Below are positions 1 to 64,000 of a stretch of DNA of 64,000 bases, piece by piece. Made by a program: the position numbers and the translations under genes. Within the stretch, counting starts at the first letter, position 1. The number at the start of each line of letters is the position of its first letter. Origin of the DNA: Chthonomonadales bacterium (GTDB lineage Bacteria; Armatimonadota; Chthonomonadetes; Chthonomonadales; Chthonomonadaceae); NCBI GenBank assembly GCA_038231295.1, contig JBBRLP010000009.1, positions 1 through 64,000 of the forward strand, written 5' to 3'. The notes under the pieces are model-generated. The model saw nothing but the letters and a program-made list of their open reading frames with translations. It was not told the origin of the DNA and made no database searches.

Positions 1-253
1 GACGACGCCCCCTTCTCCCCGGTTTAAGTAGGGGACAATCGGTCGGTGAGCAAGTCCTTTCGGAGGGAGGAGTCTGTCTCCTCCCCCTGAGCGCAAGCCT
101 GCTCGAAAACGGGCAAAATACTATTCGTCGGAGCATCTATTAGCGTTACCAAAGCAGTCCATTCTTCTCGTGCGAACTGCGGACATGAAGCATTTCGAGG
201 GAATATGGGGGATCGTTTCGGTCAGAGCAGCAGAGATGGAAGAGTCGTCCACA

Positions 254-301
254 TAAAAAGCAGCAGGAGAACAGTCGGGCCGCAACGAGAAGCTGCGGCC
301 C
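254..301 (-). terminator. Candidate intrinsic terminator downstream of the flotillin gene
   Basis: Perfect 7-bp GC stem (gggccgc / gcggccc, 277-301) about 20 nt after the flotillin stop on the minus strand. The T-run (TTTTTAT, 252-259 as the plus-strand complement) lies ~18 nt further downstream, which is a weak geometry for a terminator. Confidence 0.3.
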
Positions 302-330
302 GACGGCGTTCCTGACTATTTGAGTGAGTG

Positions 331-2406
331 TCAGGGTTTGGTGGTAGGGAGGGTGTCGTTGGCAGGTTGGGGAGCTGCCACGACCACCGGGACGGCTTCG
401 ACGACCGCCGCTTTCGGAGGCGCGGGCGTGGAAGCTTTCAGGGCTTCCATGAGCGCGGTCTGAAAGGCGGGATTCTCCGCGAGTTTTGCCGCCACCTGCT
501 CGGCCAACTCCGGCGAGACACTGCCCGGACTGCCGCCCGTCACCTTCGCAATCGCGGGCTGGAGCAGGCCGCCGATCTGACCGAGCAGACCGCTGACCGC
601 ATCTCCGCCGCCCATGCCGTTGGCCCCGTTGCGATGCCCGTTGCCGTTGCTGGTATGGGTAGAGGTTGTGTCCGTCAGGAAGCCTTCGAGCATCGAACGC
701 ACCCCGAAGCCCTTCGCCATGTTGTCCATCATCGTCGTCGCGGTCTCCGGCGTTCCGTAGAGCGTCATGTGGCCGTTAGCGAGGAAGTTGGCGAGCGCAC
801 GGGCGAACTCCACCTGCACGTCGCGTCCGGCCTGAATGGTCAGTTTCTGGACTTCGAGTTGGATACCGGCCTCGGCGAACTCCTGACGGTTCTCCAGTTG
901 CTGCCGCTCGACCTGCACCTTCGCCTGATCCACGTTGACCTGCTCGCGGGCCACCTCCACCGCAACCATCTGCTGGGCCTTGTCGCCCCGCGCCACCATC
1001 TCTTTCGCCTGCGCTTCCGCCTCCGCGATCTGGCGCTTCGCCTCGCCCTGCTTGGTCGCCGACTCCTTGTCCGCATCCGCCTGCTTCACACGGGAGTAGG
1101 CGTCTACATCGGCAAGCGACTGCTGCCGGAGCTTGTTCTGCTCGATCTCCTGCCGCGCCGCGATCAGTTTCTTGCTGGCCTCGCGGTCGGCTTCCGCAAG
1201 TTGCGTCACCGTCTGCACCGACTGGCTCGCCTTTTCGCGGTCGGCCTGCGCCAGGAAAGACGACTCTTCTGCCTTGGCGCGTGATGCCTCCTGATCGGCC
1301 ACCGCGATCTGCTTCTGCCGCTCCGCTACCGAGACGCTCTTGTCGCGCTCGACGGTCGCCATCTGAATCGCCTGCTCCTTCACCACCTGCGCAGTCTGCA
1401 CCGCCTGCTCCTGCTGCGCCCGCGCCACCTCAATAGACTGCTGCCGGGCGATCTCCTGCCCCTGAAGCTGTTTGTCCTTCTCGATCTTCGCCAGCTCTAC
1501 CTGCCGCTGCTGCGTGATGATCGCCTCCTGCGACTCCCGCTCTTTGTCAGCGCGGATTTTGGCGATTTCGGTGGCCTGCTGCGCCTCCGTCTCGGCCTGC
1601 CGTTGCTCCAGCGCCAAAATCTCCTGCCGCGTCTCGACATCCTTGAGGCGTCGGGCGCGTTCCGCCTCCCGCTCCAGGTGGTTGCGCTCGACCGCTGCCT
1701 GCGCCGTGATCTCCGTGATCTTGCGCTTGCCCTGCGCGTCGAAGACGTTGTTATCCGAGAGTTCTGCCGGGTCCGTCTGGTCCAGTTCCGAAATCGTCAC
1801 CGATTCCAGCAGCAGACCGTTCGCCTCCAGGTCCGATTTGACGTGTTCCTTGACCCGCTCCGCGAACTCGTCGCGCTTGGTATGTATCTCGAACAGGTCC
1901 ATCTGCGAGGCGATAGCCCGCAGTGCGGAGACCAGTTTCTCGCTGACCAGCGCCTCCACCGCCTCCGCATTGACAGAACTATCGCCGAGCGACCGCGCCG
2001 CATTCAGGATATGCTCCTTATCGGCCTGCACCCGGATATAGAACTGCGCCAGCACGTTCGCCCGCAGGTTGTCCCGGGTAATCAGAGCGTTCTGCCCACG
2101 CGGGTTGACCCCCAGCTTCATCGTCTTGAGGTTGATCTCTAACACCCGGTGAAAGAACGGCAGCACCAGCGCTCCGCCGTCCAGCACGACATGACTACCG
2201 CCCATTCCGGTGCGGACGTAAGCCTGATCTGCGCTCGTGCGGCGGTAAAAGCCCATAAACGAGATCATCGCTCCCGCCAGCGTCACCACGACGCCCGCAA
2301 TGGTGAGCGCGATGTCGGAGCCGGTGGACAGATGCATTCCGAACAGACTGCCCAGCGTTCCGACAAAAATCAGCACAAGCCCCAGAACAAGTACAATGAA
2401 TCCCAT
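331..2406 (-). CDS. Flotillin-like SPFH/band-7 protein (YqiK/FloA-type) with long C-terminal coiled coil
   Basis: 691-aa ORF. The N-terminal TM helix (FIVLVLGLVLIFVG) is followed by an SPFH core (VRTGMGG...VLDGGALVLPFFHRVLEINLKTMKL). A long Ala/Glu/Gln/Arg-rich coiled-coil region follows. Strong RBS GGAAGGAG lies upstream of the ATG at 2406. Confidence 0.85.
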   Translation of the reverse strand: MGFIVLVLGLVLIFVGTLGSLFGMHLSTGSDIALTIAGVVVTLAGAMISFMGFYRRTSADQAYVRTGMGGSHVVLDGGALVLPFFHRVLEINLKTMKLGVNPRGQNALITRDNLRANVLAQFYIRVQADKEHILNAARSLGDSSVNAEAVEALVSEKLVSALRAIASQMDLFEIHTKRDEFAERVKEHVKSDLEANGLLLESVTISELDQTDPAELSDNNVFDAQGKRKITEITAQAAVERNHLEREAERARRLKDVETRQEILALEQRQAETEAQQATEIAKIRADKERESQEAIITQQRQVELAKIEKDKQLQGQEIARQQSIEVARAQQEQAVQTAQVVKEQAIQMATVERDKSVSVAERQKQIAVADQEASRAKAEESSFLAQADREKASQSVQTVTQLAEADREASKKLIAARQEIEQNKLRQQSLADVDAYSRVKQADADKESATKQGEAKRQIAEAEAQAKEMVARGDKAQQMVAVEVAREQVNVDQAKVQVERQQLENRQEFAEAGIQLEVQKLTIQAGRDVQVEFARALANFLANGHMTLYGTPETATTMMDNMAKGFGVRSMLEGFLTDTTSTHTSNGNGHRNGANGMGGGDAVSGLLGQIGGLLQPAIAKVTGGSPGSVSPELAEQVAAKLAENPAFQTALMEALKASTPAPPKAAVVEAVPVVVAAPQPANDTLPTTKP

Positions 2407-2451
2407 GATACAAACTCCTTCCTTCTCGTCGAAGACAGTTCCGTCGTCTTC

Positions 2452-3186
2452 TCAGTGCATCTCTTCTACCAGCAGATGTCCCTGCGTGTCCATATCCAGC
2501 ACCATCGCGGAGCGGCCTTTCGCGATCTCACTCTGCCCCGGTGCGAGGCGGCACATTTCGTCGTGCAGGGTGCCGAATGTGTCGTAGATGTGCAGACGGC
2601 CCGCTGTCTGCGAAACCGGGTACACGACCGTTCCCGTCAGGCCAATCAGTTCGTTGCGGGAGACGATAAGCGTCTCCTCCTGCGGCATGAAGCGCCCAAT
2701 CAGGCTCGCCGCCACCCGCGCCCCTACCAGCCCGCCAACCAGCGCGATACTCACCAGCATCCACAGTTGTCGGGACGACGGTTCAGCCCCGTGCGCCATG
2801 ATCTGATGCGCGAGCAGACCGCACCCGCCCCAGATGAGCAGAAACGCCTCCGCGATCAGGATCAATGGAGCGCGGTTCGCACCCGTCAGGTTCAGTACCA
2901 GATGATTCGTGACCGTGACGTTCGGGCGTTCCGTCGCATTCGTCCCATTCCGGCTATTTGCGCTGCCCGCAGTTCCGGTTCGCGCCGCCGCCGGTGCAGG
3001 GCGAGCGGCCTGCCCGCCATGTGCGGCGTGCGTTCCTCCATGTACCGGCGTGTGGGCGTGGTGGCCTCCATGCCCTCCGTGATGCCCCAGTCGCAGCGAC
3101 GAGAGCAGCAGCAGCAGCGCCGCCACTCCCATCGGCAGCAGGAAGATAAGATAGTGCCACTGCAATAGTTCCGCCGCATTCGTCAT
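2452..3186 (-). CDS. NfeD/YqiJ-like membrane protein with His-rich N-terminal segment, partner of the flotillin
   Basis: 244-aa ORF 46 bp upstream of the flotillin gene on the same strand, the classic yqiJ-yqiK arrangement. Hydrophobic TM segments are followed by a C-terminal OB-fold-like region. An unusual GHHGGHGGHHAHTPVHGGTHAAHGG tract is present. Confidence 0.6.
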   Translation of the reverse strand: MTNAAELLQWHYLIFLLPMGVAALLLLLSSLRLGHHGGHGGHHAHTPVHGGTHAAHGGQAARPAPAAARTGTAGSANSRNGTNATERPNVTVTNHLVLNLTGANRAPLILIAEAFLLIWGGCGLLAHQIMAHGAEPSSRQLWMLVSIALVGGLVGARVAASLIGRFMPQEETLIVSRNELIGLTGTVVYPVSQTAGRLHIYDTFGTLHDEMCRLAPGQSEIAKGRSAMVLDMDTQGHLLVEEMH

Positions 3187-3422
3187 CTCGTAATTTCCCC
3201 TTCGCCTACAGGAGACGTACCGCCCTCCCCTGCGCTACCACCCCGCCCGTCCCATTCGATAAGAAATTTCTCCGTTTCAAAACGGCCGGCAATCGCCAAT
3301 TCACCGTTCCCCCGCCGAACACCTTTTTGACGTGAAAATCACCGCCCAAAGAAAAACCGTCTGGCCTGCAATCTCTTGCCGGTCAGGCGGTCTCACTCTT
3401 CCTTCCCAACGCTATCGTGCCG

Positions 3423-4775
3423 TCAGTCCACGCCTTTGAGGGAGGCGATGGGCGTCAGGGTATAGGCGATGCGGGCAAGCCCGGCATCCACCACCGCCCC
3501 AACAACCTCCTTCGCGGGCTTGTAGCAGTTCGGCGATTCGTCAATCGGGACGTTGCCGCCCGCGTTGACCATCACGTTGAGCCGCTTCATCTGCTCGTTG
3601 ACCTCCTTCTGGCTGTACTGCCTTTTCGCGGCCGACCGCGACAGACGACGCCCGCAGCCGTGGTTCACCGAGTAGAGGCTCTTCTCCGCGCCCGGCTCTG
3701 CATAGAGGATGTAGCTGGTATCCCCCATGCTGCCCGGAATCAGGATCGGGTGGCCCGACTTCTCCCACTTGGTGCCCTTCAGCATCGGGTGGCCTGCGGG
3801 GAAGGCCCGGGTCGCGCCCTTGCGGTGAATCCAGGACTTGCCGCCCAGCGTCGGGACTTCCTCCTCCTGAGCCAGGTTGTGGCTGATCTCGTAGACGAAC
3901 TCCGGCTCTTCGCCGAAGACCTTCTCGAACACCTCCCCGACGCTCTTCCAGATAAGCAGACGGTTGGCAATCGCGAAGTTGCCTCCTGCCGCCACCGCGT
4001 TGCGATAGCCGCTATAGAGCGGCGTTCCCGGCTCGAAGTAGACGGCCTCCGCCCCGCCCCGCACATCCACACCCTGCTTCTTGAGATACTCCTTGCCGTT
4101 CTCGATGAAGTGGGTCGCCAGCCCATGCCCGAAGCCACGGGAGCCGGTATGCACCATCACCCACAGATGATCGTCCTGATCGAACTGTAACTCGATGAAG
4201 TGGTTGCCGCCTCCCAGACTGCCAAGCTGCCCAATGCCGCGCTCCAGCGGACGCTTCGGAATATCCCAGGTATCGTCCACCGGAATGAAGTCGCGCTCGG
4301 AGTTTTCGCGGGGAATGCCGAGTGCGCTCGCCCCGTGCCGCACGATCTCCTCGAAACGCTTGTGGTTCACCGGGTGCTTGCCGCCATGCCCCGCCCCCAT
4401 CCCGATCTGCTCCATGACGCGCTCGGAGAACCGCTGACGCAGGGTCTCGCTGAACCCCTTGCCCTTGCTCACCGTAGACTTGAACGCCATCATCCCACAG
4501 CCTATATCGAACCCGACCGGCGCCTGACAGAGTGTCCCGTTGGTCGCCATCACACAGCCCACCGGCACGACATAGCCGGTATGCACATCGGGTGTAATCA
4601 CCACCTCCTGCACCCCCGGAAACTCCGTTGCGGCCACAATCTGTCGGAATATCTCCTCTTCGCTCTCCTGGAACAGTTTCTCAGACAGGAACAACCGCAC
4701 CGGCACCTTGACTCCCTTGTTGAGTTCGTAGTACTGTCCCTCCGCGTTCCACTCACACTGCCATTTCAGACTCAT
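3423..4775 (-). CDS. rtcB: RNA-splicing ligase RtcB (3'-phosphate/5'-hydroxyl nucleic acid ligase)
   Basis: 450-aa ORF with hallmark RtcB motifs (GFDIGCGM, GGGNHFIEL, HTGSRGFGH, NHGCGR). RBS GGGAGGAAAG lies upstream. No rtcA or rtcR gene is adjacent. Confidence 0.9.
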   Translation of the reverse strand: MSLKWQCEWNAEGQYYELNKGVKVPVRLFLSEKLFQESEEEIFRQIVAATEFPGVQEVVITPDVHTGYVVPVGCVMATNGTLCQAPVGFDIGCGMMAFKSTVSKGKGFSETLRQRFSERVMEQIGMGAGHGGKHPVNHKRFEEIVRHGASALGIPRENSERDFIPVDDTWDIPKRPLERGIGQLGSLGGGNHFIELQFDQDDHLWVMVHTGSRGFGHGLATHFIENGKEYLKKQGVDVRGGAEAVYFEPGTPLYSGYRNAVAAGGNFAIANRLLIWKSVGEVFEKVFGEEPEFVYEISHNLAQEEEVPTLGGKSWIHRKGATRAFPAGHPMLKGTKWEKSGHPILIPGSMGDTSYILYAEPGAEKSLYSVNHGCGRRLSRSAAKRQYSQKEVNEQMKRLNVMVNAGGNVPIDESPNCYKPAKEVVGAVVDAGLARIAYTLTPIASLKGVD

Positions 4776-4950
4776 CTTTCCTCCCGGTCACACCGGAGCC
4801 AATCACTGCCCCTGCTCTCTTCTCGTACACTAACGGCCTGCTGCTAAACACCAACTTTCTCCGCCGTCCGGCAGGCTTCCTCGCCCGCCTCCCTTCCTGT
4901 TGACAGCCTTTCTCACGCCAGAGTTGCACCCCTTGCCTCCTAACCTCCAA

Positions 4951-4998
4951 ATACGAAAAGGGCGCGTATCCGTCCCAGAAGTGAACAGATACGCGCCC
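4951..4998 (-). terminator. Rho-independent terminator after the 559-aa secreted protein gene
   Basis: Perfect 11-bp stem (gggcgcgtatc ... gatacgcgccc) with a 17-nt loop. On the minus strand it is followed directly by TTTTCGTAT, about 50 nt after the stop at 5045. Confidence 0.6.
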
Positions 4999-5044
4999 TT
5001 GATGTTGCCGCTTCCACCATGCGAAGCGAGGAAGAGAAACCAGA

Positions 5045-6724
5045 CTACAGTTTCGTCACCTCTCCGCTGACCCGGGCGAGAGCCTTCTTGCCCTCATCCT
5101 CCAGGCCGAAGACATTACTCTGAACGCCCTTTTTGATCTCCTCTAGTGCCGACATCGCCTCTGCTTTATTGCCCTGCTTCAAGCAGCACTCCACCAGAGC
5201 GACACGAGCAAAGAAGTAACTGGGGTTTCCATCTATAGCTTCACGGAAGTTCTTTTCCGCTTCGGCATACTGCCCCGCATTAAACTTATCGTTGCCCTCG
5301 TTGAAGTAGTCTTCAGCCGACATCCCAGCACCTGGGTCTGCCCGCTCCGCTAGGCCAAAACCTCTGCGGATTAGCTGGCGCATAGTGATGGCGAGATCGT
5401 GCGGAGACATCCCGAACATTTGAGCGGTATGGGTATCTACCGTAACCACCTGTCCCTTGGGTGTCATCAGAACAAACTCTTTCTTTCTGGCTTCTATGCG
5501 AATTGTTTCCAGATCGGCCAGATTCTGCTGCTTCAGAGCCTTACTGATGAGAGTTGCACGTTCGAGCGGATTGTAGGGTGTGCGGGGTATGCCGAACATA
5601 CGCACCAGTATCTTACCCCCGATTTTGACCACGCCAATCGTTTCCGATACCCCAGGCATCGTCCCTATTTCCCCGGTTATTTTGACACCCGATTTCATTC
5701 CAGTCAGCGGAGAAGCCGGAACGGGCAGCAACTGCGCCAATGTACTCGATGTAGACGTAGCAGCGACCATCGTATCCTGGAAAAGTTGGCTATCCTTGCC
5801 TATCCCATTCACTTTATTTGTGAGAGTGACCCCATACTCGGCCAGCGGTCGTTCGTTCGACTCCAACCCTATCAAGGCATAGCGCAGGAAACTTTTCCTG
5901 GCGGTCTTGTCTCCCGTACCCGTTTCGTTATTGGCGATGACGACCGACTGCGCGGTGATTCCGGAGCCGCTATCGTTGAGAATACCGAGAAGGCCGCTGT
6001 AGTTCGGAACACGATCCTGATCTTCGTGGCTAAGATGTCCCCCAAGCAACAGGACTCTATTCGCGGCTTTGCAGCCAGCGAGCTGGAAATCCGTATCGGT
6101 CAGTTCACTGTCATCACCGGTCAGAACCTTGACTTTGGCTTTGTCATCTCCCTGACCGGAACCTGCCCGTACATAGGCGGAGACAACTACCGCGACGAAC
6201 TGGTTGCTCTGAGCCATCTTGCTGATGGCATTACGCGCTGTCTTGAAATTCAGCGCCGTAGGTTCACCGTGCAAGGGAACGGTAGCGTCTTTGGTATAAA
6301 ACCGGCTCTTGAACAGCCCCAGATCGCTCGTTCGTGGCTGATTCTCCAGCAGCTTTTCTGTGTACTCGGTATAGGGAGTCGGCTCGTAATTTTTCGCGCC
6401 ACCCTCAAATCCAGCAGGCAGGCTTTTCGTTCTTTCAAAGTTTTCGACATCCGCGCCTCTTGCGAGTAACACGATATGATCTGCGGGAACTTTGAGATTT
6501 CCAGTGAACTGCCTGAACGCACGGATAGCATCCCATTGGATGGTGCGGTCATTGGCCGCTCGAGTGGTATCCGGGGCATTCGCACCAAGAATAATCACCC
6601 ATCCGGGAGACTTATCATTGGCCGGAGTCGCACGGGGTGGATTCGGTTGCTGCGCCAGAATGCCACTCGCACTAAGAGTGGTCAGAGCGCACACGATTGA
6701 GAGTATTAAGGGACTGCGTCGCAT
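5045..6724 (-). CDS. Secreted hypothetical protein with C-terminal TPR-like repeats
   Basis: 559-aa ORF with an N-terminal signal peptide (MRRSPLILSIVCALTTLSASGILA). The C-terminal ~120 aa has a TPR-like pattern (AEDYFNEGNDKFNAGQYAEAEKNFREAIDGNPSYFFARVALVECCLKQGNKAEA). The function of the central region is not recognised. Confidence 0.5.
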   Translation of the reverse strand: MRRSPLILSIVCALTTLSASGILAQQPNPPRATPANDKSPGWVIILGANAPDTTRAANDRTIQWDAIRAFRQFTGNLKVPADHIVLLARGADVENFERTKSLPAGFEGGAKNYEPTPYTEYTEKLLENQPRTSDLGLFKSRFYTKDATVPLHGEPTALNFKTARNAISKMAQSNQFVAVVVSAYVRAGSGQGDDKAKVKVLTGDDSELTDTDFQLAGCKAANRVLLLGGHLSHEDQDRVPNYSGLLGILNDSGSGITAQSVVIANNETGTGDKTARKSFLRYALIGLESNERPLAEYGVTLTNKVNGIGKDSQLFQDTMVAATSTSSTLAQLLPVPASPLTGMKSGVKITGEIGTMPGVSETIGVVKIGGKILVRMFGIPRTPYNPLERATLISKALKQQNLADLETIRIEARKKEFVLMTPKGQVVTVDTHTAQMFGMSPHDLAITMRQLIRRGFGLAERADPGAGMSAEDYFNEGNDKFNAGQYAEAEKNFREAIDGNPSYFFARVALVECCLKQGNKAEAMSALEEIKKGVQSNVFGLEDEGKKALARVSGEVTKL

Positions 6725-6875
6725 CAGCTTCCTCCATCTTTATCACCAGAGTGAACAGGCTTCCTGCCTGCTCTGTTCTTGAGTAGTCAGACTAAATCGT
6801 CTACAGGATTGAAGTTCAGTAAGAACTTGTCCTATTAGGTTGTATTTAGTTTACATCCTAAGTAGCGCACTGTCA

Positions 6876-6891
6876 AGTGATCTTTTTCACA
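6876..6891 (-). promoter_or_regulatory. CRP/FNR-family-like binding site (TGTGA-N6-TCACT) upstream of the 559-aa secreted protein gene
   Basis: The minus strand reads TGTGAAAAAGATCACT, a 9/10 match to TGTGA-N6-TCACA. It lies ~160 bp upstream of the start codon at 6724. It is part of a 19-mer (caagtgatctttttcacac) identical to one upstream of pilB. It is embedded in a 12-bp perfect inverted repeat (6876-6887 / 6900-6911). Confidence 0.4.
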
Positions 6892-6916
6892 CTGCCTGAA
6901 AAAAGATCACTCGAAT

Positions 6917-9900
6917 TTAGGGAGTCGCTCTAAAAAAGACGGACGGCAAACCGTTCGCTCCCTCATGGAAAACACTCTTTTTCACCGGCAGCGACTGAAC
7001 TTCATTGGCTAAATCCAGCATGACAGGTTTCGCCCTGTCAATCAAGACCTTCATTTTCGCATCCATCAGATCATACAGGTGATCCACCGTGAGGTTTCCG
7101 CCGCCCGCCATTTCAGCCAGGCTGCTGATCAGCGCCTCGCCATAGAAAGTATGATGCAGTCCCAGTTTCGAGTCCGGACTGTAAGCATGTTGTTTTGCCT
7201 GACAGGACTTCAGTCCCACATAAGAGGCCGCGCTCGCAACGGGAGAGTTGGGTTCACTTGTATAGGCTCCATTGCGGCACATATCATAAAACGCGACGAT
7301 CTTCACGTTCGGGAATTCCAGTGCCACTCGGTTCGCCAAGGACTCTGCGATCAGGTTCTCCTTGTTGGACGCCATAAGCAGATAGTCGGCGGGCGCTCCT
7401 TTGCTTGGATCCTGTATCTCTCCATGTCCTGCCAGATATATGATGATATGCTTGGGGTTCTTGGTCCGAACATCTGCCATGAAATTATTGAACGCCTCTT
7501 CCAGACGATCCCGATCTATCAGATTGACTGTCTTAGCCGAATCCAGATGGAGGTTGTCGCTGGCTTCCACTCCACTGGACTTTCCGTACAGGGTGTAGAT
7601 ATTCCCTGCGGCATAATGGTATTTTTCGATCAGTGTCGTGGCAAGATCACGGCCTGTCTGAACGCCATAGGGAAGACTTTGAATTCCAGAGTTGGGGCCG
7701 TATTCATCTATGGCAGCGATGAATACCATCCCACCAGGATCAACCACATCGAATCGCTTTCGCTGCGGACTGACTTTCGTCTGTCCTTCTCCCTGTATCG
7801 CGGTGACCTGGAGGACGTATTCCCCTTCAGGCAGATCGGGTAAATAATATGTCGCCTTTGTGGCTTCGACACTGACTTGCTTCGTTTTAATCGTGATCAT
7901 TCCGGTACTGCTGTTCTGCAATACCGTGTATTCCGCCTGGGCTGCGTTTTCGACTGTGCAGATGGCAAAGTGATTCTTAATATCCGCTCGCTCAAAAGAC
8001 TGCTTGTCTATGTCAAACGCGAGTGCTTCTACCTTGATCTGGAAGCCCTGTGTTCTTAGCGTAATCTTATTTGACTTCAGGAGCGCCAGGGGTTGGCCAT
8101 TTTTCGTCAGGTCGGCTTCGACCGTGACCAGGGTCTCTTTCTGGTTTGGTTGAATCTTCAACTCGAAAACATACTTATTCGCACTCTGCTTCTGGGCCGT
8201 CAATATCACGTCGTTCTGTTTGACGACAGGAGTTACGGCACTGGTGATGGTTATCGTTTGATGATTATAATCATTTTCCTGCGGGAGGACGACGCTGCCG
8301 ATAGCGCTATGCCTCACAAGTTCTGCTTTCACACTATTTTCGAATTTGCCTGTGTCATTTAGCACCTCACTATCGCTCTGCACTTTGAACACAGCCAATC
8401 GTTTGCCGATTTCCTCTGCGCTGGAAATCCGCAGGGCCAGCTCTTTCTGATCCTCATCCCCCCAGACATCTTTGCTGCTCAACAGCGCGATCTGCTGATT
8501 CGCCAGGGAAACGCTTTTCGTTGTCTCTGCCAGTACCAGTTCATGGACACTGGTGCGTACCAGTTCACCCATTTTGTTCAGCTCCGCTTCTGTCAGGGGA
8601 GCCGTCCGTGGGTTCTTCGCTATCTGACGAATTTGATTATAGGCATTGCTGAATTTCGGGTCGGCAGGCAGCTTTGGCTCAAGTTCGCCGGAGGCAAGTG
8701 TCAGGGCCTTGCCCAGATCGAAGTTTGCAGTAATGGTTTGGTTATCGCTAAGCTGAATCTGTACCAGTGTCTGCCCCGCACCGGACTGCGCCCCGATGAG
8801 AGCCATCACCTGAACCGCACCTACTTCTCCTTTGATTGGCTGGATGCTCGCGATGGAGACCGGTTGGTTCCCTACAAGTACCTTTGTGACCTTTTGCTGG
8901 GCGTCCATACCCGTTACCTTCATAGAAACCAGAGCGAGACCCAGTCCCGGTGTGATTCCTTCACGCAAGGGCTGGCCCACAGCCAGACGCACCTTGATAC
9001 CGTCAGCGAGGCTAGCCAGGTTCTTCAGTGCGCTCTCCAATTGAGCGGTTTCACCCGCTCTCTTAGCCAGTTCGGCCAGTTTCCCGGTCACCTCAGCGAG
9101 GGCGAGGATCGCGGGCTTATTGTCCGGCAACTTATTAACCTGTTGCAGATAGACCTGGTTAAACTGGCGGGCGAAGTCCGCTTTTGCTTCATATTGAATG
9201 ATGGCGACCGCTTCGCTATCGCTTGCCTCTGCAAGCGGCTGATAGAAGGCCAGAGCGGTTCCGGCGGCGTTCAGGTAGCGTTCATCGTCACGGGTGGGTT
9301 CAAAAGCGTATTGAGCCAGTTCGCGGAGTTTTTCAGGCAGAGTTTTAATCAGCCCCTCTTGTTCCTGCGCCTTGAAGGTCAGCCTTTCGCTGCCGAAACT
9401 GACACGCTGCTCCTCTTTGCCCTGTAGAATTGCTACTGTTGGTTCGTTGCGCCCATCTCTGGGAACAGGCAGCAGATACAGACGTTCTGCATACCCGTCC
9501 GCTTCCGGGGACTTGGCGCTATAGGGCTGAATGTCGTAGGGGATACCGTTTACCCGAACGCCTGTCGGGGCCGTATAGTCGCTCACGCGCAGCACGGCCA
9601 GTCGAATACGGTCGTCCTTCGTATCCAGCCAGGCCAGTGAAGACAGACGTGTATTGAAGGCTATACTGACGGGTTGGCTGGTGGTCATCTCCGTCCCGTT
9701 GCGCTGTACGGAAGCACGAACTTGTGTGGTGTTGGCCCGCAGCACAACCCGTCCGACGACCATACTTGTCGTCTGTGCATCTGCGACCATCGGCAGAGGG
9801 TTCCCTGCCGCATCAAGGACAGTCAGGAAATTCCCGTCCTGATCGGCGACGACAACCTTGTCCTTCTCGACGAGATTATCCGCTGTGAAGCTTCCTGCGG

Positions 9901-11017
9901 AGAGGAGACGTCGATTCGGGAACAGTTGGTTGGTCGAAGCCAGCAGCGTCGGAACGCCCAGCACCCGAATATTTGCTGTGGCAACCGAAGTGCCAGCCGG
10001 AGCTTCCCCATTGTTTACCAGGCGATAGATGGCTTTAGCATCGTCGGAGGAAACTTCCTTAGCAGCAGAATAGTCCGCTATCTGAAACTCTACTTTAGCA
10101 GCCTTTTTGAGCGTCAGGTTCAGCTTAAAACGCCCCTGACCGGGTTCCGCAGTACCCGTAGCTACGACCGCCCCGTCAACTTTTGCTACTACTTTCACGG
10201 GTAACAGGCTGTTCAGGTCTCCCTGAATCTCTACCGTGTCGCCGTTGCCTCCCTGCTTGATGTTATCAATGCTCGGCCAGCCAAGCAGTGCTTTATAGCG
10301 TTGGTCAAGGTCCGCCGCCAGCGTTATAAACGAGGCTCCATTCATATCCAGCACATTCGTTGCGATACGCAATTTGGCTGGGTCCGCCTGCGCGCCTGCT
10401 TGAATTTTCTTTACATTGTCGAGGAGAGATTTAAAAAGAACGATACTGTCCGTCTGGGCCTGCTCATGGGTACTGATTTTGATCTGACTCGCCAGTCCGA
10501 TATCCACCAGATTACCGCGCAGGAGTTCCAGTTGGCAGACAAGCATCATTTTCCGATAAAACACAGAGCTATACGCTTGATTTAGTGGCTTTAAATCCTG
10601 TTCAGTTTTCGGCAGGTAGGATTTGCAGCGATTCAGAGAGGCGATTTTGTCGGCACCCGTTGAATAGTGAGCAGCCTCATAAAAGGCATAAGCAGTGATG
10701 AAGTTAGGACAATAGACACCTTTCCCATTCCCGCCTAATGAGCCACCCAGAGTCCAGTCCGATCTCTCTTTTTGTTCTGTGGTGCATTCTATAGCCGCCT
10801 CAGCCGCTTGCTTATAGGTTTTGACTGCCTCCGCCGCTTTTCCGCTCTCCACCTGGGCGCGTGCGTTATCGAGACGGCCAAGCACTTCGTTCTTCCATTT
10901 TTCCTGCAGATCCGCTCTGGCAGGAGCGGCAGAAGCCAGACTGACCGCGCATAGCGCGGTCAAAAAAAGGTACCAGAGCGGCGATATAGAACGCCTTGAT
11001 GGGAGATTTGAAGACAT
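6917..11017 (-). CDS. Large secreted protein with C-terminal clan-CD (caspase/CHAT-like) cysteine peptidase domain
   Basis: 1,366-aa ORF. RBS GGAGGTAGG upstream; signal peptide (LWYLFLTALCAVSLASAAPARA). The C-terminal ~250 aa show caspase-fold landmarks. These are VFIAAIDEYG, then HIIIYLAGHGE (His-Gly), then ~47 aa later KIVAFYDMCRNGA (catalytic Cys). This spacing is typical of clan CD peptidases. The N-terminal ~1,000 aa are helical/TPR-like and beta-sandwich-like with no confident family. Confidence 0.65.
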   Translation of the reverse strand: MSSNLPSRRSISPLWYLFLTALCAVSLASAAPARADLQEKWKNEVLGRLDNARAQVESGKAAEAVKTYKQAAEAAIECTTEQKERSDWTLGGSLGGNGKGVYCPNFITAYAFYEAAHYSTGADKIASLNRCKSYLPKTEQDLKPLNQAYSSVFYRKMMLVCQLELLRGNLVDIGLASQIKISTHEQAQTDSIVLFKSLLDNVKKIQAGAQADPAKLRIATNVLDMNGASFITLAADLDQRYKALLGWPSIDNIKQGGNGDTVEIQGDLNSLLPVKVVAKVDGAVVATGTAEPGQGRFKLNLTLKKAAKVEFQIADYSAAKEVSSDDAKAIYRLVNNGEAPAGTSVATANIRVLGVPTLLASTNQLFPNRRLLSAGSFTADNLVEKDKVVVADQDGNFLTVLDAAGNPLPMVADAQTTSMVVGRVVLRANTTQVRASVQRNGTEMTTSQPVSIAFNTRLSSLAWLDTKDDRIRLAVLRVSDYTAPTGVRVNGIPYDIQPYSAKSPEADGYAERLYLLPVPRDGRNEPTVAILQGKEEQRVSFGSERLTFKAQEQEGLIKTLPEKLRELAQYAFEPTRDDERYLNAAGTALAFYQPLAEASDSEAVAIIQYEAKADFARQFNQVYLQQVNKLPDNKPAILALAEVTGKLAELAKRAGETAQLESALKNLASLADGIKVRLAVGQPLREGITPGLGLALVSMKVTGMDAQQKVTKVLVGNQPVSIASIQPIKGEVGAVQVMALIGAQSGAGQTLVQIQLSDNQTITANFDLGKALTLASGELEPKLPADPKFSNAYNQIRQIAKNPRTAPLTEAELNKMGELVRTSVHELVLAETTKSVSLANQQIALLSSKDVWGDEDQKELALRISSAEEIGKRLAVFKVQSDSEVLNDTGKFENSVKAELVRHSAIGSVVLPQENDYNHQTITITSAVTPVVKQNDVILTAQKQSANKYVFELKIQPNQKETLVTVEADLTKNGQPLALLKSNKITLRTQGFQIKVEALAFDIDKQSFERADIKNHFAICTVENAAQAEYTVLQNSSTGMITIKTKQVSVEATKATYYLPDLPEGEYVLQVTAIQGEGQTKVSPQRKRFDVVDPGGMVFIAAIDEYGPNSGIQSLPYGVQTGRDLATTLIEKYHYAAGNIYTLYGKSSGVEASDNLHLDSAKTVNLIDRDRLEEAFNNFMADVRTKNPKHIIIYLAGHGEIQDPSKGAPADYLLMASNKENLIAESLANRVALEFPNVKIVAFYDMCRNGAYTSEPNSPVASAASYVGLKSCQAKQHAYSPDSKLGLHHTFYGEALISSLAEMAGGGNLTVDHLYDLMDAKMKVLIDRAKPVMLDLANEVQSLPVKKSVFHEGANGLPSVFFRATP

Positions 11018-11042
11018 ATTTCCTACCTCCTGCCCGGTTGGG

Positions 11043-11070
11043 CACTGCCTGAAATATACATCAGGCAGTG
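11043..11070. other. Intercistronic perfect hairpin between the outer-membrane-protein and protease genes
   Basis: cactgcctga (11043-11052) and tcaggcagtg (11061-11070) form a 10-bp perfect inverted repeat with an 8-nt AT loop. It sits ~30 bp upstream of the RBS of the 6917..11017 gene. It shares the 12-mer cactgcctgaaa with the hairpin at 6890-6904. Confidence 0.5.
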
Positions 11071-11092
11071 TTCACCCCTTCGGGATTACTCA

Positions 11093-12514
11093 CTAGAACG
11101 TAGCGCGTCCAGTCAGAGTATAAGTGAGACTCCCACTGGATGTTTGGAGTTCAACGGTCGGTTCGAAACTGTAGCGTACCCCTTTAGTGACTTTAGAAAC
11201 GCGTCCCGTTGGCTTATACGTCTTTGTCACCGGGTCGAATTTTCTTTCTTCGATACCGGAGTCATCCGGATCGTAAAGCTGCTGGAACGCCAGTCCGAAG
11301 GAAAAAACGCTGTCTGCATTGGTGTAGATGGTGGCAGCATTCTCGTTGGTATGAAAGCCGAACCGTACCGGGACACTGTAGCGATTCGCATGTTTTGTAT
11401 CCCAGAAAACCGGTACGCTTTTCGGCGTGTATTCAAAGCCTAGATGGAAGTTGGTGACGGCCCGCCGCCGATCCAACTGCGAACTAATGCCGTTTACCAA
11501 TTTACGATTGGCCGCTGAAAACACCTGTAGTTCGCCGCTGACAATGTATTGACCATGCAGTTTCGGCAGAATATAGGCCGTGCCGAACGTGAATCTTTCC
11601 GGCGTCTCCGTGTTGAATGTCGTCGGAGTGGTACTCGTGGCATCCAGGCCGGAAAGTGTTGTCGCAGAACGGTACGAGAGACCGAAGGACCACTTATCCG
11701 AGGGATCATAGGCCAGTCCGGCACTTACTCCTACCCCATGACCACGTGCGCTGATGGGCGTATCGTTAATGCTGACCGTTTGGCCTGGCGACACCTGTGT
11801 GCCGACGGTGGATTCGCTGAACTCCTGATCCACAAAGAATATGCCGATTCCTACTCCCAGCTGACCTGGCAGTTTTGCCTTTTTGGGCAGGAACCTTTTC
11901 ATTATACCCTCAAACTGTTTCTTATCGAACAGTTTTCCATAGGCTACGGTAAGGTAGGAGTTTCGCACCAGCAGGTCGGTCGTTCCTGTCTGTGTCACGG
12001 TAATATTGTTTCCTGCTATACCAGACCCATCTGGAACATCCGTTTTCGAGCGATTAAAACCTTCGCGCAGTTTCAGATACCCGCCAAGAGTATAACTGAC
12101 ACCGACAAATTGATGTTCCTTCTCTGCCCCGACCGGGAAGACAAGACTTGCAAAGCCGAGCTGCGGTTTTCCGGCGCGGTTTCCCGGTTTGAACACGTCC
12201 GGCGTATTGGTCTTCGTTGTGAGCGTGGCATCCGCTTCGAATACGGAGCGGTAGTCTATCATGAATTCACGGTTGCTGAGAAAGCCGAGGCGACCGGGAT
12301 TCCAGAACGTAGCGCTGGCGTCGTTGGCAATGGCAGAGAAGGCGTTCCCCATTGCAACGGATCGGGAACCAACGCCGAGTGTCTGGAGTTGGTCCGAGCC
12401 GAGACGACGACCATAAAGAGCGCTGATTCCCTGAGCGTGTGTTACAGACGAACACGCTGCCGTAACGAGAGCGAGACCAGTCCATGAGACACACCAGGAG
12501 CGAGAGTATTTCAT
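11093..12514 (-). CDS. Outer-membrane beta-barrel protein of the FadL/TodX/PorV-like family
   Basis: 473-aa ORF with a signal peptide (GLALVTAACSSVTHAQG). The N-terminal motif VAMGNAFSAIANDASATFWNPGRLGFL matches the G-x-G-x-A-F-x-A-x-A-D-D-A-S-A-x-F-x-N-P-A-G-L signature of the FadL/TodX/PorV families. The rest has alternating beta-strand-like composition with aromatic residues and a C-terminal F. RBS AAAGGAGA lies upstream. Confidence 0.6.
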   Translation of the reverse strand: MKYSRSWCVSWTGLALVTAACSSVTHAQGISALYGRRLGSDQLQTLGVGSRSVAMGNAFSAIANDASATFWNPGRLGFLSNREFMIDYRSVFEADATLTTKTNTPDVFKPGNRAGKPQLGFASLVFPVGAEKEHQFVGVSYTLGGYLKLREGFNRSKTDVPDGSGIAGNNITVTQTGTTDLLVRNSYLTVAYGKLFDKKQFEGIMKRFLPKKAKLPGQLGVGIGIFFVDQEFSESTVGTQVSPGQTVSINDTPISARGHGVGVSAGLAYDPSDKWSFGLSYRSATTLSGLDATSTTPTTFNTETPERFTFGTAYILPKLHGQYIVSGELQVFSAANRKLVNGISSQLDRRRAVTNFHLGFEYTPKSVPVFWDTKHANRYSVPVRFGFHTNENAATIYTNADSVFSFGLAFQQLYDPDDSGIEERKFDPVTKTYKPTGRVSKVTKGVRYSFEPTVELQTSSGSLTYTLTGRATF

Positions 12515-12555
12515 TTAGCGCGATATCTCCTTTTCACCATCTAGCGGGGTTCGGT

Positions 12556-12585
12556 GGAGAGCATAGCCCGTGGGCTATGCTCTCC
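12556..12585. other. Intercistronic perfect hairpin between the adhesin and outer-membrane-protein genes
   Basis: ggagagcatagccc / gggctatgctctcc form a 13-14-bp perfect stem with a 3-nt loop, right after the adhesin stop and ~40 nt before the OMP RBS. No U-run follows. It looks more like an attenuator or processing/stability stem than a terminator. Confidence 0.5.
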
Positions 12586-12601
12586 CCTCTCCACTCCTGT
12601 T

Positions 12602-15600
12602 TTAGTTCACGTTCACGTTGAAGTACGCCGATTTTTTTTGTCCCGCGTTGCCTACGACATCTTGCAGGCCAATGTCCGTAGGCTTAGGAACCAGCGGCAC
12701 TGAGGCTACCGGCAGAATTACTGTGCCGTTCGCATTTCGTCCCAGGCTGACGATATCGATGCGGTATTGGCTTCCCAACTTGAATAGTGACGGCTGGATG
12801 GGAATCTGCCAGTTTACTAGGTAACTGCCTTTCTGATCGAGCGATGAAGTAGCGGCTCCATTCGCGCTTTGCGTGTTTGGCTTCTGAATGGCATCCAGCA
12901 AATTCCAGTAGACAGCTTGAGGAATGATGACTTCCTTGTTAGTCGCTACTTCATAGATGCGAATGGTGGCTGCCGGAGCGGAAACACCTTTCATTATGCT
13001 CAGCAGTGGCGACACGGTGGCGTTAGTATCTCTGGTGCTAGTTGGTTTGGTATTATCCAGACGGAATGTGATGTTCAGAGTTCCACCTGGGCTAACCAGA
13101 TACTTCTGTCCTGGATCTGTCGCGAATGGCGACAGTATGGCTACGGAAGGTGGAGTGTTATCCAGTACCGCATCCAGAACCGACGTTGCTGTCAGAATAG
13201 AGATTGGCCCATCTAGTTTTTGAACCTGCTGAATGGCGCTGAGAGTGATCGTATGCAACCCTTCTCCATTGGTGTCCTTCGTGAAACCAAATTTATCGAG
13301 TTGACTTCCCGTGAGGGGCGCGCTGTAGGTATCTCCCAGGCTATCGGAGTAGTTGATTTGAGTAGCCTTATCCACTTCCACTCCTATCGCAGCCGTTGTA
13401 CCACGCAGATACACTGCCTGGCGATTAAGCGAGGATTGACTCAGCTTCGGAGATGACAATACGGAAACCGTAGGCAGATTATTGCCATCGCCATCGAAGA
13501 TCACCGGTGAGGACAGTGAGAGTATAGATATCGGCAGTCCATTCACCGGGTCAAGGACTTGCACATGAACTGTAATGGACACGTTAGTCACATTACCGGC
13601 CATATCCTTCGCCTGGGCATCGATGATGTAGTCTCCATTGGAAACAGCCCCCCACATGAACCGCTTTAGCCCAGGAGTAGTAACATCATCCAGTGGCGTT
13701 GGCTGCGTCTTCGCACCCCGAATCGTAACGGTAAGACTCAGTTTGTTCTGAGGATCGGATATGTTGTCTCCCAGGTTGATGTCTATCCGGTAGGGACTCG
13801 TGATATTCTGACCATCTCGCAGATTGTTGAACTGAATCGTGGGGGGAGTACGGTCCACGAAAACGGTTCGCGAGATGAAGCCTCTGTTCAGGGCAACGTC
13901 CGCCGACTGCACGGTGAGAGTATGCTTGCCCTCTGTGACATTGGGCGACGACACATCCCAGGATACACTGTTCAGCGCAGGCAGAGCCACGTTCGGATAT
14001 TTGTCGCCGTCTATCAGAATGCTCGTTGTGAGCGGGTTCGACTGGAGATGAATGTTATCATCAATGGCCACCGTAACCTGATACTTCCCTGCCTTCAGGA
14101 AGGCCCCATCGGCAGGCGACATGAAGTTGAAGGTCGGTGCGGAGTTGTCTATGACGATATTTGCCGGGCCGGCGTTCAGCGGGAAAGTCGCGCCGCCCTT
14201 GTCGGTCGCAATCACTTCCACCGTATAGGGGCCTTCGCCAACCGTACCCGGAACGATGTCGAAGGGTTTATGCACGTTGAGCTTCGTAGAGTTTACGATG
14301 GGCTGCAGTGGCTTGTTGTCTATGGTCATGTCTTCCGTGTCGGTATAGAAGACAACGCCATTACTATCCTTGACATTGATTGTGTAACTTTGCAGGCTAG
14401 GCACGTTGACGGTACCGATGATATCCACAGGTTTGGGGCCAGCGACTATCTTCCCATCCACAGAGTACTGATCCGCGTGAATATAGAAATACCCACCGCT
14501 CTGTCGTGCGTTCCCGTCAATGTCTATGAAGTTGTCTAACGTGACCGTCTGTCCACTTGCGCTTATGGCCGTAACAGGATCGCTTATCCCTGTGTTGGCC
14601 GGAGTCGTCGTATCGTTCGAGACAATACGAATTTCCAGCGTCGTACCGGGGGCAATCCGCGTTCCATCCTGGAACAGCGCAGGGAAGGGCGTGGTATAGG
14701 TTGCGGTCTTGCCACCATTCACCACCAGGGTTCCCGGTACGATGATGGAGGCATTTGCTGGCAGAGTCGGCACCACACCAGCCGGGCTGCCAGCCCAGAG
14801 TGGCGTAGGCAGCGAGAAGATGAACGAAGCGGATCCGCCCAGATGGACATCGGAAACGCTGCCTATCACTGGTGTTGTTACCGGAACCTGAGTCCCACTG
14901 GAAGGCGACGAGATCAGCGTAGCAGGAGGAGTGTGGTCAACGATGAAATTCAGCGTTGACGTATTCGCCATGGAGACCGTATTGACGTTTCCAGACTTAT
15001 CTGTAACGGTTAGGGTGATGCTATGCTGCCCATCTACCAGCGCCGCTGTGTCAAGCCCCATAATGGTGAACGTACCCGTTCCCCCTGCGGGAGCCACAGG
15101 CGTAATGGTAACCGCAGGAGACACCGCTCCATCCACAGAGACCGTGAACAGTTTGGGGTCAAACTGCGTCGCATTCGCCATAGTGTACGTGCCGGTGAAT
15201 TGAAGCACATCACGGACAACCTGAATGACACTCGCGGTTCCGGCCGGGTTAGGCGTCCCGATGGTGTAGTCCGTAGGAGTAGGAGAGGCAGGCGTTGCTA
15301 TTGCACTGTTCGCAACGCGCTGGGCCGTCTTGAGAGTAATGGTCGGGGGAGTATTGCCGACCGTAACGGTGATCGAAGCGGAATCGGTATTACCCGCCTG
15401 GTCTGTCGCCTGAATTTTCAGAGTATGCAGGCCGTCTGCCAGTTTGGTCGTGTCCCAGTTGTCGTAGGCGACCAGACCGGTTCCCGTGTTGTCGGTAACC
15501 AGAGGCATCGCCGTGCCACTATCCGTCAGGACGTAGGTCTTGAGGTGAAGGTCGGCGATGGAACCGCGAATCTTCGGTGTACCGCGCACGAACGCGCCGT

Positions 15601-18600
15601 CAGAAGGAGAGGTGAAGGTCACGACAGGCTTGGTATTGTCCACAACGAAAGTACGGACTTCCGTCTGGCCTTTGTTGCCTGCCTTGTCCACCGCCGTGAT
15701 CTGTATCTGGTGAGCGCCTTCCTTTAGGTATGCAGCGCCTGCGCCCGGTACCAGAGTTATGGCTCCCGCCACCATCACTGTCTTCTGGGAGGCACCGTCC
15801 ACCAGGATGTCCGCATGGTCGAGGTTGGTCTCCGTGATCGTGCCGTCAATCGTGACGAGCGTCCCTCCCTGGTTCTGAACAACCGAACCGTCCGAGGGCG
15901 CCATCGGGCCGAACTTTACCACCGGGGCGGTATTGTCCACAGTGATGGTGCGGATGGCGGTCTGGCCCATGTTTCCGGCCTTGTCACTGGCTGTGATCTG
16001 AAGGGTATGCGCCCCTTCGGCGAGATAAGCAGCGGCAGCACCGGGAGTGAAGGTCAACGCGCCGGGCATGGCTCCCATCTTTCGGGAAATGCCATCCACT
16101 AGAATGTCCCACTGCTTCAGGTTGATCTCGGTAATGTTGCCATCAATCGTTACCAGATTGGTTCCCTGGTTCTGGACGAATGCGCCGTCCGTTGGGGTCA
16201 AGGCTCCAAAGGTGACGGCGGGATTGATGTTGTCCACGATAATGGTACGCACTGCCGTTGCCGCATGGTTACCGGCCTTGTCGAAGGCTTCGATCTGAAT
16301 GGTGTGCGGCCCATCGGCGAGATAGGCTCCCGCCATACTTGCCGCCGCTCCCGGCTGGAAGGTGATCGGGCCAGCCGTCATACCGGTCTGGCGGGTAACT
16401 CCGTCTACCAAGATGTTCCAGTGATCGAGGTTGATCTCGGTCACCGTGCCATCAATGGTAATCAGGGTGCTTGCCTGGTTCTGGACAAACGCGACATCCG
16501 AAGGCGTCATCGCACCGAAGGTGACAATCGGATCGGTGTTGTCTATGATGATCTGGCGCGTGACCGAAACGTCCGCTTTAGAGATGTCGGCAGCGGTCAG
16601 TGTAGCCGGGTTGGCAGTGTTGGTAACCGCGAGGGTCAGGGTATAGGTTCCGTCCGGGGTACTCCCCGCCTTGGTGTCGAAGGGATCGGTCGGAGCCTTG
16701 TTCAGTTTGCTCGTCTGAGGCAACTGCGTCGCCGCAGGGGTCGGGCCGTCGCCGCCAAGTTGAATCGGCCCAACGGTCGCATTGCCCAGTAGCAGCAGCC
16801 ACTGTTTCGGATTCAGGATACCGACTTTACCGAAGACCGTGATGTCTCTTCCGACAAAGACAGCGGATAATCCCAGACCATCGGAGATGCCCGTTCCTTT
16901 GTAGTCGTGGAAGTCAATCTCGTCGAGGGTGACTGCCGACTTGATAACGAAGACCGTGACTACCGCGCTCGTGACGATATGCGGTGGGTTCACCAAGTCT
17001 CTGCCCGTTAGGGTGATGTCTACACTGCTGCCCGCCGTCGCGGTATCGAAGCCGCCGATGATGGCGGGAATGGCGGTAGAAGCCACACCGCCGGTCGGAA
17101 CGACATCCACCGTTGTGGAGGCCGTCGTCGCGCCGTTGTGATAGGTGAAGGTGAAGGTCGCCTTGGACAGATCGAGGTTCGCACCGGAGATGAAGCCGAC
17201 GGTTGTGCTTCCTACAGGAACCGTCGCGCCGTTGGTCGGAGAAGAGACGACGACGACCGGGCCGGTGTTCTGGATGGTGATGGTGCGGATGGCGGTCTGG
17301 GCTTTGTTACCGGCTTTGTCCTCCGCAGTGATCTGTATGGTATGCTGCCCGTCTACCAGATAGGCCACGCCTGCACCCGGAGTGAAACTGATCGCTCCCG
17401 TGGTCATGCCGGTCTTGCGGGAGACGCCGTCAATCAGGATGTCCCACTGTTTCAGATTAGTCTCGGTAACGGTACCGTCAATCGTGAGCAGATTGCCAGC
17501 CTCGTTGCGGACGATAGCGCCGTCGGAGGGGGTCATCGCGCCGAACGTCACTACCGGAGCCGTGTTGTCCACCGTGATGGTTCGGACAGCCGTCTGACCG
17601 GCGTTCCCCGCCTTGTCGGTCGCCTTTATCTGGAGCGTGTGGGAGCCATCCATCAGGTAGGCTGCCCCTGCGCCCGGAACGAGGCTAATCGCGCCGTTGG
17701 TCATGCCGGATTTGCGGGACGTGCCATCAATCAGGATGTCCCACTGGTTCAGGTTCTGCTCGGTCACATTGCCGTCAATGGTGATGAGGCTGCCCGCCTG
17801 GTTCTGCACGAACGCGCCGTCCGAGGGAGTAAGCGGGCCATACGTGACGACCGGAGCGATGTTATCCACGACGAAGGTTCGTACTGCCGTCGCCGCATGG
17901 TTGCCGGACTTGTCGAAGGCTTCGAGTTGGACGGTATGCGGGCCATCACAGAGATAGGAACCGGCCATGCTCGCCGCCGCGCCGGGCTGGAAGGTGATCG
18001 CGCCAGTGGTCGTGCCGGTCTGGCGGGCAACGCCGTCAATCAGGAAATTCCAGTGGTCGAGGTTGGCCTCGGTCACCGTACCATCCAGAGTGATCAGGCT
18101 GCCGGTCTGGTTCTGCACGAACGCCATATCCGAAGGCGTCATCGCTCCGAAGGCGACGACCGGGTCGGTATTGTCTATGATGATCTGGCGCGTGACGGAG
18201 ACATCGGCCTTCGAGAGGTCGGTGACGGTCAGGGTATTCGGGTTGGCAAGGTTCGTGACCGCGAGGGTCAGGGTATAGGTTCCGTCCGGGGTATTCCCCG
18301 CCTTCGAGTCGAAGGGGTCGGTCGGAGCCTTGTTCAGTTTGCTCGTCACCGCGAGTTCGGCGGCAGGCGGGGTCGGGCCATCGCCACCGATCTGGAGGGG
18401 AGTCGGGATCGCCGCGCCGCTGAGAACCAGCAGCCACTGTTTCGGGTTGAGAATACCGACTTTGCCGAAGACGGTGAGGTCCCGTCCGACAAAGACGGCG
18501 GACGCTCCGAGCGGATCGGAGATCGCCGTTCCCGCAAAGTCGTGGAACAGGATGCTGTCGAGCGTGACCGCCGACTTGATGACGAAGACCGTCACGATGC

Positions 18601-21388
18601 CACTGGTCACCACATGAGGAGGTGTCGCCAGGTCCGCGCCCGTCAGGGTGATGTCTACGCTGCTGCCCGGCGTCGCGGTATCGAAGCCGCCGATGATGGC
18701 GGGAATAGCGGTAGAGGCTACGCCGCCCGTCGGAACGACATCCACGGTTGTGGACGCAGTACTCGCGCCGTTGTGATACGTGAAGGTGAAGGTCGCTTTG
18801 CTGAGGTCAACGTTGTTGCCCGAAACGACACCGGTGACGGTGGTGCCAGCCGGGACCGTCGCGCCGCTCACAGGAGACGTGACCGTCACAGTCGGAGCGG
18901 TGTTCTGAACAATCGCCGTAAGGGTGGTCCCGACATCGGTCGGCTTGTTGGTATTGCCCGCCTTGTCCGTTACCACGATGGAGAGCGTATGCGCTCCGTC
19001 GCTGGCTGTCGTCGTGTCCCAGGTCGCAGAGAAGGTTCCCACGCCCGCAGAAGGCGTGTCGAGCGTGACCGTAGTTGCCAGAGGCTTGCCGTCCACCGTC
19101 ACCGTCAGATTGGCGGCGGCGAGGTTCTTCTCGGTGTAGGTGCCGCTGAGGGTCACGGTATCGCGGATGATCTGAACAATCGAGGTCGCGTTCACCGTGT
19201 AGGTCGGGCCGCCTGTCCGCATCGCCGCCTTGTAGGCCGCCAGCGGAGCCGTCTTGTCTACAGTCACGTCTACCGTCTTATCGGTGGCCGTGTTGCCTGC
19301 CGCGTCGGTCGCCTTCACCGTCAGGGTGTGCATCCCTTCGGAAGCGCTGGAGGTATCCCAGACACCGGAGAAGGTCAGCGGGAACGGAGGCGTTCCCTTC
19401 CCGGAAGCAATCAGCGTCGCGCCATCGAAGATACTGTAGGCGATGACGTTTTTCGGATCGGTGTTCGGGGCGTCCGTAATCGTCCCGGAGATCGCCACTT
19501 TGGAGGAGGGAAGGAACGCGCCTGCAAGCGGCGTGTCAATGGTCGAGATAACCGGCGCAGTATTGTCCACAATGACCTGGAGGGTCGTGGTGGCGATGTT
19601 GCCCGCCTGGTCCTTAACCGTCGCCGTCAGTGTGTGGGTGCCGTCCGGCACGATACCCTTGGTATCGTATTTCCCCGTGACTGTCTGAATTCCCGCCACG
19701 GTGTTGGGGAAGTTCATGTTGGAGAAGACGCTATTGTTCAGTTCGTCCTTGATTTCGATGTCGAGAATGTTCGTCGCATCCACGACGCTGGCGGAGAACT
19801 GAAGGGTAACGTCTGTCTTACCGCTGATGATCGCATTCGCCGAAGGCGCGGTGATCGCAGCCGTCGGGAGTATATTCTCCACGAAGACGGTGACACTTGC
19901 GGAGTTGATCGTATTCGCCTGCGCGTCCGTCACCTTGACATAGATCGAGTGCTTGCCATCCGCCGCTTTGGTCGTGTCCCAGGTGGCGGTCAGGCCCGCG
20001 CCGTGTCCCGATCCGGCCTTCACCAGCGTATCCACACCGCCGTTCACGTCGTGGAGTTCGTAGTTCAGGTCGCCGCCTACCGTCATGTTGGCGTTGGCGT
20101 CAAATGTAACGGTCGCCGTGCCTTTAAGGTAGGTGTTGGTGGAGGGGGCCGTGATCGTGACCGTCGGCAGGTTCTTCTGGTCAATGTTGATGGAGAATGG
20201 CGTCGCCACAAAGTCGGGAGCGCCGCCGACAGCCATCGCATCGTAGGTCTGGTTGCCCGCATAGTCGCTGATGACCGCGTAGACTTTGTAGGCTCCCGGC
20301 AAGAGGCCGGTCGTATCGTAGTCCACCGACCAGTTTACATCGTCGGCGGGATTGGCGCCGTAGGTGAGTTTGGCGGGAATGCGCTTGAGGGTGCTGCCTG
20401 CGCCCATCCCATCGTCGGGGGACTGCACATAGAGTTCGACGCTGGCGATACCACCAGGCGCGAGAGCGGCTCCGGTTCCGTTGTTGGGGTCGTTGACTTT
20501 GCCCTTGAAGCGGACGATGCCGGGAGTGGGATAAGAGACGTTTCCGGCGCTGTTGAGGCTGCCGCTTGCGCTGATAGCGGGCGGGGTATAGTCTATGACG
20601 ATGCTTCGCTGAAAGACGGCGGCAGGCGCGGCCGTACCGTCGTCCACCGTAACGGTCATCAGGCCGTCAATCAGTCCGCTGGCGGTACCGACTGCATAGG
20701 AAAAGGGCAGGACTTTGCTGTTGTCTTTGTTCCCATTGGGGTCGTCGTTGTTGAGCCGCAGCGCCCCGTTAAGATCGAAGGTGATGGGCGTGGAAGTCGT
20801 CTCGGCGAAACGCACCTTTCCCAGAGCGCCTCCAGCATTGTTATAACGCAGTCGCACACCAAGGGTGTACTTGTCGTTAGCCTTCTTGCCCATTCCGGCG
20901 AAGACACTGGAGTGAACGCCGCTCGGCACAAAAATGAGGCCCATATTGGGAAGCGTCACACCATCCAGATGCACAGCGACATTCTGCGTAGAGCCTGCCT
21001 GTCCATTGAGGAAAGGCGTCGCGAAGATAGTGAAGTCACCGTCCGTAGCGCCACCGAAAAGCCAGTTATACTCCCAGACGCCGCCTTTAACGACCGCGAA
21101 GGTATCCGTCCCGACCGTTACTCCGGCTTTTTCGATGTGAATGAGAACGCGGTCGGCATTATGACAGATACCATTGATAGTGTAGTGAGCAGAGATACCT
21201 GCCCCTTCCGCCGTTGCATCTACCGACGTCCCTGATGTGATTCGCTCGGTGGGACGGGGGTTTACCACATAGAGCGATTGCGCCTGCCCCGCCTGCGCCA
21301 GCGTCAGCGCGAAGAGAAGGGTGAGAGGAATAAATGCGTGAGCCATGCTGCGCCAGCAGGCTCTTATTACGCTTCGACCTATAGCCAT
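12602..21388 (-). CDS. Giant secreted adhesin-like protein with tandem bacterial Ig-like (Big/cadherin-like) domains
   Basis: 2,928-aa ORF with RBS AAGGAGA before the ATG at 21388. A long positively charged N-region plus hydrophobic core forms an extended signal peptide. At least 9 copies of a ~100-aa repeat occur (..VDNTAPVVTFGAMTPSDGA.V.NQ.G.L.TIDG.VTE.NL..WDILIDG.SRK.G....ISF.PGA...YL.DG.HT.QI.A.DKAGN..QTA.RTI.). A larger ~540-aa segment is internally duplicated. The composition is Thr/Gly/Val/Asp-rich and Cys-poor. Confidence 0.85.
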   Translation of the reverse strand: MAIGRSVIRACWRSMAHAFIPLTLLFALTLAQAGQAQSLYVVNPRPTERITSGTSVDATAEGAGISAHYTINGICHNADRVLIHIEKAGVTVGTDTFAVVKGGVWEYNWLFGGATDGDFTIFATPFLNGQAGSTQNVAVHLDGVTLPNMGLIFVPSGVHSSVFAGMGKKANDKYTLGVRLRYNNAGGALGKVRFAETTSTPITFDLNGALRLNNDDPNGNKDNSKVLPFSYAVGTASGLIDGLMTVTVDDGTAAPAAVFQRSIVIDYTPPAISASGSLNSAGNVSYPTPGIVRFKGKVNDPNNGTGAALAPGGIASVELYVQSPDDGMGAGSTLKRIPAKLTYGANPADDVNWSVDYDTTGLLPGAYKVYAVISDYAGNQTYDAMAVGGAPDFVATPFSINIDQKNLPTVTITAPSTNTYLKGTATVTFDANANMTVGGDLNYELHDVNGGVDTLVKAGSGHGAGLTATWDTTKAADGKHSIYVKVTDAQANTINSASVTVFVENILPTAAITAPSANAIISGKTDVTLQFSASVVDATNILDIEIKDELNNSVFSNMNFPNTVAGIQTVTGKYDTKGIVPDGTHTLTATVKDQAGNIATTTLQVIVDNTAPVISTIDTPLAGAFLPSSKVAISGTITDAPNTDPKNVIAYSIFDGATLIASGKGTPPFPLTFSGVWDTSSASEGMHTLTVKATDAAGNTATDKTVDVTVDKTAPLAAYKAAMRTGGPTYTVNATSIVQIIRDTVTLSGTYTEKNLAAANLTVTVDGKPLATTVTLDTPSAGVGTFSATWDTTTASDGAHTLSIVVTDKAGNTNKPTDVGTTLTAIVQNTAPTVTVTSPVSGATVPAGTTVTGVVSGNNVDLSKATFTFTYHNGASTASTTVDVVPTGGVASTAIPAIIGGFDTATPGSSVDITLTGADLATPPHVVTSGIVTVFVIKSAVTLDSILFHDFAGTAISDPLGASAVFVGRDLTVFGKVGILNPKQWLLVLSGAAIPTPLQIGGDGPTPPAAELAVTSKLNKAPTDPFDSKAGNTPDGTYTLTLAVTNLANPNTLTVTDLSKADVSVTRQIIIDNTDPVVAFGAMTPSDMAFVQNQTGSLITLDGTVTEANLDHWNFLIDGVARQTGTTTGAITFQPGAAASMAGSYLCDGPHTVQLEAFDKSGNHAATAVRTFVVDNIAPVVTYGPLTPSDGAFVQNQAGSLITIDGNVTEQNLNQWDILIDGTSRKSGMTNGAISLVPGAGAAYLMDGSHTLQIKATDKAGNAGQTAVRTITVDNTAPVVTFGAMTPSDGAIVRNEAGNLLTIDGTVTETNLKQWDILIDGVSRKTGMTTGAISFTPGAGVAYLVDGQHTIQITAEDKAGNKAQTAIRTITIQNTGPVVVVSSPTNGATVPVGSTTVGFISGANLDLSKATFTFTYHNGATTASTTVDVVPTGGVASTAIPAIIGGFDTATAGSSVDITLTGRDLVNPPHIVTSAVVTVFVIKSAVTLDEIDFHDYKGTGISDGLGLSAVFVGRDITVFGKVGILNPKQWLLLLGNATVGPIQLGGDGPTPAATQLPQTSKLNKAPTDPFDTKAGSTPDGTYTLTLAVTNTANPATLTAADISKADVSVTRQIIIDNTDPIVTFGAMTPSDVAFVQNQASTLITIDGTVTEINLDHWNILVDGVTRQTGMTAGPITFQPGAAASMAGAYLADGPHTIQIEAFDKAGNHAATAVRTIIVDNINPAVTFGALTPTDGAFVQNQGTNLVTIDGNITEINLKQWDILVDGISRKMGAMPGALTFTPGAAAAYLAEGAHTLQITASDKAGNMGQTAIRTITVDNTAPVVKFGPMAPSDGSVVQNQGGTLVTIDGTITETNLDHADILVDGASQKTVMVAGAITLVPGAGAAYLKEGAHQIQITAVDKAGNKGQTEVRTFVVDNTKPVVTFTSPSDGAFVRGTPKIRGSIADLHLKTYVLTDSGTAMPLVTDNTGTGLVAYDNWDTTKLADGLHTLKIQATDQAGNTDSASITVTVGNTPPTITLKTAQRVANSAIATPASPTPTDYTIGTPNPAGTASVIQVVRDVLQFTGTYTMANATQFDPKLFTVSVDGAVSPAVTITPVAPAGGTGTFTIMGLDTAALVDGQHSITLTVTDKSGNVNTVSMANTSTLNFIVDHTPPATLISSPSSGTQVPVTTPVIGSVSDVHLGGSASFIFSLPTPLWAGSPAGVVPTLPANASIIVPGTLVVNGGKTATYTTPFPALFQDGTRIAPGTTLEIRIVSNDTTTPANTGISDPVTAISASGQTVTLDNFIDIDGNARQSGGYFYIHADQYSVDGKIVAGPKPVDIIGTVNVPSLQSYTINVKDSNGVVFYTDTEDMTIDNKPLQPIVNSTKLNVHKPFDIVPGTVGEGPYTVEVIATDKGGATFPLNAGPANIVIDNSAPTFNFMSPADGAFLKAGKYQVTVAIDDNIHLQSNPLTTSILIDGDKYPNVALPALNSVSWDVSSPNVTEGKHTLTVQSADVALNRGFISRTVFVDRTPPTIQFNNLRDGQNITSPYRIDINLGDNISDPQNKLSLTVTIRGAKTQPTPLDDVTTPGLKRFMWGAVSNGDYIIDAQAKDMAGNVTNVSITVHVQVLDPVNGLPISILSLSSPVIFDGDGNNLPTVSVLSSPKLSQSSLNRQAVYLRGTTAAIGVEVDKATQINYSDSLGDTYSAPLTGSQLDKFGFTKDTNGEGLHTITLSAIQQVQKLDGPISILTATSVLDAVLDNTPPSVAILSPFATDPGQKYLVSPGGTLNITFRLDNTKPTSTRDTNATVSPLLSIMKGVSAPAATIRIYEVATNKEVIIPQAVYWNLLDAIQKPNTQSANGAATSSLDQKGSYLVNWQIPIQPSLFKLGSQYRIDIVSLGRNANGTVILPVASVPLVPKPTDIGLQDVVGNAGQKKSAYFNVNVN
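15650..18915. repeat. Approximately 1.63-kb tandem duplication (two units) inside the adhesin gene
   Basis: A ~730-bp segment at ~16550-17285 is repeated at ~18175-18915 with high nucleotide identity. Each copy is followed by three ~300-bp Ig-domain repeats. The antisense shadow ORFs 16578..16802 and 18036..18437 encode near-identical peptides (DEQTEQGSDR.LR..GGEYPGRNLYPDPRG), confirming the duplication. Boundaries are approximate. Confidence 0.7.
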
Positions 21389-21705
21389 GTCGTCTCCTTA
21401 ACCTTGCCGGAACATTCCGGTCTGTCTCGTTGGCCTTCATAAAGCCACGAAACTTTACTTGCCCTGCAACGAAGTGAATGCTCTTTCCGTTAACGGAAGG
21501 CACTATTCTGCACACTACTGGCGCTTGCCAGCCAGGATCATCACTATAAAGTTTTTCAGAGAGGTGAGAATATCGGGCCGTCTTGAACCCGAATTATGAG
21601 AGATGGGATTAGGATTCCCGCGATGGCTAGCCCGGACAACAGCAACTCCTCTCATGAGAGATGATGGGAGCGGAGCAGTACAAGAGGATGGGCATACAGG
21701 ACGCA

Positions 21706-21721
21706 TGTGATGAAACGCACA
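21706..21721. promoter_or_regulatory. Weaker CRP-like site in the divergent adhesin/rapZ intergenic region
   Basis: TGTGATGAAACGCACA is an 8/10 match to TGTGA-N6-TCACA. It lies in the ~660-bp lower-GC divergent region between the adhesin start (21388) and the rapZ start (22048). Confidence 0.2.
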
Positions 21722-22047
21722 ATCCTGTCATGCAGGCGAGCCACTAAAACATATCATAACGACGGCCTGCCTGTCAAGTGCTTTGGTGAGGAATCATGCT
21801 TTTTTTCAAAATTCGTGATTTCTTCCCTGAAGTTCGGACTTCAAGTCGTCATATCACCTTCCTGTAAATCAATTCGTTAAGAACGTCTTTGCTATTTCAT
21901 TTCGCATACCATCTCCGCAGTGCGCCTTCGTGTTAATAGGATGCGTCCCGGATTTGTCCAAAATCATGCCTCGCAGAGAGACTATGCTACAATAACCAGG
22001 TTACTCGCGCACACTCTGTCCCGGCGCACCGAGGTGAGGAGATTTTC

Positions 22048-22983
22048 ATGCGTTTCGTCGTGATAACCGGGCCGTCTGGAGCGGGCAAAACGCTTGCCCT
22101 GCACAGCTTTGAGGATGCCGGATGCTACACGGTAGACAATCTGCCGCCACGCCTGCTGCCCGCCCTGGTCACGTTCTGCCAGGAAACCGGGCAAAAACAG
22201 GGAGCGGTCGTAATGGATATTCGCTCTGGCCCGGCATTTGCGGAACTGGGCGAGACGATGAAGAATCTGCACGAGATGGGGGTCTGTGTCGAACTCCTCT
22301 ATCTGGATGCGAGCGATGCGGCGCTTGTGCATCGTTTCAAAGAGACACGCCGGCCTCATCCCCTTCTCACCGAAACGGCTTCTGGAGGCATCAGTGAGGC
22401 GCTGAAGCAGGAACGTCTCCTGCTCCAGACCGCCCGTACACTCGCCGACAACATTTTGGATACGAGTACGCTGACCCCCTGGGAACTGCGGGACTATCTG
22501 CACTCCACCTTCTCGCAGGACACGCGCCCCGGCCTCCTCGTCACCGTCACCTCCTTCGGGTTCAAACACGGCCTGCCGGTAGATGCCGATCTGGTCTTCG
22601 ATGTGCGCTTCCTCGCCAATCCCCACTACGTTCCCGAACTCAAAGACCTGAGCGGCCGAGAGGCGCAGGTCGCCGCCTATGTTCATGCCGACCCGCTCAC
22701 GGGAGCGTTTCAGCAGAAGATGACCGATCTGGTGCAGTTCGCCCTGCCGCAGTATCAGCGGGAGGGGAAGGCTTATCTCAACATCGCCATTGGCTGCACC
22801 GGCGGGCAGCATCGCTCCGTGGTTCTTGCGGAAGACCTGGCGGCCCTGCTCCGCAGTGACTCGTATCGGGTCTCGCTGCGGCATCGTGACATTCGGGAAG
22901 CGGCGGCAGAATCCTCGCGTACAGAGCCAAGCCGGGAAACGCACCGCGCAGACAACTTGCGGCAAAGCGAGGAAACGCAATGA
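22048..22983 (+). CDS. rapZ: RNase adapter / nucleotide-binding protein RapZ (YvcJ)
   Basis: 311-aa ORF with the P-loop VITGPSGAGKT, the C-terminal domain IAIGCTGGQHRSV and RBS GGAGA. The stop overlaps the start of yvcK by ATGA. Confidence 0.9.
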   Translation: MRFVVITGPSGAGKTLALHSFEDAGCYTVDNLPPRLLPALVTFCQETGQKQGAVVMDIRSGPAFAELGETMKNLHEMGVCVELLYLDASDAALVHRFKETRRPHPLLTETASGGISEALKQERLLLQTARTLADNILDTSTLTPWELRDYLHSTFSQDTRPGLLVTVTSFGFKHGLPVDADLVFDVRFLANPHYVPELKDLSGREAQVAAYVHADPLTGAFQQKMTDLVQFALPQYQREGKAYLNIAIGCTGGQHRSVVLAEDLAALLRSDSYRVSLRHRDIREAAAESSRTEPSRETHRADNLRQSEETQ

Positions 22984-24404
22984 GCCAGTGGAAGACCTCC
23001 CTGAAATGGCTCTATCCGGGACTGCGGGTGAAGCGCTGGATCGCGGTCGGATTCTGCGGGCTGGCCCTGTTCCTGATCGGGATGGGAGTCATCATTCAGG
23101 TTCATGCCGCCGACAGCGACCCGCTCGCCGTGCGGGTCGCCCGGTGGGTCATTCAGCATTCCCATGTCGGGCTGCGGCCCGGAACGTTCGGAATGCTGAT
23201 CACGCTTCTGGGGGGATTTCTCTGCCTGTTCGCGCTGGGCAAACTGATCCATTCGCTGACCAGTGTGCTGGACCCGGAGATCGCACCGGGCGGGTTGGTG
23301 GATGTCGTCTACTCGCGGCGCAAACTGGCGCAGGGGCGGCGTATCGTGGTGATCGGGGGAGGAACCGGGCTTTCGACCATGCTGCGGGGCCTGAAGAAGT
23401 ACACCGCGAACATCACCGCGATTGTGACGGTGGCGGACGACGGAGGCTCGTCGGGCAAACTTCAGAAACAGTTAAATATTCTGCCGCCCGGAGACATCCG
23501 CAACTGCCTTGTCGCCCTCGCCGACGACGAGACGCAGATGACCGAGCTTTTCCAGTATCGTTTCCGCAACAGCGTCCAGCCCGAATCGGCGATTTCCGGG
23601 CAGAAGCATACCCTTCATGCTGCCGCCTCGGAGTCTCTGCGGGCCGACGTGTCCTCCGCAGACGCCCCGCCAGTGAAGCCACGCCCTATCGCCGAAGGCT
23701 ATGGCGAGGGACTGCGAGACCATGCGTTTGGCAACCTGCTCATTGCCGCCATGACCGCTATCAATGACGGCGATTTCGAGAAGGCCATTCGAGAGACAAG
23801 CCGTGTCCTGAATGTGCGGGGGCGTGTCCTGCCTTCCACCGTCGAACACGTCAAACTGCGTGGGGAGATGGAGGATGGCTCGTTTCTGGAGGGCGAGACG
23901 ACGATTGCCAACTCCCCTCTGCGTATCCGCCGTATCTATATGGTTCCCCCGGACGCCTGCCCGGTGGAGGAGGTTCCGCAGGCGATTCACGATGCCGACG
24001 TGATTGTGCTTGGCCCCGGCAGCGTCTTCACGAGTATCATCCCCAACCTGCTGGTGCGCGATGTCGCCGCGACCCTGGCCCGCAGCCGCGCCAAGCGCAT
24101 CTATGTCTGCAATGTGATGACACAGCCTGGCGAGACCGACAACTTCTCCGCCTACGACCATGTGAAGGCTATCGAGAACCACGCCGGGCGGCGTATCTTC
24201 GACTATGTGCTGGTCAACACCGGACGGCCCACACAGGAGCTTCTGGAAAAGTACCGCAAGACCGGTTCTATGCTGGTAGAAGCCGATCTGGACCGCATCA
24301 GGCGGGAGGGCTACCGCGCCATTGCGGGCAACTTCATAGATCAGACCGATGTCGTGCGGCACGATGCAAACCTGCTGGCAGAAGCCATCATGGCCCTGCT
24401 ATAA
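22980..24404 (+). CDS. yvcK: YvcK-family (UPF0052/CofD-like, gluconeogenesis factor) protein with N-terminal membrane extension
   Basis: 474 aa. The core has RIVVIGGGTGLSTMLRGLK...ITAIVTVADDGGSSG, typical of the YvcK/CofD fold. A ~115-aa N-terminal region with two or three predicted TM helices (IAVGFCGLALFLIGMGVIIQV; MLITLLGGFLCLFALG) precedes it. Confidence 0.85.
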   Translation: MSQWKTSLKWLYPGLRVKRWIAVGFCGLALFLIGMGVIIQVHAADSDPLAVRVARWVIQHSHVGLRPGTFGMLITLLGGFLCLFALGKLIHSLTSVLDPEIAPGGLVDVVYSRRKLAQGRRIVVIGGGTGLSTMLRGLKKYTANITAIVTVADDGGSSGKLQKQLNILPPGDIRNCLVALADDETQMTELFQYRFRNSVQPESAISGQKHTLHAAASESLRADVSSADAPPVKPRPIAEGYGEGLRDHAFGNLLIAAMTAINDGDFEKAIRETSRVLNVRGRVLPSTVEHVKLRGEMEDGSFLEGETTIANSPLRIRRIYMVPPDACPVEEVPQAIHDADVIVLGPGSVFTSIIPNLLVRDVAATLARSRAKRIYVCNVMTQPGETDNFSAYDHVKAIENHAGRRIFDYVLVNTGRPTQELLEKYRKTGSMLVEADLDRIRREGYRAIAGNFIDQTDVVRHDANLLAEAIMALL

Positions 24405-25341
24405 CTCTGCCTTCCCGCGTCTCCCAGTTCTCCAGTATCTGTCCGGGCCGGTAGCTCTCCCAGGAGATGGCTTCCGGCGACTGGCTGTCCAGCGCCCTTG
24501 CGGGGATAGCCCCGATAACCTCGCTCTCCCGCAGCCCCGCGCCCAGCCGATGCGCCTCCGCCAGGACAAAATCGTGGACGGCGGGCAGGGAGGTCTTGTC
24601 AGGCCGGGTGAGGTTCATCGAGACCTGCGCGACCTTCCGGGAGGGCAGAAAAAGGCCGAGCGCACGGACTCCGTTCAGTTCCGGCAGACGGTCGCGCTCT
24701 TCTCGTATGCGCCGGGCGATGGCGCGGGCTATCTCTGCATCGTCCGTGTCGAGGTTGATGTTGAAAGCGACCAGCGGCCCCCGTGCGCCCACGACGGCAA
24801 TGCCTGCCGTCGGATGCGCCCGCTCCGGCCCGTAGGCCGGGGCGCGGCTCCCGGTCAGCGGCCTGTCCGCCAGTTTTTCAAACCCGCCGCGCCGCAGTTC
24901 CGGCAGCGCGGATTCTCTCCCCTCCCGCGCCGACCACTCGTACAGATAGACCGGCAGTCCCAATCTCTCCGCCAGTTCTTCCCCGACAGCCTCACTCAAC
25001 ACAACCGCCTCGTCCCGTCGCTCTGTCGCAACCGTGTAGTGATGGCGTATGCGGTGCAGTGGCACGAGGGGCAGCACGTCCAACGCCCCGATACGGGGAT
25101 GAACGCCCGTGTGAGATCGCAGGTCTATGCGGGCGACTGCCACCGCCGCCGCCGCGAGCGCGGCCCGCAGAACCGCTTCACCCGGGCCGAGGATGGTCAT
25201 CACGCAGCGGTTGTGGTCGGGGTCTGCCGAGTAGTCTATGAGGCGCACCTCCGGTACGGCGCGGATGGCGTCGGCTATCTCCTCGACGACCTCCGCCCTC
25301 CGTCCTTCGCTGAAATTGGGAACACACTGGTAGAGGCTCAT
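24388..25341 (-). CDS. Glutamate formimidoyltransferase (FtcD N-terminal domain-like)
   Basis: 317 aa. The N-terminus MSLYQCVPNFSEGRR matches the conserved E-C-V-P-N-F-S-E-G-R start of formiminotransferase domains. The start overlaps the upstream ABC gene stop (ATGA). The 3' end overlaps the yvcK 3' end convergently by 17 bp. Confidence 0.8.
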   Translation of the reverse strand: MSLYQCVPNFSEGRRAEVVEEIADAIRAVPEVRLIDYSADPDHNRCVMTILGPGEAVLRAALAAAAVAVARIDLRSHTGVHPRIGALDVLPLVPLHRIRHHYTVATERRDEAVVLSEAVGEELAERLGLPVYLYEWSAREGRESALPELRRGGFEKLADRPLTGSRAPAYGPERAHPTAGIAVVGARGPLVAFNINLDTDDAEIARAIARRIREERDRLPELNGVRALGLFLPSRKVAQVSMNLTRPDKTSLPAVHDFVLAEAHRLGAGLRESEVIGAIPARALDSQSPEAISWESYRPGQILENWETREGRVIAGP

Positions 25342-27167
25342 CGCTCCCCGGCTCCCACCACTGCCTCCTGCGTCTGTTCCTCTTCCCGCAAGGGATTACG
25401 CAGCAAGCCGTGCAGGTCGGCGTAGCGGCCATCGGTCAGCAGGAGTTCCGCGTGGGTGCCGCTCTCCACGACTTCGCCGCCGTCCAGCACCACAATCTGA
25501 TCGGCGCTCTGGATGGTGGTGAGACGATGTGCGATAACAAGGGTGGTACGGCCCCGCATGAGGCGTTCGAGGGCCTCCCTCACCAGCATCTCGGAGCGCG
25601 TATCGAGGGCGGAGGTGGCTTCGTCCAGGATCAGCAGACGTGGGTCTTTGAGGACGGCGCGGGCGATGGCGACCCGCTGCCGCTGCCCGCCGGAGAGCGT
25701 GATGCCGCGCTCTCCGAGAATAGTGTCATAGCCTTTTTCAAGGGGCAGAATGAACTCCTCGACGTTGGCGGCACGGGCGGCGGCTTCGATCTCGGCGTCT
25801 ATCGCGGTCAGTTTGCCATAGCGGATATTGTCGCGAATAGTGCCGTTGAACAGAATCGGCTCCTGCGGGACGATGCCGATATGCTCCCGCAGTTCTTGCC
25901 GCCGGATGGCCGTAATAGGAACGCCGTCAATCGTAATGCGCCCCGATTGCGGCTCATAGAAGCGGTAGAGCAGCATGGCGAGCGTGGTCTTTCCGGCCCC
26001 GCTCGCCCCGACACAGGCCGTGACTTTACCGGCGGGAAGTTCCAGACTCAGACCTCGTAAGACCGGCGCTTCCGGCGTATAGGCGAAAGCGACGCTCTCA
26101 AAAACGACGTTCCCGGCAGCGTCGGGGAACGGGCCAGCATCCGGCGTGTCTGCCGGTTCCAGCGCGTCGTCGAGGAGGGCGAACAGTCGGTCGGAGGCTC
26201 CCATCGCCCGCTGCAAACGCGAAAACTGAATGGCGATGGAACTCATGGGGCCGCTGATGATGGTGACGGTCATCAGGAAGGCGAGGAGAGACCCGGCGGA
26301 GAGCGAGCCGTTCATCACGCTGCGCCCGCCGTACCAGACGACGCCGAGCAGGACGAGGATGAAACCGGCGAAGGCAATGGTCCCGAACGCGCCCTCCAGC
26401 CGACTGCTTTTCATGCTGAGACGGAAGACGGTATCGAGTTTCTCCCCGGTGCGGTTATCTTCGTGGGCCTCGCGGGCGAAGGCTTTGACCAGCCGGATAT
26501 TGGAGAGGGCCTCATTGATGCCGCCCATCGCGTCCGAGAGGGCATCGAGGGAGGCGCGGGTCATCTTCCGCAGCCGACGGCCCATCACCATGAACATCCC
26601 AACGACGCAGGCGAGCAGACCTACCACCACAACCGTCAGCCGCCAGTCTATGACGACGGCCAGCGCGATCCCGCCGAACAGTGTGACGAGGTTGCCTGCC
26701 AGCCGCACGAGGTCTTCCGTAAGCGTCTGCTGTAAGAGGCTGACATCGTTGGAGAGGAGCGAGGTGAGGTCACCGGAGCGCGTCCGGTCGAAGAAGGCGA
26801 CGGGGAGGCGCTGGAGATGCGCGAACAGCTTCGCCCGCATCTCCTGCACGATCCGGTTGCCCGCGTAAGCCACGACAAGGTACTGCGCGTATCCGAAGAT
26901 CGAGCCGATGACCACCAGGCCGACCAGCAGCAGCGCCAGCCGATCCAGCGTCCCGACGTTATGGGTCTGCAAGACCCGATCCAGTGCGTTCCGCGCCACC
27001 AGCGGCAGCGACAGCGAAATCCCCGTCGAAACGAGCATCAACGCCCCGGCCAGCAGCAGCCTTCCCCGATGCGGCAGAGCCAGTCGCAACAGCCGCCGCA
27101 GAGCCGAGACCGAGATACGTCCTCGCGTCTCCGGCGAGGTAGAGAGGACAGAAGTTTGTTGTTCCAT
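25338..27167 (-). CDS. ABC transporter, fused permease/ATP-binding exporter (MsbA/ABCB-like)
   Basis: 609 aa with six predicted N-terminal TM helices. The C-terminal ABC domain carries Walker A (GASGAGKTT), the signature LSGGQRQRVAIARAV, Walker B (LILDEATSALD) and an H-loop. Confidence 0.9.
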   Translation of the reverse strand: MEQQTSVLSTSPETRGRISVSALRRLLRLALPHRGRLLLAGALMLVSTGISLSLPLVARNALDRVLQTHNVGTLDRLALLLVGLVVIGSIFGYAQYLVVAYAGNRIVQEMRAKLFAHLQRLPVAFFDRTRSGDLTSLLSNDVSLLQQTLTEDLVRLAGNLVTLFGGIALAVVIDWRLTVVVVGLLACVVGMFMVMGRRLRKMTRASLDALSDAMGGINEALSNIRLVKAFAREAHEDNRTGEKLDTVFRLSMKSSRLEGAFGTIAFAGFILVLLGVVWYGGRSVMNGSLSAGSLLAFLMTVTIISGPMSSIAIQFSRLQRAMGASDRLFALLDDALEPADTPDAGPFPDAAGNVVFESVAFAYTPEAPVLRGLSLELPAGKVTACVGASGAGKTTLAMLLYRFYEPQSGRITIDGVPITAIRRQELREHIGIVPQEPILFNGTIRDNIRYGKLTAIDAEIEAAARAANVEEFILPLEKGYDTILGERGITLSGGQRQRVAIARAVLKDPRLLILDEATSALDTRSEMLVREALERLMRGRTTLVIAHRLTTIQSADQIVVLDGGEVVESGTHAELLLTDGRYADLHGLLRNPLREEEQTQEAVVGAGER

Positions 27168-27216
27168 ACCTCTCTCTTACGTTTTCCGCGTCCTCCGCTA
27201 CGCCTGCCGCAGCGAG

Positions 27217-28008
27217 TTAGAAACTGCTTTTGATGCTGGGCGTAGCGGCAACGGGCGGGAAAACCTGTTTGCTGACGGCGTAGGTCAGGACACCGAGGGT
27301 CGCGCCGCGCTTTGCGCCCTGATGACACTTCAGACAGGAGTCCTTCATCGCCCGCACGGGCCGCATGACGACCAGCCAGTCCTTCGACGCCTGCTCGACA
27401 TCCTGGCCTTTGAGCAGTTTCGGCAGCGCTTTCTGTGAGGCCAGCGCCATTTCCCGATACAGAGCAACTTCCGGGTTCACGGCATCCGGGGCTTTCGTTG
27501 CGAACATATGGCGCAGATTGCCCTGGATCGCAGAGATGAATTCCGCCGGTTCCCGATTGCCTTCGCCCTTGCCGTCCGCTCCGCCGAACGTTCCGGCTCT
27601 GTGAGTTGCAGGAACCGCTCCACCCGGTTTCAGACTGCCCGGCACATGAGTACAGTGAAAAAATCCGATGACGAAATCCCGGTTCGAGTCGGTCGCCTCT
27701 TTATACAGCGCCTGCTCTTTTGGATTGCTCAGGTACATGTGGCCCATGGCCAGATGCCCGCCTGCGGTCGGGAACATTCGGCTCATTCCGAAATTCTTCA
27801 TATCGTCCTGAAAACGGGGCTGCGTGATGCAGTCCAGTACGAGGGCGACTTTCAGAGGCGTATCGGGCTTGCTGACGGACTGGCTGCGCGAAGGCAGCCA
27901 GGCTGTGACCAACAGCAGCGCCGCGCCGCTCACCGCCGCCGCGCTCAAAGTTTTCGGGGAAAGGGTTCGCATCTTCATTCTTGTCTTCCTGGCGTTCAGA
28001 AACGCCAC
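27217..28008 (-). CDS. Secreted DUF3365/Tll0287-like protein with CXXCH heme-binding motif
   Basis: 263-aa ORF. The likely true start is the internal MKMRTL (about 27978), giving the signal peptide LSAAAVSGAALLLVTAWL. A C-terminal CLKCH (CXXCH) motif is present. Family assignment is from memory of DUF3365 architecture. Confidence 0.5.
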   Translation of the reverse strand: MAFLNARKTRMKMRTLSPKTLSAAAVSGAALLLVTAWLPSRSQSVSKPDTPLKVALVLDCITQPRFQDDMKNFGMSRMFPTAGGHLAMGHMYLSNPKEQALYKEATDSNRDFVIGFFHCTHVPGSLKPGGAVPATHRAGTFGGADGKGEGNREPAEFISAIQGNLRHMFATKAPDAVNPEVALYREMALASQKALPKLLKGQDVEQASKDWLVVMRPVRAMKDSCLKCHQGAKRGATLGVLTYAVSKQVFPPVAATPSIKSSF

Positions 28009-28126
28009 ATGCAGTCAGGGTCGAAACCAGCAACCTGCTATTTCGCGCCTGACCGCATGAGTCCTGCGTTGTTATGCGATTGTTAGACGAAACAGCCACC
28101 GTAGAGGTAACTGTGTGCGGACAGTT

Positions 28127-29320
28127 TTACTGACCGGGCATCTGCATTCCCATCGGAGGGGCAGGCCGTTCCAGTTTGTTCACGACCGCGTACTTCTTCA
28201 TCAGGTCGCGCAGATAGACCTGCATCTGCCCCGACTCGAAGTTGTCGAGGTACTGCTGCCGCTCGTCCTCGGGAATACCACTGCCTCGCTGCTCCAGTTG
28301 GATCAGGTGGTAGCCGAACTGAGACTTCACCGGCTTGCTGATCTCACCCGGTTTCAACTGATAAGCCGCCGTCTCGAACTCCTTGACGAAGACGCTCCGC
28401 ATCTGCACACCGAGTTCGCCGCCCATCTCTTTTGAGCCTTCGTCCTCGCTGCTCTCTTTCGCCGCCTGCTCGAAGGTCTTCTTCTTGCCTTCGATGTCCG
28501 CCGCGATCTGGTTCAGCTTCACGAGGGCCGCATCATCCGCTTTCTTGATATCCGCCGGACTCTGACCCGGCAGCGCCGCCGGAACTTTGATGAGGATATG
28601 ACGGGCCTTGAAGAAATCGTCCGCCGTGAGTTTGTGACCGAGGCGTTTCTCGATAAAATCCTTCTGCATCAGCGAGAAAAGCTTGGCCTGCACCAGGAAG
28701 TTCTTCCGCAGTGTGTCTCGTGTGACGTTGTTCTGCTGAAGGAACTGCGTGTCGGTGACGCCCTGGGGAATCTGGCCCCGCGTCCGCAGCATCTTGAGGA
28801 ACTGGTCAATCCGCTTGTCCACCTGCGCGGTCGTGACCTCGACGCCCTGTTTCTTCACTTCGCGGTCTACGGCCTCGAACTCCAGCATCGTCCGTAGCGT
28901 ATTGCCGAGCAGCGCCGGATTCTTCTCACGCAGCAGGCCAAGCACTTTGGTCTTCGTCACTGTGTAGCTGCTCTGACCGGTGGGGCCGAACAGCGCCGCC
29001 GCGCCTTCCAGGCCGATTAACTGCGCGACCGTCTGATTGAAACCGGCCGCATTCTCCTTCTGCACTTTCGCGATCACATCGCCGAAGGTGAATTTCTTGT
29101 TGCCAATCGTCCCGACGACCTCCGACACTCCCGCGCCCGCCTTTGCCGAAGCGCTCCCTGTCTTCGCAGGGGCGGACGCCGTCTTCTTTACCGGCTTCAC
29201 TCCCTGCGCCTGCGCCGGAAGCAGCACCATCGTTCCCCAGACGGCTGCCAGCAGAGCCGCCCCGTATCCTATCTTCAAAGAAAACTCCTTTCGAATGCCA
29301 CGCTCTCTCAGAACGTTCAT
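28127..29320 (-). CDS. Parvulin-type peptidyl-prolyl cis-trans isomerase (SurA/PrsA-like periplasmic chaperone)
   Basis: 397 aa with a signal peptide (IGYGAALLAAVWGTMVLLPAQA). It has an N-terminal SurA-like chaperone region. The C-terminal PpiC domain reads FKARHILIKV...GGELGVQMRSVFVKEFETAAYQLKPGEISKPVKSQFGYHLIQL. Confidence 0.75.
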   Translation of the reverse strand: MNVLRERGIRKEFSLKIGYGAALLAAVWGTMVLLPAQAQGVKPVKKTASAPAKTGSASAKAGAGVSEVVGTIGNKKFTFGDVIAKVQKENAAGFNQTVAQLIGLEGAAALFGPTGQSSYTVTKTKVLGLLREKNPALLGNTLRTMLEFEAVDREVKKQGVEVTTAQVDKRIDQFLKMLRTRGQIPQGVTDTQFLQQNNVTRDTLRKNFLVQAKLFSLMQKDFIEKRLGHKLTADDFFKARHILIKVPAALPGQSPADIKKADDAALVKLNQIAADIEGKKKTFEQAAKESSEDEGSKEMGGELGVQMRSVFVKEFETAAYQLKPGEISKPVKSQFGYHLIQLEQRGSGIPEDERQQYLDNFESGQMQVYLRDLMKKYAVVNKLERPAPPMGMQMPGQ

Positions 29321-29437
29321 CCTGTCCCGTGTCTGTTATGGTCTGCGCTTACGCGCACTCGTTTCCGAATCACGCCCGAACTATTATATCGCAAAACGCC
29401 TGGGATTGCTTACCGCTCGGCCGAAACCAGGTTCAGA

Positions 29438-29476
29438 CAAATGCCAACGCTCCCCGATGGAGGGCGTTGGCATTTG
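29438..29476. other. Perfect 13-bp hairpin between the giant beta-propeller gene and the PPIase gene
   Basis: caaatgccaacgc (29438-29450) pairs with gcgttggcatttg (29464-29476) around a 13-nt loop. It lies 18 nt after the stop of the 29494..37764 gene. On the minus strand the stem ends ...GGCATTTG followed by TCTG, a partial U-tract. Possible attenuator or terminator. Confidence 0.45.
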
Positions 29477-29493
29477 CACTGGAGAGGGCTTCC

Positions 29494-32400
29494 TTACCGC
29501 TGATTGCTGGCCGTCGGGTAGAGCTGCGGCGCGATGGTCTCGAAGTAGAGATCGGTCGAACCGGCGCGGGTGCTGCTCCAGAAGATCCAGACCTTGTCCA
29601 GGAACGGGTCTTTGAAGGCGGAGACCTGCCCTTCGCTCACCGCCGAGTCGGTGGGCAGCGCCACCTCCGGCGTCGTCTGATCGCCCTGCTGCGCCGAGGT
29701 GCTGATCTCGTCGCCCCAGGCCACCTGATACTTCAGGCTTCCGGAGTTACCCGTGTTCCCGGAGGTCGGGTCGTAGTAGGTGTAGCTCACGGTGATGGAA
29801 CTGTTCTCGTCCGCCTCGGTGAAGTATATCCGTCCGCGCACCCAGTCTATCTCGTAGGGGCCGACGTTTCCGCCCACCGTGACCGGCGTCATCTGCTGCG
29901 TCCCATTGCCCTGCACCGCACCCAGTTTGACCGGGAACGGCAGCTTGACCATGAGCCGCATCGCCTTGTAGTAGATCGTGGATTTGGCGACACCGCTCGG
30001 ATCGTTCTTGCGGTAGAAAACCCACATCCGGTCTAAGGTCGGCGTTCCGCCGAACACCACCTGCGGCGACACCAACTGCGCCCTGGGATTCAGGCCCCGG
30101 TCGAAGAGGACGACCGGACTGGTGTTGTTACCCGAGGACGTAATGGCGGCGGTCGGACGCAGGGACGGCGCGTTCGGCAGGTTGCCGAAGTTGGCGAGAG
30201 ACGTCCGGTCTATGTTCGAGTCGTCCCGCGACGTATTCAGCCGCATTATGAACGGAATGTAGCTTACCTGGATGCGGTCGGCCAGCGCCGGAGCCACCTG
30301 CGGGAAGCGGATGGTGCCGGAGCGCGAATCTACCGTGATCTGTCCTCCCAGGGCGGAGTCGAAGTAGATAAGGCCCGATGCCTGGTCGTAGCGGCCACGC
30401 TGCGGCAGGTTCGGCATCCCCGGCTGCGCGTTGATGAGAACCGGATTGTTTGCCAGTCCGCCCTGGATCAGGAAGATTTTGATCTGGCTGCCGGGGTCTG
30501 TCGTCGGGTCTTGCAGCAGGCCCTCCGGCCCGGTGCCGAGTTCCCAGGCCGCGTCGCGTCCCTGGTAGGTGTTGCTGCTGCCCAGGCGCGTCAGGACTTC
30601 GCCGACGACCGGCTTGATCGGCAGGATGGTCAGAGTGCCTACCGGCGGGTCGCCTGCCTTCGCCGGGGCAACCCGGTTGATCTTATAGCGGCAGAGCAGG
30701 GTCTCGACCGTCTGACGGCCTTTGAGAACGCCCGTATACACCACGTCAATCACGTCCAGCACCTGGTTCGACCCGTAGGGGTCGGGAATATGGCGATAGA
30801 CGGGCGCGGGATCGCTCTGCCATACCAGCGCTCCCGGCATCGGTAGTTTGAGGTCGCCGAGCGGGTTGCCAGCAGCGTCCAGCAGCCACTTGCTGGTTCC
30901 GTCGAACGGCGTGTTCAGCGCCGTGCTGCCAAGCGCGTTATAGTAGATCGAAGCGTTCGACTGGTTGCCTGCGTGCCAGAAGACATACAGGAACTTCTGC
31001 GCGGGCGCTCCATTGGCGGCAGGCAGTTTGACAAGCAGTGGTCGGGGCGCGAGTTTGGTCAGGCCCGGATCGTTCGGCATGGCGTTGATGTTGCCGGTCG
31101 GGACGCCCGGCGCCGCGCCGCCATTCAGACTTGTCCAGGAGACACGCGAGTCACGCGCTTGCTGCTGTCCACCGGCGGAGGCGACGAGTTTGTCCACCTG
31201 TCCCTGCCAGAAGAGATAGGCTTCGTTGTCGTTGGGGTTCGGGGAGCCGTAGCCGCCGGAGAAGTCCACTGAGGACGCTACCGCCGGATGCGACAGCCGC
31301 ATCGTGTCCACATTCGCCGGTCCCGCGAGGAAGGGCGAGGCGCCCGAAGTCGAGGGGAACAGGCTGGTGATGTTCGCATTGGTATACAACTGCACGACCG
31401 GCACCGACCACCAACTGGAGATTTTGGGCAGTGGCTGACCGTTGGCGAAATCGAAGTCGCCAATGACGATGCCGGTGCCGCCGACCGCGCTGTAGGGAGC
31501 CGAGACATTGCTGTACGCGAGCTGGTAGGGAGCATACGCCTTGAGCAGGCCGGTCGTCGGGTCTATGTAGCCATCCACACCCTGTCGGCGGTTGGTAGAC
31601 CAGTACATGAACAGGTTGCGGTTGAAGACGTTCCCGCCCGTTCCGGGGGCCATGAAGACCGCCGGGAAGGTGTCTGAACCGGGAGGCGTCGGCAGTTCGG
31701 GATGCAACGGGTCGGCCCAGGAGCCAGGCACGTCGAGCATGGGCAGGTCACCGGAAGTGACGCCCCGGCTCAGTTTCGCTTCTCGCACGGTTGCCTTCAG
31801 GATGAACGTCGGGTCGGTGTGCGCCTCGGAGGGCGTTCCGGCCTGTGTGATGTTCAGGACACCGTCATGGCTGGCCGGGAAGTTTGAAGTCGTTCCGGCG
31901 ACGGTCGGATAGTTGCTCAGCCACTCCTGCCATTGCAGGGGCGTGTTGTCCTCATAGGTGTAGATGGGAGCCGAGTAGGTTCCGACCGGAGTTCCGAGCG
32001 GAATCGCCACGCCGATGCGCGGCCGCTGGAAATCCGCCGCGAACAGGGTTCCGGGTACGACAGTGGCGCTGTAGGGCTTATCCGGGATCGTTGAGGAGCG
32101 GCCCTGCGTGTCGCCGACGTGCGGCTTGCCGATGGTCGGCTGCGGCTGTATCTGGTCCTTCCAGCCGAAGATGCCGTTCGCCAGATCGTCTACCGTCGGA
32201 AGCAAGGCTCCGAACTGATTGGCGTTGTCAATATCGGCCTGCACGACGAACGGGTTGTTCAGCGGCCACAGCGCCCGCTCCGAGAACAGGGAGGTCGTCG
32301 GATTGCTGGAACTGCTGATATGGTCGTAGGACGAGATGACGCCGATGTTTCCGACTCCGGGCTGGCCCGAAACGTTCTTGAACGGCAGGGCGAACAGCGG

Positions 32401-35400
32401 CGCGATGGACTGGTTGTTCACCTGGTCGCTGTACATCTTCACTGTCGTCGCGAACGAGCCGTTTTCGACGCCGACCGTCGGGTCGGTGAAGGGCGAGAGA
32501 GCGCGTCCGGTGATCTGCGCCCGGTTCTGGCCGAGCAGTTTCGCCACGCGCACATCCACCAGGTTGACGTTGCTCTCATTGTAGACGGTGAAGGGCCGGA
32601 AGAACTCGCCCTGAAGCGTCGGGTCGTCCCAGATGAACGGCCCCGGCAGGCCCGGTGACATATCCGGTGCGAACGGCACCTGGAAGGAGCGCGGCTGGCT
32701 GTTATTGGTCAGCGGCGTGTAGCCCGTGCCGTGCGGCAGTTTGCCCACGTCCAGCGTCGTCTCCGCGACCCGCATCTTGACGCCCGGTGGCACCGAGACG
32801 CCGACTTCGAGAGCGCGGTACGCCTCGTTCACCCCGGCATTGCTGCCGTAGCGAGCCGCCTGGAAGAAGTTGGTCGGATTGTAGCCGCCTGCCGGTCGGG
32901 GCAGGTCGGGCGGAATGACCCGGATGACCACCGCCGAGACGTAGCCTGCGGCGGGATAGGAGAGCGCGTTGCCCAGCGGCGTCGGCTGCCCGTTCGAGGT
33001 CTGGAGCGGCCCCAGAACCGTCTTATCGTAGTTCTGCGTCACGGTCGGATCGGACGGGTTGCCGCGATTGACCCCCGACATATCCAGGAAGGAGGAGCCG
33101 AACGTCACGCCGTTGAAGGTACGGAGACCGTAGTTGATGTTGGCGGGCTGGAAGCGCGGCACATTGACCGCCATCGTAAACGGCGTCGCCACCAACTGAC
33201 GGGTTCCCGCGATGGCGTCGCTGCCGTTGAACTGGTAGTTCGGCAGTTTCAGTTGAACCGAGCCGCCAATCGCATCCTCATCGCCCTGCGTCTTGCGGAC
33301 GGTGAATGCGGAGGTCGGAATACTCGGGTAGTCCAGGGTATCCTGGGCATCCGTCGGCAGTTGTTCCCAGGGCAGTGGGTTCATGACGGCGGAGCCGGTC
33401 GCGGTCGGGTTCTGGGACGGCGACCAGCCGTGCCAGCCGAGTTTGCGCGTCAGCACCTGAATCTGGAGCGGCTTGCGGCGCAGTCCCCACATATTACTGC
33501 GGTCTACGATATAGAACGCATCCTGTCGGTTGCCTGCGTTGTCCACGCCCCCATACGTCGAGGTGGAACCGTCCGGCACCATCGGCAGCGGCGCGAAGAG
33601 CGACTTGACCGCAGAGTTCGTCGTCACCACGCCCGGAATGACCTGTCGGTTGCCGTTGCCAAGCAGTTCCCCGACGTTGGCGGGTTTGATGGTCAGCGCA
33701 TTCTGCACACTGCCATAGAGACCGACAACGTTCAGGTTGCCCTTGCCCGTCATGTCCGAGTTCAGCGGAATAGTGAGGTCCGGGTTCAGCGGCGAAATGC
33801 TGCGGGTCGTGACCGCGATCGGGTTCGTGATCGAGTAGGCACGTGCGATGCCGAGGATATTCGTCTGGGAGGGCGGCGTCTGGAACGCCGCAATCAGTCC
33901 GGTATAGTCGTGCTGGCCGATGGCATAGGTGGGCGTTCCCGCCGACTGATTGGGGAACGGGGTTGTCGTCATCGTCGCCGGGTCGTAACCCTCAAGGTCC
34001 TGATAGATCTCGGCATGGGCCGTAATACGGTAGCCGCGCACTCCCGGCAGGAAGTTGGCGATGGTGCCGTTGTCCGTCGGCGCTCCCGGATAGATCGGGA
34101 AGGCATGGGAGAAGACCCAGGGATAGACGTTCTTGTCGCGTCCCTGCAGAAGCTGCGCCGCCGGGTTGCCCATGTTCGGGTCTATGCCGAATATCTGGAG
34201 CGTATCGTGTTCGCCGTTGTTGATGGCGACGTCGTCGGGCCAGAGTTCGCCTGCGGCGGCGTGCAGCGCTTTTGTCTGCGGGAAGATGTCCGCCGCATAG
34301 CTGGTCGAAGCGCCGCCGGGCTGCGAGATGGTAAAGGTGACATGGATGCGCGGTGGGCCGGTGCCATGCAGGGGCTTGGTCTTGTCGTCCGTCGGCTGCG
34401 CGTGGTAGACGCCTGCCGCTGAGACATAGAGCATATCCCCCCAGTCGGAACCGTATTCGGTATTGCCGGCAATCAGGTTGCCGGGGTCGGGCAGAACGGA
34501 CTTGGTATACCCACCGCCTGCGTTCTTGCGGTTGGGCGTATTGGTTCCCGCAACGATCTTGTTGTAGCTGTCCTGGCGATAGATGTCGAAGACGCGCAGG
34601 TCAATACTGAGGTTGCCCGCGCCGAGTGCGATCTCCGCCGGTTCGCCGCCGTTGTTCGGTCCCAGCGTATTGCCCAGACCGTTCAGCCCGACTCCGACAC
34701 CGTAGGCGCGGAGCTGGCCGCCCTCGTCGCCTTCGACGATCATACCGGAAGCGAGAGACGCCGACGCGATCCGGTTCGCATTGACCTCATGGTGATGCCA
34801 TATCTCAGAAAGCAGGGTATCCGTGCCAAACGTGCCGGGCTGTGTCGTATCGGGCCGTGCGGTAAGGCCCCAGATTGCGCCATCGTCGTCGGCGAAGACA
34901 AGAGCGGGCTGCGGGTTGATGGTATCTACCGATTCGCCCGGCAGGCCGGTCAGCAGGGTCGCGATGGGGCTGGCGCTGGTGTTCGCGCCGCTGAGAGTGA
35001 TGCCGGAAGCGATGAGTTTACCATTGAAGGCGTTCAGGCCGATGAGTATGCTGTTGCCTTCGAGGACGTAGCAGAAGTCATTGGTGACCGCCGGACTGGA
35101 CGGAATGACGGGTGCAGCGTTCAGCGTCGCCTGACTCATCAGCACGGGAGCCGTGCCATTGAAGCCCGGATCTAGCGCGACAGTCGCGTCGTTCGCGGGG
35201 TCAGCATTCGGTGGGGTCGGCGTATTCGGGAAGACCCATTTCAGCGTATTGGTGGTCGGCGCGGTCGGACTGACGACTGCCGGAACCTCCTGCACCGCGT
35301 AGACGCGGCCTTCACAGGTGAAATAGAGGTAGGGGAAACCCGCACCGGCAGGCTGGAAGATCGCCGCCGTGCTGATCGCACCGCCAAGACCGGTATTGCC

Positions 35401-37764
35401 CGTTTCAGGGGGAGCAGGATAGACCCAGTTGCGCCGCTCCTGCCAGACCGGTTTGAGGGTGTTGGCATTGTAACTAAGGAGAACGTCATTCGCCGCGTTC
35501 AGAGCGTACATGTGTCCATCCCCCGCTCCGATAAAGAACGGCACCTTTTTGGGGTCGCCGCCCGGCGCGGGATAGGTGGGGTCATAAGTAGGCGAAGCCA
35601 GAATCGTTCCGAGGCTCGGATCGTCTTTGATCAGATTGGTCGCCGTGCCGTTCGGGAATTTCGCGTAGTAGGCGTCCGCTCCGAAGTGTGGATAGGTCCA
35701 GATGCGCTGCGTGGTTCCCAGCGTCGTGAAGACGGTCGGGTCGTAGTCGCCGCGCCCGCCTGCGTCGAAGGCGTAGACACGTCCGTTCTGGTTGCCCACG
35801 ATGAGTATCTGCGCTCCGGTCAGGTTGTCCGGGTCGTCAATGATGATCGGAGAACCGAGCGAGCCGCCGAAAGCGGGCAGGCTTGTGTCTTTGCGGACGA
35901 TGAAATCTCCCGCCTGGGCCGGATTTGCAACGATCTCTCCGTCCCAGTGGAAGAAGGGATCCGCGGCATCCACCCCCCAGGTGGGCGGAAACAGCGTTGT
36001 GAAACTGGCAGGGCGCTTGTAGTTCGGATCGTGCGCCTGGGCGGGAACTTTGTTGGCCGCCAGTTCCGCCGCCGTCAGCGGGACATAGGACGGATAGGTC
36101 CAGTAGTTCTGCGTGGTGTGCAGGGGGAGGTTACCCGCCGCGTCGAAGGCGTAGATGTGTCCTAGCGTCGCCGTGCTGTTGGTCGTGATGAAGTAGACCA
36201 TCGTGCGGGTCACCCCGTCACGACAGCGCACATTGGCGAGCAGGGGCGAGGCGGCGCTGGTGGCATCGGTGCTGGAAGCGTCTGCAATACCGACATAGCG
36301 CCAGCGTACCCGATCTATCGAGCGGGCGAGTCCATCCGGGTCTCCGCCGAGTGTATTCAAGTTCTGATTGTTGACACAGTAGAAGACGGGCGCGGTGATA
36401 GTCGCGGTCGGGTCCGGAATGAGCGGATTGGTCGCGCTGGCGGGCAGCGTCGGGTCGGTGGGAATGCGCGGTGTGGGATCGGGAACAGACTCCTCACGGG
36501 CAAAGAAGAACAGGGGCTGCGCGTCGGTAATCGGATTGCCCTGCAAGTCATTCAGAAGCTTGTTGGTTCCCACGACCGGGCCAAGAACCCGCCCGTTCGG
36601 CGAGATATTGCCGAGGGCCGCGTTCGCTCCCGACGATTTGGCGACGAACCGCACTGCGTCTGCTGTAATGACCGGAAGTGAACCGCCGAAGCCGGGATCG
36701 TTGATATCGTCCGGCGTGAGAGTATACAGCGTGACGGTTATCTGGTCGCGGGGATCGCCGGAAAAGGGGAAGACAGCCGGGCTGGAGCCGCCACCCTGAA
36801 TATGCTGCCAGCCGGGCGCTCCAGGGTCAATTTCATAGATACGACTGGTCGTCGGGTTGTCAATGTTGGCCTTGACCGGGTTGCCGTTAGCGTCAATCGT
36901 TCGGAACCAACTGACCCGCACAAACGCACGGAGTACGCTGGCATGTCCGGTAGTTACGCCGCCTTTAGAGATTTTCGTGAAGTCGCCGGGCATATAGACA
37001 TCCACGCCGTAGTTCCCGACCACCAGGTTGGTCGCTCCCGAAGAGACAACTGAGGTCGGATGGATGTCATTGATAAGTACGTTCTGTACCGCAGCATAGA
37101 CATTGGTCGCCGCGTTCGGCAGGGCCGCCAGTTCGGTGCGAGTGGCGGCACGCTGCTGGCCCGTAACAGCATCAATAACCAGAAAATCGTTGTGCGTGGC
37201 GAGGACGTAGGCGTAGTCTTTGGTATAGGTCTGGTTCGGGTCCGTCGAAAACGAGAAGCCCCCTGTCGTCGAGCGGTAGTCGTTTACGGGAACCGGAGGC
37301 CCCGGCGCGACCGCAGGCAGGTTCCAGCCACCGTTCAGGTAGCTGTGCGCGATCACCTGTGGGTCGTTGCCGGTCTGCATCGCATAACCGGGCATGACGC
37401 GCACGATGTTGTTTTGCGTGTCTTTGAAGTTTTGTGGGTCGGTCGCGTTGGCGTTGTCTACTATAATGGTGGGCAGCGTTGTCACGCCGGTGGTGGAGAT
37501 GTCCAGGGTACGCGGGAAGACCCAGCGCTGCACACCGTGACCGGGATTGTTGGCAACATTGTTGATATTGTTGCTGCCCGGACGCGTGGGAATCCCCGAA
37601 GAGGTCGCGGCGTTGAAAGTCAGGTTGCCTCGATCCAGCAGCCAGTCCACGTCGTCGAAGACAGGAACCTGCGCCTGCGCCGCTCCCGCCGCCAGAGCGA
37701 ACAGGAGGGCGATCAACGCGCTCAGACCGGATTTGCGGAGGAGAAGCGTGCTTCTATACCTCAT
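29494..37764 (-). CDS. Giant secreted protein with PQQ-like beta-propeller repeats (candidate PilY1-like pilus-associated adhesin)
   Basis: The long ORF ends at 37809 (2,771 aa). The start was chosen at the ATG at 37764 (MRYRSTLLL...), which has a strong RBS AGAGGAAA 7 nt upstream. It gives a canonical signal peptide (LSALIALLFALAAGAAQA). Multiple G-[RH]-[VM]-YA-[FL]-[DN]-A motifs (GRVYAFDAGG, GHMYALNAAN, GRVYAVQE, HIYAFDAAGN) are typical of PQQ/BamB-like beta-propeller blades. It is co-directional with and 39 bp downstream of another giant beta-propeller gene, at the distal end of a type IV pilus gene array. Confidence 0.7.
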   Translation of the reverse strand: MRYRSTLLLRKSGLSALIALLFALAAGAAQAQVPVFDDVDWLLDRGNLTFNAATSSGIPTRPGSNNINNVANNPGHGVQRWVFPRTLDISTTGVTTLPTIIVDNANATDPQNFKDTQNNIVRVMPGYAMQTGNDPQVIAHSYLNGGWNLPAVAPGPPVPVNDYRSTTGGFSFSTDPNQTYTKDYAYVLATHNDFLVIDAVTGQQRAATRTELAALPNAATNVYAAVQNVLINDIHPTSVVSSGATNLVVGNYGVDVYMPGDFTKISKGGVTTGHASVLRAFVRVSWFRTIDANGNPVKANIDNPTTSRIYEIDPGAPGWQHIQGGGSSPAVFPFSGDPRDQITVTLYTLTPDDINDPGFGGSLPVITADAVRFVAKSSGANAALGNISPNGRVLGPVVGTNKLLNDLQGNPITDAQPLFFFAREESVPDPTPRIPTDPTLPASATNPLIPDPTATITAPVFYCVNNQNLNTLGGDPDGLARSIDRVRWRYVGIADASSTDATSAASPLLANVRCRDGVTRTMVYFITTNSTATLGHIYAFDAAGNLPLHTTQNYWTYPSYVPLTAAELAANKVPAQAHDPNYKRPASFTTLFPPTWGVDAADPFFHWDGEIVANPAQAGDFIVRKDTSLPAFGGSLGSPIIIDDPDNLTGAQILIVGNQNGRVYAFDAGGRGDYDPTVFTTLGTTQRIWTYPHFGADAYYAKFPNGTATNLIKDDPSLGTILASPTYDPTYPAPGGDPKKVPFFIGAGDGHMYALNAANDVLLSYNANTLKPVWQERRNWVYPAPPETGNTGLGGAISTAAIFQPAGAGFPYLYFTCEGRVYAVQEVPAVVSPTAPTTNTLKWVFPNTPTPPNADPANDATVALDPGFNGTAPVLMSQATLNAAPVIPSSPAVTNDFCYVLEGNSILIGLNAFNGKLIASGITLSGANTSASPIATLLTGLPGESVDTINPQPALVFADDDGAIWGLTARPDTTQPGTFGTDTLLSEIWHHHEVNANRIASASLASGMIVEGDEGGQLRAYGVGVGLNGLGNTLGPNNGGEPAEIALGAGNLSIDLRVFDIYRQDSYNKIVAGTNTPNRKNAGGGYTKSVLPDPGNLIAGNTEYGSDWGDMLYVSAAGVYHAQPTDDKTKPLHGTGPPRIHVTFTISQPGGASTSYAADIFPQTKALHAAAGELWPDDVAINNGEHDTLQIFGIDPNMGNPAAQLLQGRDKNVYPWVFSHAFPIYPGAPTDNGTIANFLPGVRGYRITAHAEIYQDLEGYDPATMTTTPFPNQSAGTPTYAIGQHDYTGLIAAFQTPPSQTNILGIARAYSITNPIAVTTRSISPLNPDLTIPLNSDMTGKGNLNVVGLYGSVQNALTIKPANVGELLGNGNRQVIPGVVTTNSAVKSLFAPLPMVPDGSTSTYGGVDNAGNRQDAFYIVDRSNMWGLRRKPLQIQVLTRKLGWHGWSPSQNPTATGSAVMNPLPWEQLPTDAQDTLDYPSIPTSAFTVRKTQGDEDAIGGSVQLKLPNYQFNGSDAIAGTRQLVATPFTMAVNVPRFQPANINYGLRTFNGVTFGSSFLDMSGVNRGNPSDPTVTQNYDKTVLGPLQTSNGQPTPLGNALSYPAAGYVSAVVIRVIPPDLPRPAGGYNPTNFFQAARYGSNAGVNEAYRALEVGVSVPPGVKMRVAETTLDVGKLPHGTGYTPLTNNSQPRSFQVPFAPDMSPGLPGPFIWDDPTLQGEFFRPFTVYNESNVNLVDVRVAKLLGQNRAQITGRALSPFTDPTVGVENGSFATTVKMYSDQVNNQSIAPLFALPFKNVSGQPGVGNIGVISSYDHISSSSNPTTSLFSERALWPLNNPFVVQADIDNANQFGALLPTVDDLANGIFGWKDQIQPQPTIGKPHVGDTQGRSSTIPDKPYSATVVPGTLFAADFQRPRIGVAIPLGTPVGTYSAPIYTYEDNTPLQWQEWLSNYPTVAGTTSNFPASHDGVLNITQAGTPSEAHTDPTFILKATVREAKLSRGVTSGDLPMLDVPGSWADPLHPELPTPPGSDTFPAVFMAPGTGGNVFNRNLFMYWSTNRRQGVDGYIDPTTGLLKAYAPYQLAYSNVSAPYSAVGGTGIVIGDFDFANGQPLPKISSWWSVPVVQLYTNANITSLFPSTSGASPFLAGPANVDTMRLSHPAVASSVDFSGGYGSPNPNDNEAYLFWQGQVDKLVASAGGQQQARDSRVSWTSLNGGAAPGVPTGNINAMPNDPGLTKLAPRPLLVKLPAANGAPAQKFLYVFWHAGNQSNASIYYNALGSTALNTPFDGTSKWLLDAAGNPLGDLKLPMPGALVWQSDPAPVYRHIPDPYGSNQVLDVIDVVYTGVLKGRQTVETLLCRYKINRVAPAKAGDPPVGTLTILPIKPVVGEVLTRLGSSNTYQGRDAAWELGTGPEGLLQDPTTDPGSQIKIFLIQGGLANNPVLINAQPGMPNLPQRGRYDQASGLIYFDSALGGQITVDSRSGTIRFPQVAPALADRIQVSYIPFIMRLNTSRDDSNIDRTSLANFGNLPNAPSLRPTAAITSSGNNTSPVVLFDRGLNPRAQLVSPQVVFGGTPTLDRMWVFYRKNDPSGVAKSTIYYKAMRLMVKLPFPVKLGAVQGNGTQQMTPVTVGGNVGPYEIDWVRGRIYFTEADENSSITVSYTYYDPTSGNTGNSGSLKYQVAWGDEISTSAQQGDQTTPEVALPTDSAVSEGQVSAFKDPFLDKVWIFWSSTRAGSTDLYFETIAPQLYPTASNQR

Positions 37765-37847
37765 GGAATTTCCTCTTATCTTCATCTCATTAAGAGCGGC
37801 GGAATGCATTCCGCCGCTCCGAGCCTATAGCGGTCAATTTTTGTCTC

Positions 37848-40800
37848 TTAGAACGGACGGTCACTGAAGGTCGGCTGCTCCAGCAGGCTGGTGGCGGTGC
37901 CGTTGGTTCCAACGCCTATCTTCCGTTTGATCGGTCCGGAGGCGGGCAGAACCGGAATGGCCTCGTTAGGCACCATCCAGGTGATCGCGCCGGCTGTGTT
38001 CGCCGTCAGGTTCCCGCCAACAACGTTGTAGAGACGGGCATTGGCCTGTCGGTAGCCGCCGGTATAGAAGTAGTCGCTGCGGACTTCCACCACTTCCCCA
38101 TGCACATCGCCATCGGCCACGTTCGCTGGCCCGCCGAATATCTCGAAGATATTGTCGCGGCCCGTGTAGGCGTTGGTAATCAGGTAGCGCGGATAGAACT
38201 TGTTGGTCGTCGGGTCGTAATCGGCCTGTTCCAGTTTCTGGATGCTCGTCGCGTTCAGGTGGCGGCCTGTCATATAGTAGTAGTCGTCATTTGACAGCGA
38301 CCACTCGACAATGGCCTCTCCGTTTAGCATTCCCGTTCCCGGCTTCAGAACATAGACTCCGTTGGCATCGGCGAGTACGTAATGCAGATCAGGCACCACC
38401 AGATTTAACGGATTGACTACGTTGAACTCTTTGAACCAGCGGGGGTTGCTGATCGTCTGGCGCTGCGTGATCGTCGTTCCTGCCGCGTTGACGTAGACGA
38501 TGCTGTTGATCAGCGCGGCCACATCGCCATCCGCACCTGCACCGGCGGGGGGATACCGTTTCAGGATCATCAGCGAGCCGCCCGGCCCTTTGACATCGTT
38601 CGGGTTCGTGCCGACGTTGATGGCGGTCGGGTCGAGAACCCCGGCCTGCCGCACGTTGTCTACCGCCGCGACCATGTAAGTGCGGAAGACGCCCGATTCA
38701 AAGTTCGTGAACTGCTGTATGGTTCGATACCGGAAGGCCTGATTTTGTTCCCCATACGACCGGGTATTGAAGACAACCTGCTTGAGCATTCGCGGCGTGG
38801 TGCCGTCGCTGCCCGTCATCACCACCGGAGCGCCCGTCGCGTCGTAGATGTCTACGACCTCCAGAGAGCGGAAGTTGCCGCTGTCCGCGATGATGTAGTG
38901 GAAGGCGATCCAGAACCCGCTACCCGGAGGCGTATAGCTGTAGGTCGCGTTCGAGACCGGACTGGTAAAGGTCAGAGTACCCGTGCCGCTGGTGGTATAG
39001 GTCTGAATGTCGGTGGGCTGGTTCAGCGTCACCGGGTCGTTGTCACGCAGGAAGCGCAGATCGTTGCCCATTCGGCTCAGTTCCCACGTCACGATGCCGC
39101 CCTTGTCCACTTCGATGACCCGGTTATTGCCGGTATCGGCGACCAGGAAATCGTTCAGGGTGTAGCGGTGCGCCATATTCGGACGGGACAGCGACGTTTT
39201 GAGCGTTCCGAGCGCCCCCTGCCCGTTGACGGTACTCTGAATAGCCGTGTAGGACTGTGTGGCGTCCATCGTCCAGGCGGCGCGTCCCGCATGGTCCACT
39301 TCGATCAGGCGGTTGTTGTCCGCGATAAGCGTCAGTTGGTTGTCGAGCGCGATCAGGCCCTGCGGCGTTCCGACCGCCACAATCCCGGTCGTCGCGACAG
39401 GCGGACTGAAGATCGGCTGTGGGATAGCCTTCACGGAGACGGGTGGGCCGGGAGCGAGATACTGCACCGCGTCCGTCGCGATCAGCCGTAGCGTTCCATC
39501 GTCCTTGAAGACGCTGACCTGCCCTCCGTTCGAACTGATACCGGACATATCGAAGGAGACGATGCGCCCGGTCGTCGAGCCGTAGTAGAGCGTGCTGCCG
39601 ATGACGCTCGCGCCGCTCGCCGGATGGATGCCTTCCAGCTCCGGCTCCGTTACGGAGGTCGGGGCGATGCCGAATGCCTTACGGTCCAGCGGGATTGTTG
39701 CCCACCAGAGCAGGTTGTCCAGAACGCCGAAACCGGTCTGATGGTTGATAATCGGGTCGGTCTCATCCACGATCTTGGTGCCGTTTACGGTACTGACCAG
39801 GATCGGCAGAGCGGTATTGAACGCATCCCCTCCGGTGGCCGGTGCGCCGTTACCGGGCTGCACACGGAAATCGAAGATATGGATGGTGCTGCTGCTGCGG
39901 TCTACCGTGAAGTTCGTGTCTTCGTACAGGTCCACGTATTTCGGCTGGAGCGCAGTGGAATTGACCAGATCGGGCTGGCGAATCTTCAGCCGCTCGTTCG
40001 GAAGTGCGATGAGCGTCCCATCGCCCTTCTGTACGGTGAAGGTGGTATCCGGGTTGGAGCGCAACGCCATGAGGACAAGACCGTCCTTCGGGCCTGCAAT
40101 CACGCCGCCGTTCAGGTCTCGCAGATGGCAGTAGCCGACAGTGTAGACGACGCCGTTCGTATAGGCGGGATTGCCAATCTGCTCGTAGTCGGTTACGAAA
40201 ACCTTTGTCAGCACAGGCGGCGGGGCGGGATTGTTCTTCGAGACGAATGTGGAGATGTTAAACAGCCGTCCGGGAACGCCGCCCGTGCCGAGCGCGAAGT
40301 CGTCGTCGGGGGCGTTCGGGCTGAACATCCAGGCAAGGCCGGTGTTGGCTTTGACGGTGCCGTTGGAGAACGTCGTGTTCAGAATCGTGTTGCCGAACTG
40401 CTCATGATAGGCGTAGAGTCGGTCACCGCCCGGATAGTCGCCCGCTCCCAGGAACAGATAGTCCTGCGGGGAGAGCGTCGGAGTGCCGAAAATACGCATA
40501 TAAGGCGGATTGGCGACGCCCTGCCGGGGGTCGGGTGAGACGGTGAAGCTGCGAATACTGAACAGCCGCATTTCCGCCGCTGTCGGGCGCACCGTGCCGC
40601 CGCCGGAAGTCGGAACCAGGTCGGCGGGCCAGTCCAGCGTATAATCGGCGGTGAAGGTGTCCGTCGCGACGAAAGGCGCGGTGATGATGACGACCATGAC
40701 GCGATTGGCAGGCGGCCCCTGATACTCGACGGTGAAGTCGGTGCCATAGATAAGCCGTTTCAGCCCGCCGCCGGCAAAACGCTGATAGACGACCGGGCGC

Positions 40801-42926
40801 AGATCGGGCGCGGGGCCGGTCGGGGCCGTCTGGAACCAGGGCAGCCGCCGTCGGGTGCCTTTCGGCACAAACATATTGCTGCCCGCCGCGAAAGACTCCA
40901 GCGGTTCGCCCTTCGTGCTAAACCAGACGCCCTGCACGGTTCCCGCGAAGGTGTCGGTGTTGGCGTAGGTGCGGGTCGGGACATAGATCATCTTGTCCAG
41001 CGCCCCTGTCGCATCGTCGCGGACATAGCCGACTGTCAGCGAACCGACCGGATTGGCGATGCCGGGAACGACACCGCTGATAACCGCAGGCGACAGCGTA
41101 CTCGGTACGACCGTTCCCGCAATGGCGGAAGACTCGTGGAAGATGTCCTGGCCGGTGAACGGATCAAGCGCGGCGATATGCCAGGTATGATTCGGGTCAT
41201 TCGCCGCCTGATTCCAGAGCGTGAAGACGACACCATCCGAAAAAGCGGGCGCGGGGGCGGGCAGAATCTCCAGCGGCGTTCCCAGCGGCAGCAGGTCAGC
41301 GGAGAGATCGGTCGGGCTGGCATCCGGCGAAACCACGTTGTTAAAGAGCAGCGGGGAGGTCGTCTGAAGGACGCCGCCGACACGGGGGAACGCATCGTAG
41401 AAGAGCGTCGCGCCGGTGCTGGTCGTCACCGCAATGATGTCGAGCGGGGTGCCGTTGACCGGGTTGGCGACCGAGATAATGGTCGGCGTGGAGATGCGGG
41501 TACCGGCGTTCGTGCCGAGCGTCCCTTTCATGTCCACATTCCAGATTTCGTCGTAGGGTGCGCCGTAGATGTAGTCGCGAATGCCGTCGTCTGAGTTGCC
41601 GTCGTTGTCGAGGTCCTGCTGCGGGCTGGCATCGTAGGCGTGGAGGACGTTGTTGCCGTCCACGTAGAAGACAACGCCTTTATGAATGACCGCGCCGGAG
41701 CCGACCGAAGGATACGCCGACTGCGGCGGGTTCTGAAGCTGCGGCGGGATGGTAGACCAGCGCTTTGCCAACTGCGAACCGACGTTCTCCTGCGTTCCGC
41801 TCGTGCGCCGCGCATTCACGCCGCCGGTGGGAACGGAACTCGTCCAGGCGATCAGGTTATAGGCGAACTTGAGGTCTACCGGACGTGCGCCCAGTGTCCC
41901 CTCGCCGCTTGCGACCGCGCTGTTGCCGCCCTCGCCCACATCCACGCCGCCGACATAAGCGTTGATGCCCGTCGCGATACCGCCGGAACTCACCACGATA
42001 TGCCCGGCCCCGTAGTCGCCTGCGGAGAGGAAGGGAAGCTGATTGCCTGCCACCCCTGCCCAGACGACCGGAACCAGCACACGCGGGTTCGCCAGTCCTG
42101 TTGTACCCGTGAACGTGTTGTTCAGGCCCTGATGCGCGTGGTGCGTATGGCCTGCCGAGTCGTACTGAATTCCCGCCGCGCCGAGCGCCTGAATGTCTAC
42201 GCTGTTGATGGAGTAGGGGAAATTGATCAGCGGGTGATGCGCCGTCGCAGGCGTCGGGTAGGTTCCCGCCGAGAGGGCCGAACTGAAACCGAGGTCTACG
42301 ATGAACTGCCCGCCGCCGTAGCTGCCGCCGCTCTTGAGATCGAAGTCGCCTTCGTCCTCCAGCCAGACCGTGCCGCCGCCGTCCACATAGCGCCGCAGTT
42401 TCTCACGCTCATCGGCATTGAACTGCGTGGAGCCGTTGTGATAGGCCATCAGGACGACATCGAACTGCTGCAAATCGGTGGAGGAGACGTTGTCGAGGTT
42501 GACTTCCCAGTACGCGCCGAAGTTCTTGCTCAGAGGCGCCCCGACGCGGAACGCGACGGAGGCCGCGCCGCCCCCGAACGCCGGATCGGTGGCTCCCGCC
42601 CGGTTCTGCCAGCGGGCATAGATGTCGCCGGTGATTGTCGAGGGCGCGAGGGGGTTGGTGAACTCCCACCCGGCAGGTTTGAGGTCGGTGCGCCGATCCA
42701 TGACATAGAAGACGTGCGGCGTGACGTTCTCCGGCCCTCCCCCGACACCGGGGGCTGCGTTTGTCACCAGGACGCAGGCGCGAATCTGCCGCCGTTCGCT
42801 GGCGTAGCTGTGCGTGTCGGCCTGCGCGGGCGTCACCGCCTGCATGGTCGTCAGCCCCAGGCTCAATAGTAGCAGCCGGGGGAAAACGATCTTACCAATC
42901 TTATTGTGTGAGCGGCGTCTTATCAT
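37848..42926 (-). CDS. Giant secreted protein with NHL-like/PQQ-like beta-propeller repeats
   Basis: 1,692 aa with RBS AAAGGTAAG and a signal peptide (KIVFPRLLLLSLGLTTMQAVTPAQA). Repeated D-x-G-N-x-R-[VL]-IEVD motifs (ADTGNNRVIEVDKGG, IADNNRLIEVDHAG, ADSGNFRSLEVVD) resemble NHL repeats. PQQ-like motifs (GVVFYVDGNNVLHAYDA) are also present. Confidence 0.7.
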   Translation of the reverse strand: MIRRRSHNKIGKIVFPRLLLLSLGLTTMQAVTPAQADTHSYASERRQIRACVLVTNAAPGVGGGPENVTPHVFYVMDRRTDLKPAGWEFTNPLAPSTITGDIYARWQNRAGATDPAFGGGAASVAFRVGAPLSKNFGAYWEVNLDNVSSTDLQQFDVVLMAYHNGSTQFNADEREKLRRYVDGGGTVWLEDEGDFDLKSGGSYGGGQFIVDLGFSSALSAGTYPTPATAHHPLINFPYSINSVDIQALGAAGIQYDSAGHTHHAHQGLNNTFTGTTGLANPRVLVPVVWAGVAGNQLPFLSAGDYGAGHIVVSSGGIATGINAYVGGVDVGEGGNSAVASGEGTLGARPVDLKFAYNLIAWTSSVPTGGVNARRTSGTQENVGSQLAKRWSTIPPQLQNPPQSAYPSVGSGAVIHKGVVFYVDGNNVLHAYDASPQQDLDNDGNSDDGIRDYIYGAPYDEIWNVDMKGTLGTNAGTRISTPTIISVANPVNGTPLDIIAVTTSTGATLFYDAFPRVGGVLQTTSPLLFNNVVSPDASPTDLSADLLPLGTPLEILPAPAPAFSDGVVFTLWNQAANDPNHTWHIAALDPFTGQDIFHESSAIAGTVVPSTLSPAVISGVVPGIANPVGSLTVGYVRDDATGALDKMIYVPTRTYANTDTFAGTVQGVWFSTKGEPLESFAAGSNMFVPKGTRRRLPWFQTAPTGPAPDLRPVVYQRFAGGGLKRLIYGTDFTVEYQGPPANRVMVVIITAPFVATDTFTADYTLDWPADLVPTSGGGTVRPTAAEMRLFSIRSFTVSPDPRQGVANPPYMRIFGTPTLSPQDYLFLGAGDYPGGDRLYAYHEQFGNTILNTTFSNGTVKANTGLAWMFSPNAPDDDFALGTGGVPGRLFNISTFVSKNNPAPPPVLTKVFVTDYEQIGNPAYTNGVVYTVGYCHLRDLNGGVIAGPKDGLVLMALRSNPDTTFTVQKGDGTLIALPNERLKIRQPDLVNSTALQPKYVDLYEDTNFTVDRSSSTIHIFDFRVQPGNGAPATGGDAFNTALPILVSTVNGTKIVDETDPIINHQTGFGVLDNLLWWATIPLDRKAFGIAPTSVTEPELEGIHPASGASVIGSTLYYGSTTGRIVSFDMSGISSNGGQVSVFKDDGTLRLIATDAVQYLAPGPPVSVKAIPQPIFSPPVATTGIVAVGTPQGLIALDNQLTLIADNNRLIEVDHAGRAAWTMDATQSYTAIQSTVNGQGALGTLKTSLSRPNMAHRYTLNDFLVADTGNNRVIEVDKGGIVTWELSRMGNDLRFLRDNDPVTLNQPTDIQTYTTSGTGTLTFTSPVSNATYSYTPPGSGFWIAFHYIIADSGNFRSLEVVDIYDATGAPVVMTGSDGTTPRMLKQVVFNTRSYGEQNQAFRYRTIQQFTNFESGVFRTYMVAAVDNVRQAGVLDPTAINVGTNPNDVKGPGGSLMILKRYPPAGAGADGDVAALINSIVYVNAAGTTITQRQTISNPRWFKEFNVVNPLNLVVPDLHYVLADANGVYVLKPGTGMLNGEAIVEWSLSNDDYYYMTGRHLNATSIQKLEQADYDPTTNKFYPRYLITNAYTGRDNIFEIFGGPANVADGDVHGEVVEVRSDYFYTGGYRQANARLYNVVGGNLTANTAGAITWMVPNEAIPVLPASGPIKRKIGVGTNGTATSLLEQPTFSDRPF

Positions 42927-42986
42927 AAGTCACTTACCTTTGTAGTCCCGTCATTTGACGAACTCAGGCGCGATGCGTTACAGGGA

Positions 42987-45900
42987 TCAGGGAACCAGCG
43001 GATGGTCGCTGTCTCCGAAATAGAGCAGGCCCGGACAGACCGGCAGGCGCGGCATAGGCGGCAGTATCTGATGAATGCCTGCGGGCCACCACGCCGTCAC
43101 GGGCGTAAACTTCGAGCGCAGAGCGCGGTTATAGCGCGTCGCGGTGGTCGCGCCGAGCGTCAGCCCCTTGTCGCTCGGGTGCTGGTAGGGCATGGCGAAC
43201 GCCGGGTCGTACTGATAGCGCAGGCCGCGAGTGATGTTCTCGGTGTTCTCCAGCGCCGTGCGGAAATCCTGACTGCGATCTTCAGCGGGGCTGTAAATCG
43301 CAACCGCATTGGAGGCATCGTGAACCCCGATGTGGTCGTCCGGGATGCCTATCGCACTGGAGCCGAAGCGGGTGGTCACGTAGCCCCATTTCGACAGCCA
43401 CGCCGCCTGATCGCCCATCGAAGCCGTGTAGTTCTCCGCGATAGAGCCGAAGATCGTCAGGCGAATGTCGGTCGGTTCGTTGTAGAACGGATAGACATCT
43501 TTCGCGATCTTATCCTGACCGCTATCCAGGTTCTGGCCGCTGCTGCCGATGCTGTAGGCAGTGCGGGTCCCAGTCTTCGCGAAGTTGATGCGCGTATCGT
43601 TCGGGTCCTGGTTGACTGAGTAGCCCGGTATCACGAAGAAGGACTTCTCCTGTGCGTACATTGCGGCTTCGATGCGAATGTCGAGCGGAGCCACGAACGC
43701 CCCGGCATACAGGTAGTCGGTCGTGCCGCCCGCGCCGAGCAGTGTCGAGGCGTTCTGGTCTTTCTGGACGCGCAGAATGTTCTCGAAGCCCGGAGCGCGA
43801 TAGAGCGTGTTGAACAGCTTGCTCGTCGCATCGTAGTAGGGAGCCACGCCACCCGGATCGCGCAACAGGAAGCCGCGCATATCGGCGTAGGGCGTGATCT
43901 CACTGGCGACCGGAACCGGAACGACAGGCGTCCCCGCGAACCGTACACCGAGCGCATAGGTCTCCGGCGGCAGAAGGGCGCTCTGATTGAACTGGAACAG
44001 CGAACTGCCGTTGTTGTTCAGTACCGGGTTGATGAGCAGGTTCATGGCCGACGGGCCGGGCGAGAGCGCCCGATGCCGCGTCATCAGATAGATCGGGCTG
44101 GCTCCCGCGCCGCTCTTGTAGGTCGCCGGGTCCACGCCGAAGCTGAAGCTCTGGTCGTAGGTCTCCCGCGACGTTCCCAGATAGACATCGAACACGCCGT
44201 CGTTCGCCGGGTCGGGCGTCCAGACCCCGGTCTGGTTCTCCGGCGACATGAACATCGTCGTATTGACGCAGACGTAGTCTTTCGCCAGAATCGAGCAGGT
44301 CGAACCGCGCTCCAGAACAGGCGCTCCGCCGTTAAGGTAGCCGTCGGCCTTCAGCAGGTTGCCTTCGACATAGGCAGTGCCGCCTGTGACGACCGTGACA
44401 TGGACGCGGCCCAGATGCGGGATGGTCGTGTTGCCCGGATCGGTGATGCCGCCGTAGTTGCCCTTGATGCGGACGTTGCCTTCCGCCATGATGACCAAAT
44501 TGACGCCATAGGAGTTCTGGTCGTTGAATGGGTTGGCATAGGCGGGCGGCAGGTTCGCGGCGGTCTTCGGCTCGTCGCCCAGGTGGGGCAACGGGGGAAG
44601 CGCGTAGGCGGTGCCGTCCGGGAAGACATAGCTGGCGCGTTCGTCGTCGGCCAGCGGAATGTCCACGACTTTGCCGCCGTTCGCCGTGATCGGCGTTCCG
44701 TCCGGTTTGCGGAAGACATCGCTGTCGCTGCGGGTCAGAATGACGTGGGTTCCCCGGAACTCGACCTGAATCCCCGGTGGGCGATAGTTCGGCCCCTGCC
44801 AGAAGGAGTTCGGATAGGCTTTCGGATCGAGCCAGTCGGTACGCAGCGAGTAGGAGCCGTTGATGCCCTGCGACTCATGCTGCAAGTCCTGCGGGTTGTT
44901 GATATAGACGCCGCGTCCCCATCCGAAGAAACCGGTGTTGAGGTTGCCGCTCCAGATGCCGGAGTCGCGGGTCAGCGCACGGTAGCGCAGGACGCCCGTT
45001 CCGTCCACCTTCGTGTCCATAATCATCGGGTCGAGGCGCGGGATGTTGCGGTTGAAACCGATGTTGTCCGGCGTCGCGGAGCCGTCCCGAATCAGGCCGA
45101 GCAGGGTGCTGAAGTTCGGGCTGGCGCTGGGCCGCAGGGCGCTGGCGAGATTGGGCGCTCCGAGCGGCGTGTTGACATAGACTTGCAGGTCGTTGTCGTT
45201 CAGGATGCTGTCCGCCCCGTTGTTGGCCGGGTCGTTGTCCAGGTCGCGGGTCGGAGCCAGGGAGAACGAGCTGGACGAGAGAACCGTCTCCGCCGGGGCC
45301 GGGAACGACAGGCGCGGGCTGAGATAGATATAGGTATCGCCGCCGAAGCGCACGGGGCCATTGGCGCGGATATTCGCGCCGTACAGCACCTCGTTGTTGT
45401 TGATGCCGTCCGTCAGGTGGGAGGCAATCGTCGGGTCACCCAGCACGGTGGGAATGTCGCGCATTCCATCTACCGGGGCCTGCCCGGCGACAGAAGCCTC
45501 CAGATGCGGCGTCCCGATAAAGTTCTCGTAGGCGGTTCGGTCTTTGTTGGTGATGAAGAACAGATAGTCCGTCAGGCCAAGCTGGACATAGGCAACCTGT
45601 TCGCGCCGAAGCTGCGGAGGCAGGCTGGCGCTCTGCACGAAGATGGTCGGGTCTACATCGCCCTGCGAGATGTCGCCGGGCCGTCCGACGGCCTCTATCC
45701 GCAGATACTGGCTGCGCGGATCGTCGGCTCGCGGCTCATAGACCACGCGCACCAGCGCACGACCGCCATTGAAGAAGACGCGGGAGAAGCCCTGCGACAG
45801 CCAGCGGAAGTCCGGGTCGGTGACGCCCATCGGGTCGCTCGCACTGGTAAAGGGCGGCGTCGGCTCCGGTCGCCAGTCGGCTCCCTCTTCGCTGTAGGTC

Positions 45901-46136
45901 AACTGGTTGGAGCAGAAGTTGATTCCGGCCTCGGAAAAAGACTGAGCATTCAGCGTGTCCTTGCTGCGGGCGGCGTTGGTCAGGTTGCGTGCGATCTGCA
46001 CGACAAACAGCCCGCCGATAAACAGCAGCACGAACAGGATCGCCAGCGCGATAATCAGGGTCTGGCCGCGTCGTGCGCGGCTGCGCCGTGAACTGCGAGA
46101 AGTGGGTCTTGCACTATATAGAGGTAGAGTTGCCAT
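42987..46136 (-). CDS. Giant GspK/PilX-like minor (pseudo)pilin-type protein
   Basis: 1,049 aa with RBS GGGAG. The N-terminus RRGQTLIIALAILFVLLFIGGLFVVQIARN is a basic residue, then Gly, then a hydrophobic helix lacking Glu5. This resembles GspK/PilX-type pseudopilin N-termini rather than a classical signal peptide. The remainder is Asn/Gly/Thr/Pro-rich. It is far larger than known GspK/PilX proteins. Confidence 0.5.
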   Translation of the reverse strand: MATLPLYSARPTSRSSRRSRARRGQTLIIALAILFVLLFIGGLFVVQIARNLTNAARSKDTLNAQSFSEAGINFCSNQLTYSEEGADWRPEPTPPFTSASDPMGVTDPDFRWLSQGFSRVFFNGGRALVRVVYEPRADDPRSQYLRIEAVGRPGDISQGDVDPTIFVQSASLPPQLRREQVAYVQLGLTDYLFFITNKDRTAYENFIGTPHLEASVAGQAPVDGMRDIPTVLGDPTIASHLTDGINNNEVLYGANIRANGPVRFGGDTYIYLSPRLSFPAPAETVLSSSSFSLAPTRDLDNDPANNGADSILNDNDLQVYVNTPLGAPNLASALRPSASPNFSTLLGLIRDGSATPDNIGFNRNIPRLDPMIMDTKVDGTGVLRYRALTRDSGIWSGNLNTGFFGWGRGVYINNPQDLQHESQGINGSYSLRTDWLDPKAYPNSFWQGPNYRPPGIQVEFRGTHVILTRSDSDVFRKPDGTPITANGGKVVDIPLADDERASYVFPDGTAYALPPLPHLGDEPKTAANLPPAYANPFNDQNSYGVNLVIMAEGNVRIKGNYGGITDPGNTTIPHLGRVHVTVVTGGTAYVEGNLLKADGYLNGGAPVLERGSTCSILAKDYVCVNTTMFMSPENQTGVWTPDPANDGVFDVYLGTSRETYDQSFSFGVDPATYKSGAGASPIYLMTRHRALSPGPSAMNLLINPVLNNNGSSLFQFNQSALLPPETYALGVRFAGTPVVPVPVASEITPYADMRGFLLRDPGGVAPYYDATSKLFNTLYRAPGFENILRVQKDQNASTLLGAGGTTDYLYAGAFVAPLDIRIEAAMYAQEKSFFVIPGYSVNQDPNDTRINFAKTGTRTAYSIGSSGQNLDSGQDKIAKDVYPFYNEPTDIRLTIFGSIAENYTASMGDQAAWLSKWGYVTTRFGSSAIGIPDDHIGVHDASNAVAIYSPAEDRSQDFRTALENTENITRGLRYQYDPAFAMPYQHPSDKGLTLGATTATRYNRALRSKFTPVTAWWPAGIHQILPPMPRLPVCPGLLYFGDSDHPLVP

Positions 46137-46160
46137 GTGTGAATGCTCCCGAACCGGCAG

Positions 46161-46181
46161 CCGGATACAGCGCGTATCCGG
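46161..46181. other. Intercistronic 8-bp perfect hairpin between the 745-aa prepilin-type gene and the PilX-like gene
   Basis: ccggatac agcgc gtatccgg, located between the stop at 46191 and the RBS of the downstream gene. Confidence 0.35.
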
Positions 46182-46190
46182 CGCGAGGGA

Positions 46191-48428
46191 CTAGTGCTGC
46201 AAATTGCGTACTTTGATTTTGTCGGACAGCGAGACGATCTGGGGACGGCCCGACCGAATATCATAGAGGCGAACCTCGAGGTTCACGTTCATCAGGTCGC
46301 GGGTCATATAGTCCACTTTGACCACATCGTTCGGGCGAAGCATCGTGAACGAATAGGTGATCTCTACCGGGTCGGCAGGCTTGTTCACCGGAACGCCGGG
46401 ATTCGTGAAGTCAGCCTTCTGAGTCGGCAGCACAATGGACTTGTAAATGCTGGCCGCCGGATTGTCCGTCGCGTTCGGAGCGGGGTCGGTTCCCTGCTGG
46501 AACTCGACGAAGCCCACGAACAGCGAGGGATCGTTCCCAACGATGTTGCTGTTGTTCTCATAGTTGATGCGGTACTCGTTCGGGCCAACCGCGCTGGCCC
46601 CGGACGAAACACGGGTATAGCGGACACGATAACCGTAGTGCGGGCCTGGCTTCTGATCCGGTCCGAAGACTTGCTCGCTGCCCGGCACGATATGCACGTC
46701 GGCATACCACTTAGTCGCCGGGTTCAGGGGCGAGATCGAAGTCATCGGGTTCAGCGGCTGTCCGCCCCACATCGTTGTCGGGATGGCCCGCAAATCCACG
46801 AAGCGCCGTGACGGGCTGAAACTGTTGATGTCCTGCGGACTGTAGCGCTGCGGCGCGGGATCATACGGCTTGTGTGGCGCGGCAGGAGCCGCTCCGTAGT
46901 TCGTCATATAATAGGAAGGGAACGCGAAATTGATGATGCCTTTGTCCACGTTCACGCTAAATGCGAAGTCAGCGTTGGGGTCCGTAAACACCCCGGTCGT
47001 CGGATCGAACTTTGGACCGACATCCGTCAGGCCAGCGGTAATCGGGTCGGGCGGCGTTGCGCCCTGCGCCAGTCCGGTAACATGGTAGATACGGGTGTCG
47101 CCGAAATAGTTTCCAACGGCCTCGTAGTAGTCCAGCGGGTTCTGGTTCACCGGGTCGCCGCCGCCCGCCTTGCGATAGACGATGACGCGGTAGGGACGTG
47201 TCCAGTGCGCGTACTGCGTGGTGTAGGTGGGAGACAGCGCGTTGGGCGTCTCGTTGCCGCTGTTGTCCAGGCTGCTCGGAACGGCAGGATCGTTCTGGAC
47301 ATACGAGGGCTTGAAGACCGCCAGACTTCGCGCATTCGGTCTGCCGCCACTGTTCGAGGGCTGGCCCGTGTTGTCGTAGTAGATGATCTGATTGGTGTCG
47401 GAGGCGCGGTCGAGCGCGACCATGTCTACCTTATCGGTAGGTGTCAGCGAGACGGCGAGGGCGCGCCAGTTCTCCCCGATTTGGCAGATACCGTCGTTGT
47501 TCAGGTCATAGGCTCCGTACGGTATCCAGCCTTTGACGGCCCACTTCTTGCTGTTGGCCGCGTTGCCGCCTGCCGGGGCATTGTCATAGAAGAAGTTCGG
47601 GTCGTGCAGGCGCAGTGTGTCCGAAATGTTGTCCGTGATGTTGCCGCTCGCATCTACCGTATGGAACAGGCCCAGGTTCGGCACGTAAGGCGTACTCGGC
47701 GTGGGATTGATGGTGTTCGGGTCCTGAATGTAGGCCGTCACTTCTGCCCGATAGAGCGTATAGCGGTTGTTGAACGTAGACTGTGGGTCCTCAAACTGAT
47801 TCGCGTAGGGAACCACCGGCAGCCCGGTACTATTGTCCACCGCGTTGTTGATGAGTCCGACGAAAAGCCGGGTCAGGATGCGCCCCGGAGCCAGCGGCAA
47901 CTGATAACCGCTCAGGCCGGGAGAGAGGGAGACATCGTAGATCGGCTGATTGGTCGTCGGGTCTATCGGGGTCGCTACCGGATTGCCCAGCGCGTCGTAG
48001 GTATAGGGGCTTTGATCCAACTGCCGGGCCGGGGAGACCGCTTCCAGCATGGCGAAGGAGACGGGCTTGACGTACTGAGCGCCTGTACTGTCCACCAGCC
48101 AGAGATTGATCTCGGAGCCGGGAAGCATCTTGCCCGCGCCGTTGACCTGCGTCGTGATGGCGTTATCGTAGACGAAACTCGCATTGGACAGCGCGTTCGT
48201 GGCATAGCGCAGCACGTCCCGCGCCGTGGATTGACTCAGAATCTGCGTGTCGGCCTTCGCGGTCAGGGCGTAGCTGTTGATGAGCGGCAGAAAAATGACG
48301 GTCAACAGGATACTCGTCAGGGCGATGACGACCAGCAGTTCGATCAGGGTAAATCCGGCGGATCTGGCACGTAGCGCCAGGCGCAGTGCAGGCGCGGAAC
48401 GCTCTTTCGGCAGGGTTATCGGTCTCAT
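46191..48428 (-). CDS. Giant prepilin-type N-terminal cleavage/methylation domain protein (minor pilin-like)
   Basis: 745 aa. The class III signal SAG|FTLIELLVVIALTSILLTVIF has Gly-1/Phe+1/Glu+5 spacing like canonical type IV pilins. A long Pro/Asn/Thr/Tyr-rich extracellular region follows. Confidence 0.7.
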   Translation of the reverse strand: MRPITLPKERSAPALRLALRARSAGFTLIELLVVIALTSILLTVIFLPLINSYALTAKADTQILSQSTARDVLRYATNALSNASFVYDNAITTQVNGAGKMLPGSEINLWLVDSTGAQYVKPVSFAMLEAVSPARQLDQSPYTYDALGNPVATPIDPTTNQPIYDVSLSPGLSGYQLPLAPGRILTRLFVGLINNAVDNSTGLPVVPYANQFEDPQSTFNNRYTLYRAEVTAYIQDPNTINPTPSTPYVPNLGLFHTVDASGNITDNISDTLRLHDPNFFYDNAPAGGNAANSKKWAVKGWIPYGAYDLNNDGICQIGENWRALAVSLTPTDKVDMVALDRASDTNQIIYYDNTGQPSNSGGRPNARSLAVFKPSYVQNDPAVPSSLDNSGNETPNALSPTYTTQYAHWTRPYRVIVYRKAGGGDPVNQNPLDYYEAVGNYFGDTRIYHVTGLAQGATPPDPITAGLTDVGPKFDPTTGVFTDPNADFAFSVNVDKGIINFAFPSYYMTNYGAAPAAPHKPYDPAPQRYSPQDINSFSPSRRFVDLRAIPTTMWGGQPLNPMTSISPLNPATKWYADVHIVPGSEQVFGPDQKPGPHYGYRVRYTRVSSGASAVGPNEYRINYENNSNIVGNDPSLFVGFVEFQQGTDPAPNATDNPAASIYKSIVLPTQKADFTNPGVPVNKPADPVEITYSFTMLRPNDVVKVDYMTRDLMNVNLEVRLYDIRSGRPQIVSLSDKIKVRNLQH

Positions 48429-48461
48429 GGCTTGTTTGCCTCGTAGTTCCTATATAAAGAC

Positions 48462-50447
48462 TTACTTAAGCGGCGTGGCGGCGAGAATGGTATCGTTGTC
48501 CAGTTTGCGCCAGCGGGACCCGGCCCGCCAGACCACCCGCGACTTCACGGAGATACCCTGGACGTTCAGCACGGGCAGGCCCGTCTGTGTGGCGGAAAAG
48601 CCAGTAAATCCAGGATGCTTTGCTTTCGTGTCTATGTACGGCAGGTTGAACGTGTCGAACTGATTGGGATCACTGATGATCTGATAGGACTCGTTGCTGA
48701 TCGGCGTGTTGCCATTGGACAGATCGTAGTACTGCCCCAGCATCACGGTCTTGCCGCCGTCGCACTTCGCGAAGTAGATGCGCGTTGGGAAGGCGGAACC
48801 GGCGGGCGCGACCAGATAGTGCCGGTAGTCCACATCGGCGACCATCACCCCCGGAACATAGTGGGTCGTGGCCTTCTGAAGCTGCATTCCCCAGTCTTTG
48901 GAGCCGCGATACAGGCAGCGCAGATTGGCGGACTGCAAACCGTTGGATTCGATATAGGTTTTGTTCAGCGTCACCGTACCGCTCGTCGGCTCGTAGGGAA
49001 ACGGGTTCTGCGGCCCGACTGCCAGAGCGCCGTTGCCGTTCTTGTTCGTCCAGGTGCCTTCCACGATTCCCGTCGTCATATTGACAATGAGCAGGTCGGG
49101 CGTGTTGGTTGAGTTATCCCGGAACAGACCGTTGTACGGATTCAGCTTCGGATCGAAATTGTTAAAGGTAGCCTGGTTGTCCAGGATGTCCCCGTTCGTG
49201 AGCAGGCGGTTCAGCGTCAGGCGGAACGTGTAAGGAACGCCGCTCGGCACCACGCGGTCATCACGAATGATATGGTTGTCGAAAATCGTGTAGTCTGCGC
49301 GGGCTGTCAGCGGCTTGTTGCCCCGCGAGTTGAGCGCGATCTGGTCGTAACCGTTCGGGTTGAAGAGCAGAGCGCCGAGGTTCGCGCTGGAGGACTGCTG
49401 CTTGCTGTACCAGGCGTACTCGTAGGGATCGCTGCTGAAGACGGGCGTCCCTCCGCTCTCGACCGGTGTCGAGGAGACCAGCACGAATTTGCGGCTCACG
49501 TCGTCACTATTTATTTTGAACTGATAGATGTCTGCCGGAGCGATGTTGTTGGTCGCATCGAAGACGGGCTGCCAGACGGGCTGCGTTCCCGCCGTCGCCA
49601 CATCCGGAACCACGATACTTCCCGCCGCGTGTTTGATGGTCACCGGGTTCGCGGTCGTGTAGTAGTCGTACTCGAAAACATACACCCGCTTCGAGGTTCC
49701 CATTCGCGGGAAGAAGGCGATCATGCCCTTCGCGTAGTCTATGCCATACTCGGCGTCACTGCGAAGGTAGGCGTTACCGTTTTGATTGTTCAGCCCGGCG
49801 ACGGAACTCTGCTCGGTGCGCTCCAGCGGGGTGCCGCGAACCAGCAGACTGTCGGAGGGCGAACCACCGCCGGAACCAAAGGTGTTGACGACCGGGCCGT
49901 ACTGAAGCATATAGACCGCGCCCTTACCCGTTCCCGCGTTGGAGTTGGGGATAGGGATGCGGAAGGTCTCGCCCAGAACGCGGGTGTACCGGTTGACGTT
50001 GGAGACATAGTAGGGGTCGCGGCCGTTGATGGCCGGATCGCCCACGTTATAGTCGGTGAGGTCATCAGGCGTGACGTTGGAGACGAGGTTGGGGTAGCCG
50101 TTCGCATCTACGCTGCCGTCCGGGTTGGCATTGCCAAAACTCTCCGGCGGGGCCAGCATATTCCGCATCGTGTCGAGTTGCTGCTGCGAAAGCGCCTGCC
50201 CTACGGTCAGGTCGGAGGTGCGCCCGATAATCAGGAAGCCCGGAGGGAACAGCCGCACGATGGCGAGAATTCCGATGAGCAGAATTACCAGCACCACCAG
50301 GATTTCGATAAGCGAGAAGCCCGATGCACCGTTGCTGCGTCCGCCGCGCTTGCGACTCCCTGTGTAGTTTGCTCTACTCATAACCGTTCGAACCTCTCTC
50401 CCGCCCTGCGTAATCATCGTATCGCTTCTTTTCGACGACATCCCCAA
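48462..50447 (-). CDS. Giant prepilin-type N-terminal cleavage/methylation domain protein (minor pilin-like)
   Basis: 661-aa ORF. The prepilin motif ASG|FSLIEILVVLVILLIGILAIV is present. The real start is probably the internal Met (MSRANYTG...), giving a ~20-aa leader. It lies 16 bp downstream of the preceding prepilin gene. Confidence 0.7.
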   Translation of the reverse strand: MGMSSKRSDTMITQGGREVRTVMSRANYTGSRKRGGRSNGASGFSLIEILVVLVILLIGILAIVRLFPPGFLIIGRTSDLTVGQALSQQQLDTMRNMLAPPESFGNANPDGSVDANGYPNLVSNVTPDDLTDYNVGDPAINGRDPYYVSNVNRYTRVLGETFRIPIPNSNAGTGKGAVYMLQYGPVVNTFGSGGGSPSDSLLVRGTPLERTEQSSVAGLNNQNGNAYLRSDAEYGIDYAKGMIAFFPRMGTSKRVYVFEYDYYTTANPVTIKHAAGSIVVPDVATAGTQPVWQPVFDATNNIAPADIYQFKINSDDVSRKFVLVSSTPVESGGTPVFSSDPYEYAWYSKQQSSSANLGALLFNPNGYDQIALNSRGNKPLTARADYTIFDNHIIRDDRVVPSGVPYTFRLTLNRLLTNGDILDNQATFNNFDPKLNPYNGLFRDNSTNTPDLLIVNMTTGIVEGTWTNKNGNGALAVGPQNPFPYEPTSGTVTLNKTYIESNGLQSANLRCLYRGSKDWGMQLQKATTHYVPGVMVADVDYRHYLVAPAGSAFPTRIYFAKCDGGKTVMLGQYYDLSNGNTPISNESYQIISDPNQFDTFNLPYIDTKAKHPGFTGFSATQTGLPVLNVQGISVKSRVVWRAGSRWRKLDNDTILAATPLK

Positions 50448-50462
50448 ATCGAATGTTCCGGC

Positions 50463-51446
50463 CTACGGCTTGTAGTTCAGCGGGAGCAGCCGCGCCGCCT
50501 GAACTACATCCATTTTCTTGGCCGTTCCGCTGAGCAGTATGACCATGACCTTCGAGCTGTTGGCCGTCGCGACGTGCTGCGTAACGTAAGTGAGGACGGT
50601 TCGGTCTGCCGGCGGATTCTTGTACTTCAGTTGGGTCACGTCAATCTGGCCGCTATTGGCAGCGTCCGTCGGCTCACAGGCGGTGCCGAGTTTGTGGGTC
50701 CAGTCTGGGCTGTAGTGCAGTTCGTACTGCGGCATCCCCGGTGAGACATACATGATATTGCCGTTCGCATCAAGGCGCGGCCCGATGTCCATGCTGTCCA
50801 TGACGTAGTAGAGCTTGGGCTGTCCGATATAGGAGGCCGAAGGCAGGTCGCGGTCGCCAATCGTCGCGCAACTGGAGCCTGTAGTCGCTTCCCAGGTCAC
50901 GATCTGGTCGGGCTTGTACAGCGAGTTGTGGGGATAGTAGACCTGCGTCACCATCCGTTTGTCCTTCACGAGGTTGTCGGGGGTGGTGAAGGTGATATAG
51001 TCTTTGACCTGTTCGGGATAGAGATAGCCGCGATTGAGGCCGACGGCAGGCGTACCGACATTGGTCGCGAAGAACTCTCTTGCCAGTTCCATCGAGGTGA
51101 TGTTCAGCGTCGGGTTGACATCAGTGGGCAGGGCGGGACGCTGGGGCGGCGTAATCGTGCTATCGGGAGCCTCGGCATACCCGAACAGCACGGAGGGATA
51201 GTGGCCTTCGTCCTCATTGAAGAGTTTCGCGCCCACATAGACCGTGTGCAGGTTGCTCATGGTGCCGCTCTGCCGGGCCTGTTCGCGCACGGCCCCGAAG
51301 ACCGGGAAGAGAATGGCGGCGAGGATCGCGATAATCGCGATGACGACGAGCAGTTCGATAATGGTAAATGCACCGTGCGCCCGTCGGCGCGGCATGAGCC
51401 GGGTATCCATAGTGTTCTCCGTAGATGCGTACATAGGGGACGCCAC
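50463..51446 (-). CDS. Prepilin-type protein of the DUF1559-like family (candidate pilin subunit)
   Basis: 327-aa ORF with AHGAFTIIELLVVIAIIAILAAILFPVFGAVREQARQ. The N-terminal helix followed by ILFPVF-x-x-AREQAR is the pattern of DUF1559 prepilins. These are abundant in Planctomycetota, Verrucomicrobiota and Armatimonadota. The start is probably an internal Met (MDTRLMPRRRAHG...). Confidence 0.75.
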   Translation of the reverse strand: MASPMYASTENTMDTRLMPRRRAHGAFTIIELLVVIAIIAILAAILFPVFGAVREQARQSGTMSNLHTVYVGAKLFNEDEGHYPSVLFGYAEAPDSTITPPQRPALPTDVNPTLNITSMELAREFFATNVGTPAVGLNRGYLYPEQVKDYITFTTPDNLVKDKRMVTQVYYPHNSLYKPDQIVTWEATTGSSCATIGDRDLPSASYIGQPKLYYVMDSMDIGPRLDANGNIMYVSPGMPQYELHYSPDWTHKLGTACEPTDAANSGQIDVTQLKYKNPPADRTVLTYVTQHVATANSSKVMVILLSGTAKKMDVVQAARLLPLNYKP

Positions 51447-51473
51447 TCCGCTCGGGGTCGAGACCCCGACTGC

Positions 51474-52235
51474 CTAAAAATTAAACTTGAGAGGCCCTTT
51501 GGTCGTGAACTGGTTCGCGGGAATGGGCTTGACCGTCCCGGACAGCATCAGCACCGGAATGATGCCTGCATGGGCGACTCCGCAGTGATAGGTACACCAG
51601 GTCACGACGGTATTGCTCTCCGGCGGATTCGGGTATTTCAACTGGTTCTGCGGGTCGTTCGCCCCCGTCATTCCCGTCCAGTCGAGCGCGTAGTGAACTT
51701 CGTAGGTGTAGGGCGGCATGGCGTTGAAACTGGAATCCAGCGCGGGGCCGATGTCGTAACTATCGTAGGTGTAGAAGTAAGCGGGCTTGCCTGCATTCAT
51801 CACCTGACCGCTCAGCGGCACATTTGCCGGGTAGACGGCGGTGGTGACGGCGGTCGGGTTCGGATTCACATTGTCCGGGCAGAGAAACGCCTGTTTGCCG
51901 GTCGCCGTCGTTTTCTGCTTGATAAGCGGCCGCGCCAGCACCTGGTCTATCTCCAGCGGAGTGCCGGTGCCGATGTAGAGTTGCTGCTGACCGCCTGCAT
52001 TAGTGAAATACGGGTTGGCGCACATAACCGTCGGGAATTTGCCATTGTCCTCTTTATACAGCTTAATGGCCTGGGCAATCGCTCCCATCTGCTGCATACA
52101 GGTGGACTGGCGCGTCTTTTCGCGGACATGGCCGAAGGCAGGGAAGAGAATAGCAGCGAGGATCGCGATTATCGCGATCACGACGAGTAGCTCGATCAAG
52201 GTAAAGCCCCGATGGGCACTTCTGTTCTCTCTCAT
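51474..52235 (-). CDS. Prepilin-type protein of the DUF1559-like family (candidate major pilin)
   Basis: 253 aa. HRG|FTLIELLVVIAIIAILAAILFPAFGHVREKTRQSTC is a canonical prepilin leader with Glu+5. It is the first pilin gene after pilD. A structured 290-bp non-coding region lies upstream of it. Confidence 0.8.
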   Translation of the reverse strand: MRENRSAHRGFTLIELLVVIAIIAILAAILFPAFGHVREKTRQSTCMQQMGAIAQAIKLYKEDNGKFPTVMCANPYFTNAGGQQQLYIGTGTPLEIDQVLARPLIKQKTTATGKQAFLCPDNVNPNPTAVTTAVYPANVPLSGQVMNAGKPAYFYTYDSYDIGPALDSSFNAMPPYTYEVHYALDWTGMTGANDPQNQLKYPNPPESNTVVTWCTYHCGVAHAGIIPVLMLSGTVKPIPANQFTTKGPLKFNF

Positions 52236-52524
52236 AACGTCCCTTCCTGTCTTCCTGCGTGGAACGCGATCACACGCGCCGGACCGTCTCTTTTGACGAT
52301 GCCTCTCTGCCGTATGTTCCTGACGGAAATTTGTGCGGATGAATTTAATAGGGTGTTTAGCAAATACGCCAGCCTACGGCACTGAAGTGCCGGTCTACGA
52401 TTGCAAAGCCCGCCTTCGCGGGCTGCTCCCCCACACAGCGAGCGGTTGGCTTCTGCGTTGGGAGTCCACGCAGGTGGACTTCGTAAACGTAGAACGGGGT
52501 TTCAACCCCGGTTCTAAACACGCT

Positions 52525-53619
52525 CTAATAGGGTGGCAGCGGCGGTTTTGGCACGGCGCTGTTCTCGTGAAACGCGTAGCTCAGATAGAGCGCCGTCAGC
52601 CACTCGCCCCCGAAGGCCGTTGCCAGAAATCCGATGACCAGAAAAGGACCGAAGGGAATCGCGCTGGCAGCGGGTTTCCAGTCGTCCTCCTCGCTCGCGA
52701 CCAGTGTGGGAAGCGGTTCGCGGCGGGTTTTGTCGCGCAGATAGCTCCACAGATCACCCAGAACGAGGCACCAGCCGATGTCCGCCAGTTCGCGGCCCAG
52801 AGACGAGCCGTCCGACTCTATTTCTTCGGCTGTCGCCTCGTCATTTCCTCTCTCAATTTCCCCCGAAACGCCTGCGATTTCGGTACGGCGGCGTAAAAAG
52901 ATGAGCGCGGGGCCGACAATGAGGCCGGACATACAGGCCAGCAGTATCCAGATGGGGAAAAGCCGCAGGGCGCTCGCGCCTGCCGGAACGAGCAGTGCGA
53001 GCATTGCGCCCATCGCCCGCGCCAGCAAGACATCGCCCAACCCCATCGCCTCCTGCCGCTTCCAGAGCCAGCCTGCCAGTCGCATCGCGCCGAAGAGCAG
53101 CATCCCAACGACTGCGCCGAGAACGGAACGCGGCAACCATCCCCAGAGCAGACCATACCCCGTCTCGTGGCTCGCGATGCCGTAGACATCCCGCCCGACT
53201 GCCACAAAAAACGCCAGCAGGTTGAGCGAGTCGGGAATGGTGAAAGTGGCGAGGTCTATGAAATAGATGGGAATCAGCAGGGCCGCGAAGAACAGCATGG
53301 CGACTGCTGTCGGGCCGTCGTGCTGAAAGCGCAGCGTGAGGGCGGCGAACAGCAGGCCCGTGAGCAGTTCAACGGAGAAGTAGCGCCAGGAGATAGGCAG
53401 CTTGCAGGTGCGGCATTTCTGCCCGAGGAAGAGGAAACTGAACAGAGGCACGAGGTCGAGGGCGGTCAGGCGGGTGCGGCAGTTCGGGCAGAACGACCAC
53501 TGCGGTTCCGATACCGAAATGCCGAGCGGCAGGCGATAGATCACGACATTCAGGAAACTGCCGATACAGATGCCAAAGGCGAACGCCGTTGCCGTCCAGA
53601 ACCAGAGAGGTCCACTCAT
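52525..53619 (-). CDS. pilD: Prepilin peptidase (A24 family, PilD/GspO-like)
   Basis: 364 aa. The N-terminal zinc-binding tetracysteine region is GSFLNVVIYRLP...CPNCRTRL...GQKCRTCK. Multiple TM helices follow. An unusual acidic cytoplasmic insertion (EIERGNDEATAEEIESDGSS) lies before the last helices. Confidence 0.85.
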   Translation of the reverse strand: MSGPLWFWTATAFAFGICIGSFLNVVIYRLPLGISVSEPQWSFCPNCRTRLTALDLVPLFSFLFLGQKCRTCKLPISWRYFSVELLTGLLFAALTLRFQHDGPTAVAMLFFAALLIPIYFIDLATFTIPDSLNLLAFFVAVGRDVYGIASHETGYGLLWGWLPRSVLGAVVGMLLFGAMRLAGWLWKRQEAMGLGDVLLARAMGAMLALLVPAGASALRLFPIWILLACMSGLIVGPALIFLRRRTEIAGVSGEIERGNDEATAEEIESDGSSLGRELADIGWCLVLGDLWSYLRDKTRREPLPTLVASEEDDWKPAASAIPFGPFLVIGFLATAFGGEWLTALYLSYAFHENSAVPKPPLPPY

Positions 53620-53645
53620 AGGGGATTTTTCATTTTCTCACAGGT

Positions 53646-53676
53646 TGGCAGGAGTTGTCCGGGGGTTGAAAACCCC
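53646..53676. other. 12-bp perfect GC-rich hairpin between pilC and pilD
   Basis: gttgtccggggg ttgaaaa cccccggacaac lies immediately after the pilC stop (53696) and ~25 nt before the pilD start. No U-run follows on the minus strand. Confidence 0.45.
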
Positions 53677-53695
53677 CGGACAACCCCCGAACGTT

Positions 53696-54940
53696 CTACT
53701 CTTTGGCCGCGCCGTCCTTGTCCTCGCCGCCGCCGGAGAGGTTGCTGATGACGTTCAGCAGGGGCATGAACATCGCGATGACGATGAAGCCGACGCAAAA
53801 GCCGAGGAAGACGATCATGACCGGTTCGATGGCGGAGGTGAGGGACTGGAGAGTGGACTCCACTTCGCCTTCGTAGAACTCGGCGATCTTGGAGAGCATC
53901 TGATCGAGCGCTCCAGACTCTTCTCCGATGGAGATCATATGGACGACCATCGGCGGGAACATCTTGCTGCGCTCCAGCGGCTCGTTGATGCGCTCTCCTT
54001 CACGGATACGGGCGCGGGCGTTCATGATCGCTTCGCTGATGATCTCGTTGCCGACGACTCCGGCCACGGTCTCCATCGCCTGGAGGATGGGAACACCGGA
54101 GACGAGCAGCGTCGAGAGGGTGCGGGCGAAACGGGACAGGGCAATCTTGTGGCCGAGTGGGCCGAAGACAGGCACTTTCAGTTTCAGGCGGTCAATGACG
54201 CGCCGTCCGAGTTTGGTCGAACCCGCGTATTTGATCGCCATCCAGATCGCGCCGACAATCAGCAGGCCGACCCACCACTTCTCTTTGAGGAAGTTGGAGA
54301 AGTCAACGAGAACCTGCGTCATCCAGGGCAGTTCCTTCACGCCGAGGTCTTTGAATAGGTCAATGAACTTCGGAACGATGAAGGTGCAGAGGCCGAGAAC
54401 GATCAGGATCGCGACGACGACAACGATGGCCGGATAGGTCATGGCCGCCTTGACTTTGCGGCGCATTTCCATGTCCTTTTCCAGGAAGTGGGACAGACGC
54501 TGGAGGGCTTCTTCGAGGACACCACCAATCTCTCCGGCGCGGACAAGCCCGATGAACAGGTTGTTGAAGACCTTCGGGTATTTCGCCATGGATTTCGAGA
54601 GGGTCTGGCCGCTTTCGACCTCCACCTGGATCTCGCGGATGATGCGCTTAAGCTTCGGGTTCTGGGTCTGCTCACCAAGCACATCGAGGGCGCGGACGAG
54701 CGACACACCGGCGTCTACCATCGTGGAGAACTGCCGGCAGAAGATGGAGAGGTCCTTGAGTTTGACGCGCCCGAATCCGCCGCCCTGTTTCTTCTTGGCG
54801 GTCTTCGTCTGTGTGACTTCGTTGACGGCGAAGCCCTGCTCGACGAGGCGGCGTTTGAGAATGTCCTGGTTTTCGGCTTCCGACGTTCCGGTGCGAACCG
54901 CCCCGGTAGCGTCACGAACAGTGTACTGATAGGTGGGCAT
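53696..54940 (-). CDS. pilC: Type IV pilus / T2SS inner-membrane platform protein (PilC/GspF family)
   Basis: 414 aa. The N-terminal MPTYQYTVRDATGAVRTG is typical of PilC. Two GspF-type repeats and three TM helices are present. RBS AGGAGAAAAC lies upstream. Confidence 0.9.
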   Translation of the reverse strand: MPTYQYTVRDATGAVRTGTSEAENQDILKRRLVEQGFAVNEVTQTKTAKKKQGGGFGRVKLKDLSIFCRQFSTMVDAGVSLVRALDVLGEQTQNPKLKRIIREIQVEVESGQTLSKSMAKYPKVFNNLFIGLVRAGEIGGVLEEALQRLSHFLEKDMEMRRKVKAAMTYPAIVVVVAILIVLGLCTFIVPKFIDLFKDLGVKELPWMTQVLVDFSNFLKEKWWVGLLIVGAIWMAIKYAGSTKLGRRVIDRLKLKVPVFGPLGHKIALSRFARTLSTLLVSGVPILQAMETVAGVVGNEIISEAIMNARARIREGERINEPLERSKMFPPMVVHMISIGEESGALDQMLSKIAEFYEGEVESTLQSLTSAIEPVMIVFLGFCVGFIVIAMFMPLLNVISNLSGGGEDKDGAAKE

Positions 54941-54961
54941 GGTGTTTTCTCCTGGAACTTA

Positions 54962-56227
54962 TCAACGGTAGCCGGCCTGGCCGGGTTGCGGGGTGGTGGC
55001 GGTCTTGATCATCTTCTCAAGTTCCGTCGGGTTCATAGCGCGGGTCATGGCCTCGTCGAGCGAAATCACACCGCGCACGTACATGTCGCGCAGACACTGA
55101 TCCATCGTCTGCATACCCATATTGGCGCTGGTTTGAATCATGGACGTGATCTGATGGGCTTTGGCTTCACGGATCAGGTTGCGGATAGCCGGGGAGGCCC
55201 GCATGATCTCGAGGGCGCAGGCACGTCCGGGTTGATTGGCGCGGGGAATCAACTGCTGGCATAGAATGGCCTGCAAGTTGTTGGAAAGCTGGAGGCGCAC
55301 CTGCTCCTGCTGCCCTCCAGGGAACGAGTCCACGATACGTTCGACGGAGGTCGCGGCGGAGTTGGTATGCAGCGTGGCGAACACAAGGTGGCCCGTTTCG
55401 GCAGCGGAGACGGCCATCTGCATGGTTTCGAGGTCGCGCATTTCGCCAACGAGGATGACATCCGGGTCTTCGCGGAGGGAGGCGCGGAGGGCGTTTTTGA
55501 ACTCTTTGGTGTCCTGCCCGACTTCGCGCTGATTGATAACCGAGAATTTATGCGTGTGCAGGTATTCAATCGGGTCTTCAATCGTGATGATATGCTTGCT
55601 CTCCTCGCTATTGATGTGATTGATCATCGCGGCGAGCGTGGTGGATTTGCCGGAACCTGTCGGGCCGGTGACGAGGACGAGGCCGCGCGGTAGGTGGGTC
55701 AGCTCTTCCAAAATGGGCGGCAACTGCAGGTCCTTGAGTGTGGGGATCTTCTGCGGAATCTGCCGAAAGGCCATCGCGCAGTTGCCCTTATCGCGGAAAA
55801 CGTTGACGCGGAAACGGGCAATACGGGCCAACTGGTACGAAAAGTCCAGTTCGAAATCGGTTTCAAAGCGCTGAATCTGTTCGTCGGTGAGGATGTCGTA
55901 GATCAGTCTCTGCGCGGCCTGCGGGGTCATCTTCTCCCAGGGCATCGGCACGAGTGCACCATCCACGCGGATGACGGGCGGAATTCCGACGGCAATATGG
56001 AGGTCGGACGCGCCTTTTTCGTTCATGGCCCGGAGCAGGTCGTCAATATGCGCGTCGTCGAGGACGAAGGGACGCGCCGAGGTCGCCTGGATGGGTGCGG
56101 GCGGCATTCCGGGAACGCCCGGCACTCCGGGAGGAGCCTGGGGCTGTGCGTAGTTCGGCTGGCCCTGCGGCGGAGCATAGCCCTGTCCGGGCTGGTTCGG
56201 ATTGTTGGGGAACTGATTGTTCGACAC
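54962..56227 (-). CDS. pilT: Type IV pilus retraction ATPase PilT-like, with Pro/Gln-rich N-terminal extension
   Basis: The PilT/PilU-type core has LVLVTGPTGSGKSTT (Walker A) and DPIEY. It also has DVILVGEMRDLETM (Walker B/Asp box) and ATLHTNSAA (His box). The longest ORF runs to 56371. The start was chosen at the GTG at 56225-56227, which follows a strong RBS GGGAGAAAAAGACC. This gives a ~60-aa low-complexity leader (VSNNQFPNNPNQPGQGYAPPQGQPNYAQPQAPPGVPGVPGMPP). The start remains ambiguous. Confidence 0.8.
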   Translation of the reverse strand: MSNNQFPNNPNQPGQGYAPPQGQPNYAQPQAPPGVPGVPGMPPAPIQATSARPFVLDDAHIDDLLRAMNEKGASDLHIAVGIPPVIRVDGALVPMPWEKMTPQAAQRLIYDILTDEQIQRFETDFELDFSYQLARIARFRVNVFRDKGNCAMAFRQIPQKIPTLKDLQLPPILEELTHLPRGLVLVTGPTGSGKSTTLAAMINHINSEESKHIITIEDPIEYLHTHKFSVINQREVGQDTKEFKNALRASLREDPDVILVGEMRDLETMQMAVSAAETGHLVFATLHTNSAATSVERIVDSFPGGQQEQVRLQLSNNLQAILCQQLIPRANQPGRACALEIMRASPAIRNLIREAKAHQITSMIQTSANMGMQTMDQCLRDMYVRGVISLDEAMTRAMNPTELEKMIKTATTPQPGQAGYR

Positions 56228-56438
56228 GGTCTTTTTCTCCCGATAAACGCCGTCCGTCCTGCCACATCCTTTGCAGAATGGGATAGCCCACGGCATAGCA
56301 GCTCTGATTAGTACGTAGTAGGCAAGTGTACAATTTAGTCCGGTGGACGCAGGATGGCAAAGGGTTGACACTCCTCGCTACGCGCCTCCGGCGGATCGTC
56401 CTTCGGACGAAGGGAATGCCCGTCGGGAATGACATCGG

Positions 56439-56540
56439 AATGAATTGCGGGTTTGCCCATCCGTTTGCCCTTCGGAATGAATTCCGAAGGGCAAACACCG
56501 GACGCAACGGCAAAATGATGGGCAAACCCGCAATTCATTC
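56439..56540. repeat. Nested double-palindrome (cruciform/RNA double-hairpin element) between pilB and pilT
   Basis: Outer 24-bp perfect inverted repeat: gaatgaattgcgggtttgcccatc at 56439-56462 and gatgggcaaacccgcaattcattc at 56517-56540. It encloses an inner 34-nt near-perfect palindrome at 56463-56496 (gtttgcccttcggaatgaattccgaagggcaaac). All arms are built from two motifs (ggaatgaatt, gtttgccc) in alternating orientation. This is why ORFs 56326..56616(+) and 56335..56634(-) translate to the same peptides. Confidence 0.7.
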
Positions 56541-56757
56541 GCTGTGTTGGATGTGGCTGCCGCAGGCCGTGCCGTTTCGTCCTGACCGGAGGTTCCCGTT
56601 TCGATGGGAGCCATAACGGAAACGCCTTCCGCACCGCCGACCATTGCGGTCTACGGCGCGGAAGAACGAAGCCATTCGAAGGTACGATTGAACCACGTTA
56701 GCCACTACATCGCGCTTCCAATCCCTGGTCTGCGATTCCACACAGGCGAAGTGCGGT

Positions 56758-58533
56758 TTAGTAACCGGCGGTGAAGACGACGCGCATGACCTCTTCGGGC
56801 GTGGTCTGCTGCGCGAGAACTTTCAGCAGTCCGTCTTCCTTGAGTTCCTTCATGCCGTTGGCTTTGGCGGCCTCTTTCAGGTCACCGAGCGGGGCGCGGC
56901 GCACCACCATTTCGGCCATCTCCGCGTTCATTCGCATTAGTTCGTAGAAACCGATACGGCCCTTGTAGCCCGTATGGCGGCACATCTCGCAGCCACGTCC
57001 ACGCGCAAGGGTCACCAGCTCACCCGGGTCTTCCGGCTTGAAGCCGAAGCGGCGCAGATCGGAACCCGGAACCTCATAGGTCTCCTTGCAGTTCGTACAG
57101 ATTTTGCGTCCGAGGCGCTGGGCGAGAATACCGATGATCGTCGCCGAGATAAGGAACGGCTCGATCCCCATGTCAATAAGGCGGATCGTGGCCGAAGGCG
57201 CGTCGTTGGTATGGAGCGTCGAAAGCACAAGGTGGCCTGTCAGCGAGGATTCAATGGCGATTTCCGCCGTTTCCAGGTCGCGCATCTCTCCGACCATAAT
57301 GATGTCCGGGTCCTGACGGAGGAAGGAGCGCAGGGCGCCGGCGAAATTGAGACCGGCCTTCTTGTTCACCTGCACCTGCGTGATACCGGTCAACTGGTAC
57401 TCACAGGGGTCTTCGACTGTCAGGATGTTGACGCCGACGGTGTTGAGGCGGTTAAGCACCGAGTACTGCGTGGTCGTCTTGCCGGAACCCGTTGGACCGG
57501 TAGAGAGAAGCATTCCGTTCGGCTGGTTGGAAAGTTCTTCCAGTTGGGCCTGCATCTCGGGGGTAAAGCCGAGTTTGTTCAGCCCGATCATGATGCTGCT
57601 CTTGTCGAGAATTCGCATGACGATCTTTTCACCGAACAGGTTGGGCAGACAGGAGACGCGGAGGTCGTAGTCCTTGTTCTCGTAGCGGATGGGGATACGA
57701 CCGTCCTGCGGAACGCGCCGTTCGGCGATGTTCATTTCCGAGAGAATCTTATAGCGGGCCGTCAGCGGCATCTGAAGGTATTTCGGCATCGGCATGGCTT
57801 CATGCAGAACGCCGTCAATGCGATACCGGACGCGCATGTTGCGGGTTCCCGGCTCGATATGGATGTCCGAGGCACGCTCTTTGATCGCCTGCTGAATAAT
57901 CGTGTTGGCGAGGCGAACGATAGGCGCGTCGTCGGAGCCGTCCACACTGGCCTTTTCGTCGTCCGCGTCAATGTCCGCGCTCTTGTCCGCGCCGTAGCGG
58001 GCGATGGCTTCCTTCATGTCGGTCGCCATGCTGCCGCTGCCGAGTTCCATCCCGTCTTTGTTCGGGTTCATTCCGGTCTTGGCGCTGATCTCTCCCCCAG
58101 TGGAGCCGCCGTAGAGACGGGCAATCGCATCGGTAATGTGATCGGGAACGGCTAGAACTGCGCGTACCGTACAGCGCGAGACCAGGCGCAGGTCGTCGGC
58201 AGCCGTAATGTCGTTGGAGTTTGCCATCGCCACATAGAGGATATTGCCGTCTTTTTTGACCGGCAGCACATTGTGGCGTTTCGCGACGTGTTCGGGAACG
58301 ACATTCAGCGCACTCTGATCGGGCTTGTAGACGGTGAGGTCCACGAAGGGCTGACCGAGTTCCGCCGCCTTCGCTTCATAGACGTGCGTGGGATTGAGGC
58401 CGAGGTCTACCAGGATTTTCGCGAGGTCGCCATGCGTAGACTGCTGGGCCTTCTTCGCATCCTCTATCTCCTGTGTAGAGGCGTACCCCTTCTCCACCAT
58501 ATAGTCGCCCAGGCTTTTTCGTGCCATTACCAT
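56758..58533 (-). CDS. pilB: Type IV pilus assembly ATPase PilB (GspE family)
   Basis: 591 aa. The N-terminal GspE_N/MshEN-like domain precedes the ATPase core (LLSTGPTGSGKTTT, DPCEY, IIMVGEMRDLETA, STLHTNDAPS). A C-terminal tetracysteine zinc motif is present (CTNCKETY...CEMCRHTGYKGR). Confidence 0.9.
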   Translation of the reverse strand: MVMARKSLGDYMVEKGYASTQEIEDAKKAQQSTHGDLAKILVDLGLNPTHVYEAKAAELGQPFVDLTVYKPDQSALNVVPEHVAKRHNVLPVKKDGNILYVAMANSNDITAADDLRLVSRCTVRAVLAVPDHITDAIARLYGGSTGGEISAKTGMNPNKDGMELGSGSMATDMKEAIARYGADKSADIDADDEKASVDGSDDAPIVRLANTIIQQAIKERASDIHIEPGTRNMRVRYRIDGVLHEAMPMPKYLQMPLTARYKILSEMNIAERRVPQDGRIPIRYENKDYDLRVSCLPNLFGEKIVMRILDKSSIMIGLNKLGFTPEMQAQLEELSNQPNGMLLSTGPTGSGKTTTQYSVLNRLNTVGVNILTVEDPCEYQLTGITQVQVNKKAGLNFAGALRSFLRQDPDIIMVGEMRDLETAEIAIESSLTGHLVLSTLHTNDAPSATIRLIDMGIEPFLISATIIGILAQRLGRKICTNCKETYEVPGSDLRRFGFKPEDPGELVTLARGRGCEMCRHTGYKGRIGFYELMRMNAEMAEMVVRRAPLGDLKEAAKANGMKELKEDGLLKVLAQQTTPEEVMRVVFTAGY

Positions 58534-58655
58534 GTGAGTGTCTCCACCTATGCTCTCGATTAGCGAGTTCGAGCCGTTCTGCCGGCGTGTTCACGTTCTC
58601 GTGGATTATCGCTCGTTTGAACGCCCGATTATAACACAGTGTCGTTATAGTTGCA

Positions 58656-58671
58656 AGTGATCTTTTTCACA
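58656..58671 (-). promoter_or_regulatory. CRP/FNR-family-like binding site upstream of pilB
   Basis: The minus strand reads TGTGAAAAAGATCACT, ~125-140 bp upstream of the pilB start codon. It sits within a 19-mer (caagtgatctttttcacac, 58654-58672) identical to 6874-6892. Confidence 0.4.
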
Positions 58672-58754
58672 CCCGACCGGGATTTTCGGTCACCCTATCG
58701 CATGAAGAGACCTGCTCCCCCAGAATTGGGGGCCGGGGGGCGGCTAATATCCCA

Positions 58755-59660
58755 TCAGCCGGGACGGACAGATGTCAGTCCTTCCAACACCGCCGCCTCC
58801 ATGACATCAGTCGGCGGCCATATTCCTGTCCACCGCTCAAACGCGGCGGCTCCCTGATAGACCAGCATTTTCACGCCGGTCAGCGTACGACAGCCCCGTA
58901 ATCGGGCTTCCTGTAAAAGCTTTGTTTCGACCGGGTTATAGACCAGGTCATAGACGAGCAGGTTGGTGTGAAACGCTTCCAGGGGAACGGGCGGCAGGGC
59001 TTCCGTATGCGGTTGCATACCGACCCGCGTCGTGTGGACAAGCAGTTCCGCTCCGGCTATAGCGTCACGCATTTCCCGTCTGTCATCTCCGTCCAGTGTC
59101 TTGACCTGATCGCCATACCCGGCGGTGGCGGCGTCCTGTGCGAGACGCCGGGCGCGTTCCGGGGTGCGATTGGTTAGTAGCACGTTCGCCCCTTCCCGGA
59201 TGAGTCGGAAAACGACGGAACGCGCCGCCCCGCCTGCCCCCAGGACGACGACCTGTCTGCCTCGCAGTTCCAGCCCGATTTCGCGCAGCGGTTCAAAAAA
59301 ACCGCGCCCATCGGTGTTATCGCCCAGCAGTCGGCCTTCGACGCAATGAACGGTGTTGACCGCCCCTACTTCGCGGGCCTCCTCGGTGATCGCGTCCAGA
59401 TAAGGCAGAACGTTCTCTTTGTGCGGAATGGTCAGATTGACGCCGACGATGCCGAGGGCAGAAAGACTGCGGACGGCGGAACCGAGGGCGTCGGGATGAA
59501 CGGGAAACGGAATGTAAATATAGGATAGCCGGAGCGCGGCAAAAGCGGCGTTGTGCATCGCCGGAGAGAGGCTGTGTTCGACGGGGTAGCCGAAAACACC
59601 GACCACTCGGGTATCGCCACGCACGAGAGGGAGAATCCCCCTATTTTCTTTCGACGACAT
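58755..59660 (-). CDS. aroE: Shikimate dehydrogenase
   Basis: 301 aa with SLSPAMHNAAF, GVNLTIPHK, NTDGRGF and the NADP-binding VVVLGAGGAARS motif. Confidence 0.85.
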   Translation of the reverse strand: MSSKENRGILPLVRGDTRVVGVFGYPVEHSLSPAMHNAAFAALRLSYIYIPFPVHPDALGSAVRSLSALGIVGVNLTIPHKENVLPYLDAITEEAREVGAVNTVHCVEGRLLGDNTDGRGFFEPLREIGLELRGRQVVVLGAGGAARSVVFRLIREGANVLLTNRTPERARRLAQDAATAGYGDQVKTLDGDDRREMRDAIAGAELLVHTTRVGMQPHTEALPPVPLEAFHTNLLVYDLVYNPVETKLLQEARLRGCRTLTGVKMLVYQGAAAFERWTGIWPPTDVMEAAVLEGLTSVRPG

Positions 59661-59684
59661 AAAACGCTCTGTTGTTCCCGGAGG

Positions 59685-60422
59685 CTAGATATGGCCTTTG
59701 CGCTTGAACCATTTGAGCAGCAGTTTCTCCGGTGGGCGGCTGACATAGCGCGTATACGGAAATTCGTGCTTATGAATCGGTTTGACCATGATGGTATAGA
59801 TGCCGCTGCGATTGCCGCCGAGAATATCGGTGAACATTTGATCGCCCACAATGGCGGTCGCGGCGGGGGTCGTGTCCATCGCCTCCATCGCCTTGCGGAA
59901 TCCCTGTCGACTCGGCTTCGCGGCCTGCTTCACATAGGCGCAACCCAGACGCTCGGCAATGCGCTGCGAACGGGTACTCAGCACGGAGTTGGACAGGATA
60001 CATAGTTTCACCCCCGCCGCCTGCAATTCCTCCAACCAGTGCGTAATCTCCGCCGTCATCTCTTCCTGATGCCAGAGGACGAGCGTATTGTCCAGGTCCA
60101 GGATGATACCGCGCAGTCCCTGCGCCAGCAGCTCTTGCGGGCGCAGTTCCGTCACGCTCTCGACCATGCGGTGCGGGCAGAAGATGAGCCAGCCCGGACG
60201 CGGTGGGTGCGCGGTCGGGACGGTCTGGCCCTCGACCGCCGCCGCGATGACCTCTTTCACGGTCTCCGGAGAGCTTGTAATAGCCTCCTTGACCGCCTCT
60301 TTCACAACTTCGGTAGCCGTTGGCTGCTGCGGGTCGGGGGCAGGAGTCTCCGGTGCGGTGGGTACGGTCACAGTCACCTCTTCTGTCGGAGGCTCCGGTT
60401 CAGGCGGAAGGGTCTCGCTCAT
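59685..60422 (-). CDS. YqeG-family HAD-superfamily (subfamily IIIA) phosphatase with Pro/Glu/Thr-rich N-terminal extension
   Basis: 245 aa. The core reads GIILDLDNTLVLW...KLCILSNS...GDQMFTDILGGNRSG. The N-terminal ~75 aa are low complexity (PPEPEPPTEEVTVTVPTAPETPAPDPQQ). The start overlaps the mltG stop (ATGA). Confidence 0.7.
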   Translation of the reverse strand: MSETLPPEPEPPTEEVTVTVPTAPETPAPDPQQPTATEVVKEAVKEAITSSPETVKEVIAAAVEGQTVPTAHPPRPGWLIFCPHRMVESVTELRPQELLAQGLRGIILDLDNTLVLWHQEEMTAEITHWLEELQAAGVKLCILSNSVLSTRSQRIAERLGCAYVKQAAKPSRQGFRKAMEAMDTTPAATAIVGDQMFTDILGGNRSGIYTIMVKPIHKHEFPYTRYVSRPPEKLLLKWFKRKGHI

Positions 60423-61588
60423 TCCGCTCCCCCATTCTGCGCCTTGCGCTCCGCTCGAACCTTGCGTATCGCCGCCTCATGTTCGGCCCGTGTCCGCGAG
60501 AAGAGATGCGCTCCGCTCCGAGTGGCGACGTAGTAGAGGTAGTCGTTCCCTTCGGGATGCAGGGCGGCCTCCAGCGAAGCCATGCCGGGATTGGCTATCG
60601 GGCCGGGCGGCAGTCCCGTATGGCGATAGGTGTTGTAGGGCGAGTCTACCTCTAAATCTTTATACAGCACCCGGTCTTTGTGATGGCCCAGCGCATACAG
60701 GACGGTCGCGTCTATTTCCAGTTTCATGCCCTTCTTGAGGCGATTTTCCAATACACCGGCGATGCGCGGGCGGTCTTCGGGGACTTTCGCTTCGCGCTCG
60801 ATCAGCGAGGCCAGCGTAACGATCTCGTGCAGACTGTGACCGCTGGCGGCGATCTCTTGCTCTTTGGGACGTGCGAACCTTCGCGAAAAGTTCATGAGCA
60901 TATCCCGCACGATCTGGCCCGGCGCGGTGCCGGGCGCGAAGTCATAGGTATCGGGATAGAGGTAGCCCTCCAGCGTCTCTTTGGGCAGCGGAAATCCGTA
61001 AGCCCAGCTTGTCCAGGCATCGGGTGCTCCCGCGAATTTCTGAAATGTCTCGCCATCGCAGATTCCTTTGGCATTCAGGGTATTGGCGACCTGGGCGAGG
61101 GTGAAGCCTTCCGGCACGGTGACGCGCAGACGGTCGCCATTGTGTTCCGGCCCCTGCTCCAGCGCGTGCAGTATCTCGTCCAGATTCATATTGCCCGACA
61201 GCGCGTAGCGTCCGGCCTTGAGCCGACTGCCCACGCCACGCCAGCGGACATAGAACTGAAAGGCCAGCGCACTCCGCACCACACCCTCTTTCGCCAGCTC
61301 CTCTCCGATCCCGGCAACGCCCGTCCCGTGCGGTATTTCCACCGTCACGGGCTTGAGCGCCTGCGGGAACGGCAGAAACTGTGACCGCACCGCCGCCGCC
61401 CCGATCATCAGCACCGCGATAATCGCCACCGTCAGGCGCACCTGCATCAGTTTGCGCCGCTCTTCCGCCCGCGTCCGCAGTCCGTTCTTGCGCTGCGGCT
61501 TACTCTCCGGTTCACTCACGCCCCACCCCCGCGTTCTCCCACTGCCGGGAGAAAATTCTTGTTTACGATTCTGACACACTTTCGCCAT
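60419..61588 (-). CDS. mltG: Endolytic murein transglycosylase MltG (YceG family)
   Basis: 389-aa ORF with an N-terminal TM helix (LTVAIIAVLMIGAAAV). The YceG domain has GYLYPDTYDF, EIVTLASLIEREA and DATVLYAL. The start is uncertain: M1 at 61588, or the internal MQVRL at 61447. Confidence 0.8.
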   Translation of the reverse strand: MAKVCQNRKQEFSPGSGRTRGWGVSEPESKPQRKNGLRTRAEERRKLMQVRLTVAIIAVLMIGAAAVRSQFLPFPQALKPVTVEIPHGTGVAGIGEELAKEGVVRSALAFQFYVRWRGVGSRLKAGRYALSGNMNLDEILHALEQGPEHNGDRLRVTVPEGFTLAQVANTLNAKGICDGETFQKFAGAPDAWTSWAYGFPLPKETLEGYLYPDTYDFAPGTAPGQIVRDMLMNFSRRFARPKEQEIAASGHSLHEIVTLASLIEREAKVPEDRPRIAGVLENRLKKGMKLEIDATVLYALGHHKDRVLYKDLEVDSPYNTYRHTGLPPGPIANPGMASLEAALHPEGNDYLYYVATRSGAHLFSRTRAEHEAAIRKVRAERKAQNGGAE

Positions 61589-61607
61589 TTCCGGACAACT
61601 CTGGTTT

Positions 61608-61883
61608 GGACCTCATCCCCCAACCCCCTTCTCCCGGGCGGTCGCAAGCTCCCTGGGAGAAGGGGGCTTTCAATCTCCCCACATCTTCATTACCCAAAAC
61701 GCTCGAAGGGTGGCCTGGGTTGGCCCTCATCCCCACTCCTTTCCCAAAAAGCCTGAGGGAGGACAATTTGCCTGTCTCTCTCGTGGGAGCGAACACGGTA
61801 GGAAATTAGTCAGCCTGACCGCCCCCTTCTCCCAGGGAGCCTAAGCGACCGCCCGGGAGAACGGGGGTTGGGGGATGAGGTCC
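61608..61883. mobile_element. MITE-like element: 276 bp flanked by ~60-bp near-perfect terminal inverted repeats
   Basis: IR-L at 61608-61667 reads ggacctcatcccccaacccccttctcccgggcggtcgcaagctccctgggagaagggggc. IR-R at 61821-61883 is its reverse complement with about 4 mismatches or indels. Each IR is itself an internal hairpin (ccccttctccc ... gggagaagggg). There is no ORF inside. It is inserted between the mltG start and the glycoside hydrolase gene. The 12-mer cccccttctccc also occurs at window positions 10-21. Confidence 0.4.
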
Positions 61884-62039
61884 GACCCCAACCCATCCTC
61901 CGAACGCTCAGAGAAGAACGAGAAAATGACGGAGGGGAGGAGGGCCAGCAGGCAGGGGGGAAGGGCCTGCGTCACGAACTATGGAGGTAAGAATCGCTAC
62001 GAAAATCTCTGGCGGAATAAACAGCAGGGAGTCAACGAG

Positions 62040-63521
62040 ATGAGGAAGAGACACTGGGGTCGCCTTGCGGCGCAATTCGTGCTGGCGGGCATTGGGGTTG
62101 CGGGAACGGCGGCGCGAGCCGAGGCGCCCGCGCCTCCCTATCCGTTCGCAATGTGTTCCAATGGCAACATCGGAACGAACCCGGAGTATGCGGCGAAGAT
62201 GCTGGATGCCGGGGCCAGAATGTGCCGGGCGGATGTGACGTTTGGTGATGTGCGCCCGAAGGAGGGGAACGACCCGAACGGCTGGAATTGGCAGCGCATC
62301 AACGCGCTGGTCGGGGTGCGGAAGGCGCATCCCACTCTGGATTTTCTGGTGCTGCTCGGCTACGGCGCGAAGTGGGCAGAGGATGCCCGCTATGCCGATG
62401 TCAAGAGCGGTGATTCGGCGGGCGGGCAACGCGGTATCGAGATCATGCCCGCCTGGAGTCCGGAAAACCTCTACGGACACTATGTCTACGAGACGGTTCG
62501 CCGCTACAAAGGCAGTTTTCACGCCTGGGAGAGCTGGAACGAGCCGGACTTGCCCGGTCACTCCTTTTTCAAGGGCGGCGGCAGGGAGTTCTTCTCCTAC
62601 CAGAAAGCCTGTTATCTGGCGGCGAAAAAGGCCGACCCGAACTGTACGGTCGTCTTTGCGGGTCTCTGCTTCGCGAATGTCGAGGGCTACCTGACCACGC
62701 ACAAACTCAGCCCGCCGACGCCCTATCCACCGCAGGAGTGCTTTTTCGAGGACTATCTGAAAGCCTGTGTTCAGGACCCCGATGCCCGTAAGAACCATTT
62801 CTATTTCGATGTCATGAACCAGCATACCTACAGCCGCGCCACCGACCTGTACGACTACACGATGGTGGACCGCAAACTGATGCGCGACTATCTGGGGGTG
62901 GAGAAGCCGATCTGGATCACGGAGATGGGTTTCGTGGACGCGAAGGGGCTGTTCGGAGGGGATGCGGACGACTACTGCGACTACCTGCTCCAGTCGTTCG
63001 CGTGGGGCAAACTGGCGAACGTGCAGCGATTCTTTCACTTCCAACTCGACAACTCCAACGGGCATGGCCTCTACTCCGGAATGCTTGGCCCCCCGAAACA
63101 GCCTCTGGCAACTTACCGCGATGTGCTGACAAAAGAGTTCGCCAATGCCCGCTTGCTTTCTCAGCAGCGTGGGAACGCAGGCGTCGGCTTCCTGCAGGGC
63201 CACTCTCCCTTCAAGCCCGACTGGAAGGCTGGCTACGACCTGTTTGCCTTCCAGAGCGGGTCGCGCCGCCTCTGGATGGCTTTCGCCGATACGGAGAAGG
63301 CCGTCGCCATCACGATTCCGGCCCGCCGCGCTCAGGCTATTCTGGTAGATCGGCACAACGTCCGCACACCTCTCGTCGCGCAGAACGGCGTCTATGCCCT
63401 CACCCTGCCCGGAGCCACCAACCGCACAGGCTGGCCGACCGCAGACGACCCGAAAGCAAAAGCGCTTGGCGAACCGGAGCATCTGGTCGGCGGCGCGACC
63501 TATGTGCTAATCGAGGAGTGA
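62040..63521 (+). CDS. Secreted clan GH-A (TIM-barrel) glycoside hydrolase-like protein
   Basis: The ORF is open from 61875. The start was chosen at the ATG at 62040 (MRKRHWGRLAAQFVLAGIGVAGTAARA, a signal peptide). The upstream part overlaps the MITE-like inverted repeat. A WESWNEPD motif (NEP catalytic acid/base of clan GH-A) is present. Confidence 0.55.
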   Translation: MRKRHWGRLAAQFVLAGIGVAGTAARAEAPAPPYPFAMCSNGNIGTNPEYAAKMLDAGARMCRADVTFGDVRPKEGNDPNGWNWQRINALVGVRKAHPTLDFLVLLGYGAKWAEDARYADVKSGDSAGGQRGIEIMPAWSPENLYGHYVYETVRRYKGSFHAWESWNEPDLPGHSFFKGGGREFFSYQKACYLAAKKADPNCTVVFAGLCFANVEGYLTTHKLSPPTPYPPQECFFEDYLKACVQDPDARKNHFYFDVMNQHTYSRATDLYDYTMVDRKLMRDYLGVEKPIWITEMGFVDAKGLFGGDADDYCDYLLQSFAWGKLANVQRFFHFQLDNSNGHGLYSGMLGPPKQPLATYRDVLTKEFANARLLSQQRGNAGVGFLQGHSPFKPDWKAGYDLFAFQSGSRRLWMAFADTEKAVAITIPARRAQAILVDRHNVRTPLVAQNGVYALTLPGATNRTGWPTADDPKAKALGEPEHLVGGATYVLIEE

Positions 63522-63530
63522 GGAGACGGA

Positions 63531-64000
63531 CGTGAACAGTGACAAATTGAGGATTGGGATTGCGGGCAAGCGGGGGCTGTCTTGCCTGTCGGGACTGCGG
63601 GCGGTGGCAGGCGTCGAGGTGACGGCGTTCTGCGAACTAAACCCGCAGGTGCTTCAGGAAGAGGCGACACGGCACGGCATTCCCCGACAGTTCACGCATT
63701 TTGAGGCGATGCTGGAGGTGGTGGATGCCGTGATTGTGGCGACTCCGATGCCGCTGCACGTCCCGCAGAGTGTGCTGGCCTTGCAGGCCGGGAAGCACGT
63801 TCTCTCGGAGGTGACGGCGGCGGTCTCGCTGGAGGAGTGCTGGCAGTTGCGGGAGGCGGTGCTGCGTTCCGGCAAGACCTATATGCTGGCGGAGAACTAC
63901 TGCTACTTTGAACCGAACGTGCTGATACGTGAGATGACGCGGCAGGGGCTGTTCGGGGAACCCTACTTCGGCGAGGGCGAGTATATTCACGAAGTCCGCG
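63531..64000 (+). CDS. Gfo/Idh/MocA-family NAD(P)-dependent oxidoreductase (5' partial, truncated by window end)
   Basis: Not in the supplied ORF track because the frame is open to the window end. A GTG at 63531 is preceded by GAGGAGA. The translation reads VNSDKLRIGIAGKRGLSCLSGLRAVAGVEVTAFCELNPQVLQEEATRHGIP...FEAMLEVVDAVIVATPMPLHVPQSVLALQAGKHVLSEV. This is the classic Rossmann N-terminal domain of this family. The listed minus ORF 63637..63990 is its antisense shadow. Confidence 0.7.

Follow-up and report, generated by a model that had tools for sequence, protein, structure and literature searches.

A conserved cassette of a giant Ig-repeat protein, a FadL-fold barrel and a C14 peptidase in Chthonomonadales, resembling a module for surface-protein display

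LapA is a giant adhesin and T1SS/RTX substrate that is held in a TolC-like outer-membrane pore (LapE) and released by LapG, a periplasmic cysteine protease with a transglutaminase-like fold. In the Fap amyloid system, the plugged 12-strand barrel FapF and the C39-like cysteine protease FapD have been proposed to play the pore and the trimming role, respectively. None of these proteins is presumably homologous to those of the cassette described here. Type IX secretion (T9SS), which is described as a system of the phylum Bacteroidetes, provides a precedent for cargo anchoring by a cognate barrel, the product of a neighbouring gene, and a TPR protein, as in PorE-PorP-PG1035 and SprB-SprF (PMC9143113). 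Barrels of the FadL fold have long been viewed as channels for lipids and aromatic compounds only. Recently, PorV and BamG have shown such barrels to be protein-binding parts of outer-membrane machines, in Bacteroidota only; BamG is a FadL-fold subunit of the Bacteroidota BAM complex that binds protein via its extracellular loops (PMC12578637).

Here we analyse a gene cassette of Chthonomonadales (Armatimonadota), a small and poorly studied lineage, and infer the function of the cassette throughout. The original prediction for this locus was a giant Ig-repeat adhesin followed by a PorU/PorV-like pair, i.e., a PorV-like barrel and a secreted protease of the caspase type. The data examined were the window (the whole 64-kb stretch of DNA analysed) and flanks of up to 10 kb around the loci of relatives. 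No description of such an adhesin-barrel-caspase cassette was found in the literature.

Layout of the gene unit

Three ORFs follow each other on the minus strand, at 12602-21388 (2,928 aa), 11093-12514 (473 aa) and 6917-11017 (1,366 aa). The predicted co-directional series of Ig-repeat protein, barrel and secreted protein is confirmed, with exactly the ORF coordinates predicted. The unit extends to a fourth gene, 5045-6724, which encodes a TPR protein, and all four cassette proteins begin with signal-peptide-like sequences. The features of the unit are, in the direction of transcription:

21748..21777, minus strand: promoter-like site, the best one 5' of the adhesin gene; TTGACA, 18-nt spacer, TGnTATGTT; 10 of 12 consensus positions, extended -10 TG
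12602..21388, minus strand: giant Ig-repeat protein of 2,928 aa, putatively at the surface; Sec signal peptide, N-terminal module, Ig repeats, C-terminal domain
12605..13165, minus strand: C-terminal domain of the adhesin, residues 2742-2928, ending in ...Y.I.I....DVVGN.......YFNVNVN; defined by an HMM of 7 orthologues
12554..12585, minus strand: intercistronic hairpin 1, directly 3' of the adhesin stop codon; 14-bp perfect stem, ACGG loop, without U-run; dG -37.9, z -4.5
11093..12514, minus strand: outer-membrane barrel of 473 aa; signal peptide, N-terminal FadL/PorV-type hatch (LQTLGVGSRSVAMGNAFSAIANDASATFWNPGRLG), 14 strands, C-terminal ...TGRATF
11043..11070, minus strand: intercistronic hairpin 2, 3' of the barrel stop codon; 10-bp perfect stem, then a GGAGG Shine-Dalgarno sequence; dG -29.2, z -3.5
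6917..11017, minus strand: secreted protein of 1,366 aa; signal peptide, ~1,040 aa of helical and Ig-like modules, then an Ig-like and a C14 domain
6920..7843, minus strand: Peptidase_C14 (clan CD) domain, residues ~1059-1366; His1198 codon at 7424-7426, Cys1247 codon at 7277-7279
6848-6876, minus strand: promoter-like site of the TPR gene's own, upstream of the 5045-6724 gene
5045..6724, minus strand: secreted protein of 559 aa; family-specific domain and C-terminal TPR repeats (Pfam TPR_19, 1.7e-8)
4958..5000, minus strand: intrinsic terminator closing the unit, 45 nt past the stop codon of the 5045-6724 gene; 18-bp stem, then a T-rich tail

The gaps between the first three genes, which had been described as structured and of ~75-85 bp, measure 87 and 75 bp and contain one strong hairpin each, and for either gap 0 of 200 shuffles fold equally well. 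A comparable hairpin lies 3' of the big gene in 7/7 loci examined, and similar hairpins are present 3' of the barrel gene in four loci (L001, L003, L004 and L005). The promoter-like site of the adhesin gene precedes the ATG at 21388 by ~360 nt; such sites are in total no commoner here than chance predicts, so that only its position makes this one a candidate promoter. Elsewhere, the window carries a type IV pilus/T2SS-like gene set.

The four proteins and their co-inheritance

The adhesin matches the Pfam Ig-domain families Big_13 (7.6e-67), Big_3_3 (8.4e-44) and Big_7 (5.4e-17), and many repeats of these types make up its middle, including a segmental duplication of 555 aa. Its N-terminal module of ~380 aa, at residues 37-420, is family-specific and shares 37% identity with that of the L001 orthologue (E 5e-72). 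Across loci, the big proteins are orthologous over their first 380 aa and their last 150-450 aa, with total lengths from ~1,200 to 2,928 aa. The HMM of the C-terminal domain, in which a 26-aa insertion is specific to the window copy, matches each locus exactly once, at the very C-terminal end of the protein encoded directly upstream of the barrel, and has no further match elsewhere in the 64-kb window; in four loci left out of its building the matches reach E values of 1e-21 to 5e-28. Among 1.84 billion representatives only 11 matches to the domain were obtained (E≤1e-3), versus 24 barrel clusters, with a single-sequence query that could miss more distant carriers. Being rare and present about once per barrel, the domain is not a general sorting tag. 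Of the conserved C-terminal domain envisaged for the adhesin and for other secreted proteins, the first part is thus supported by the HMM of 7 orthologues, whereas sharing by many cargoes is not found. Neither a type A (Por_Secre_tail, PF18962/TIGR04183) nor a type B (TIGR04131) C-terminal domain (CTD) of T9SS is detected on the adhesin in Pfam and NCBIfam at E≤1; as positive control, a Poribacteria protein (L042) matches PF18962 with 37 bits. A PorU match on the adhesin (NCBIfam, 60.5 bits versus a cut-off of 420) was dismissed as non-specific, arising via a shared Ig-type domain.

The 473-aa protein is a barrel of the FadL/PorV fold with 14 strands and a conserved N-terminal hatch or plug motif (NPA-type, NP(G/A)), so that the FadL/TodX/PorV signature read from the sequence is upheld in both fold and motif. 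This hatch shows high conservation and, in the model, sits inside the barrel. With Pfam Toluene_X (PF03349) the barrel scores 27.4 bits (E 1.5e-6) against a gathering threshold of 29.7, and PF03349 is precomputed for 4/23 barrel homologues and for the NCBI-annotated form of the window barrel (P0002). With the NCBIfam PorV/PorQ family (PorV_fam, NF033709) it scores 44.7 bits versus a cut-off of 90, its best stretch comprising residues 45-95 only, and with the PorV equivalog (NF033710) 14.9 versus 250 bits; control barrels from the same scan pass the PorV family with 208.8 (L013) and 108.6 bits (L042). In Pfam and NCBIfam no match to the PorP/SprF family was obtained at E≤1, and NCBIfam gives no BamG match for the window barrel. 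A FilD match (NCBIfam, 18.3 versus 970 bits) was dismissed as non-specific. The FadL fold includes barrels that bind proteins via extracellular loops (PorV, 6h3i; BamG, 9n2d/9hj3).

The 1,366-aa protein, which only matches itself in a full-length word-index search, is homologous to the proteins encoded downstream of the barrel in other loci; its helical and Ig-like part of ~1,040 aa is without database match. Through its orthologues, the C-terminal domain belongs by sequence to Peptidase_C14, clan CD. Pfam PF00656 is matched by 6/7 members of the C14 alignment (best 5.8e-16) and is precomputed in L005, L167, L168 and L169; the window domain is homologous to PF00656-matching orthologues with BLAST E values of 1e-15 to 1e-7, and itself reaches no Pfam threshold, with no PF00656 match even at E≤10. 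A word-index search with the 7-sequence alignment returned one protein. Against the PDB, the family profile finds the metacaspase MCA2 (3e-4) and MALT1 (1e-3) and, weakly, GPI transamidase (E 0.6). The AF2 model of the window domain, made from a 2-sequence alignment, is of low confidence (pLDDT 48); its strand/helix order fits the caspase-haemoglobinase fold, and the top 14 Foldseek matches of this low-confidence model are all clan CD (caspases or legumains, E 1e-4 to 6e-3), with legumain and the ligase OaAEP1 among the fold matches. The dyad maps to His1198 (HIIIYLAGHG, from residue 1190) and Cys1247 (FYDMCRNG, from residue 1243). All 7 aligned sequences have GHG and C-R, as do 3 further orthologues, and this conservation in 10/10 proteins argues that the enzyme is probably active. 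The caspase-like His-Gly...Cys dyad of clan CD that had been read from the sequence is accordingly retained, with the family assigned via the orthologues. The PorU-like size of the protease is not a conserved property, as the orthologues range from 728 to ~1,490 aa. No match to C25 or PorU (NF033707) was obtained for the 1,366-aa protein in Pfam and NCBIfam at E≤1, and NCBIfam gives no match at E≤0.001 for the orthologues of L003 and L005.

The TPR protein is homologous over its full length to a copy in L001 (E 8e-38) and to two paralogues in L004, and with an HMM of its last 230 aa a copy is detected 3' of the C14 gene in L001, L003, L004, L006, L009, L168 and L169. A PDB profile search with its N-terminal half found nothing. 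A degenerate caspase fold in this half was considered and set aside, hhalign against the C14 alignment covering only beta1-alpha1-beta2 with a probability of 5.7%.

All 12 other loci that encode a barrel orthologue have, directly 5' of the barrel gene, the gene of a big Ig protein with the family-specific C-terminal domain and, where the contig reaches far enough, a C14 gene 3' of it, which is usually followed by the TPR gene. These loci represent ~11 distinct lineages with barrels 29-45% identical to that of the window, and the recurrence of one gene order at such identities is beyond chance. Three HMMs made with sequences of the first 7 loci, one each for the C-terminal domain, the C14 domain and the TPR module, pick up their targets in the 4 loci found later. 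Beside ~150 other PorV-motif barrels the C14 HMM has no match, so the pairing of barrel and C14 protein is specific to this barrel family. Only 3 of 185,579 species-representative genomes encode a full-length barrel orthologue, and all three carry the cassette; a metagenome scan with the barrel alignment was swamped by the PorV-type hatch motif and yielded one short extra orthologue (L087). Co-inheritance of adhesin, barrel and protease is therefore tight and specific, as the predicted linkage implied; the barrel is linked to adhesins, the dyad is conserved, and the low-confidence model of the C14 domain fits a clan-CD fold. A gene cluster for an extracellular contractile injection system (eCIS) begins right after the cassette in two loci, L006 and L167, and is absent from the window and most loci.

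A possible envelope module and competing readings

The reading that we favour, tentatively and at somewhat less than even odds (about 0.45), is that the cassette is a lineage-specific, dedicated envelope module made up of four proteins exported via Sec, with the barrel holding a fibre that the protease processes. The giant Ig-repeat protein would be the structural product, a surface fibre or adhesin, whose conserved end domains would have system-specific roles while the middle would grow and shrink by repeat duplication. The FadL-fold barrel would be the private outer-membrane partner of this fibre, holding one conserved end at the surface non-covalently, most likely the C-terminal domain, and possibly serving also as the route across the outer membrane. 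This idea of anchoring draws on analogy, since the FadL-fold PorV binds T9SS cargo CTDs likewise and PorP/SprF, of a different barrel family, anchors adjacently encoded cargo with a type B CTD. The C14 protease, with its His/Cys dyad intact and conserved, would cleave the fibre for maturation or release; both barrel and protease would thus contact the fibre. The TPR protein may act as a periplasmic scaffold or chaperone, and the hairpins after the first and second genes may grade expression in the order fibre > barrel > protease. The path of the 300-kDa fibre across the outer membrane is left unexplained by the envelope-module reading.

It is also conceivable, if rather unlikely, that the cassette is a two-partner-like secretion system in which the FadL-fold barrel is the translocation pore; its hatch would move out, the unfolded Ig protein would thread through and fold outside, and the C14 enzyme would trim or free it. 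The dedicated, one-to-one pairing of cargo and barrel fits such a system, and so do the Sec dependence of the cargo and the lack of any other conserved outer-membrane component in the loci. However, the hatch is highly conserved and modelled inside the barrel, POTRA-like or TPS-like recognition domains are absent, the type IV pilus/T2SS-like genes of the window offer an alternative export route, and we know of no FadL-family barrel that conducts a polypeptide.

The sorting mechanism of T9SS, as first proposed for this locus, would have the barrel shuttle cargo like PorV and the C14 enzyme act as a sortase-like transpeptidase that cuts off the C-terminal domain and joins the fibre by a covalent bond to an anchor of lipid or glycan; such an attachment step is pure speculation. 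Clan CD does contain transpeptidases, of which GPI transamidase is weakly touched by the profile and legumain/OaAEP1 are among the fold matches. Moreover, the best profile match of the barrel is the PorV/PorQ hatch region, the cargo has a conserved C-terminal domain, and in Poribacteria a giant Big_13 protein with a Por_Secre_tail is encoded directly upstream of a PorV-family barrel. Nevertheless, barrel and protease are not a pair of PorV and PorU homologues: the former stays below both the PorV/PorQ and the PorV equivalog cut-offs, the latter is C14 and not C25, with no NF033707 match on the window copy or those of L003 and L005, and no member of the C14 family is, to our knowledge, a transpeptidase. 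The adhesin has neither a Por_Secre_tail nor a type B CTD, its own C-terminal domain occurs about once per barrel, and the genes are arranged as cargo, barrel and protease, not as porU followed by porV. T9SS core genes (SprA/Sov, PorK/L/M/N) are also missing among the 27 larger ORFs of the 64-kb window in Pfam. This makes T9SS-like sorting improbable. There is likewise only a slim chance of a T9SS-independent display pathway in Chthonomonadales in which the FadL-fold barrel would be both translocator and anchor of one fibre and the C14 enzyme would remove the C-terminal domain and fix the fibre to the surface. If true, this would be a new secretion/attachment system with the first transpeptidase role for a C14 peptidase, which would fill the role of sortase-like clan-CD enzymes (e.g., PorU and GPI transamidase).

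That the barrel is an ordinary FadL-type channel for hydrophobic small molecules, with its position between adhesin and protease genes lacking mechanistic meaning, is very unlikely. A canonical hatch with the NP(G/A) motif and a Toluene_X score just under threshold, together with the Toluene_X record of several homologues, would be expected of such a channel, but the same two partner genes flank the barrel in 12/12 other loci with barrel identities of 29-45%, only genomes with these partners carry the family (all 3 genomes that encode a full-length orthologue among 185,579 species representatives), and none of the loci shows a link to genes of fatty-acid, hydrocarbon or aromatic catabolism. 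Bacterial caspase-like proteases act in abortive-infection systems and an eCIS cluster follows two of the cassettes, but a defence, cell-death or contractile-injection role with an incidental adhesin is rejected as highly improbable because the C14, barrel and TPR proteins have no PADLOC match and all four proteins carry signal peptides for export, the eCIS neighbourhood being absent from the window and most loci.

In all, the cassette looks like a so far undescribed mode of surface-protein display and processing. It would carry the principle of FadL-fold barrels with protein partners over into a distant phylum and connect it with another peptidase family of clan CD. Substrates are known for few bacterial caspase homologues; the fibre represents a concrete extracytoplasmic candidate. 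The cassette is present in an assembly of Chthonomonas calidirosea, a species with a cultured type strain, which makes surface proteomics and biochemistry feasible.

Comparison with known systems

The favoured envelope-module reading has several counterparts among described systems. LapA/LapG/LapE and FapF/FapD follow a similar logic, in which a giant repeat adhesin or a fibre is teamed with a barrel of the outer membrane and with its own exported cysteine protease for maturation or release. Unlike the FadL/TodX/TbuX channels (Toluene_X), the cassette barrel lies just below the Pfam threshold, is always flanked by fibre and protease genes, is larger (473 aa) with family-specific insertions, and is without catabolic genes. 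BamG (PMC12578637) differs in its phylum and in that no BamA or BamH genes are present near the cassette.

In the T9SS branch formed by type B CTDs, PorP/SprF and PorE (PMC9143113), as in the window and 12/12 other loci, the cargo gene adjoins its own barrel gene; both arrangements have one barrel per cargo and a TPR partner, which is periplasmic in T9SS, and a giant adhesin is a possible cargo (SprB). Type B cargo is anchored non-covalently via its C-terminal domain, and the same is proposed for the cassette fibre. In contrast, the cassette barrel is of the FadL fold and outside the PorP/SprF family, its C14 protease is an extra component, and its TPR protein is without the beta-propeller and OmpA-like domains of PorE. 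T9SS export also needs the SprA translocon, and SprA is not seen in the window.

The likeness to PorU-PorV (with PorQ-PorZ) comprises a FadL-fold barrel of 14 strands whose N-terminal hatch motif is of the same type, a secreted cysteine peptidase of clan CD, and a Sec-dependent cargo that bears a conserved C-terminal domain, with large Ig-repeat proteins among the cargoes. The two differ in that the cassette barrel is below the PorV/PorQ cut-offs, the peptidase belongs to C14 instead of C25, the C-terminal domain has no relation to type A/B CTDs and is present on one protein per locus, the gene order is another, none of the T9SS core genes is seen in the window, and the host belongs to Armatimonadota. 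By analogy, the cassette thus appears similar in logic to type IX secretion of Bacteroidota and not a member of it.

Gene layout and linkage across loci

The three co-directional reading frames of the original prediction, encoding an adhesin, a barrel and a secreted protein, are confirmed; they lie on the minus strand and belong to a cassette with a fourth gene, which encodes a TPR protein:

21748-21777, best promoter-like site, upstream of the adhesin gene
12602-21388, minus strand, adhesin gene, 2,928 aa
11093-12514, minus strand, barrel gene, 473 aa
6917-11017, minus strand, secreted protease gene, 1,366 aa
5045-6724, minus strand, TPR gene, 559 aa, secreted product, TPR repeats at the C-terminus
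4958-5000, strong terminator after the TPR gene

The intergenic gaps, predicted to be structured, measure 87 and 75 bp and contain one perfect hairpin each, with a 14-bp stem between the adhesin and barrel genes (dG -37.9, z -4.5) and a 10-bp stem between the barrel and protease genes (dG -29.2, z -3.5; both z against shuffled sequence). A hairpin lies directly 3' of the first gene in all seven loci examined and 3' of the second gene in most, with sequences that vary among these loci and are not conserved. These hairpins would set graded expression inside one transcription unit. The G+C content is 51-55% over positions 6001-14000, from the TPR-proximal end through the C14 protease and barrel genes into the 3' part of the adhesin gene, versus 60-64% in the flanks. 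Horizontal acquisition is one possible cause, an unusual amino-acid composition another. A plus-strand open frame antisense to the adhesin gene (17138-21235, 1,365 aa) is putatively no gene but a sequence by-product, since all of it overlaps adhesin sequence that encodes repeats and is rich in G+C.

The linkage of these genes across loci is the strongest result of the analysis. Twelve further loci encode a barrel orthologue, with 29-45% identity; the named ones come from Chthonomonadales or Chthonomonas calidirosea. In all 12 the gene immediately upstream encodes a large Ig-repeat protein (about 1,200 to 2,491 aa where complete), and the gene immediately downstream, in every contig that reaches so far, encodes a C14 protein (728 to about 1,490 aa), so that the proposed co-occurrence of the barrel-protease pair with a large adhesin holds, contig permitting. 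With the first seven loci as the source of the HMMs, four later-fetched loci yielded matches for the barrel, the adhesin C-terminal domain, the C14 domain and the fourth component, which provides an out-of-sample check. The C14 HMM had no match next to about 150 further barrels that have the hatch motif and come from many phyla. The cassette is limited to a small lineage: only 3 of 185,579 species-representative genomes contain a full-length barrel orthologue, all three being Chthonomonadales and all three having the cassette.

Several loci differ in their surroundings. In the two divergent loci L006 (16070-21263) and L167 (15468-21515) the cassette is followed immediately, in the same orientation, by an extracellular contractile injection system (eCIS) cluster (Pvc16_N, sheath, gp19 tube protein, DUF6760 and eCIS_core); L005 has Tail_P2_I and DUF4159 genes nearby, and the window has no eCIS cluster. 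Three lineages have, along with the cassette, a gene for a homologous GerE/LuxR-type protein of ~535 aa (L003 15953-17569, L009 15986-17626, L168 852-2453). In two of them this gene separates the C14 gene from the TPR gene; in the other it lies upstream of the gene for the big protein. The GerE/LuxR-type protein may be a local regulator; BLAST found no homologue among the window's ORFs. The window also contains a minus-strand type IV pilus/T2SS-like cluster (29494-58533), which includes:

56758-58533, minus strand, PilB-like ATPase with MshEN domain
54962-56371, minus strand, second T2SSE ATPase
53696-54940, minus strand, T2SSF
52525-53619, minus strand, prepilin peptidase

These are followed by two unusually large proteins (661 and 745 aa) with an N-terminal methylation motif and, downstream of these pilin-like genes, by three giant proteins of 1,049, 1,692 and 2,771 aa, none with any Pfam match, and then a PpiC rotamase.

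The cassette products

The adhesin is full of bacterial Ig-like domains (Pfam Big_13 7.6e-67, Big_3_3 8.4e-44, Big_7 5.4e-17) and contains a 555-aa segmental duplication with 74% identity. Across loci the big proteins have in common an orthologous N-terminal module of ~380 aa, starting right after the signal peptide (..VVNP..), and a conserved C-terminal domain, which ends Y.I.I....D(V/I)(V/I/L)GN.......F.V.(V/L). The HMM of this C-terminal domain matches each locus once, invariably at the very end of the protein whose gene precedes the barrel gene, and has no second match in the window. The domain is not widespread among other proteins, with 11 matches among 1.84 billion representatives. The window copy (12605-13165) has a 26-aa insertion, LGRNANGTVILPVASVPLVPKPTDIG, just ahead of the DVVGN motif, which is missing in all six other aligned orthologues.

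The AF2 model of the barrel (23-homologue alignment; pLDDT 84.5, pTM 0.81) is plugged and has ~14 long strands, and the predicted FadL/PorV-type fold is thus right. The sequence profiles are borderline: the barrel scores 27.4 bits against Pfam Toluene_X (cut-off 29.7) and 44.7 against NCBIfam PorV/PorQ (cut-off 90), the latter match being confined to the N-terminal hatch (residues 45-95). A specifically PorV-like identity did not survive; true PorV/PorQ-family barrels from the same motif scan reach 208.8 and 108.6 bits. Across the 23 homologues the hatch motif, LQTLGVGSRS.AMGNA.SAIADDASATFWNP(G/A)RLG, hardly varies, and the proteins end in an aromatic residue. A hatch as such is non-discriminating. 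An N-terminal segment also sits within the barrel of FadL and of BamG (PMC12578637), and the match of the PorV/PorQ profile to this barrel falls exactly on the motif. The public NCBI protein (419 aa) starts at Met55, within the motif; homologue conservation and the 473-aa Logan copy (P0038) place the true start at the ATG at 12514.

The third protein contains both motifs noted for it, HIIIYLAGHG (His1198) and FYDMCRNG (Cys1247). It is an orphan in a word-index search, and its C-terminal domain alone has no Pfam match. The proteins downstream of the barrel orthologues are homologous to it over the last ~300 aa (BLAST E 1e-15 to 1e-7), and of the seven that were aligned, six hit Pfam Peptidase_C14 (best 5.8e-16). 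Every aligned sequence has G-H-G and C-R, as do three later-found orthologues. Against the PDB, the family profile finds metacaspase MCA2 (3e-4), MALT1 (1e-3) and metacaspases 4 and 9. The model predicted from a two-sequence alignment is of low confidence (pLDDT 48); within that limit the succession of strands and helices agrees with a caspase fold, and the best 14 Foldseek matches are all clan CD. Judged by its orthologues, the domain is a clan-CD peptidase of the caspase family (C14) whose dyad is intact; of the proposed PorU-like protease, the clan stands and the C25/PorU type does not.

The 559-aa protein has full-length homologues in L001 and L004, encoded next after the C14 gene, and its C-terminal module (~230 aa) matches same-position genes in L003, L006, L009, L168 and L169. 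Its N-terminal half (residues about 40-330, beginning GWvIIlGAn....) may be a degenerate caspase-like domain, with weak profile-profile support (probability 5.7%). Paralogues in L004 have SSHAG ... VLDCS where a caspase fold would place His and Cys; the window protein has Tyr and Gly there.

Proposed mechanism and alternatives

Taken together, the barrel may be the outer-membrane partner of the fibre, with the C14 enzyme cleaving the fibre and the TPR protein acting as scaffold (probability about 0.45). All four products would leave via Sec. The barrel, as private partner of the fibre, would hold one conserved fibre end at the surface, most likely the C-terminal domain, and may also aid its membrane crossing. 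The C14 enzyme would cut the fibre, leading to maturation or release, and the TPR protein would be a periplasmic assembly scaffold.

That the barrel, modelled as plugged, is itself the translocation pore is unlikely. Sortase-like covalent attachment of the fibre, which would assign the clan-CD peptidase a PorU-like task, is quite unlikely; the enzyme belongs to C14. An ordinary FadL channel mechanistically unlinked to its neighbours would fit the fold, and is very improbable beside the conserved gene linkage. A defence or contractile-injection role is hardly credible, as no PADLOC match supports it.

Literature searches found no description of such a cassette, and source annotations name its proteins only 'hypothetical protein' or 'caspase family protein'. 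The proposed arrangement is cargo-specific outer-membrane anchoring joined with a dedicated exported cysteine protease, a function that we infer in its entirety.

Comparison with type IX secretion

The parallel drawn with the PorU/PorV machinery of the Bacteroidota type IX secretion system (T9SS) holds in its logic, and membership fails on every defining feature testable. Common to both are the FadL fold of the barrel, a peptidase of clan CD, and a cargo that is exported by Sec, rich in Ig domains and equipped with a conserved C-terminal domain. However, the cassette barrel falls below the PorV/PorQ cut-offs, the peptidase is C14 and thus of the wrong family, the adhesin lacks a type A or type B CTD, its C-terminal domain (11 matches in 1.84 billion) is not common to many proteins, and the gene order is unlike that of T9SS. 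No T9SS core genes occur within the 64-kb window.

In two Candidatus Poribacteria loci (L042 2-8524, L047 3963-10855) the gene immediately upstream of a barrel gene encodes a giant Big_13/Big_3_3 protein that ends in a Por_Secre_tail (sizes from 1,930 to at least 2,506 aa); the L042 barrel, at 108.6 bits, exceeds the PorV/PorQ family cut-off. These pairs, with the barrel scored in L042 alone, resemble combinations of T9SS-type cargo or PorU-like genes and PorV-type barrels, beyond the Bacteroidota.

For the Chthonomonadales cassette, the closer analogue inside T9SS is the type B route, in which cargo such as SprB is held non-covalently by an adjacent-encoded cognate barrel, PorP/SprF, and the TPR protein PorE (PMC9143113). 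Binding of proteins by FadL-fold barrels through their loops is documented for PorV and BamG (PMC12578637).

Follow-up and report, generated by a model that had tools for sequence, protein, structure and literature searches.

Eleven co-directional genes on the minus strand (29494-58533) of the 64-kb window, the whole stretch of DNA analyzed here, carry a type IVa pilus motor set joined to genes for what may well be a much enlarged version of the FimU-PilV-PilW-PilX priming and tip complex, joined by two new PilY1-like proteins, a reading that we regard as evenly balanced. The motor genes encode the PilB extension ATPase, PilT retraction ATPase, PilC platform protein and PilD peptidase. Two smaller prepilins and five large proteins of 661, 745, 1,049, 1,692 and 2,771 aa follow, and all five large protein families are unnamed.

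Gene organization and pilus motor

All eleven ORFs reported by the first-pass annotation were found at their coordinates. The gaps of 16-290 bp given there do not hold between PilB and PilT, which are separated by at least 386 bp. The PilB-type ATPase (56758..58533, minus strand) matches T2SSE (9.8e-131) and possesses an N-terminal MshEN domain (1.4e-19). It scores 629 bits with the NCBIfam PilB model TIGR02538 and 585 bits with GspE, both under their cutoffs. PilT (54962..56371, minus strand) matches TIGR01420 pilT_fam (7e-151) with 502 bits (cutoff 319); a P/Q-rich extension precedes its core, which begins at ORF residue 109, and the start codon is uncertain. PilC (53696..54940, minus strand) matches T2SSF (8e-72), and its best NCBIfam match is the Thermus-type PilC (2.4e-133). 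For both PilB and PilC the T4aP models outscore the Gsp models, though under the equivalog cutoffs. The PilD prepilin peptidase (52525..53619, minus strand) was identified by A24_N_bact (6.7e-30) and Peptidase_A24 (2.2e-8). A promoter-like site (TTGCAA, 17 nt, TG-TATAAT; 58628..58656, minus strand) lies 5' of pilB as a pattern match from a consensus scan, with 10/12 matches. Terminator-like sites were absent from the intergenic regions on the coding strand.

Profile searches among the large ORFs of the window revealed no secretin or PilMNOP, as had been noted before, and no GspC, GspD, GspL or GspM. Fimbriimonas has been reported with PilQ and PilM (PMC4072686). Two further minus-strand genes had been described as following on from the locus: a PrsA/SurA-like PPIase (28127..29320; Rotamase 1.6e-23) and a secreted 263-aa protein with a CLKCH motif (27217..28008; Tll0287/DUF3365 2.9e-4, weak and under cutoff). 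Both proved to be lineage-specific neighbours rather than conserved parts of the locus in the relatives examined, where the PPIase gene, outside the conserved cassette, lies downstream of it only in the close relative L085.

Prepilins with Glu5

Four proteins, of 253, 327, 661 and 745 aa, possess a class III signal peptide (Gly or Ala at -1, a hydrophobic residue at +1, Glu at +5 and a hydrophobic helix), with the cleavage sites G↓FTLIE, A↓FTIIE, G↓FSLIE and G↓FTLIE, respectively, and N_methyl matches above the Pfam cutoff. Pilin 1 (51474..52235, minus strand; 253 aa, N-terminus HRG↓FTLIELL, N_methyl 38 bits) is GspG/DUF1559-like, with GspG as its best NCBIfam match (3e-13). The 327-aa ORF of pilin 2 (50463..51446, minus strand; N_methyl 28 bits) is its paralogue, with 35% identity (E 1e-30). 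Both had been annotated as DUF1559-like prepilins; the prepilin part stands, and the DUF1559 part is limited to a weak match of the 253-aa protein at 22.4 bits against a cutoff of 23.3 bits.

The 661-aa prepilin (48462..50447, minus strand; N_methyl 23.5 bits) has a PilV/GspI-like N-terminus with a weak match to TIGR02523 PilV (4e-6), and Glu5 is invariant in its family. The 745-aa prepilin (46191..48428, minus strand; N_methyl 30 bits) occupies the PilW/GspJ position, with Phe1 and Glu5 invariant. Beyond the helix the two carry domains of unknown fold, of about 570 and 660 aa; in the 661-aa protein the helix alone has counterparts in the PDB. Their N-termini are homologous (hhalign probability 95.7%), and the 661-, 745- and 1,049-aa families can be aligned through their N-terminal helices.

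The 1,049-aa pilin-like protein

The protein in the PilX/GspK/ComZ position (42987..46136, minus strand) lacks Glu5. Its N-terminus, RRG↓QTLIIAL, follows a pattern kept across 114 homologues, in which Gly24 and Gln25 hardly vary and the +5 residue is hydrophobic in the consensus. A helix was modelled at residues 26-81. Comparison with the N-terminus of the 745-aa pilin gave an E value of 5e-4, but a low probability of 31%. The predicted fold is ComZ-like, an ice-binding-protein-type beta-solenoid joined to the pilin helix, and it resembles the tip pilin ComZ at 13% identity. The model also contains a CBM35/36-like jelly roll. The family comprises 873 clusters at 50% identity.

This protein had been called GspK/PilX-like. 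The PilX_N (PF14341) and T2SSK/GspK models do not bear this out, giving nothing at E <=0.01 for the whole protein and only noise for the N-terminal 110 aa alone (PilX_N E 3.8, one orthologue). The assignment is retained because of the N-terminus without Glu5, the predicted fold and the gene position. That these models leave the protein unrecognized is an observation against the tip reading, and so is the lack of secretin and PilMNOP genes in the window.

Two giant Sec-exported proteins

Sec signal peptides were found on both giants, which are unrelated to each other. The 1,692-aa protein (37848..42926, minus strand) is composed of a ThuA/DUF4159-like domain, a BamB/PQQ-like propeller, an NHL propeller and a C-terminal tail that is conserved. 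The AF2 model of residues 1-1200 (pLDDT 88) displays the first two of these, and the family profile finds designed propellers of the NHL type (1e-11). The ORF of the last giant (29494..37809, minus strand) spans 2,771 aa; the deposited protein has 2,756 aa, with Met16 as the probable start. The giant contains a PQQ-like propeller, spanning roughly residues 490-1050, and some 840 conserved residues in its C-terminal region, and the family profile matches designed 'Cake' propellers (1.6e-14). The giant aligns with a protein, P0274, that bears Golvesin_C and PQQ_2, and PQQ_2 is present in distant homologues. The earlier description of both giants as beta-propeller proteins thus keeps its support. 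The three largest proteins have 120, 215 and 35 homologue clusters, the last number belonging to the 2,771-aa giant, and therefore these large features are not chance ORFs.

A check of the giants for a C-terminal PilY1-type propeller with a calcium loop had been suggested, and a calcium loop was found. The sequence DLDNDGNSD at residues 438-446 of the 1,692-aa protein is the PilY1-type calcium motif 1, Dx[DN]xDGxxD (PMC13190605), and sits in a propeller loop between the strands 427-432 and 460-465. The motif arose in 75 of 20,000 shuffles, and 36 of 80 homologues retain it; its loss from over half of the family is an observation against the tip reading. It is not present in the 2,771-aa giant. 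Neither giant has a significant Pfam match of its own, including PF05567, and the family profiles of both gave no match to 3HX6, the PilY1 C-terminal domain, at E <=1. PilY1 was not recovered by sequence or fold searches with the giants, and this want of evidence for PilY1 homology also speaks against the tip reading.

Conservation in Armatimonadota

The search for the same architecture in relatives, suggested by the first-pass annotation, matched 395 species-level loci. Among 80 Armatimonadota loci, including that of the cultured Chthonomonas calidirosea, the order pilin, 661, 745, 1049, 1692, giant is constant in all that are sufficiently long. Both the 661- and the 745-aa genes are present in 57/57 loci with enough upstream sequence, and the 1,692-aa gene directly follows the 1,049-aa gene in 70/70. 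The last giant was recognized in 51 of 55 loci, and the other four have an unrecognized giant ORF at the same place. The gaps between gene calls in relatives are short (7-223 bp). The order holds across lineages diverged to about 30% identity, with or without pilBTCD. Since pilBTCD lies directly upstream in just 32 of 47 loci and the cassette is intact also where it is not adjacent, the cassette is the conserved unit. It could also function on its own, served by motors whose genes lie at other sites.

Comparison with known systems

The parallel with the fimU-pilVWXY1 operons of Pseudomonas aeruginosa and Myxococcus xanthus, drawn earlier from gene order, is upheld by the four Glu5 prepilins, the pilin-like protein without Glu5, the Sec-exported non-pilins and an order constant across the phylum. 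In both, Glu5 minor pilins are followed by a protein without Glu5 in the PilX/GspK position and then by a Sec-exported non-pilin that combines an alpha/beta domain at the N-terminus with a propeller bearing Dx[DN]xDGxxD, and the genes are linked to pilBTC and pilD. However, the components here are each 3-5 times larger, with a pair of non-pilin partners that together reach about 4,450 aa. PF05567 and 3HX6 similarity was not detected here, the N-terminal domain is ThuA/DUF4159-like instead of vWA, and a BamB/PQQ-like propeller precedes an NHL propeller.

In the Thermus thermophilus locus pilA1-pilA2-pilA3-comZ, a pilin-like protein with a large ice-binding-protein-type beta-solenoid (ComZ, PDB 6QVI) is likewise the fourth after three minor pilins, and the PilC found here is of the Thermus type. 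Unlike ComZ, the 1,049-aa protein is twice as big and has extra CBM-like modules, in addition to the low identity; the pilins before it exceed their Thermus counterparts 3-4 times in size, and Thermus has no giant partners. The cyanobacterial PilX_Com and PilX_EPS (HpsA) sets (Schuergers et al. 2026 preprint) share a FimT-PilW-PilV-PilX set, a beta-solenoid PilX as the proposed tip plug and an expanded PilX with extra domains, and both occur in Terrabacteria-type lineages. They are generally without PilY1-like partners, whereas two giants are always attached here, and neither an HpsA model match nor conserved hps glycosyltransferases were found here. Saccharibacteria PilX1/PilX2 (PMC11623550) carry lectin-like jelly-roll or propeller modules on a pilus priming set for adhesion. 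There, pilin and module form a fusion, whereas the propeller proteins are separate and Sec-exported here, with an order-of-magnitude difference in size.

Beta-solenoid PilX tip pilins, proposed as tip caps, are thus known from Thermus (ComZ; PMC6561018) and cyanobacteria (bioRxiv 10.64898/2026.02.12.705559). The claim of a previously undescribed machine therefore holds only in part. The Verru_Chthon cassette (TIGR02596-02600) was rejected as a candidate: matches were limited to N-terminal helices and lay far under the cutoffs (protein C, 20 bits vs 256; protein D, 16-22 vs 70), and neither giant matched its models at E <=1.

Proposed mechanism and alternative explanations

In the proposed mechanism, PilD would cleave the prepilins, and three of them would bundle their N-terminal helices on the platform: the GspG/FimU-like pilin, the 661-aa protein in the PilV position and the 745-aa protein in the PilW position. 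The 1,049-aa protein would sit on top, its beta-solenoid and CBM-like domain capping the filament. The two giants may then attach to the cap within the periplasm, much as PilY1 docks on PilVWX, and serve as plug and adhesin once the major pilin polymerises below, with binding mediated by their propeller, ThuA-like and calcium-loop modules. What the analysis shows are the identities of the motor parts, the prepilin signals, the ComZ-like and propeller folds and the constant synteny; complex formation, tip location and adhesion, like the physical association of the cassette proteins with the pilus and their display at its tip, are what we infer. A more novel form, in which Armatimonadota build a five-protein priming and tip complex of about 6,900 residues with two giant non-pilin subunits unrelated to PilY1, is put forward tentatively as a possibility. 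The total of these residues, set against passage through a secretin, is an observation against placing all five at the tip.

A short T2SS-like endopilus, with the enlarged pseudopilins as piston and the two Sec-exported giants as cargo crossing the outer membrane, is unlikely, and the T2SS-like exporter suggested earlier is weakened because the operon contains a PilT gene, scoring above its cutoff. Such a system would suit the GspG match of pilin 1 and the signal peptides, which T2SS substrates also have, and would relieve the pilus tip of a load of about 6,900 residues; there is also the precedent of Armatimonadetes systems, some of which were reassigned to T2SS (Denise et al. 2019; PMC6668835). 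Yet PilB and PilC favour T4aP over Gsp models, GspC, L, M and D are missing from the window, and the strict cassette order persists without adjacent pilBTCD, which is unusual for T2SS substrates.

The giants might otherwise be proteins of the envelope or surface with a role of their own, for instance as enzymes, matrix proteins or adhesins, encoded in the pilin operon yet not bound to the pilus. Their folds are generic (BamB/PQQ-like, NHL, ThuA-like) with none specific to pili, and the two are unrelated; but their place and order after the 1,049-aa gene are fixed across the diverged lineages whether or not pilBTCD is present, and the gaps between gene calls are short. This explanation is rather improbable.

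Doubtful as well is a relationship to the cyanobacterial Hps system, in which an expanded PilX comparable to HpsA and the pseudopilins would drive the secretion of polysaccharide or a track-following motility on surfaces, while the giants would assist by binding glycans. The beta-solenoid architecture is common to PilX_EPS/HpsA, the 1,049-aa model has its CBM35/36-like jelly roll, and the 745-aa N-terminus matches HpsC weakly (1.4e-4). However, this match covers the generic pilin helix only (21.5 bits vs a cutoff of 200), and HpsA gave none. A glycosyltransferase cluster adjoins the cassette, directly downstream, in one of the eight relatives examined (L086), and is absent in the window and six other relatives. 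A competence pilus, with the ComZ-like protein as tip DNA receptor for natural transformation, would accord with the Thermus-type PilC and is very improbable, with ComEA/ComEC not found in the window, the ComZ identity low and the two giants left unexplained.

Biological significance

Minor-pilin/PilY1 tip complexes set the binding target and the assembly timing of type IV pili, and the known ones fit a secretin. The same gene logic is found here with parts 3-5 times larger and two giants of no named family, across a poorly studied phylum. An enlarged priming and tip complex would extend the recent finding of beta-solenoid PilX caps in Terrabacteria, and five large families of 'hypothetical proteins' gain a probable role. 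A concrete, testable question is raised of how tips of such size get across the outer membrane, and experiments are feasible because Chthonomonas calidirosea T49, which carries the cassette, is in culture. If the five-protein tip is true, a new way would be needed to assemble or export a tip far wider than the secretin channel, such as stepwise docking outside the cell, another outer-membrane conduit, or a periplasmic stator-like base.

Gene organization of the locus

A total of thirteen ORFs, all co-directional on the minus strand, occupy positions 27217-58533. The motor genes stand at the upstream end. PilB (56758-58533) was identified by Pfam from T2SSE (9.8e-131) and MshEN domains. PilT (54962-56371) scores 502 bits with TIGR01420 (cutoff 319), and its core begins at ORF residue 109. 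PilC (53696-54940) has a T2SSF match of 8e-72, its top NCBIfam model being the Thermus-type PilC, and the prepilin peptidase (52525-53619) was recognized by both Pfam and NCBIfam. Screening of the remaining large ORFs in the window revealed no secretin, PilM/N/O/P or GspC/L/M, in agreement with the first-pass annotation, which had reported a window without secretin or PilMNOP genes. The range of 16-290 bp given there for the intergenic gaps does not hold between pilB and pilT, where at least 386 bp were measured. A strong promoter-like site was found upstream of pilB, and no terminator-like site in the intergenic gaps on the coding strand, both by pattern scanning only.

The MshEN domain of PilB (1.4e-19) is accompanied by a match to the c-di-GMP motif below its cutoff, and because of these two features pilus extension may, judging from the sequence, be under c-di-GMP control. 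Ahead of its core, the PilT ORF has some 100 additional P/Q-rich residues (56047-56371), and the PilT ORFs of relatives are likewise long, 385-434 aa. A promoter-like site is located at 56360-56332; PilT may therefore own a separate start site.

Prepilins and the pilin-like proteins

Four proteins, of 253, 327, 661 and 745 aa, pass the N_methyl cutoff of Pfam, with cleavage sites (at the slash) of HRG/FTLIELL, HGA/FTIIELL, ASG/FSLIEIL and SAG/FTLIELL, respectively. The two small pilins (253 and 327 aa) are paralogues with 35% identity. They had been described as DUF1559-like prepilins; they are prepilins, and the DUF1559 likeness is sub-threshold and restricted to one of them. Glu5 is invariant in the 661- and 745-aa families, whose N-terminal helix regions are homologous (hhalign probability 95.7%). 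The 661-aa protein also has a weak NCBIfam match to PilV, and profiles of both families found no match among PDB sequences beyond the pilin helix. With these genes the locus very probably encodes a T4aP motor and its minor-pilin set.

The 1,049-aa protein begins with RRG/QTLIIALAILFVLLFIGG, a pilin-type helix without Glu5, and Gly24 and Gln25 are nearly invariant across its family. Its N-terminus aligns weakly to the helix of the 745-aa pilin (E 5e-4, probability 31%); in this alignment the -1 Gly stays in register and position +5 is hydrophobic. No family match was obtained from Pfam or NCBIfam, and nothing was found with the family profile among PDB sequences. AlphaFold2 modelled the protein with confidence (pLDDT 90.4, pTM 0.89), as a 56-residue N-terminal helix followed by mainly beta structure. 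ComZ, a GspK-like pilin into which a solenoid is inserted, has been argued to occupy the pilus tip (PMC6561018). The same solenoid was reported in all cyanobacterial PilX proteins, with an expanded form in HpsA, and was proposed to replace the PilY1 plug (bioRxiv 10.64898/2026.02.12.705559, 2026 preprint).

The two giant exported proteins

The 1,692-aa (37848-42926) and 2,771-aa (29494-37809) proteins, both on the minus strand, possess ordinary Sec signal peptides and have no significant match in Pfam or NCBIfam. When all five large proteins were searched against these libraries, both at full length and segment by segment, only the pilin helix, a weak DUF4159 and a weak NHL match came up. The giants are not paralogues of each other (hhalign probability 0.8%).

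Residues 1-1200 of the 1,692-aa protein were modelled by AlphaFold2 with good confidence (pLDDT 87.6, pTM 0.90), and C-terminal to them the family profile matches NHL-type designed propellers (1e-11). Residues 438-446, DLDNDGNSD, are part of a loop between propeller strands and agree with calcium motif 1 of PilY1, Dx(D/N)xDGxxD (PMC13190605). The motif turns up in 0.4% of composition-preserving shuffles, and 36 of 80 homologues keep it at the corresponding position. Designed propellers are also matched by the family profile of the 2,771-aa protein (1.6e-14). Two of its regions, residues 490-1051 and 1930-2766, align with giants of Fimbriimonadia; the former is PQQ_2 there, and the Fimbriimonadia proteins have an additional Golvesin_C domain upstream of the propeller. 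Both giants end in a strongly conserved tail, ...LLEQPxFSDRPF (window 37848-37900) and ...DLYYETIAPQFYPTASNQ (window 29494-29550), respectively, and these tails could be docking or sorting signals.

Distribution and synteny of the cassette

Homologues of the three largest proteins fall into 120, 215 and 35 clusters, which lack names or are called hypothetical; wherever the source is named, it belongs to Armatimonadota. A search of the representative library with the 1,049-aa family profile finds 873 clusters at 50% identity, the matches listed being full-length family members. Scanning one genome per species gave 395 loci with a relative, from which 80 were fetched and annotated with phmmer and family HMMs. 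They come from Chthonomonadales, Fimbriimonadales, Armatimonadaceae and Capsulimonadales, except for a 12.6-kb cassette-bearing contig labelled Sedimentisphaerales (Planctomycetota), which is probably a binning error and not an occurrence outside the phylum. Chthonomonas calidirosea T49, a cultured organism, has the cassette as well; its orthologue of the 1,692-aa protein bears the label 'NHL repeat' or hypothetical.

Where the sequence upstream of the 1,049-aa gene spans 4.5 kb or more, the 661- and 745-aa genes are both present (57 of 57 loci). The 1,049-aa gene is followed by the 1,692-aa gene in 70/70. The 2,771-aa giant was recognized downstream in 51 of 55 loci. In the other four (L053, L054, L079 and L083), a giant co-directional ORF unseen by the profile takes the last position after the 1,692-aa homologue; this final component therefore either diverges much faster than the rest or was replaced. 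Fimbriimonadales-type loci encode one pilin and five large genes behind unrelated upstream genes, so that the conserved unit is the cassette and not the 31-kb locus. Comparison within Armatimonadota thus bears out the architecture proposed by the first-pass annotation for the five-gene cassette but not for the whole locus, since pilB-T-C-D lie immediately upstream in only 32 of 47 loci. In the MAG CBDFGA01 the cassette occurs twice, on separate contigs, which recalls how Myxococcus has multiple minor-pilin/PilY1 clusters.

Downstream of the last giant, gene content varies among relatives. In the window a PrsA/SurA-like PPIase and a secreted CLKCH protein with a weak Tll0287/DUF3365 match follow (27217-29320). 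The pair recalls TfcP, a cytochrome c of M. xanthus that helps PilY1.1 bind calcium, but a role as conserved helpers was rejected as a general feature because the pair was found only in one close relative. Conserved EPS genes were likewise rejected, as they are not common to the relatives checked. One Chthonomonadaceae locus, L086, has glycosyltransferase, CapK-like, asparagine synthase and UDP-glucose dehydrogenase genes directly after the last giant (18290-28073), a cluster absent from the other relatives checked.

Large envelope genes form another minus-strand cluster at 5045-21388, encoding a TPR protein (5045-6724), a 1,366-aa protein without Pfam match (6917-11017), a 473-aa protein that is weakly FadL/OMP-like (11093-12514) and, at 12602-21388, a protein of 2,928 aa containing Big_13/Big_3 Ig repeats. 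GC is 0.51-0.55 at 6-14 kb and 0.60-0.64 elsewhere; the low-GC stretch may be acquired DNA. Plus-strand ORFs reaching 1,365 aa run antisense to giant genes (17138-21235, 32731-34422 and 44073-46091), but at ~62% GC such ORFs are to be expected, and they are not genes.

Proposed mechanism and alternatives

The parallel to fimU-pilV-pilW-pilX-pilY1 drawn in the first reading is sustained: minor pilins with Glu5 and a cap pilin without it are followed by Sec-exported non-pilin partners. After cleavage by PilD, the pilins would form a bundle on PilC, capped by the 1,049-aa protein through its predicted solenoid. The cap would then receive both giants by docking in the periplasm. PilB would polymerize the major pilin beneath, so that the giants serve as plug and adhesin, and PilT would allow retraction. 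The invariant synteny makes physical association of the giants with the pilin trio somewhat favoured, and their display at the external tip is a tentative proposal. The weakest point of the tip model is size, as the five large proteins total ~6,900 residues and would have to pass a secretin.

A T2SS-like piston with the giants as cargo is unlikely: although the pilins are GspG-like, the giants bear Sec signals and Denise et al. (PMC6668835) assigned T2SS in Armatimonadetes, the operon includes PilT, Gsp-specific parts were not found in the window, and cassette synteny outlasts separation from the motor genes. Invariant gene order is also hard to square with the giants being independent surface proteins, which we consider quite unlikely. 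An Hps-like polysaccharide or motility system would conform to the HpsA-type architecture, to the CBM-like and GldG/IFT52-like folds and to the glycosyltransferases adjoining in L086, and yet is improbable given that HpsA or HpsC membership was not found and the glycosyltransferase genes are not conserved. A competence pilus, for which the sole basis is a distant ComZ fold match, is very improbable.

Among known systems, the cassette comes closest to the PilVWX-PilY1 complexes described in Pseudomonas and Myxococcus, to the ComZ locus of Thermus and to the PilX sets of cyanobacteria, and the likeness is one of layout. Sequence tests did not place the cassette in PilX_N/T2SSK, PilY1, Hps or the Verru_Chthon cassette; membership in the last two was rejected because matches are at helix level only and below cutoffs. 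The cassette belongs to the generic prepilin class and, by predicted fold, to the solenoid-PilX kind. No description of it was found in the literature library searched, and its five large proteins belong to unnamed families.

Follow-up and report, generated by a model that had tools for sequence, protein, structure and literature searches.

Intercistronic REP/BIME stem-loops, such as the one in malE-malF of E. coli, stabilise the mRNA upstream of them, and perfect hairpins can also be the product of quasipalindrome-templated mutation, that is, of template switching. Inverted repeats stand at the bounds of phase-variable fimbrial switches, and the Correia repeat-enclosed elements (CREE) are flanked by TA target duplications. 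The REPIN is a REP doublet that forms a hairpin (Bertels & Rainey, 2011; PMC3116915), and the CREE of Neisseria give an RNA hairpin that is bound or cut by RNase III (PMC2649163). CREE and bacterial MITEs measure ~100–155 bp, carry ~26-bp inverted repeats and occupy spacers 5′ of genes (PMC2649163, PMC2229807, PMC10969869). Here we analyzed a similar element in a stretch of 64,000 nucleotides from a Chthonomonadales bacterium (GCA_038231295.1, JBBRLP010000009.1:1–64000), which we call the window. By the taxon names of its PilB homologues, the source belongs to an uncultured Chthonomonadaceae lineage of the Armatimonadota. The element is of a known kind, an intergenic palindromic hairpin, either locally made or REPIN/MITE-like, and it lies between the genes for the pilus extension and retraction ATPases.

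In the window pilB, the gene for a PilT/PilU-family ATPase, pilC and pilD are all on the minus strand. pilB (58533 to 56758) encodes a protein of 591 aa with T2SSE and MshEN domains, whose best NCBIfam match is TIGR02538. pilT (56227 to 54962) encodes a PilT/PilU-family protein of 421 aa, which scores 502.7 bits against TIGR01420 (cut-off 319.1). Its start was placed by homology to the orthologues at the GTG at 56227, with a ribosome-binding site (GGGAGA) ahead of it; the 469-aa ORF is over-extended. With this start the pilB-pilT spacer is 530 bp long. The preliminary description, which had put the palindrome in a spacer of ~390 bp, was thus right that it lies between a pilB-type and a PilT-family gene, as the TIGR hits support, and wrong about the length. 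The palindrome begins 217 nt past the pilB stop codon and ends 210 nt ahead of the pilT start codon. As a separate observation, an N-terminal extension of ~60 residues (56040–56227, minus strand), rich in Pro, Gln, Gly and Asn, precedes the ATPase core of PilT; it is common to L001, L002 and L091, three of the related loci introduced below, and is unusual among PilT-family proteins.

The whole element covers 103 bp (56438–56540), and no longer inverted repeat was detected in the 64-kb window. The left outer arm, GAATGAATTGCGGGTTTGCCCATC (56438–56461), pairs with the right outer arm (56517–56540) at 24 of 24 positions across a gap of 55 nt, and neither arm is assigned to a strand. At 91% complementarity the arms lengthen to 35 nt, reaching 56472 on the left and going back to 56506 on the right, with 33 nt between them. 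Nested inside is a palindrome of 34 nt made of GTTTGCCCTTCGGAAT (56463–56478) and ATTCCGAAGGGCAAAC (56481–56496), paired 16/16 around two central bases, and the rest of the interior (56497–56516, likewise without strand) is asymmetric. The perfect 24-bp inverted repeat around a 34-nt palindrome had been recognized before, and its earlier start, 56439, is one base off. The element had also been described as an assembly of two alternating motifs, and the motif counts bear this out: GTTTGCCC has four copies in the element (two per strand) versus eight across all 64 kb, both copies of GGAATGAATT are within the element, and GAATGAATT, preceded by G in its fuller form, occurs three times. Identical phantom peptides are indeed encoded on both strands (MNCGFAH and MGKPAIHS), which is true but trivial.

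The repetition extends beyond the two palindromes. The 12-mer TCGGAATGAATT is a direct repeat, at 56435 and 56472, and one 8-mer is present four times in the palindrome region, where 8-mer repeats are about five-fold enriched (5 direct and 7 inverted, versus shuffle means of 1.2 and 1.3). Two further GGAATG units, at 56413 and 56426 (56413–56436, plus strand), lie outside the inverted repeat and are in phase (11–13 nt) with those at 56437 and 56474 (Poisson P ~1.5e-4, post hoc). On the other side, positions 56500–56512 of the interior are a 12/13 inverted copy of 56570–56582 in the right flank (post hoc P ~0.008, estimated by shuffling the flanks 1000 times). Tandem Repeats Finder reported nothing on the palindrome region, the ~12-nt phasing being too degenerate for that tool.

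RNA folding of both strands, which the preliminary description had proposed as a check, gave a very high predicted stability on each. For the 119-nt RNA the folding energy is -76 kcal/mol when read from the minus strand and -77 kcal/mol from the plus strand (z = -13.3 and -12.8), and none of 200 shuffles of this region was as stable as the real RNA. The predicted shape on either strand is a Y, composed of the 24-bp stem, a stem of 15–16 bp and a small third hairpin; RNA of the inner palindrome alone forms a hairpin of 15–16 bp with a 4-nt loop (-26.7 kcal/mol). The corresponding values for single-stranded DNA are -51 and -49 kcal/mol. Among the 120-nt stretches scanned along the minus strand, the one with the element is the most stable, at -75.4 kcal/mol versus a background mean of -37 and a minimum of -68. 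Shuffles of the window contained zero matches to the outer or the inner arm. The palindrome is far beyond chance.

We compared the locus in eight distinct relatives with PilB 87–91% identical to that of the window (L001, L002/L003, L004–L007/L093, L008, L090, L091/L092); the protein collection searched contained no relative with PilB more than 91% identical. The palindrome and its motifs are absent from this spacer in L001–L008 and L090–L093, including the sister L001 (91% PilB identity), and the element is hence not one that occurs at the orthologous site of related pil operons. The proposal that it is a pilus-specific regulatory structure finds no support, as it is missing from every relative examined and sits in orphan DNA on a scar.

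This scar is best described from the relatives. L001, L008 and L091/L092 have an extra PilB paralogue of 456–490 aa, "pilB2", between pilB and pilT (L001 11869–13332; L008 8294–9664; L091 4819–6291). The L001 product is ~53% identical to PilB and has ISDIRD in place of the GEMRD box (Asp for the usual Glu), the Walker A lysine is missing from that of L008, and pilB2 is on these residues catalytically suspect. The window retains a decayed 5′ stump of it (56710–56561, minus strand; residues 1–50, 48% identity) with in-frame stops at codons 2 and 20, and other genomes without pilB2 likewise keep just a 5′ stump. Two sister pairs in the PilB tree differ in pilB2: the window lacks it and L001 has it, and L004 lacks it whereas L091, with 96% PilB identity to L004, has it. 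The distribution on this tree implies three or more independent losses of pilB2 within a single Chthonomonadaceae clade.

All eight relatives have a near-invariant promoter-like block directly upstream of pilT, TTGACA-17-AATACT (sigma-70-like, 10/12), together with a conserved 5′ leader. This block, CTTGACAAAG..GTCAAAKTGAAGAATACT (L001 13534–13562, L004 7952–7980; compared with window 56315–56360), is missing from the window. Homology to the relatives ends at ~56596–56600 at the DNA level and, weakly, at ~56561 at the protein level, and resumes only at ~56314. The orphan segment that holds the palindrome (56315–56599, minus strand; ~245–285 bp, with an uncertain upper boundary) has no detectable similarity to the relatives, and neither the 93 loci retrieved (~0.9 Mb) nor the remainder of the window contain a match to it. 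It stands where relatives have pilB2, a long hairpin and the conserved pilT promoter. The homology gap, the pilB2 stump and the lost promoter together place the palindrome on a deletion/replacement scar. Sequence comparison thus indicates that it is young and confined to one lineage, at the site where pilB2 and the ancestral pilT promoter were lost.

The only promoter-like site in the region, TTGCCA-17-TAAATT (56360–56332, minus strand; 9/12 matches, one found versus 0.2 expected), is also in orphan DNA, 77 nt past the palindrome on the way to pilT, and is a candidate for a replacement pilT promoter. In the relatives a CCCTTCCC...GGGAAGGG hairpin comes after the pilB stop codon; the window has lost it. 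Another hairpin of 16–17 bp, inside the pilB2 stump and within the first ~30 pilB2 codons (56626–56664, minus strand, -32 kcal/mol; L001 counterpart 11916–11952), is kept in all relatives, and where pilB2 is otherwise gone it directly precedes the pilT promoter region. It may act in termination or attenuation, or be mere residual coding constraint. At the pilB2 deletion junction of L004 (7920–7943) we also observed a terminator-like hairpin, GCGGAAGGC-GTTTGT-GCCTTCCGC followed by TCTCTTTCTT, just before the promoter. Its 3′ arm resembles an inverted copy of the adjoining stump, so a palindrome may have arisen at that independent scar too.

Our leading explanation, held tentatively, is that the element was made locally, as a by-product of rearrangement, and is not a conserved pilus regulator. 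The lineage would have deleted pilB2 together with the ancestral pilT promoter, giving rise to filler DNA, and short motifs inside this filler would then have been duplicated in inverted and direct orientation until a nested palindrome resulted. Template switching during replication or repair could be the route of this duplication. The phased GGAATG units, the inverted flank copy, the repeat enrichment and the lack of a target-site duplication fit template switching and not a discrete insertion. Such a mechanism would account for the perfect nested arms, for the reuse of motifs in both orientations and for inverted copies of the flank at a rearrangement junction, and we infer it here. An origin of the outer arm from the ancestral promoter spacer, suggested by eye from GTCAAATTGAAG and GAATGAATTGCGG, was not significant and was dropped.

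We rank this local genesis somewhat ahead of an origin from a dispersed family, the REP/BIME-like alternative named in the preliminary description, which is possible yet the less probable of the two. In that case the element would be a copy of a non-autonomous palindromic family, REPIN-like (RAYT-mobilised) or MITE-like, that landed in the pilB2 scar or helped to create it, and any regulation would be incidental. Its architecture is that of a REPIN: two inverted units (~25 nt in REPINs, 24–35 nt here) and a spacer (33–55 nt here) form a single extragenic hairpin of ~100 nt, within the ~70–110 nt of that class. The lack of a target-site duplication and arms that are better conserved than the spacer belong to the same likeness. 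A non-coding element of 103 bp with terminal inverted repeats of 24 bp also falls within the MITE range (50–500 bp), and perfect arms are typical of recent transposition. Further support comes from other hairpin elements. The window has a second nested inverted-repeat element (61603–61888), also at a synteny break, whose motif CCCCCTTCTCCC recurs at window 8–19; L001 has two copies of an unrelated ~195-nt hairpin element, and the more distant L029 has two related elements of ~140–150 nt in 10.9 kb.

Several results nevertheless weigh against a dispersed family. We found no second copy or half-copy in the ~25 intergenic regions of the 64-kb window, either with up to 3–4 mismatches or by short-word BLASTN. 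The degenerate arm pattern GAATGAATTNNNGGTTTGCCCNTC had no match in GTDB representative genomes or in IMG/VR and a single match in the JGI metagenomes, upstream of an etfB-like gene and without the palindrome, where ~1 is expected by chance. BLASTN of 56300–56600 against plasmids and phages returned nothing, and so did a search of the concatenated six-frame translation of the element against 5.8 billion proteins, which is a low-power test. REPINs differ from the element in this respect, no further copies having been detected here in the window or in public collections, and CREE exceed 100 copies per genome, whereas a single copy without duplication is seen in these 64 kb. The flanks (...CATCG / GCTGT...) share a single G, and there is no target-site duplication beyond that G, which separates the element from a typical MITE. 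In a REPIN each unit is an imperfect palindrome; here the outer arm pairs with itself over at most 3 bp (GGG/CCC) and is not a REP-like palindrome. The sharing of motifs with both flanks is unexpected for a discrete insertion, and is again unlike a REPIN. Finally, no transposase, Y1-transposase or recombinase domain was found among the window genes, and no RAYT gene is known for this genome.

In Rfam 15 no family reached the gathering score; the only hits, far under the threshold, were to precursor models of plant miRNAs and were of the generic long-hairpin kind. Two other candidates were also rejected: a DNA-uptake sequence, as the palindrome motifs are not enriched in the window, and an attC-like site, as its core sites would have to match GTTRRRY / RYYYAAC and do not.

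The other hairpin elements deserve description in their own right. The one at 61603–61888 is unrelated to the palindrome, spans ~286 bp and folds at -192 kcal/mol (z -9.9). Its arms of ~70 nt are ~90% complementary, and each is itself a hairpin (CCCCCTTCTCCCGGG...CCTGGGAGAAGGGGG). The motif CCCCCTTCTCCC, its core, has 5 hits in the window versus 0.46 expected, a recurrence suggestive of a REP-like family in this genome, one copy of which would be truncated by the window edge. The element marks a break in synteny, upstream of yceG; at this place most relatives carry a Response_reg + GerE gene. That gene stands next to yceG in L001 (6379–7026), L003, L004–L007, L090 and L093 and is absent from window 61600–63600, which contains long overlapping antiparallel ORFs; the plus-strand ORF, the one that was scanned, has no Pfam match.

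In L001 (13333–13528) and L091 (6293–6480) an imperfect hairpin of ~195 nt lies between pilB2 and the pilT promoter, with -106 and -103 kcal/mol, respectively. Its second copy in L001 (16343–16534) follows pilC, in the pilC-pilD spacer, and includes the final 19 nt of pilB2 coding DNA; the arms of this hairpin are conserved better than the middle. Homology of the orphan segment to this long hairpin was rejected, since the Smith-Waterman scores were within those of shuffles. In three Armatimonadota that are more distant, pilB is immediately followed by unrelated long inverted repeats. L029 (6410–6548) has 56-nt arms that are 96% complementary, and a related element (10247–10395) is found 3.8 kb away; L027 (2524–2653) has 40-nt arms that are themselves palindromic, and L025 (6366–6505) has a tandem 70-nt hairpin unit. 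Judging from the 61603–61888, L001 and L029 elements, long-hairpin repeats are common in these genomes, and the presence of unrelated families of them in the window and its relatives makes a mobile origin more likely a priori.

Whichever of the two origins applies, the palindrome would probably act only as a passive RNA hairpin barrier after pilB. All its effects at the RNA level are ones that we infer. A transcript running past the pilB stop codon would fold, 217 nt on, into the Y-shaped hairpin of about -76 kcal/mol, which would stall 3′-to-5′ exonucleases and hinder read-through. A perfect duplex of 24 bp is long enough for RNase III, and the stem would serve as its substrate. pilB messages would then end, or be cut, before the promoter-like site at 56360–56332. 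The hairpin lacks the U-tract that directly follows the GC-rich stem of an intrinsic (Rho-independent) terminator: on the minus strand its tail is CGAUGUCAUUCC, the plus-strand tail is GCUGUGUUGG, and no terminator-like sites were found in 56100–56900.

The hairpin had been thought to lie inside a polycistronic message. This is not supported: the relatives (8/8) have a dedicated pilT promoter and the window has a substitute site past the palindrome, so that the hairpin most likely lies between two transcription units. Like a REP/BIME stem-loop, a stable hairpin between co-directional genes can shield the upstream message from 3′-to-5′ decay and set differential expression. REP/BIME elements, in contrast, form large genome-wide families and act in proven polycistronic mRNA, whereas co-transcription of pilB and pilT in the window is doubtful, given the dedicated pilT promoter of the relatives. 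The closest functional analogy to a hairpin with a substitute promoter-like site is offered by CREE, which can bring or create promoters.

A selected, locus-specific structure that decouples pilB from pilT, as the preliminary description proposed, is unlikely. It would terminate part of the transcripts, be processed by RNase III or stabilise the mRNA, having been recruited after the loss of the ancestral terminator hairpin and promoter. In its favor, strong hairpins of differing sequence recur in this spacer across lineages: the ~195-nt hairpin of L001 and L091 is retained across their divergence, a terminator-like hairpin marks the L004 deletion junction, and L029, L027 and L025 have long inverted repeats or tandem hairpins right after pilB. 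The window is also without the hairpin that its relatives have after pilB, and the 24-bp duplex suits RNase III. Against this, the structure is conserved in no relative, and L002, L008 and L090 lack a comparable hairpin just upstream of the pilT promoter, their best-folding 120-nt stretches being elsewhere. The missing U-tract and the lack of an Rfam family at gathering score count against it as well. The same repeat families, moreover, occur in other spacers (pilC-pilD of L001, the end of the L029 locus), so the recurrence of hairpins may just mirror repeat-rich intergenic DNA. A broader version, which we regard as less likely still, is that selection in Armatimonadota type IV pilus operons has repeatedly favored a very strong hairpin "insulator" separating the extension and retraction ATPase genes, provided by unrelated sequences, and that the window element arose de novo or was recruited to restore the separation of pilB and pilT.

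A role at the DNA level is very improbable. The palindrome would then be either an array of regulator-binding sites ahead of the pilT promoter or a small phase-variation switch that inverts between the 24-bp repeats. The palindrome does span 77–180 nt upstream of the candidate -35 hexamer, with G(G/C)WWTG hexamers spaced by about one helical turn (56413, 56426, 56437, 56450, 56462, 56474) and GTTTGCCC half-sites arranged as inverted pairs, and fimbrial phase switches are likewise bounded by inverted repeats. Yet the motifs are not enriched elsewhere in the window or in the relatives' loci, and the Response_reg + GerE gene that neighbors the operon in most relatives is absent from the window. 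An invertible promoter switch is further contradicted by the 55 bp between the repeats, far below the size of known invertible switches, by an interior without promoter hexamers and by the lack of a recombinase gene in the window. Equally improbable is an assembly artefact, for example a chimera formed where strains differ by a deletion: the contig comes from a MAG and the element adjoins a presence/absence polymorphism (pilB2), but it is internal to a 75.6-kb contig with synteny intact on either side, its repeats are far shorter than assembler k-mers, and the orphan DNA flanking it is not palindromic.

If local genesis is the true origin, the element has little consequence for pilus biology and is an example of how deletion scars in compact operons gain perfect palindromes that passively reshape transcript ends. 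It is worthwhile as a regulatory case only if hairpins at the pilB-pilT junction prove to be selected. Its context is maybe more useful than the palindrome itself, with at least three independent losses of pilB2, a promoter lost with pilB2 in the window, and unrelated hairpin families in the pil spacers of Armatimonadota.

Elsewhere in the window, giant minus-strand ORFs lie downstream of pilin-like genes (29494–46136, 6917–11017 and 12602–21388). Those of 2771, 1692, 1049 and 1366 aa have no Pfam match, and another, with 2928 aa, contains many bacterial Ig-like domains (Big_13, Big_3_3). N-terminal methylation motifs are present in two ORFs (745 and 661 aa) and suggest pilus-associated proteins of unusual size.

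Follow-up and report, generated by a model that had tools for sequence, protein, structure and literature searches.

Comparison with described systems

CRP, Vfr, Clp, GlxR and SyCRP1 bind the box TGTGA-N6-TCACA, and of these Vfr and SyCRP1 control type IV pili; the class II position of CRP/FNR-type activators is at about −41.5. In the window (the whole 64-kb stretch of Armatimonadota DNA analysed here) a 19-mer, CAAGTGATCTTTTTCACAC, lies ahead of the pilus gene pilB and ahead of a gene for a secreted TPR protein, and contains a box of this type when read on the coding strand. Class II CRP promoters (E. coli galP1 and melR; centre −41.5) share with it the inverted TGTGA/TCAC half-sites (9/10 here), the 6-bp spacer and a box that abuts or overlaps the −35, at a predicted centre of −42.5 or −41.5; the right half of the box, AGATCAC, also agrees with the extended CRP consensus. 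However, class II CRP promoters typically have a poor −35, whereas here the predicted −35 and −10 are both near-consensus, and the Armatimonadota box is a candidate site, with a start that is only predicted. By analogy, the arrangement resembles Vfr of Pseudomonas aeruginosa and SyCRP1 of Synechocystis, with a CRP-type box at type IV pilus genes and at surface or secreted protein genes. Those regulons comprise many sites with variable spacers, conserved across related species, whereas the window has two sites of identical sequence, and six distinct relatives lack the pilB one.

Two other kinds of promoter element are also close. In both promoters an A5 tract is spaced from the −35 as in the proximal subsite of UP elements (AAAAAARNR, −46 to −38), and relatives are A-rich there too, but UP elements are not conserved base for base between promoters, while here identity extends into GTGTG and GATCAC, which are not UP-like. 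Reused or ‘mobile’ promoter segments likewise place an identical upstream segment before two unrelated genes, here including one lineage-specific orphan; reported examples are much longer, whereas the common segment here stops at 19 bp, leaving out the spacer, the −10 and all but the TTG of the −35. No CRP regulon or promoter motif for Armatimonadota was found in the literature searched, and genome papers on the phylum describe many ECF sigma factors and few regulators and are silent on CRP and on promoter motifs.

The shared 19-mer and the predicted promoters

The features that define the two sites are as follows.

56758..58533, minus strand: pilB, type IV pilus assembly ATPase (Pfam MshEN and T2SSE; homologues named PilB)
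58628..58656, minus strand: predicted pilB promoter TTGCAA-17-TATAAT from a promoter scan (−35 at 58656..58651, −10 at 58633..58628)
58654..58672, minus strand: 19-mer copy at the pilB promoter, exact match (coding strand GTGTGAAAAAGATCAC plus TTG)
58656..58671, minus strand: CRP-type box TGTGA-AAAAGA-TCACT, 9/10, centre at 58663.5, about −42.5 from the predicted start
5045..6724, minus strand: 559-aa gene, lineage-specific, with C-terminal TPR repeats and a signal-peptide-like N-terminus
6848..6876, minus strand: predicted TPR-gene promoter TTGACA-17-TAAACT, recovered twice by the promoter scan (−35 at 6876..6871, −10 at 6853..6848)
6874..6892, minus strand: 19-mer copy at the TPR-gene promoter (559-aa secreted protein), exact match

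The first-pass annotation had reported that the 19-mer occurs exactly twice in the 64-kb window, ahead of pilB and of the 559-aa TPR gene. A mismatch-tolerant search bore this out: exactly two copies are present (6874–6892 and 58654–58672 in plus-strand coordinates), and no third was found in the window on either strand, even allowing three mismatches. The copies lie 121–139 nt (pilB) and 150–168 nt (TPR gene) from the respective ATG. Read on the coding (minus) strand, the 19-mer is GTGTGAAAAAGATCACTTG, and in both copies this contains TGTGA-AAAAGA-TCACT, the 9/10 match to TGTGA-N6-TCACA that had been proposed; scored by eye against the FNR box TTGAT-N4-ATCAA, the same sequence reaches only 7/10. 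GTGA-N6-TCAC has only two sites in the 64 kb, both intergenic, and these are the two 19-mer copies. Four sites in the window are within one mismatch of TGTGA-N6-TCACA (1.19 expected), three of them intergenic, and the 19-mer is the window's only exact repeat of at least 17 nt that links two distant non-coding places.

The 19-mer at 6874–6892 and 58654–58672 never recurred in shuffles (0 recurrences). Under a fairer null, in which any 19-mer may be repeated somewhere in 64 kb, a repeat arose in 18 of 200 composition-matched block shuffles, and the bare repeat, with position ignored, is only marginally surprising. Both copies, though, are in intergenic DNA, which makes up 6.6% of the window, both are oriented as the downstream gene, and both stand in identical register to a predicted −35/−10 pair; because of this combination of position, orientation and common promoter register the 19-mer is non-random. 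A shared promoter-proximal element is real. Identity between the copies breaks off sharply at both edges of the 19-mer, a pattern that would fit selection on a defined site better than a decaying duplication.

The TTG that ends each copy supplies the first three −35 bases of a sigma-70-like promoter that scores 10/12 and has a 17-bp spacer, and at pilB a TG precedes the −10 (extended −10). Promoter-like sites scoring 10/12 number just three in the window's intergenic DNA, at pilB, the TPR gene and an adhesin gene. The element proper is thus 16 bp, GTGTGAAAAAGATCAC, at about −51 to −36 relative to the predicted starts. Because the box abuts the predicted −35 in both copies, the centre of the palindrome falls at about −42.5, or at −41.5 if the start is one base closer, which is among the supportive outcomes that the first-pass annotation had named for the position of the site. 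For neither gene is it obvious that so near-consensus a core promoter would need an activator.

The pilB promoter in related genomes

The earlier assignment of pilB was correct: the MshEN and T2SSE protein is encoded by the first gene of a pilB-pilT-pilC-pilD-pilin cluster, in which pilD encodes the prepilin peptidase and the pilin-like proteins downstream carry N_methyl and DUF1559 domains. PilB homologues carry the names Chthonomonadaceae or Chthonomonas, that of C. calidirosea being 72% identical, and these names and the pilin-like domains place the window in a genome (MAG) of an uncultured Chthonomonadaceae member of the Armatimonadota. The aroE-pilB intergenic region was compared with loci L012, L093, L094/L100, L098/L099, L101 and L102, which represent six distinct relatives (PilB 86–91%). 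In all six, [G/C]ATC[G/A]C-TTGCA[A/T]-17-TATAAT-CGGGCG is kept together with a leader of ~90 nt; in the four relatives scored, 23–26 of 29 core promoter positions are identical to the window, and L101 and L102 have the same TTGCA[A/T]-17-TATAAT core. DNA further upstream is not conserved (5–9/29). The conserved core and leader beside unconserved upstream DNA support the pilB promoter call.

At the position of the box, the relatives read as follows.

L012: GTTTTCTACGCATCGC
L093: GTTTTGAACACATCGC
L094: CAGACAAACGCATCGC
L098: CGCATGCAACGATCAC
L101: CAACCAACGACATCGC
L102: CGCGTGCAGCGATCAC

The TGTGA half-site is present at the pilB promoter of none of the six distinct relatives (0/6), only the promoter-proximal [G/C]ATC[G/A]C being kept, so that the box is not conserved upstream of these pilB orthologues; GATCACTTG is found exactly in L098 and L102. 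By this comparison the 19-mer is made up of nine ancestral promoter-proximal bases, GATCACTTG, and ten lineage-specific bases, GTGTGAAAAA, and the CRP-type box at pilB looks like a lineage-specific gain, in which a TGTGA half arose six bases from an older GATCAC/CATCGC.

No copy of the 19-mer was found in ~170 kb of relatives' loci, nor any other CRP-type box in the non-coding DNA of the relatives' pil loci over the same ~170 kb; their sole one-mismatch match (L012, 21675) starts one base after a called gene start. In GTDB representative genomes the 18-mer has 11 matches, in unrelated taxa only and at about the number given by a rough chance estimate. On the dispersed-repeat check raised at first pass, the 19-mer is therefore no dispersed repeat in the window, the relatives' loci or the GTDB representatives. 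A metagenome scan with PilB yielded few close relatives (best 78% identity), with promoters too diverged for alignment.

The TPR gene and its inverted repeat

The N-terminus of the 559-aa protein, MRRSPLILSIVCALTTLSASGILAQQ, is signal-peptide-like by reading of the sequence. Among 5.8 billion proteins it has one homologue (80% identity), and the 1366-aa neighbour has none, nor any Pfam match; neither protein has a match in the relatives' loci. Because both genes are near-orphans, the TPR promoter has no comparative footprint of the kind available at pilB.

The surrounding 5–12.5 kb stretch is a lineage-specific island. At 5045–12514 the G+C content is lower (0.51–0.55 in 2-kb blocks across 6–12 kb vs ~0.60–0.63 elsewhere), and the stretch encodes the TPR protein, the 1366-aa protein and a FadL/OMP-like barrel and adjoins a gene for a 2928-aa Ig-repeat adhesin-like protein. 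At 6931–6955 (minus strand), within the last 40 nt of the 1366-aa ORF, there is a terminator-like ACGG-TTTG-CCGT stem followed by CTTTTTT, and the true 3′ end or terminator of the 1366-aa gene may differ from the mechanical ORF call.

The 19-mer copy at the TPR promoter is part of an inverted repeat, with one further feature:

6900..6914, plus strand: distal inverted arm AAAAAGATCACTCGA, pairing with 6873–6887 (15-nt arms, 12 nt between)

The arms are 93% complementary, and the corresponding RNA hairpin has a predicted energy of −19.8 kcal/mol (z = −4.3). The distal arm corresponds to AAAAAGATCACT plus one extra A, with CCTGA in place of TGTGA, and read as a second box it would be cCTGA-N7-TCACT, centred at about −64. 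No inverted partner was found at the pilB copy.

The adhesin region

A weaker TGTGA-N6-GCACA-type box had also been noted at first pass, and it is present:

21706..21721, no strand assigned: weaker box TGTGATGAAACGCACA, where the adhesin gene and rapZ diverge

Relative to the best predicted adhesin promoter the box is downstream, at about +21 to +36, and the rapZ start is ~330 nt away; because of this placement it is unfit for an activator role, and judged from the sequence it is probably outside the two-site system. The proposed ‘adhesin/protease cassette’ stands in its adhesin part, a 2928-aa Ig-repeat adhesin-like protein, but not in its protease part, which is a 1366-aa ORF without a Pfam match, and co-regulation of the whole adhesin cassette is unsupported, the 21706–21721 box being misplaced relative to the adhesin promoter.

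The promoter predicted for the 2928-aa adhesin-like gene is TTGACA-18-TATGTT, with TG before the −10 (21777..21748, minus strand). It is preceded by ...CCAAAGCAC, with an A7 tract further upstream, and the predicted 5′ UTR is unusually long (~350 nt).

Search for a regulator

No Crp/Fnr gene was found by Pfam in 27 of the 28 designated window ORFs (the 2771-aa ORF at 29494–37809 being left out), or by tblastn with E. coli CRP and FNR across the whole 64-kb window and the relatives' loci. A 244-aa ORF without a Pfam match (2452–3186), which adjoins a Band 7 gene, is read as a probable NfeD-like membrane protein and not as a regulator.

Interpretation of the shared box

The leading explanation, to which we give a probability of about 0.35, is a CRP-type class II operator at both promoters. 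A 16-bp operator (GTGTGAAAAAGATCAC) would be fused to the TTG of the −35 at two independent sigma-70-type promoters, one serving pilB and the other the lineage-specific secreted TPR gene. Its inverted half-sites, TGTGA and TCAC(T), six bases apart and centred ~42 bp upstream of the predicted start, would be bound by a dimeric helix-turn-helix regulator of the CRP/FNR family with CRP-type ‘GTGA’ specificity. The bound regulator would touch RNA polymerase as at class II promoters, so that the pilus assembly ATPase operon and the TPR protein would answer to one signal; because the core promoters are already near-consensus, the bound protein could equally be a brake. In this account we infer the transcription starts, the binding of a protein, the family of the regulator, the sign of regulation and the signal, be it cAMP or another.

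The CRP-type co-regulation suggested at first pass is borne out as far as a common 9/10 box at the predicted −35 goes, but the box is absent in six relatives and no Crp/Fnr gene was found in the window; on the evidence of the shared box, co-regulation of pilB and the TPR gene is plausible, whereas the cAMP dependence suggested by analogy is unsupported. Several features sit awkwardly with a CRP operator. The box does not recur in the 64-kb window with variable spacers, the two sites having identical N6 spacers and an identical flanking G; since the identical six-base spacer and flanking G exceed what a half-site model specifies, copying, or a longer or different motif, could explain them, and copying is as possible as selection for two sites with the same spacer. 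The extended −10 at pilB and the near-consensus cores are atypical of activator-dependent class II promoters, and the distal arm at the TPR promoter, which keeps the spacer and TCACT half (AAAAAGATCACT) and loses TGTGA with an N7 spacing, is unlike a second CRP site. The more specific proposal that the pilB promoter gained a CRP-type class II operator and that the same 16-bp operator was installed before the orphan TPR gene, a rewiring caught in the act, is doubtful, albeit worth stating; if true, it would tie a novel surface or secreted factor to pilus expression.

Should the box be real as an operator, it would open a first way into the control of transcription in Armatimonadota, of which few members have been cultured. 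It would tie the assembly of type IV pili to a secreted orphan TPR protein that is otherwise beyond characterisation, a hint that this protein acts together with the surface apparatus of pilus or adhesin. The box would also be a clean case of a regulator site gained in one lineage on existing promoter-proximal sequence and, if binding is true, would define the first operator and regulon seed for the phylum. The two-site prediction challenges no current concept, CRP-type control of pili being well established elsewhere, and the shared box is a plausible and fairly ordinary regulatory prediction from sequence.

The alternative that survives best, possible although on balance unlikely, takes the element as a promoter module and does without a dedicated regulator. 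In it, the RNA polymerase alpha C-terminal domain would contact the A-tract (about −46 to −42) as a proximal UP-element subsite, the pilB promoter would have had GATCAC natively as a promoter-proximal feature, and ~19 bp would have been copied from pilB to the TPR gene (a recent orphan acquisition) or in the reverse direction, leaving the palindrome incidental. In the right register, at −46 to −38, AAAAAGATC agrees at 7/9 positions with AAAAAARNR, the proximal UP consensus of E. coli, and relatives' pilB promoters are A-rich at −40 to −48 (L015, caaaaaaagtgc-TTGCAC; L094, CAGACAAACG; L101, CAACCAACGA). However, the lineage-specific half GTGTG is G/T-rich and not UP-like, yet exactly common to both promoters, and the distal part (GTGTG and upstream) is not A/T-rich at pilB. 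That GATCACTTG is ancestral at pilB, being exact in L098 and L102, agrees with a native module, and near-consensus cores need no activator; the new pilB bases nevertheless make a 9/10 CRP box precisely six bases from the older TCAC, and ‘CAC’ before the −35 is no general feature of strong promoter-like sites in the clade. Copying is favoured by the identical spacers and by the near-orphan TPR and 1366-aa genes within a lower-GC stretch, but a 19-bp patch with sharp edges and no flanking homology would be hard to move by recombination.

Rather unlikely, though still credible, is a regulator that belongs to some family other than CRP/FNR, such as a response regulator or an XRE- or LacI-like repressor, with the element as its operator. 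It would recognise AAAAAGATCACT(Y)GA, of which pilB has one unit and the TPR promoter an inverted pair with about two helical turns between the units, and would occlude or recruit polymerase at the −35. The window has three TGAAAAA(A)GATCACT copies, all intergenic, which agree in the spacer and TCACT side but not in TGTGA; at the TPR promoter the 15-nt arms show 93% complementarity, overlap with the −35 is a typical repressor position, and the Response_reg and GerE gene upstream of yceG-HAD-aroE-pilB in relatives is evidence of pil-linked regulators in the clade. Internal symmetry is lacking in the arm unit, though, and the single unit at pilB has no second half-site unless TGTGA serves, which leads back to the CRP-type palindrome; moreover, the linked response-regulator gene is missing at that position in the window, and this reading has no candidate protein.

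Considerably less probable still is a structural or repeat element: either a hairpin by which the 1366-aa gene's transcript is ended or stabilised, or a small dispersed repeat of REP/MITE-like type, part of which came to lie at pilB as well. The hairpin at the TPR copy (−19.8 kcal/mol, z = −4.3) begins a few bases past the 1366-aa stop codon, and other palindromic elements are present in the window (56438–56540 and 61603–61888). However, its stem is A/T-rich and is followed by UUGACAG with no U-run, the terminator scan made no call, the pilB copy has no inverted partner, there are no further copies in the window, the relatives' loci or related GTDB genomes, and the common 19-mer is only part of a hairpin arm, adjoining the −35; both a terminator and a dispersed-repeat reading of the 19-mer are unlikely. 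Coincidence, in which two unrelated promoters share 19 bases by chance, can be set aside almost entirely, for although some repeated 19-mer did arise in 18/200 composition-matched shuffles and any −35 is expected to have TTG, each copy lies in the 6.6% of the window that is intergenic, is oriented as its gene and keeps the same −35/−10 register, and 16 matched bases in register have a probability of ~4^−16 per promoter pair.

Other candidates were considered and rejected. For GTGAAA as part of an ECF-type promoter, the two copies share no suitably spaced −10. Inspection by eye gave no match to an IHF, DnaA or Fur box. Dam/GATC phase variation has nothing else in its favour, and with 285 GATC observed and 230 expected there is no depletion. 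An invertible promoter was dismissed since the arms are only 12 nt apart, and an extended −35 with ‘CAC’ as a clade-wide feature since other strong promoter-like sites do not have it.

Other features of the pil locus

The ~90-nt pilB leader, from the −10 to the ATG (58531–58627, minus strand, in the window), is strongly conserved across Chthonomonadaceae relatives (L012, 9912–10003; L093, 9912–10003; L094, 9911–10003; L098, 1868–1957; L101, 2911–3003; L102, 2913–3003). Conservation forms the blocks CGGGCG..GAACGAG, TGCAGGGCTGCCCGAACTCGCTAATCGAG and GGTGGAGACACTCACATG. In the long-range stem that RNAalifold predicts, three pairs (columns 8–10 with 50–52) show compensatory or one-sided changes, and an Rfam search that included the leader gave no match at the gathering threshold. 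The leader may be an undescribed leader RNA element controlling pilB.

A gene with Response_reg and GerE domains (NarL-type) lies directly upstream of yceG-HAD-aroE-pilB in six of seven distinct related loci (L012, 6379–7026; L094, 6367–7014; L099, 2520–3167; and the starts of L100, L101 and L102). L093 has a short 91-aa ORF at this position, and the L098 locus begins too close to judge. In the window the response-regulator position (61589–63521) is instead occupied by a plus-strand gene of 548 aa with a weak Glyco_hydro_cc match; the lineage with the CRP-like box has lost the linked response regulator from its pil locus. At 61603–61888 there is a ~285-bp element with imperfect terminal inverted repeats of ~70 nt (61603–61672 with 61816–61888), which takes up the intergenic DNA ahead of yceG and runs across the start called for the 548-aa ORF. 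This element is MITE-like in appearance and occupies the exact place of the relatives' response-regulator gene.

Between pilB and pilT, the window has a nested inverted repeat (56438–56540) whose outer arms of 35 nt are 91% complementary and enclose a perfect hairpin with 16-nt arms; it has no second copy in the window. A promoter-like site conserved upstream of pilT in relatives, TTGACA-17-AATACT, was not found in the window; in L012 and L093 it lies upstream of the second of two pilT-like genes.
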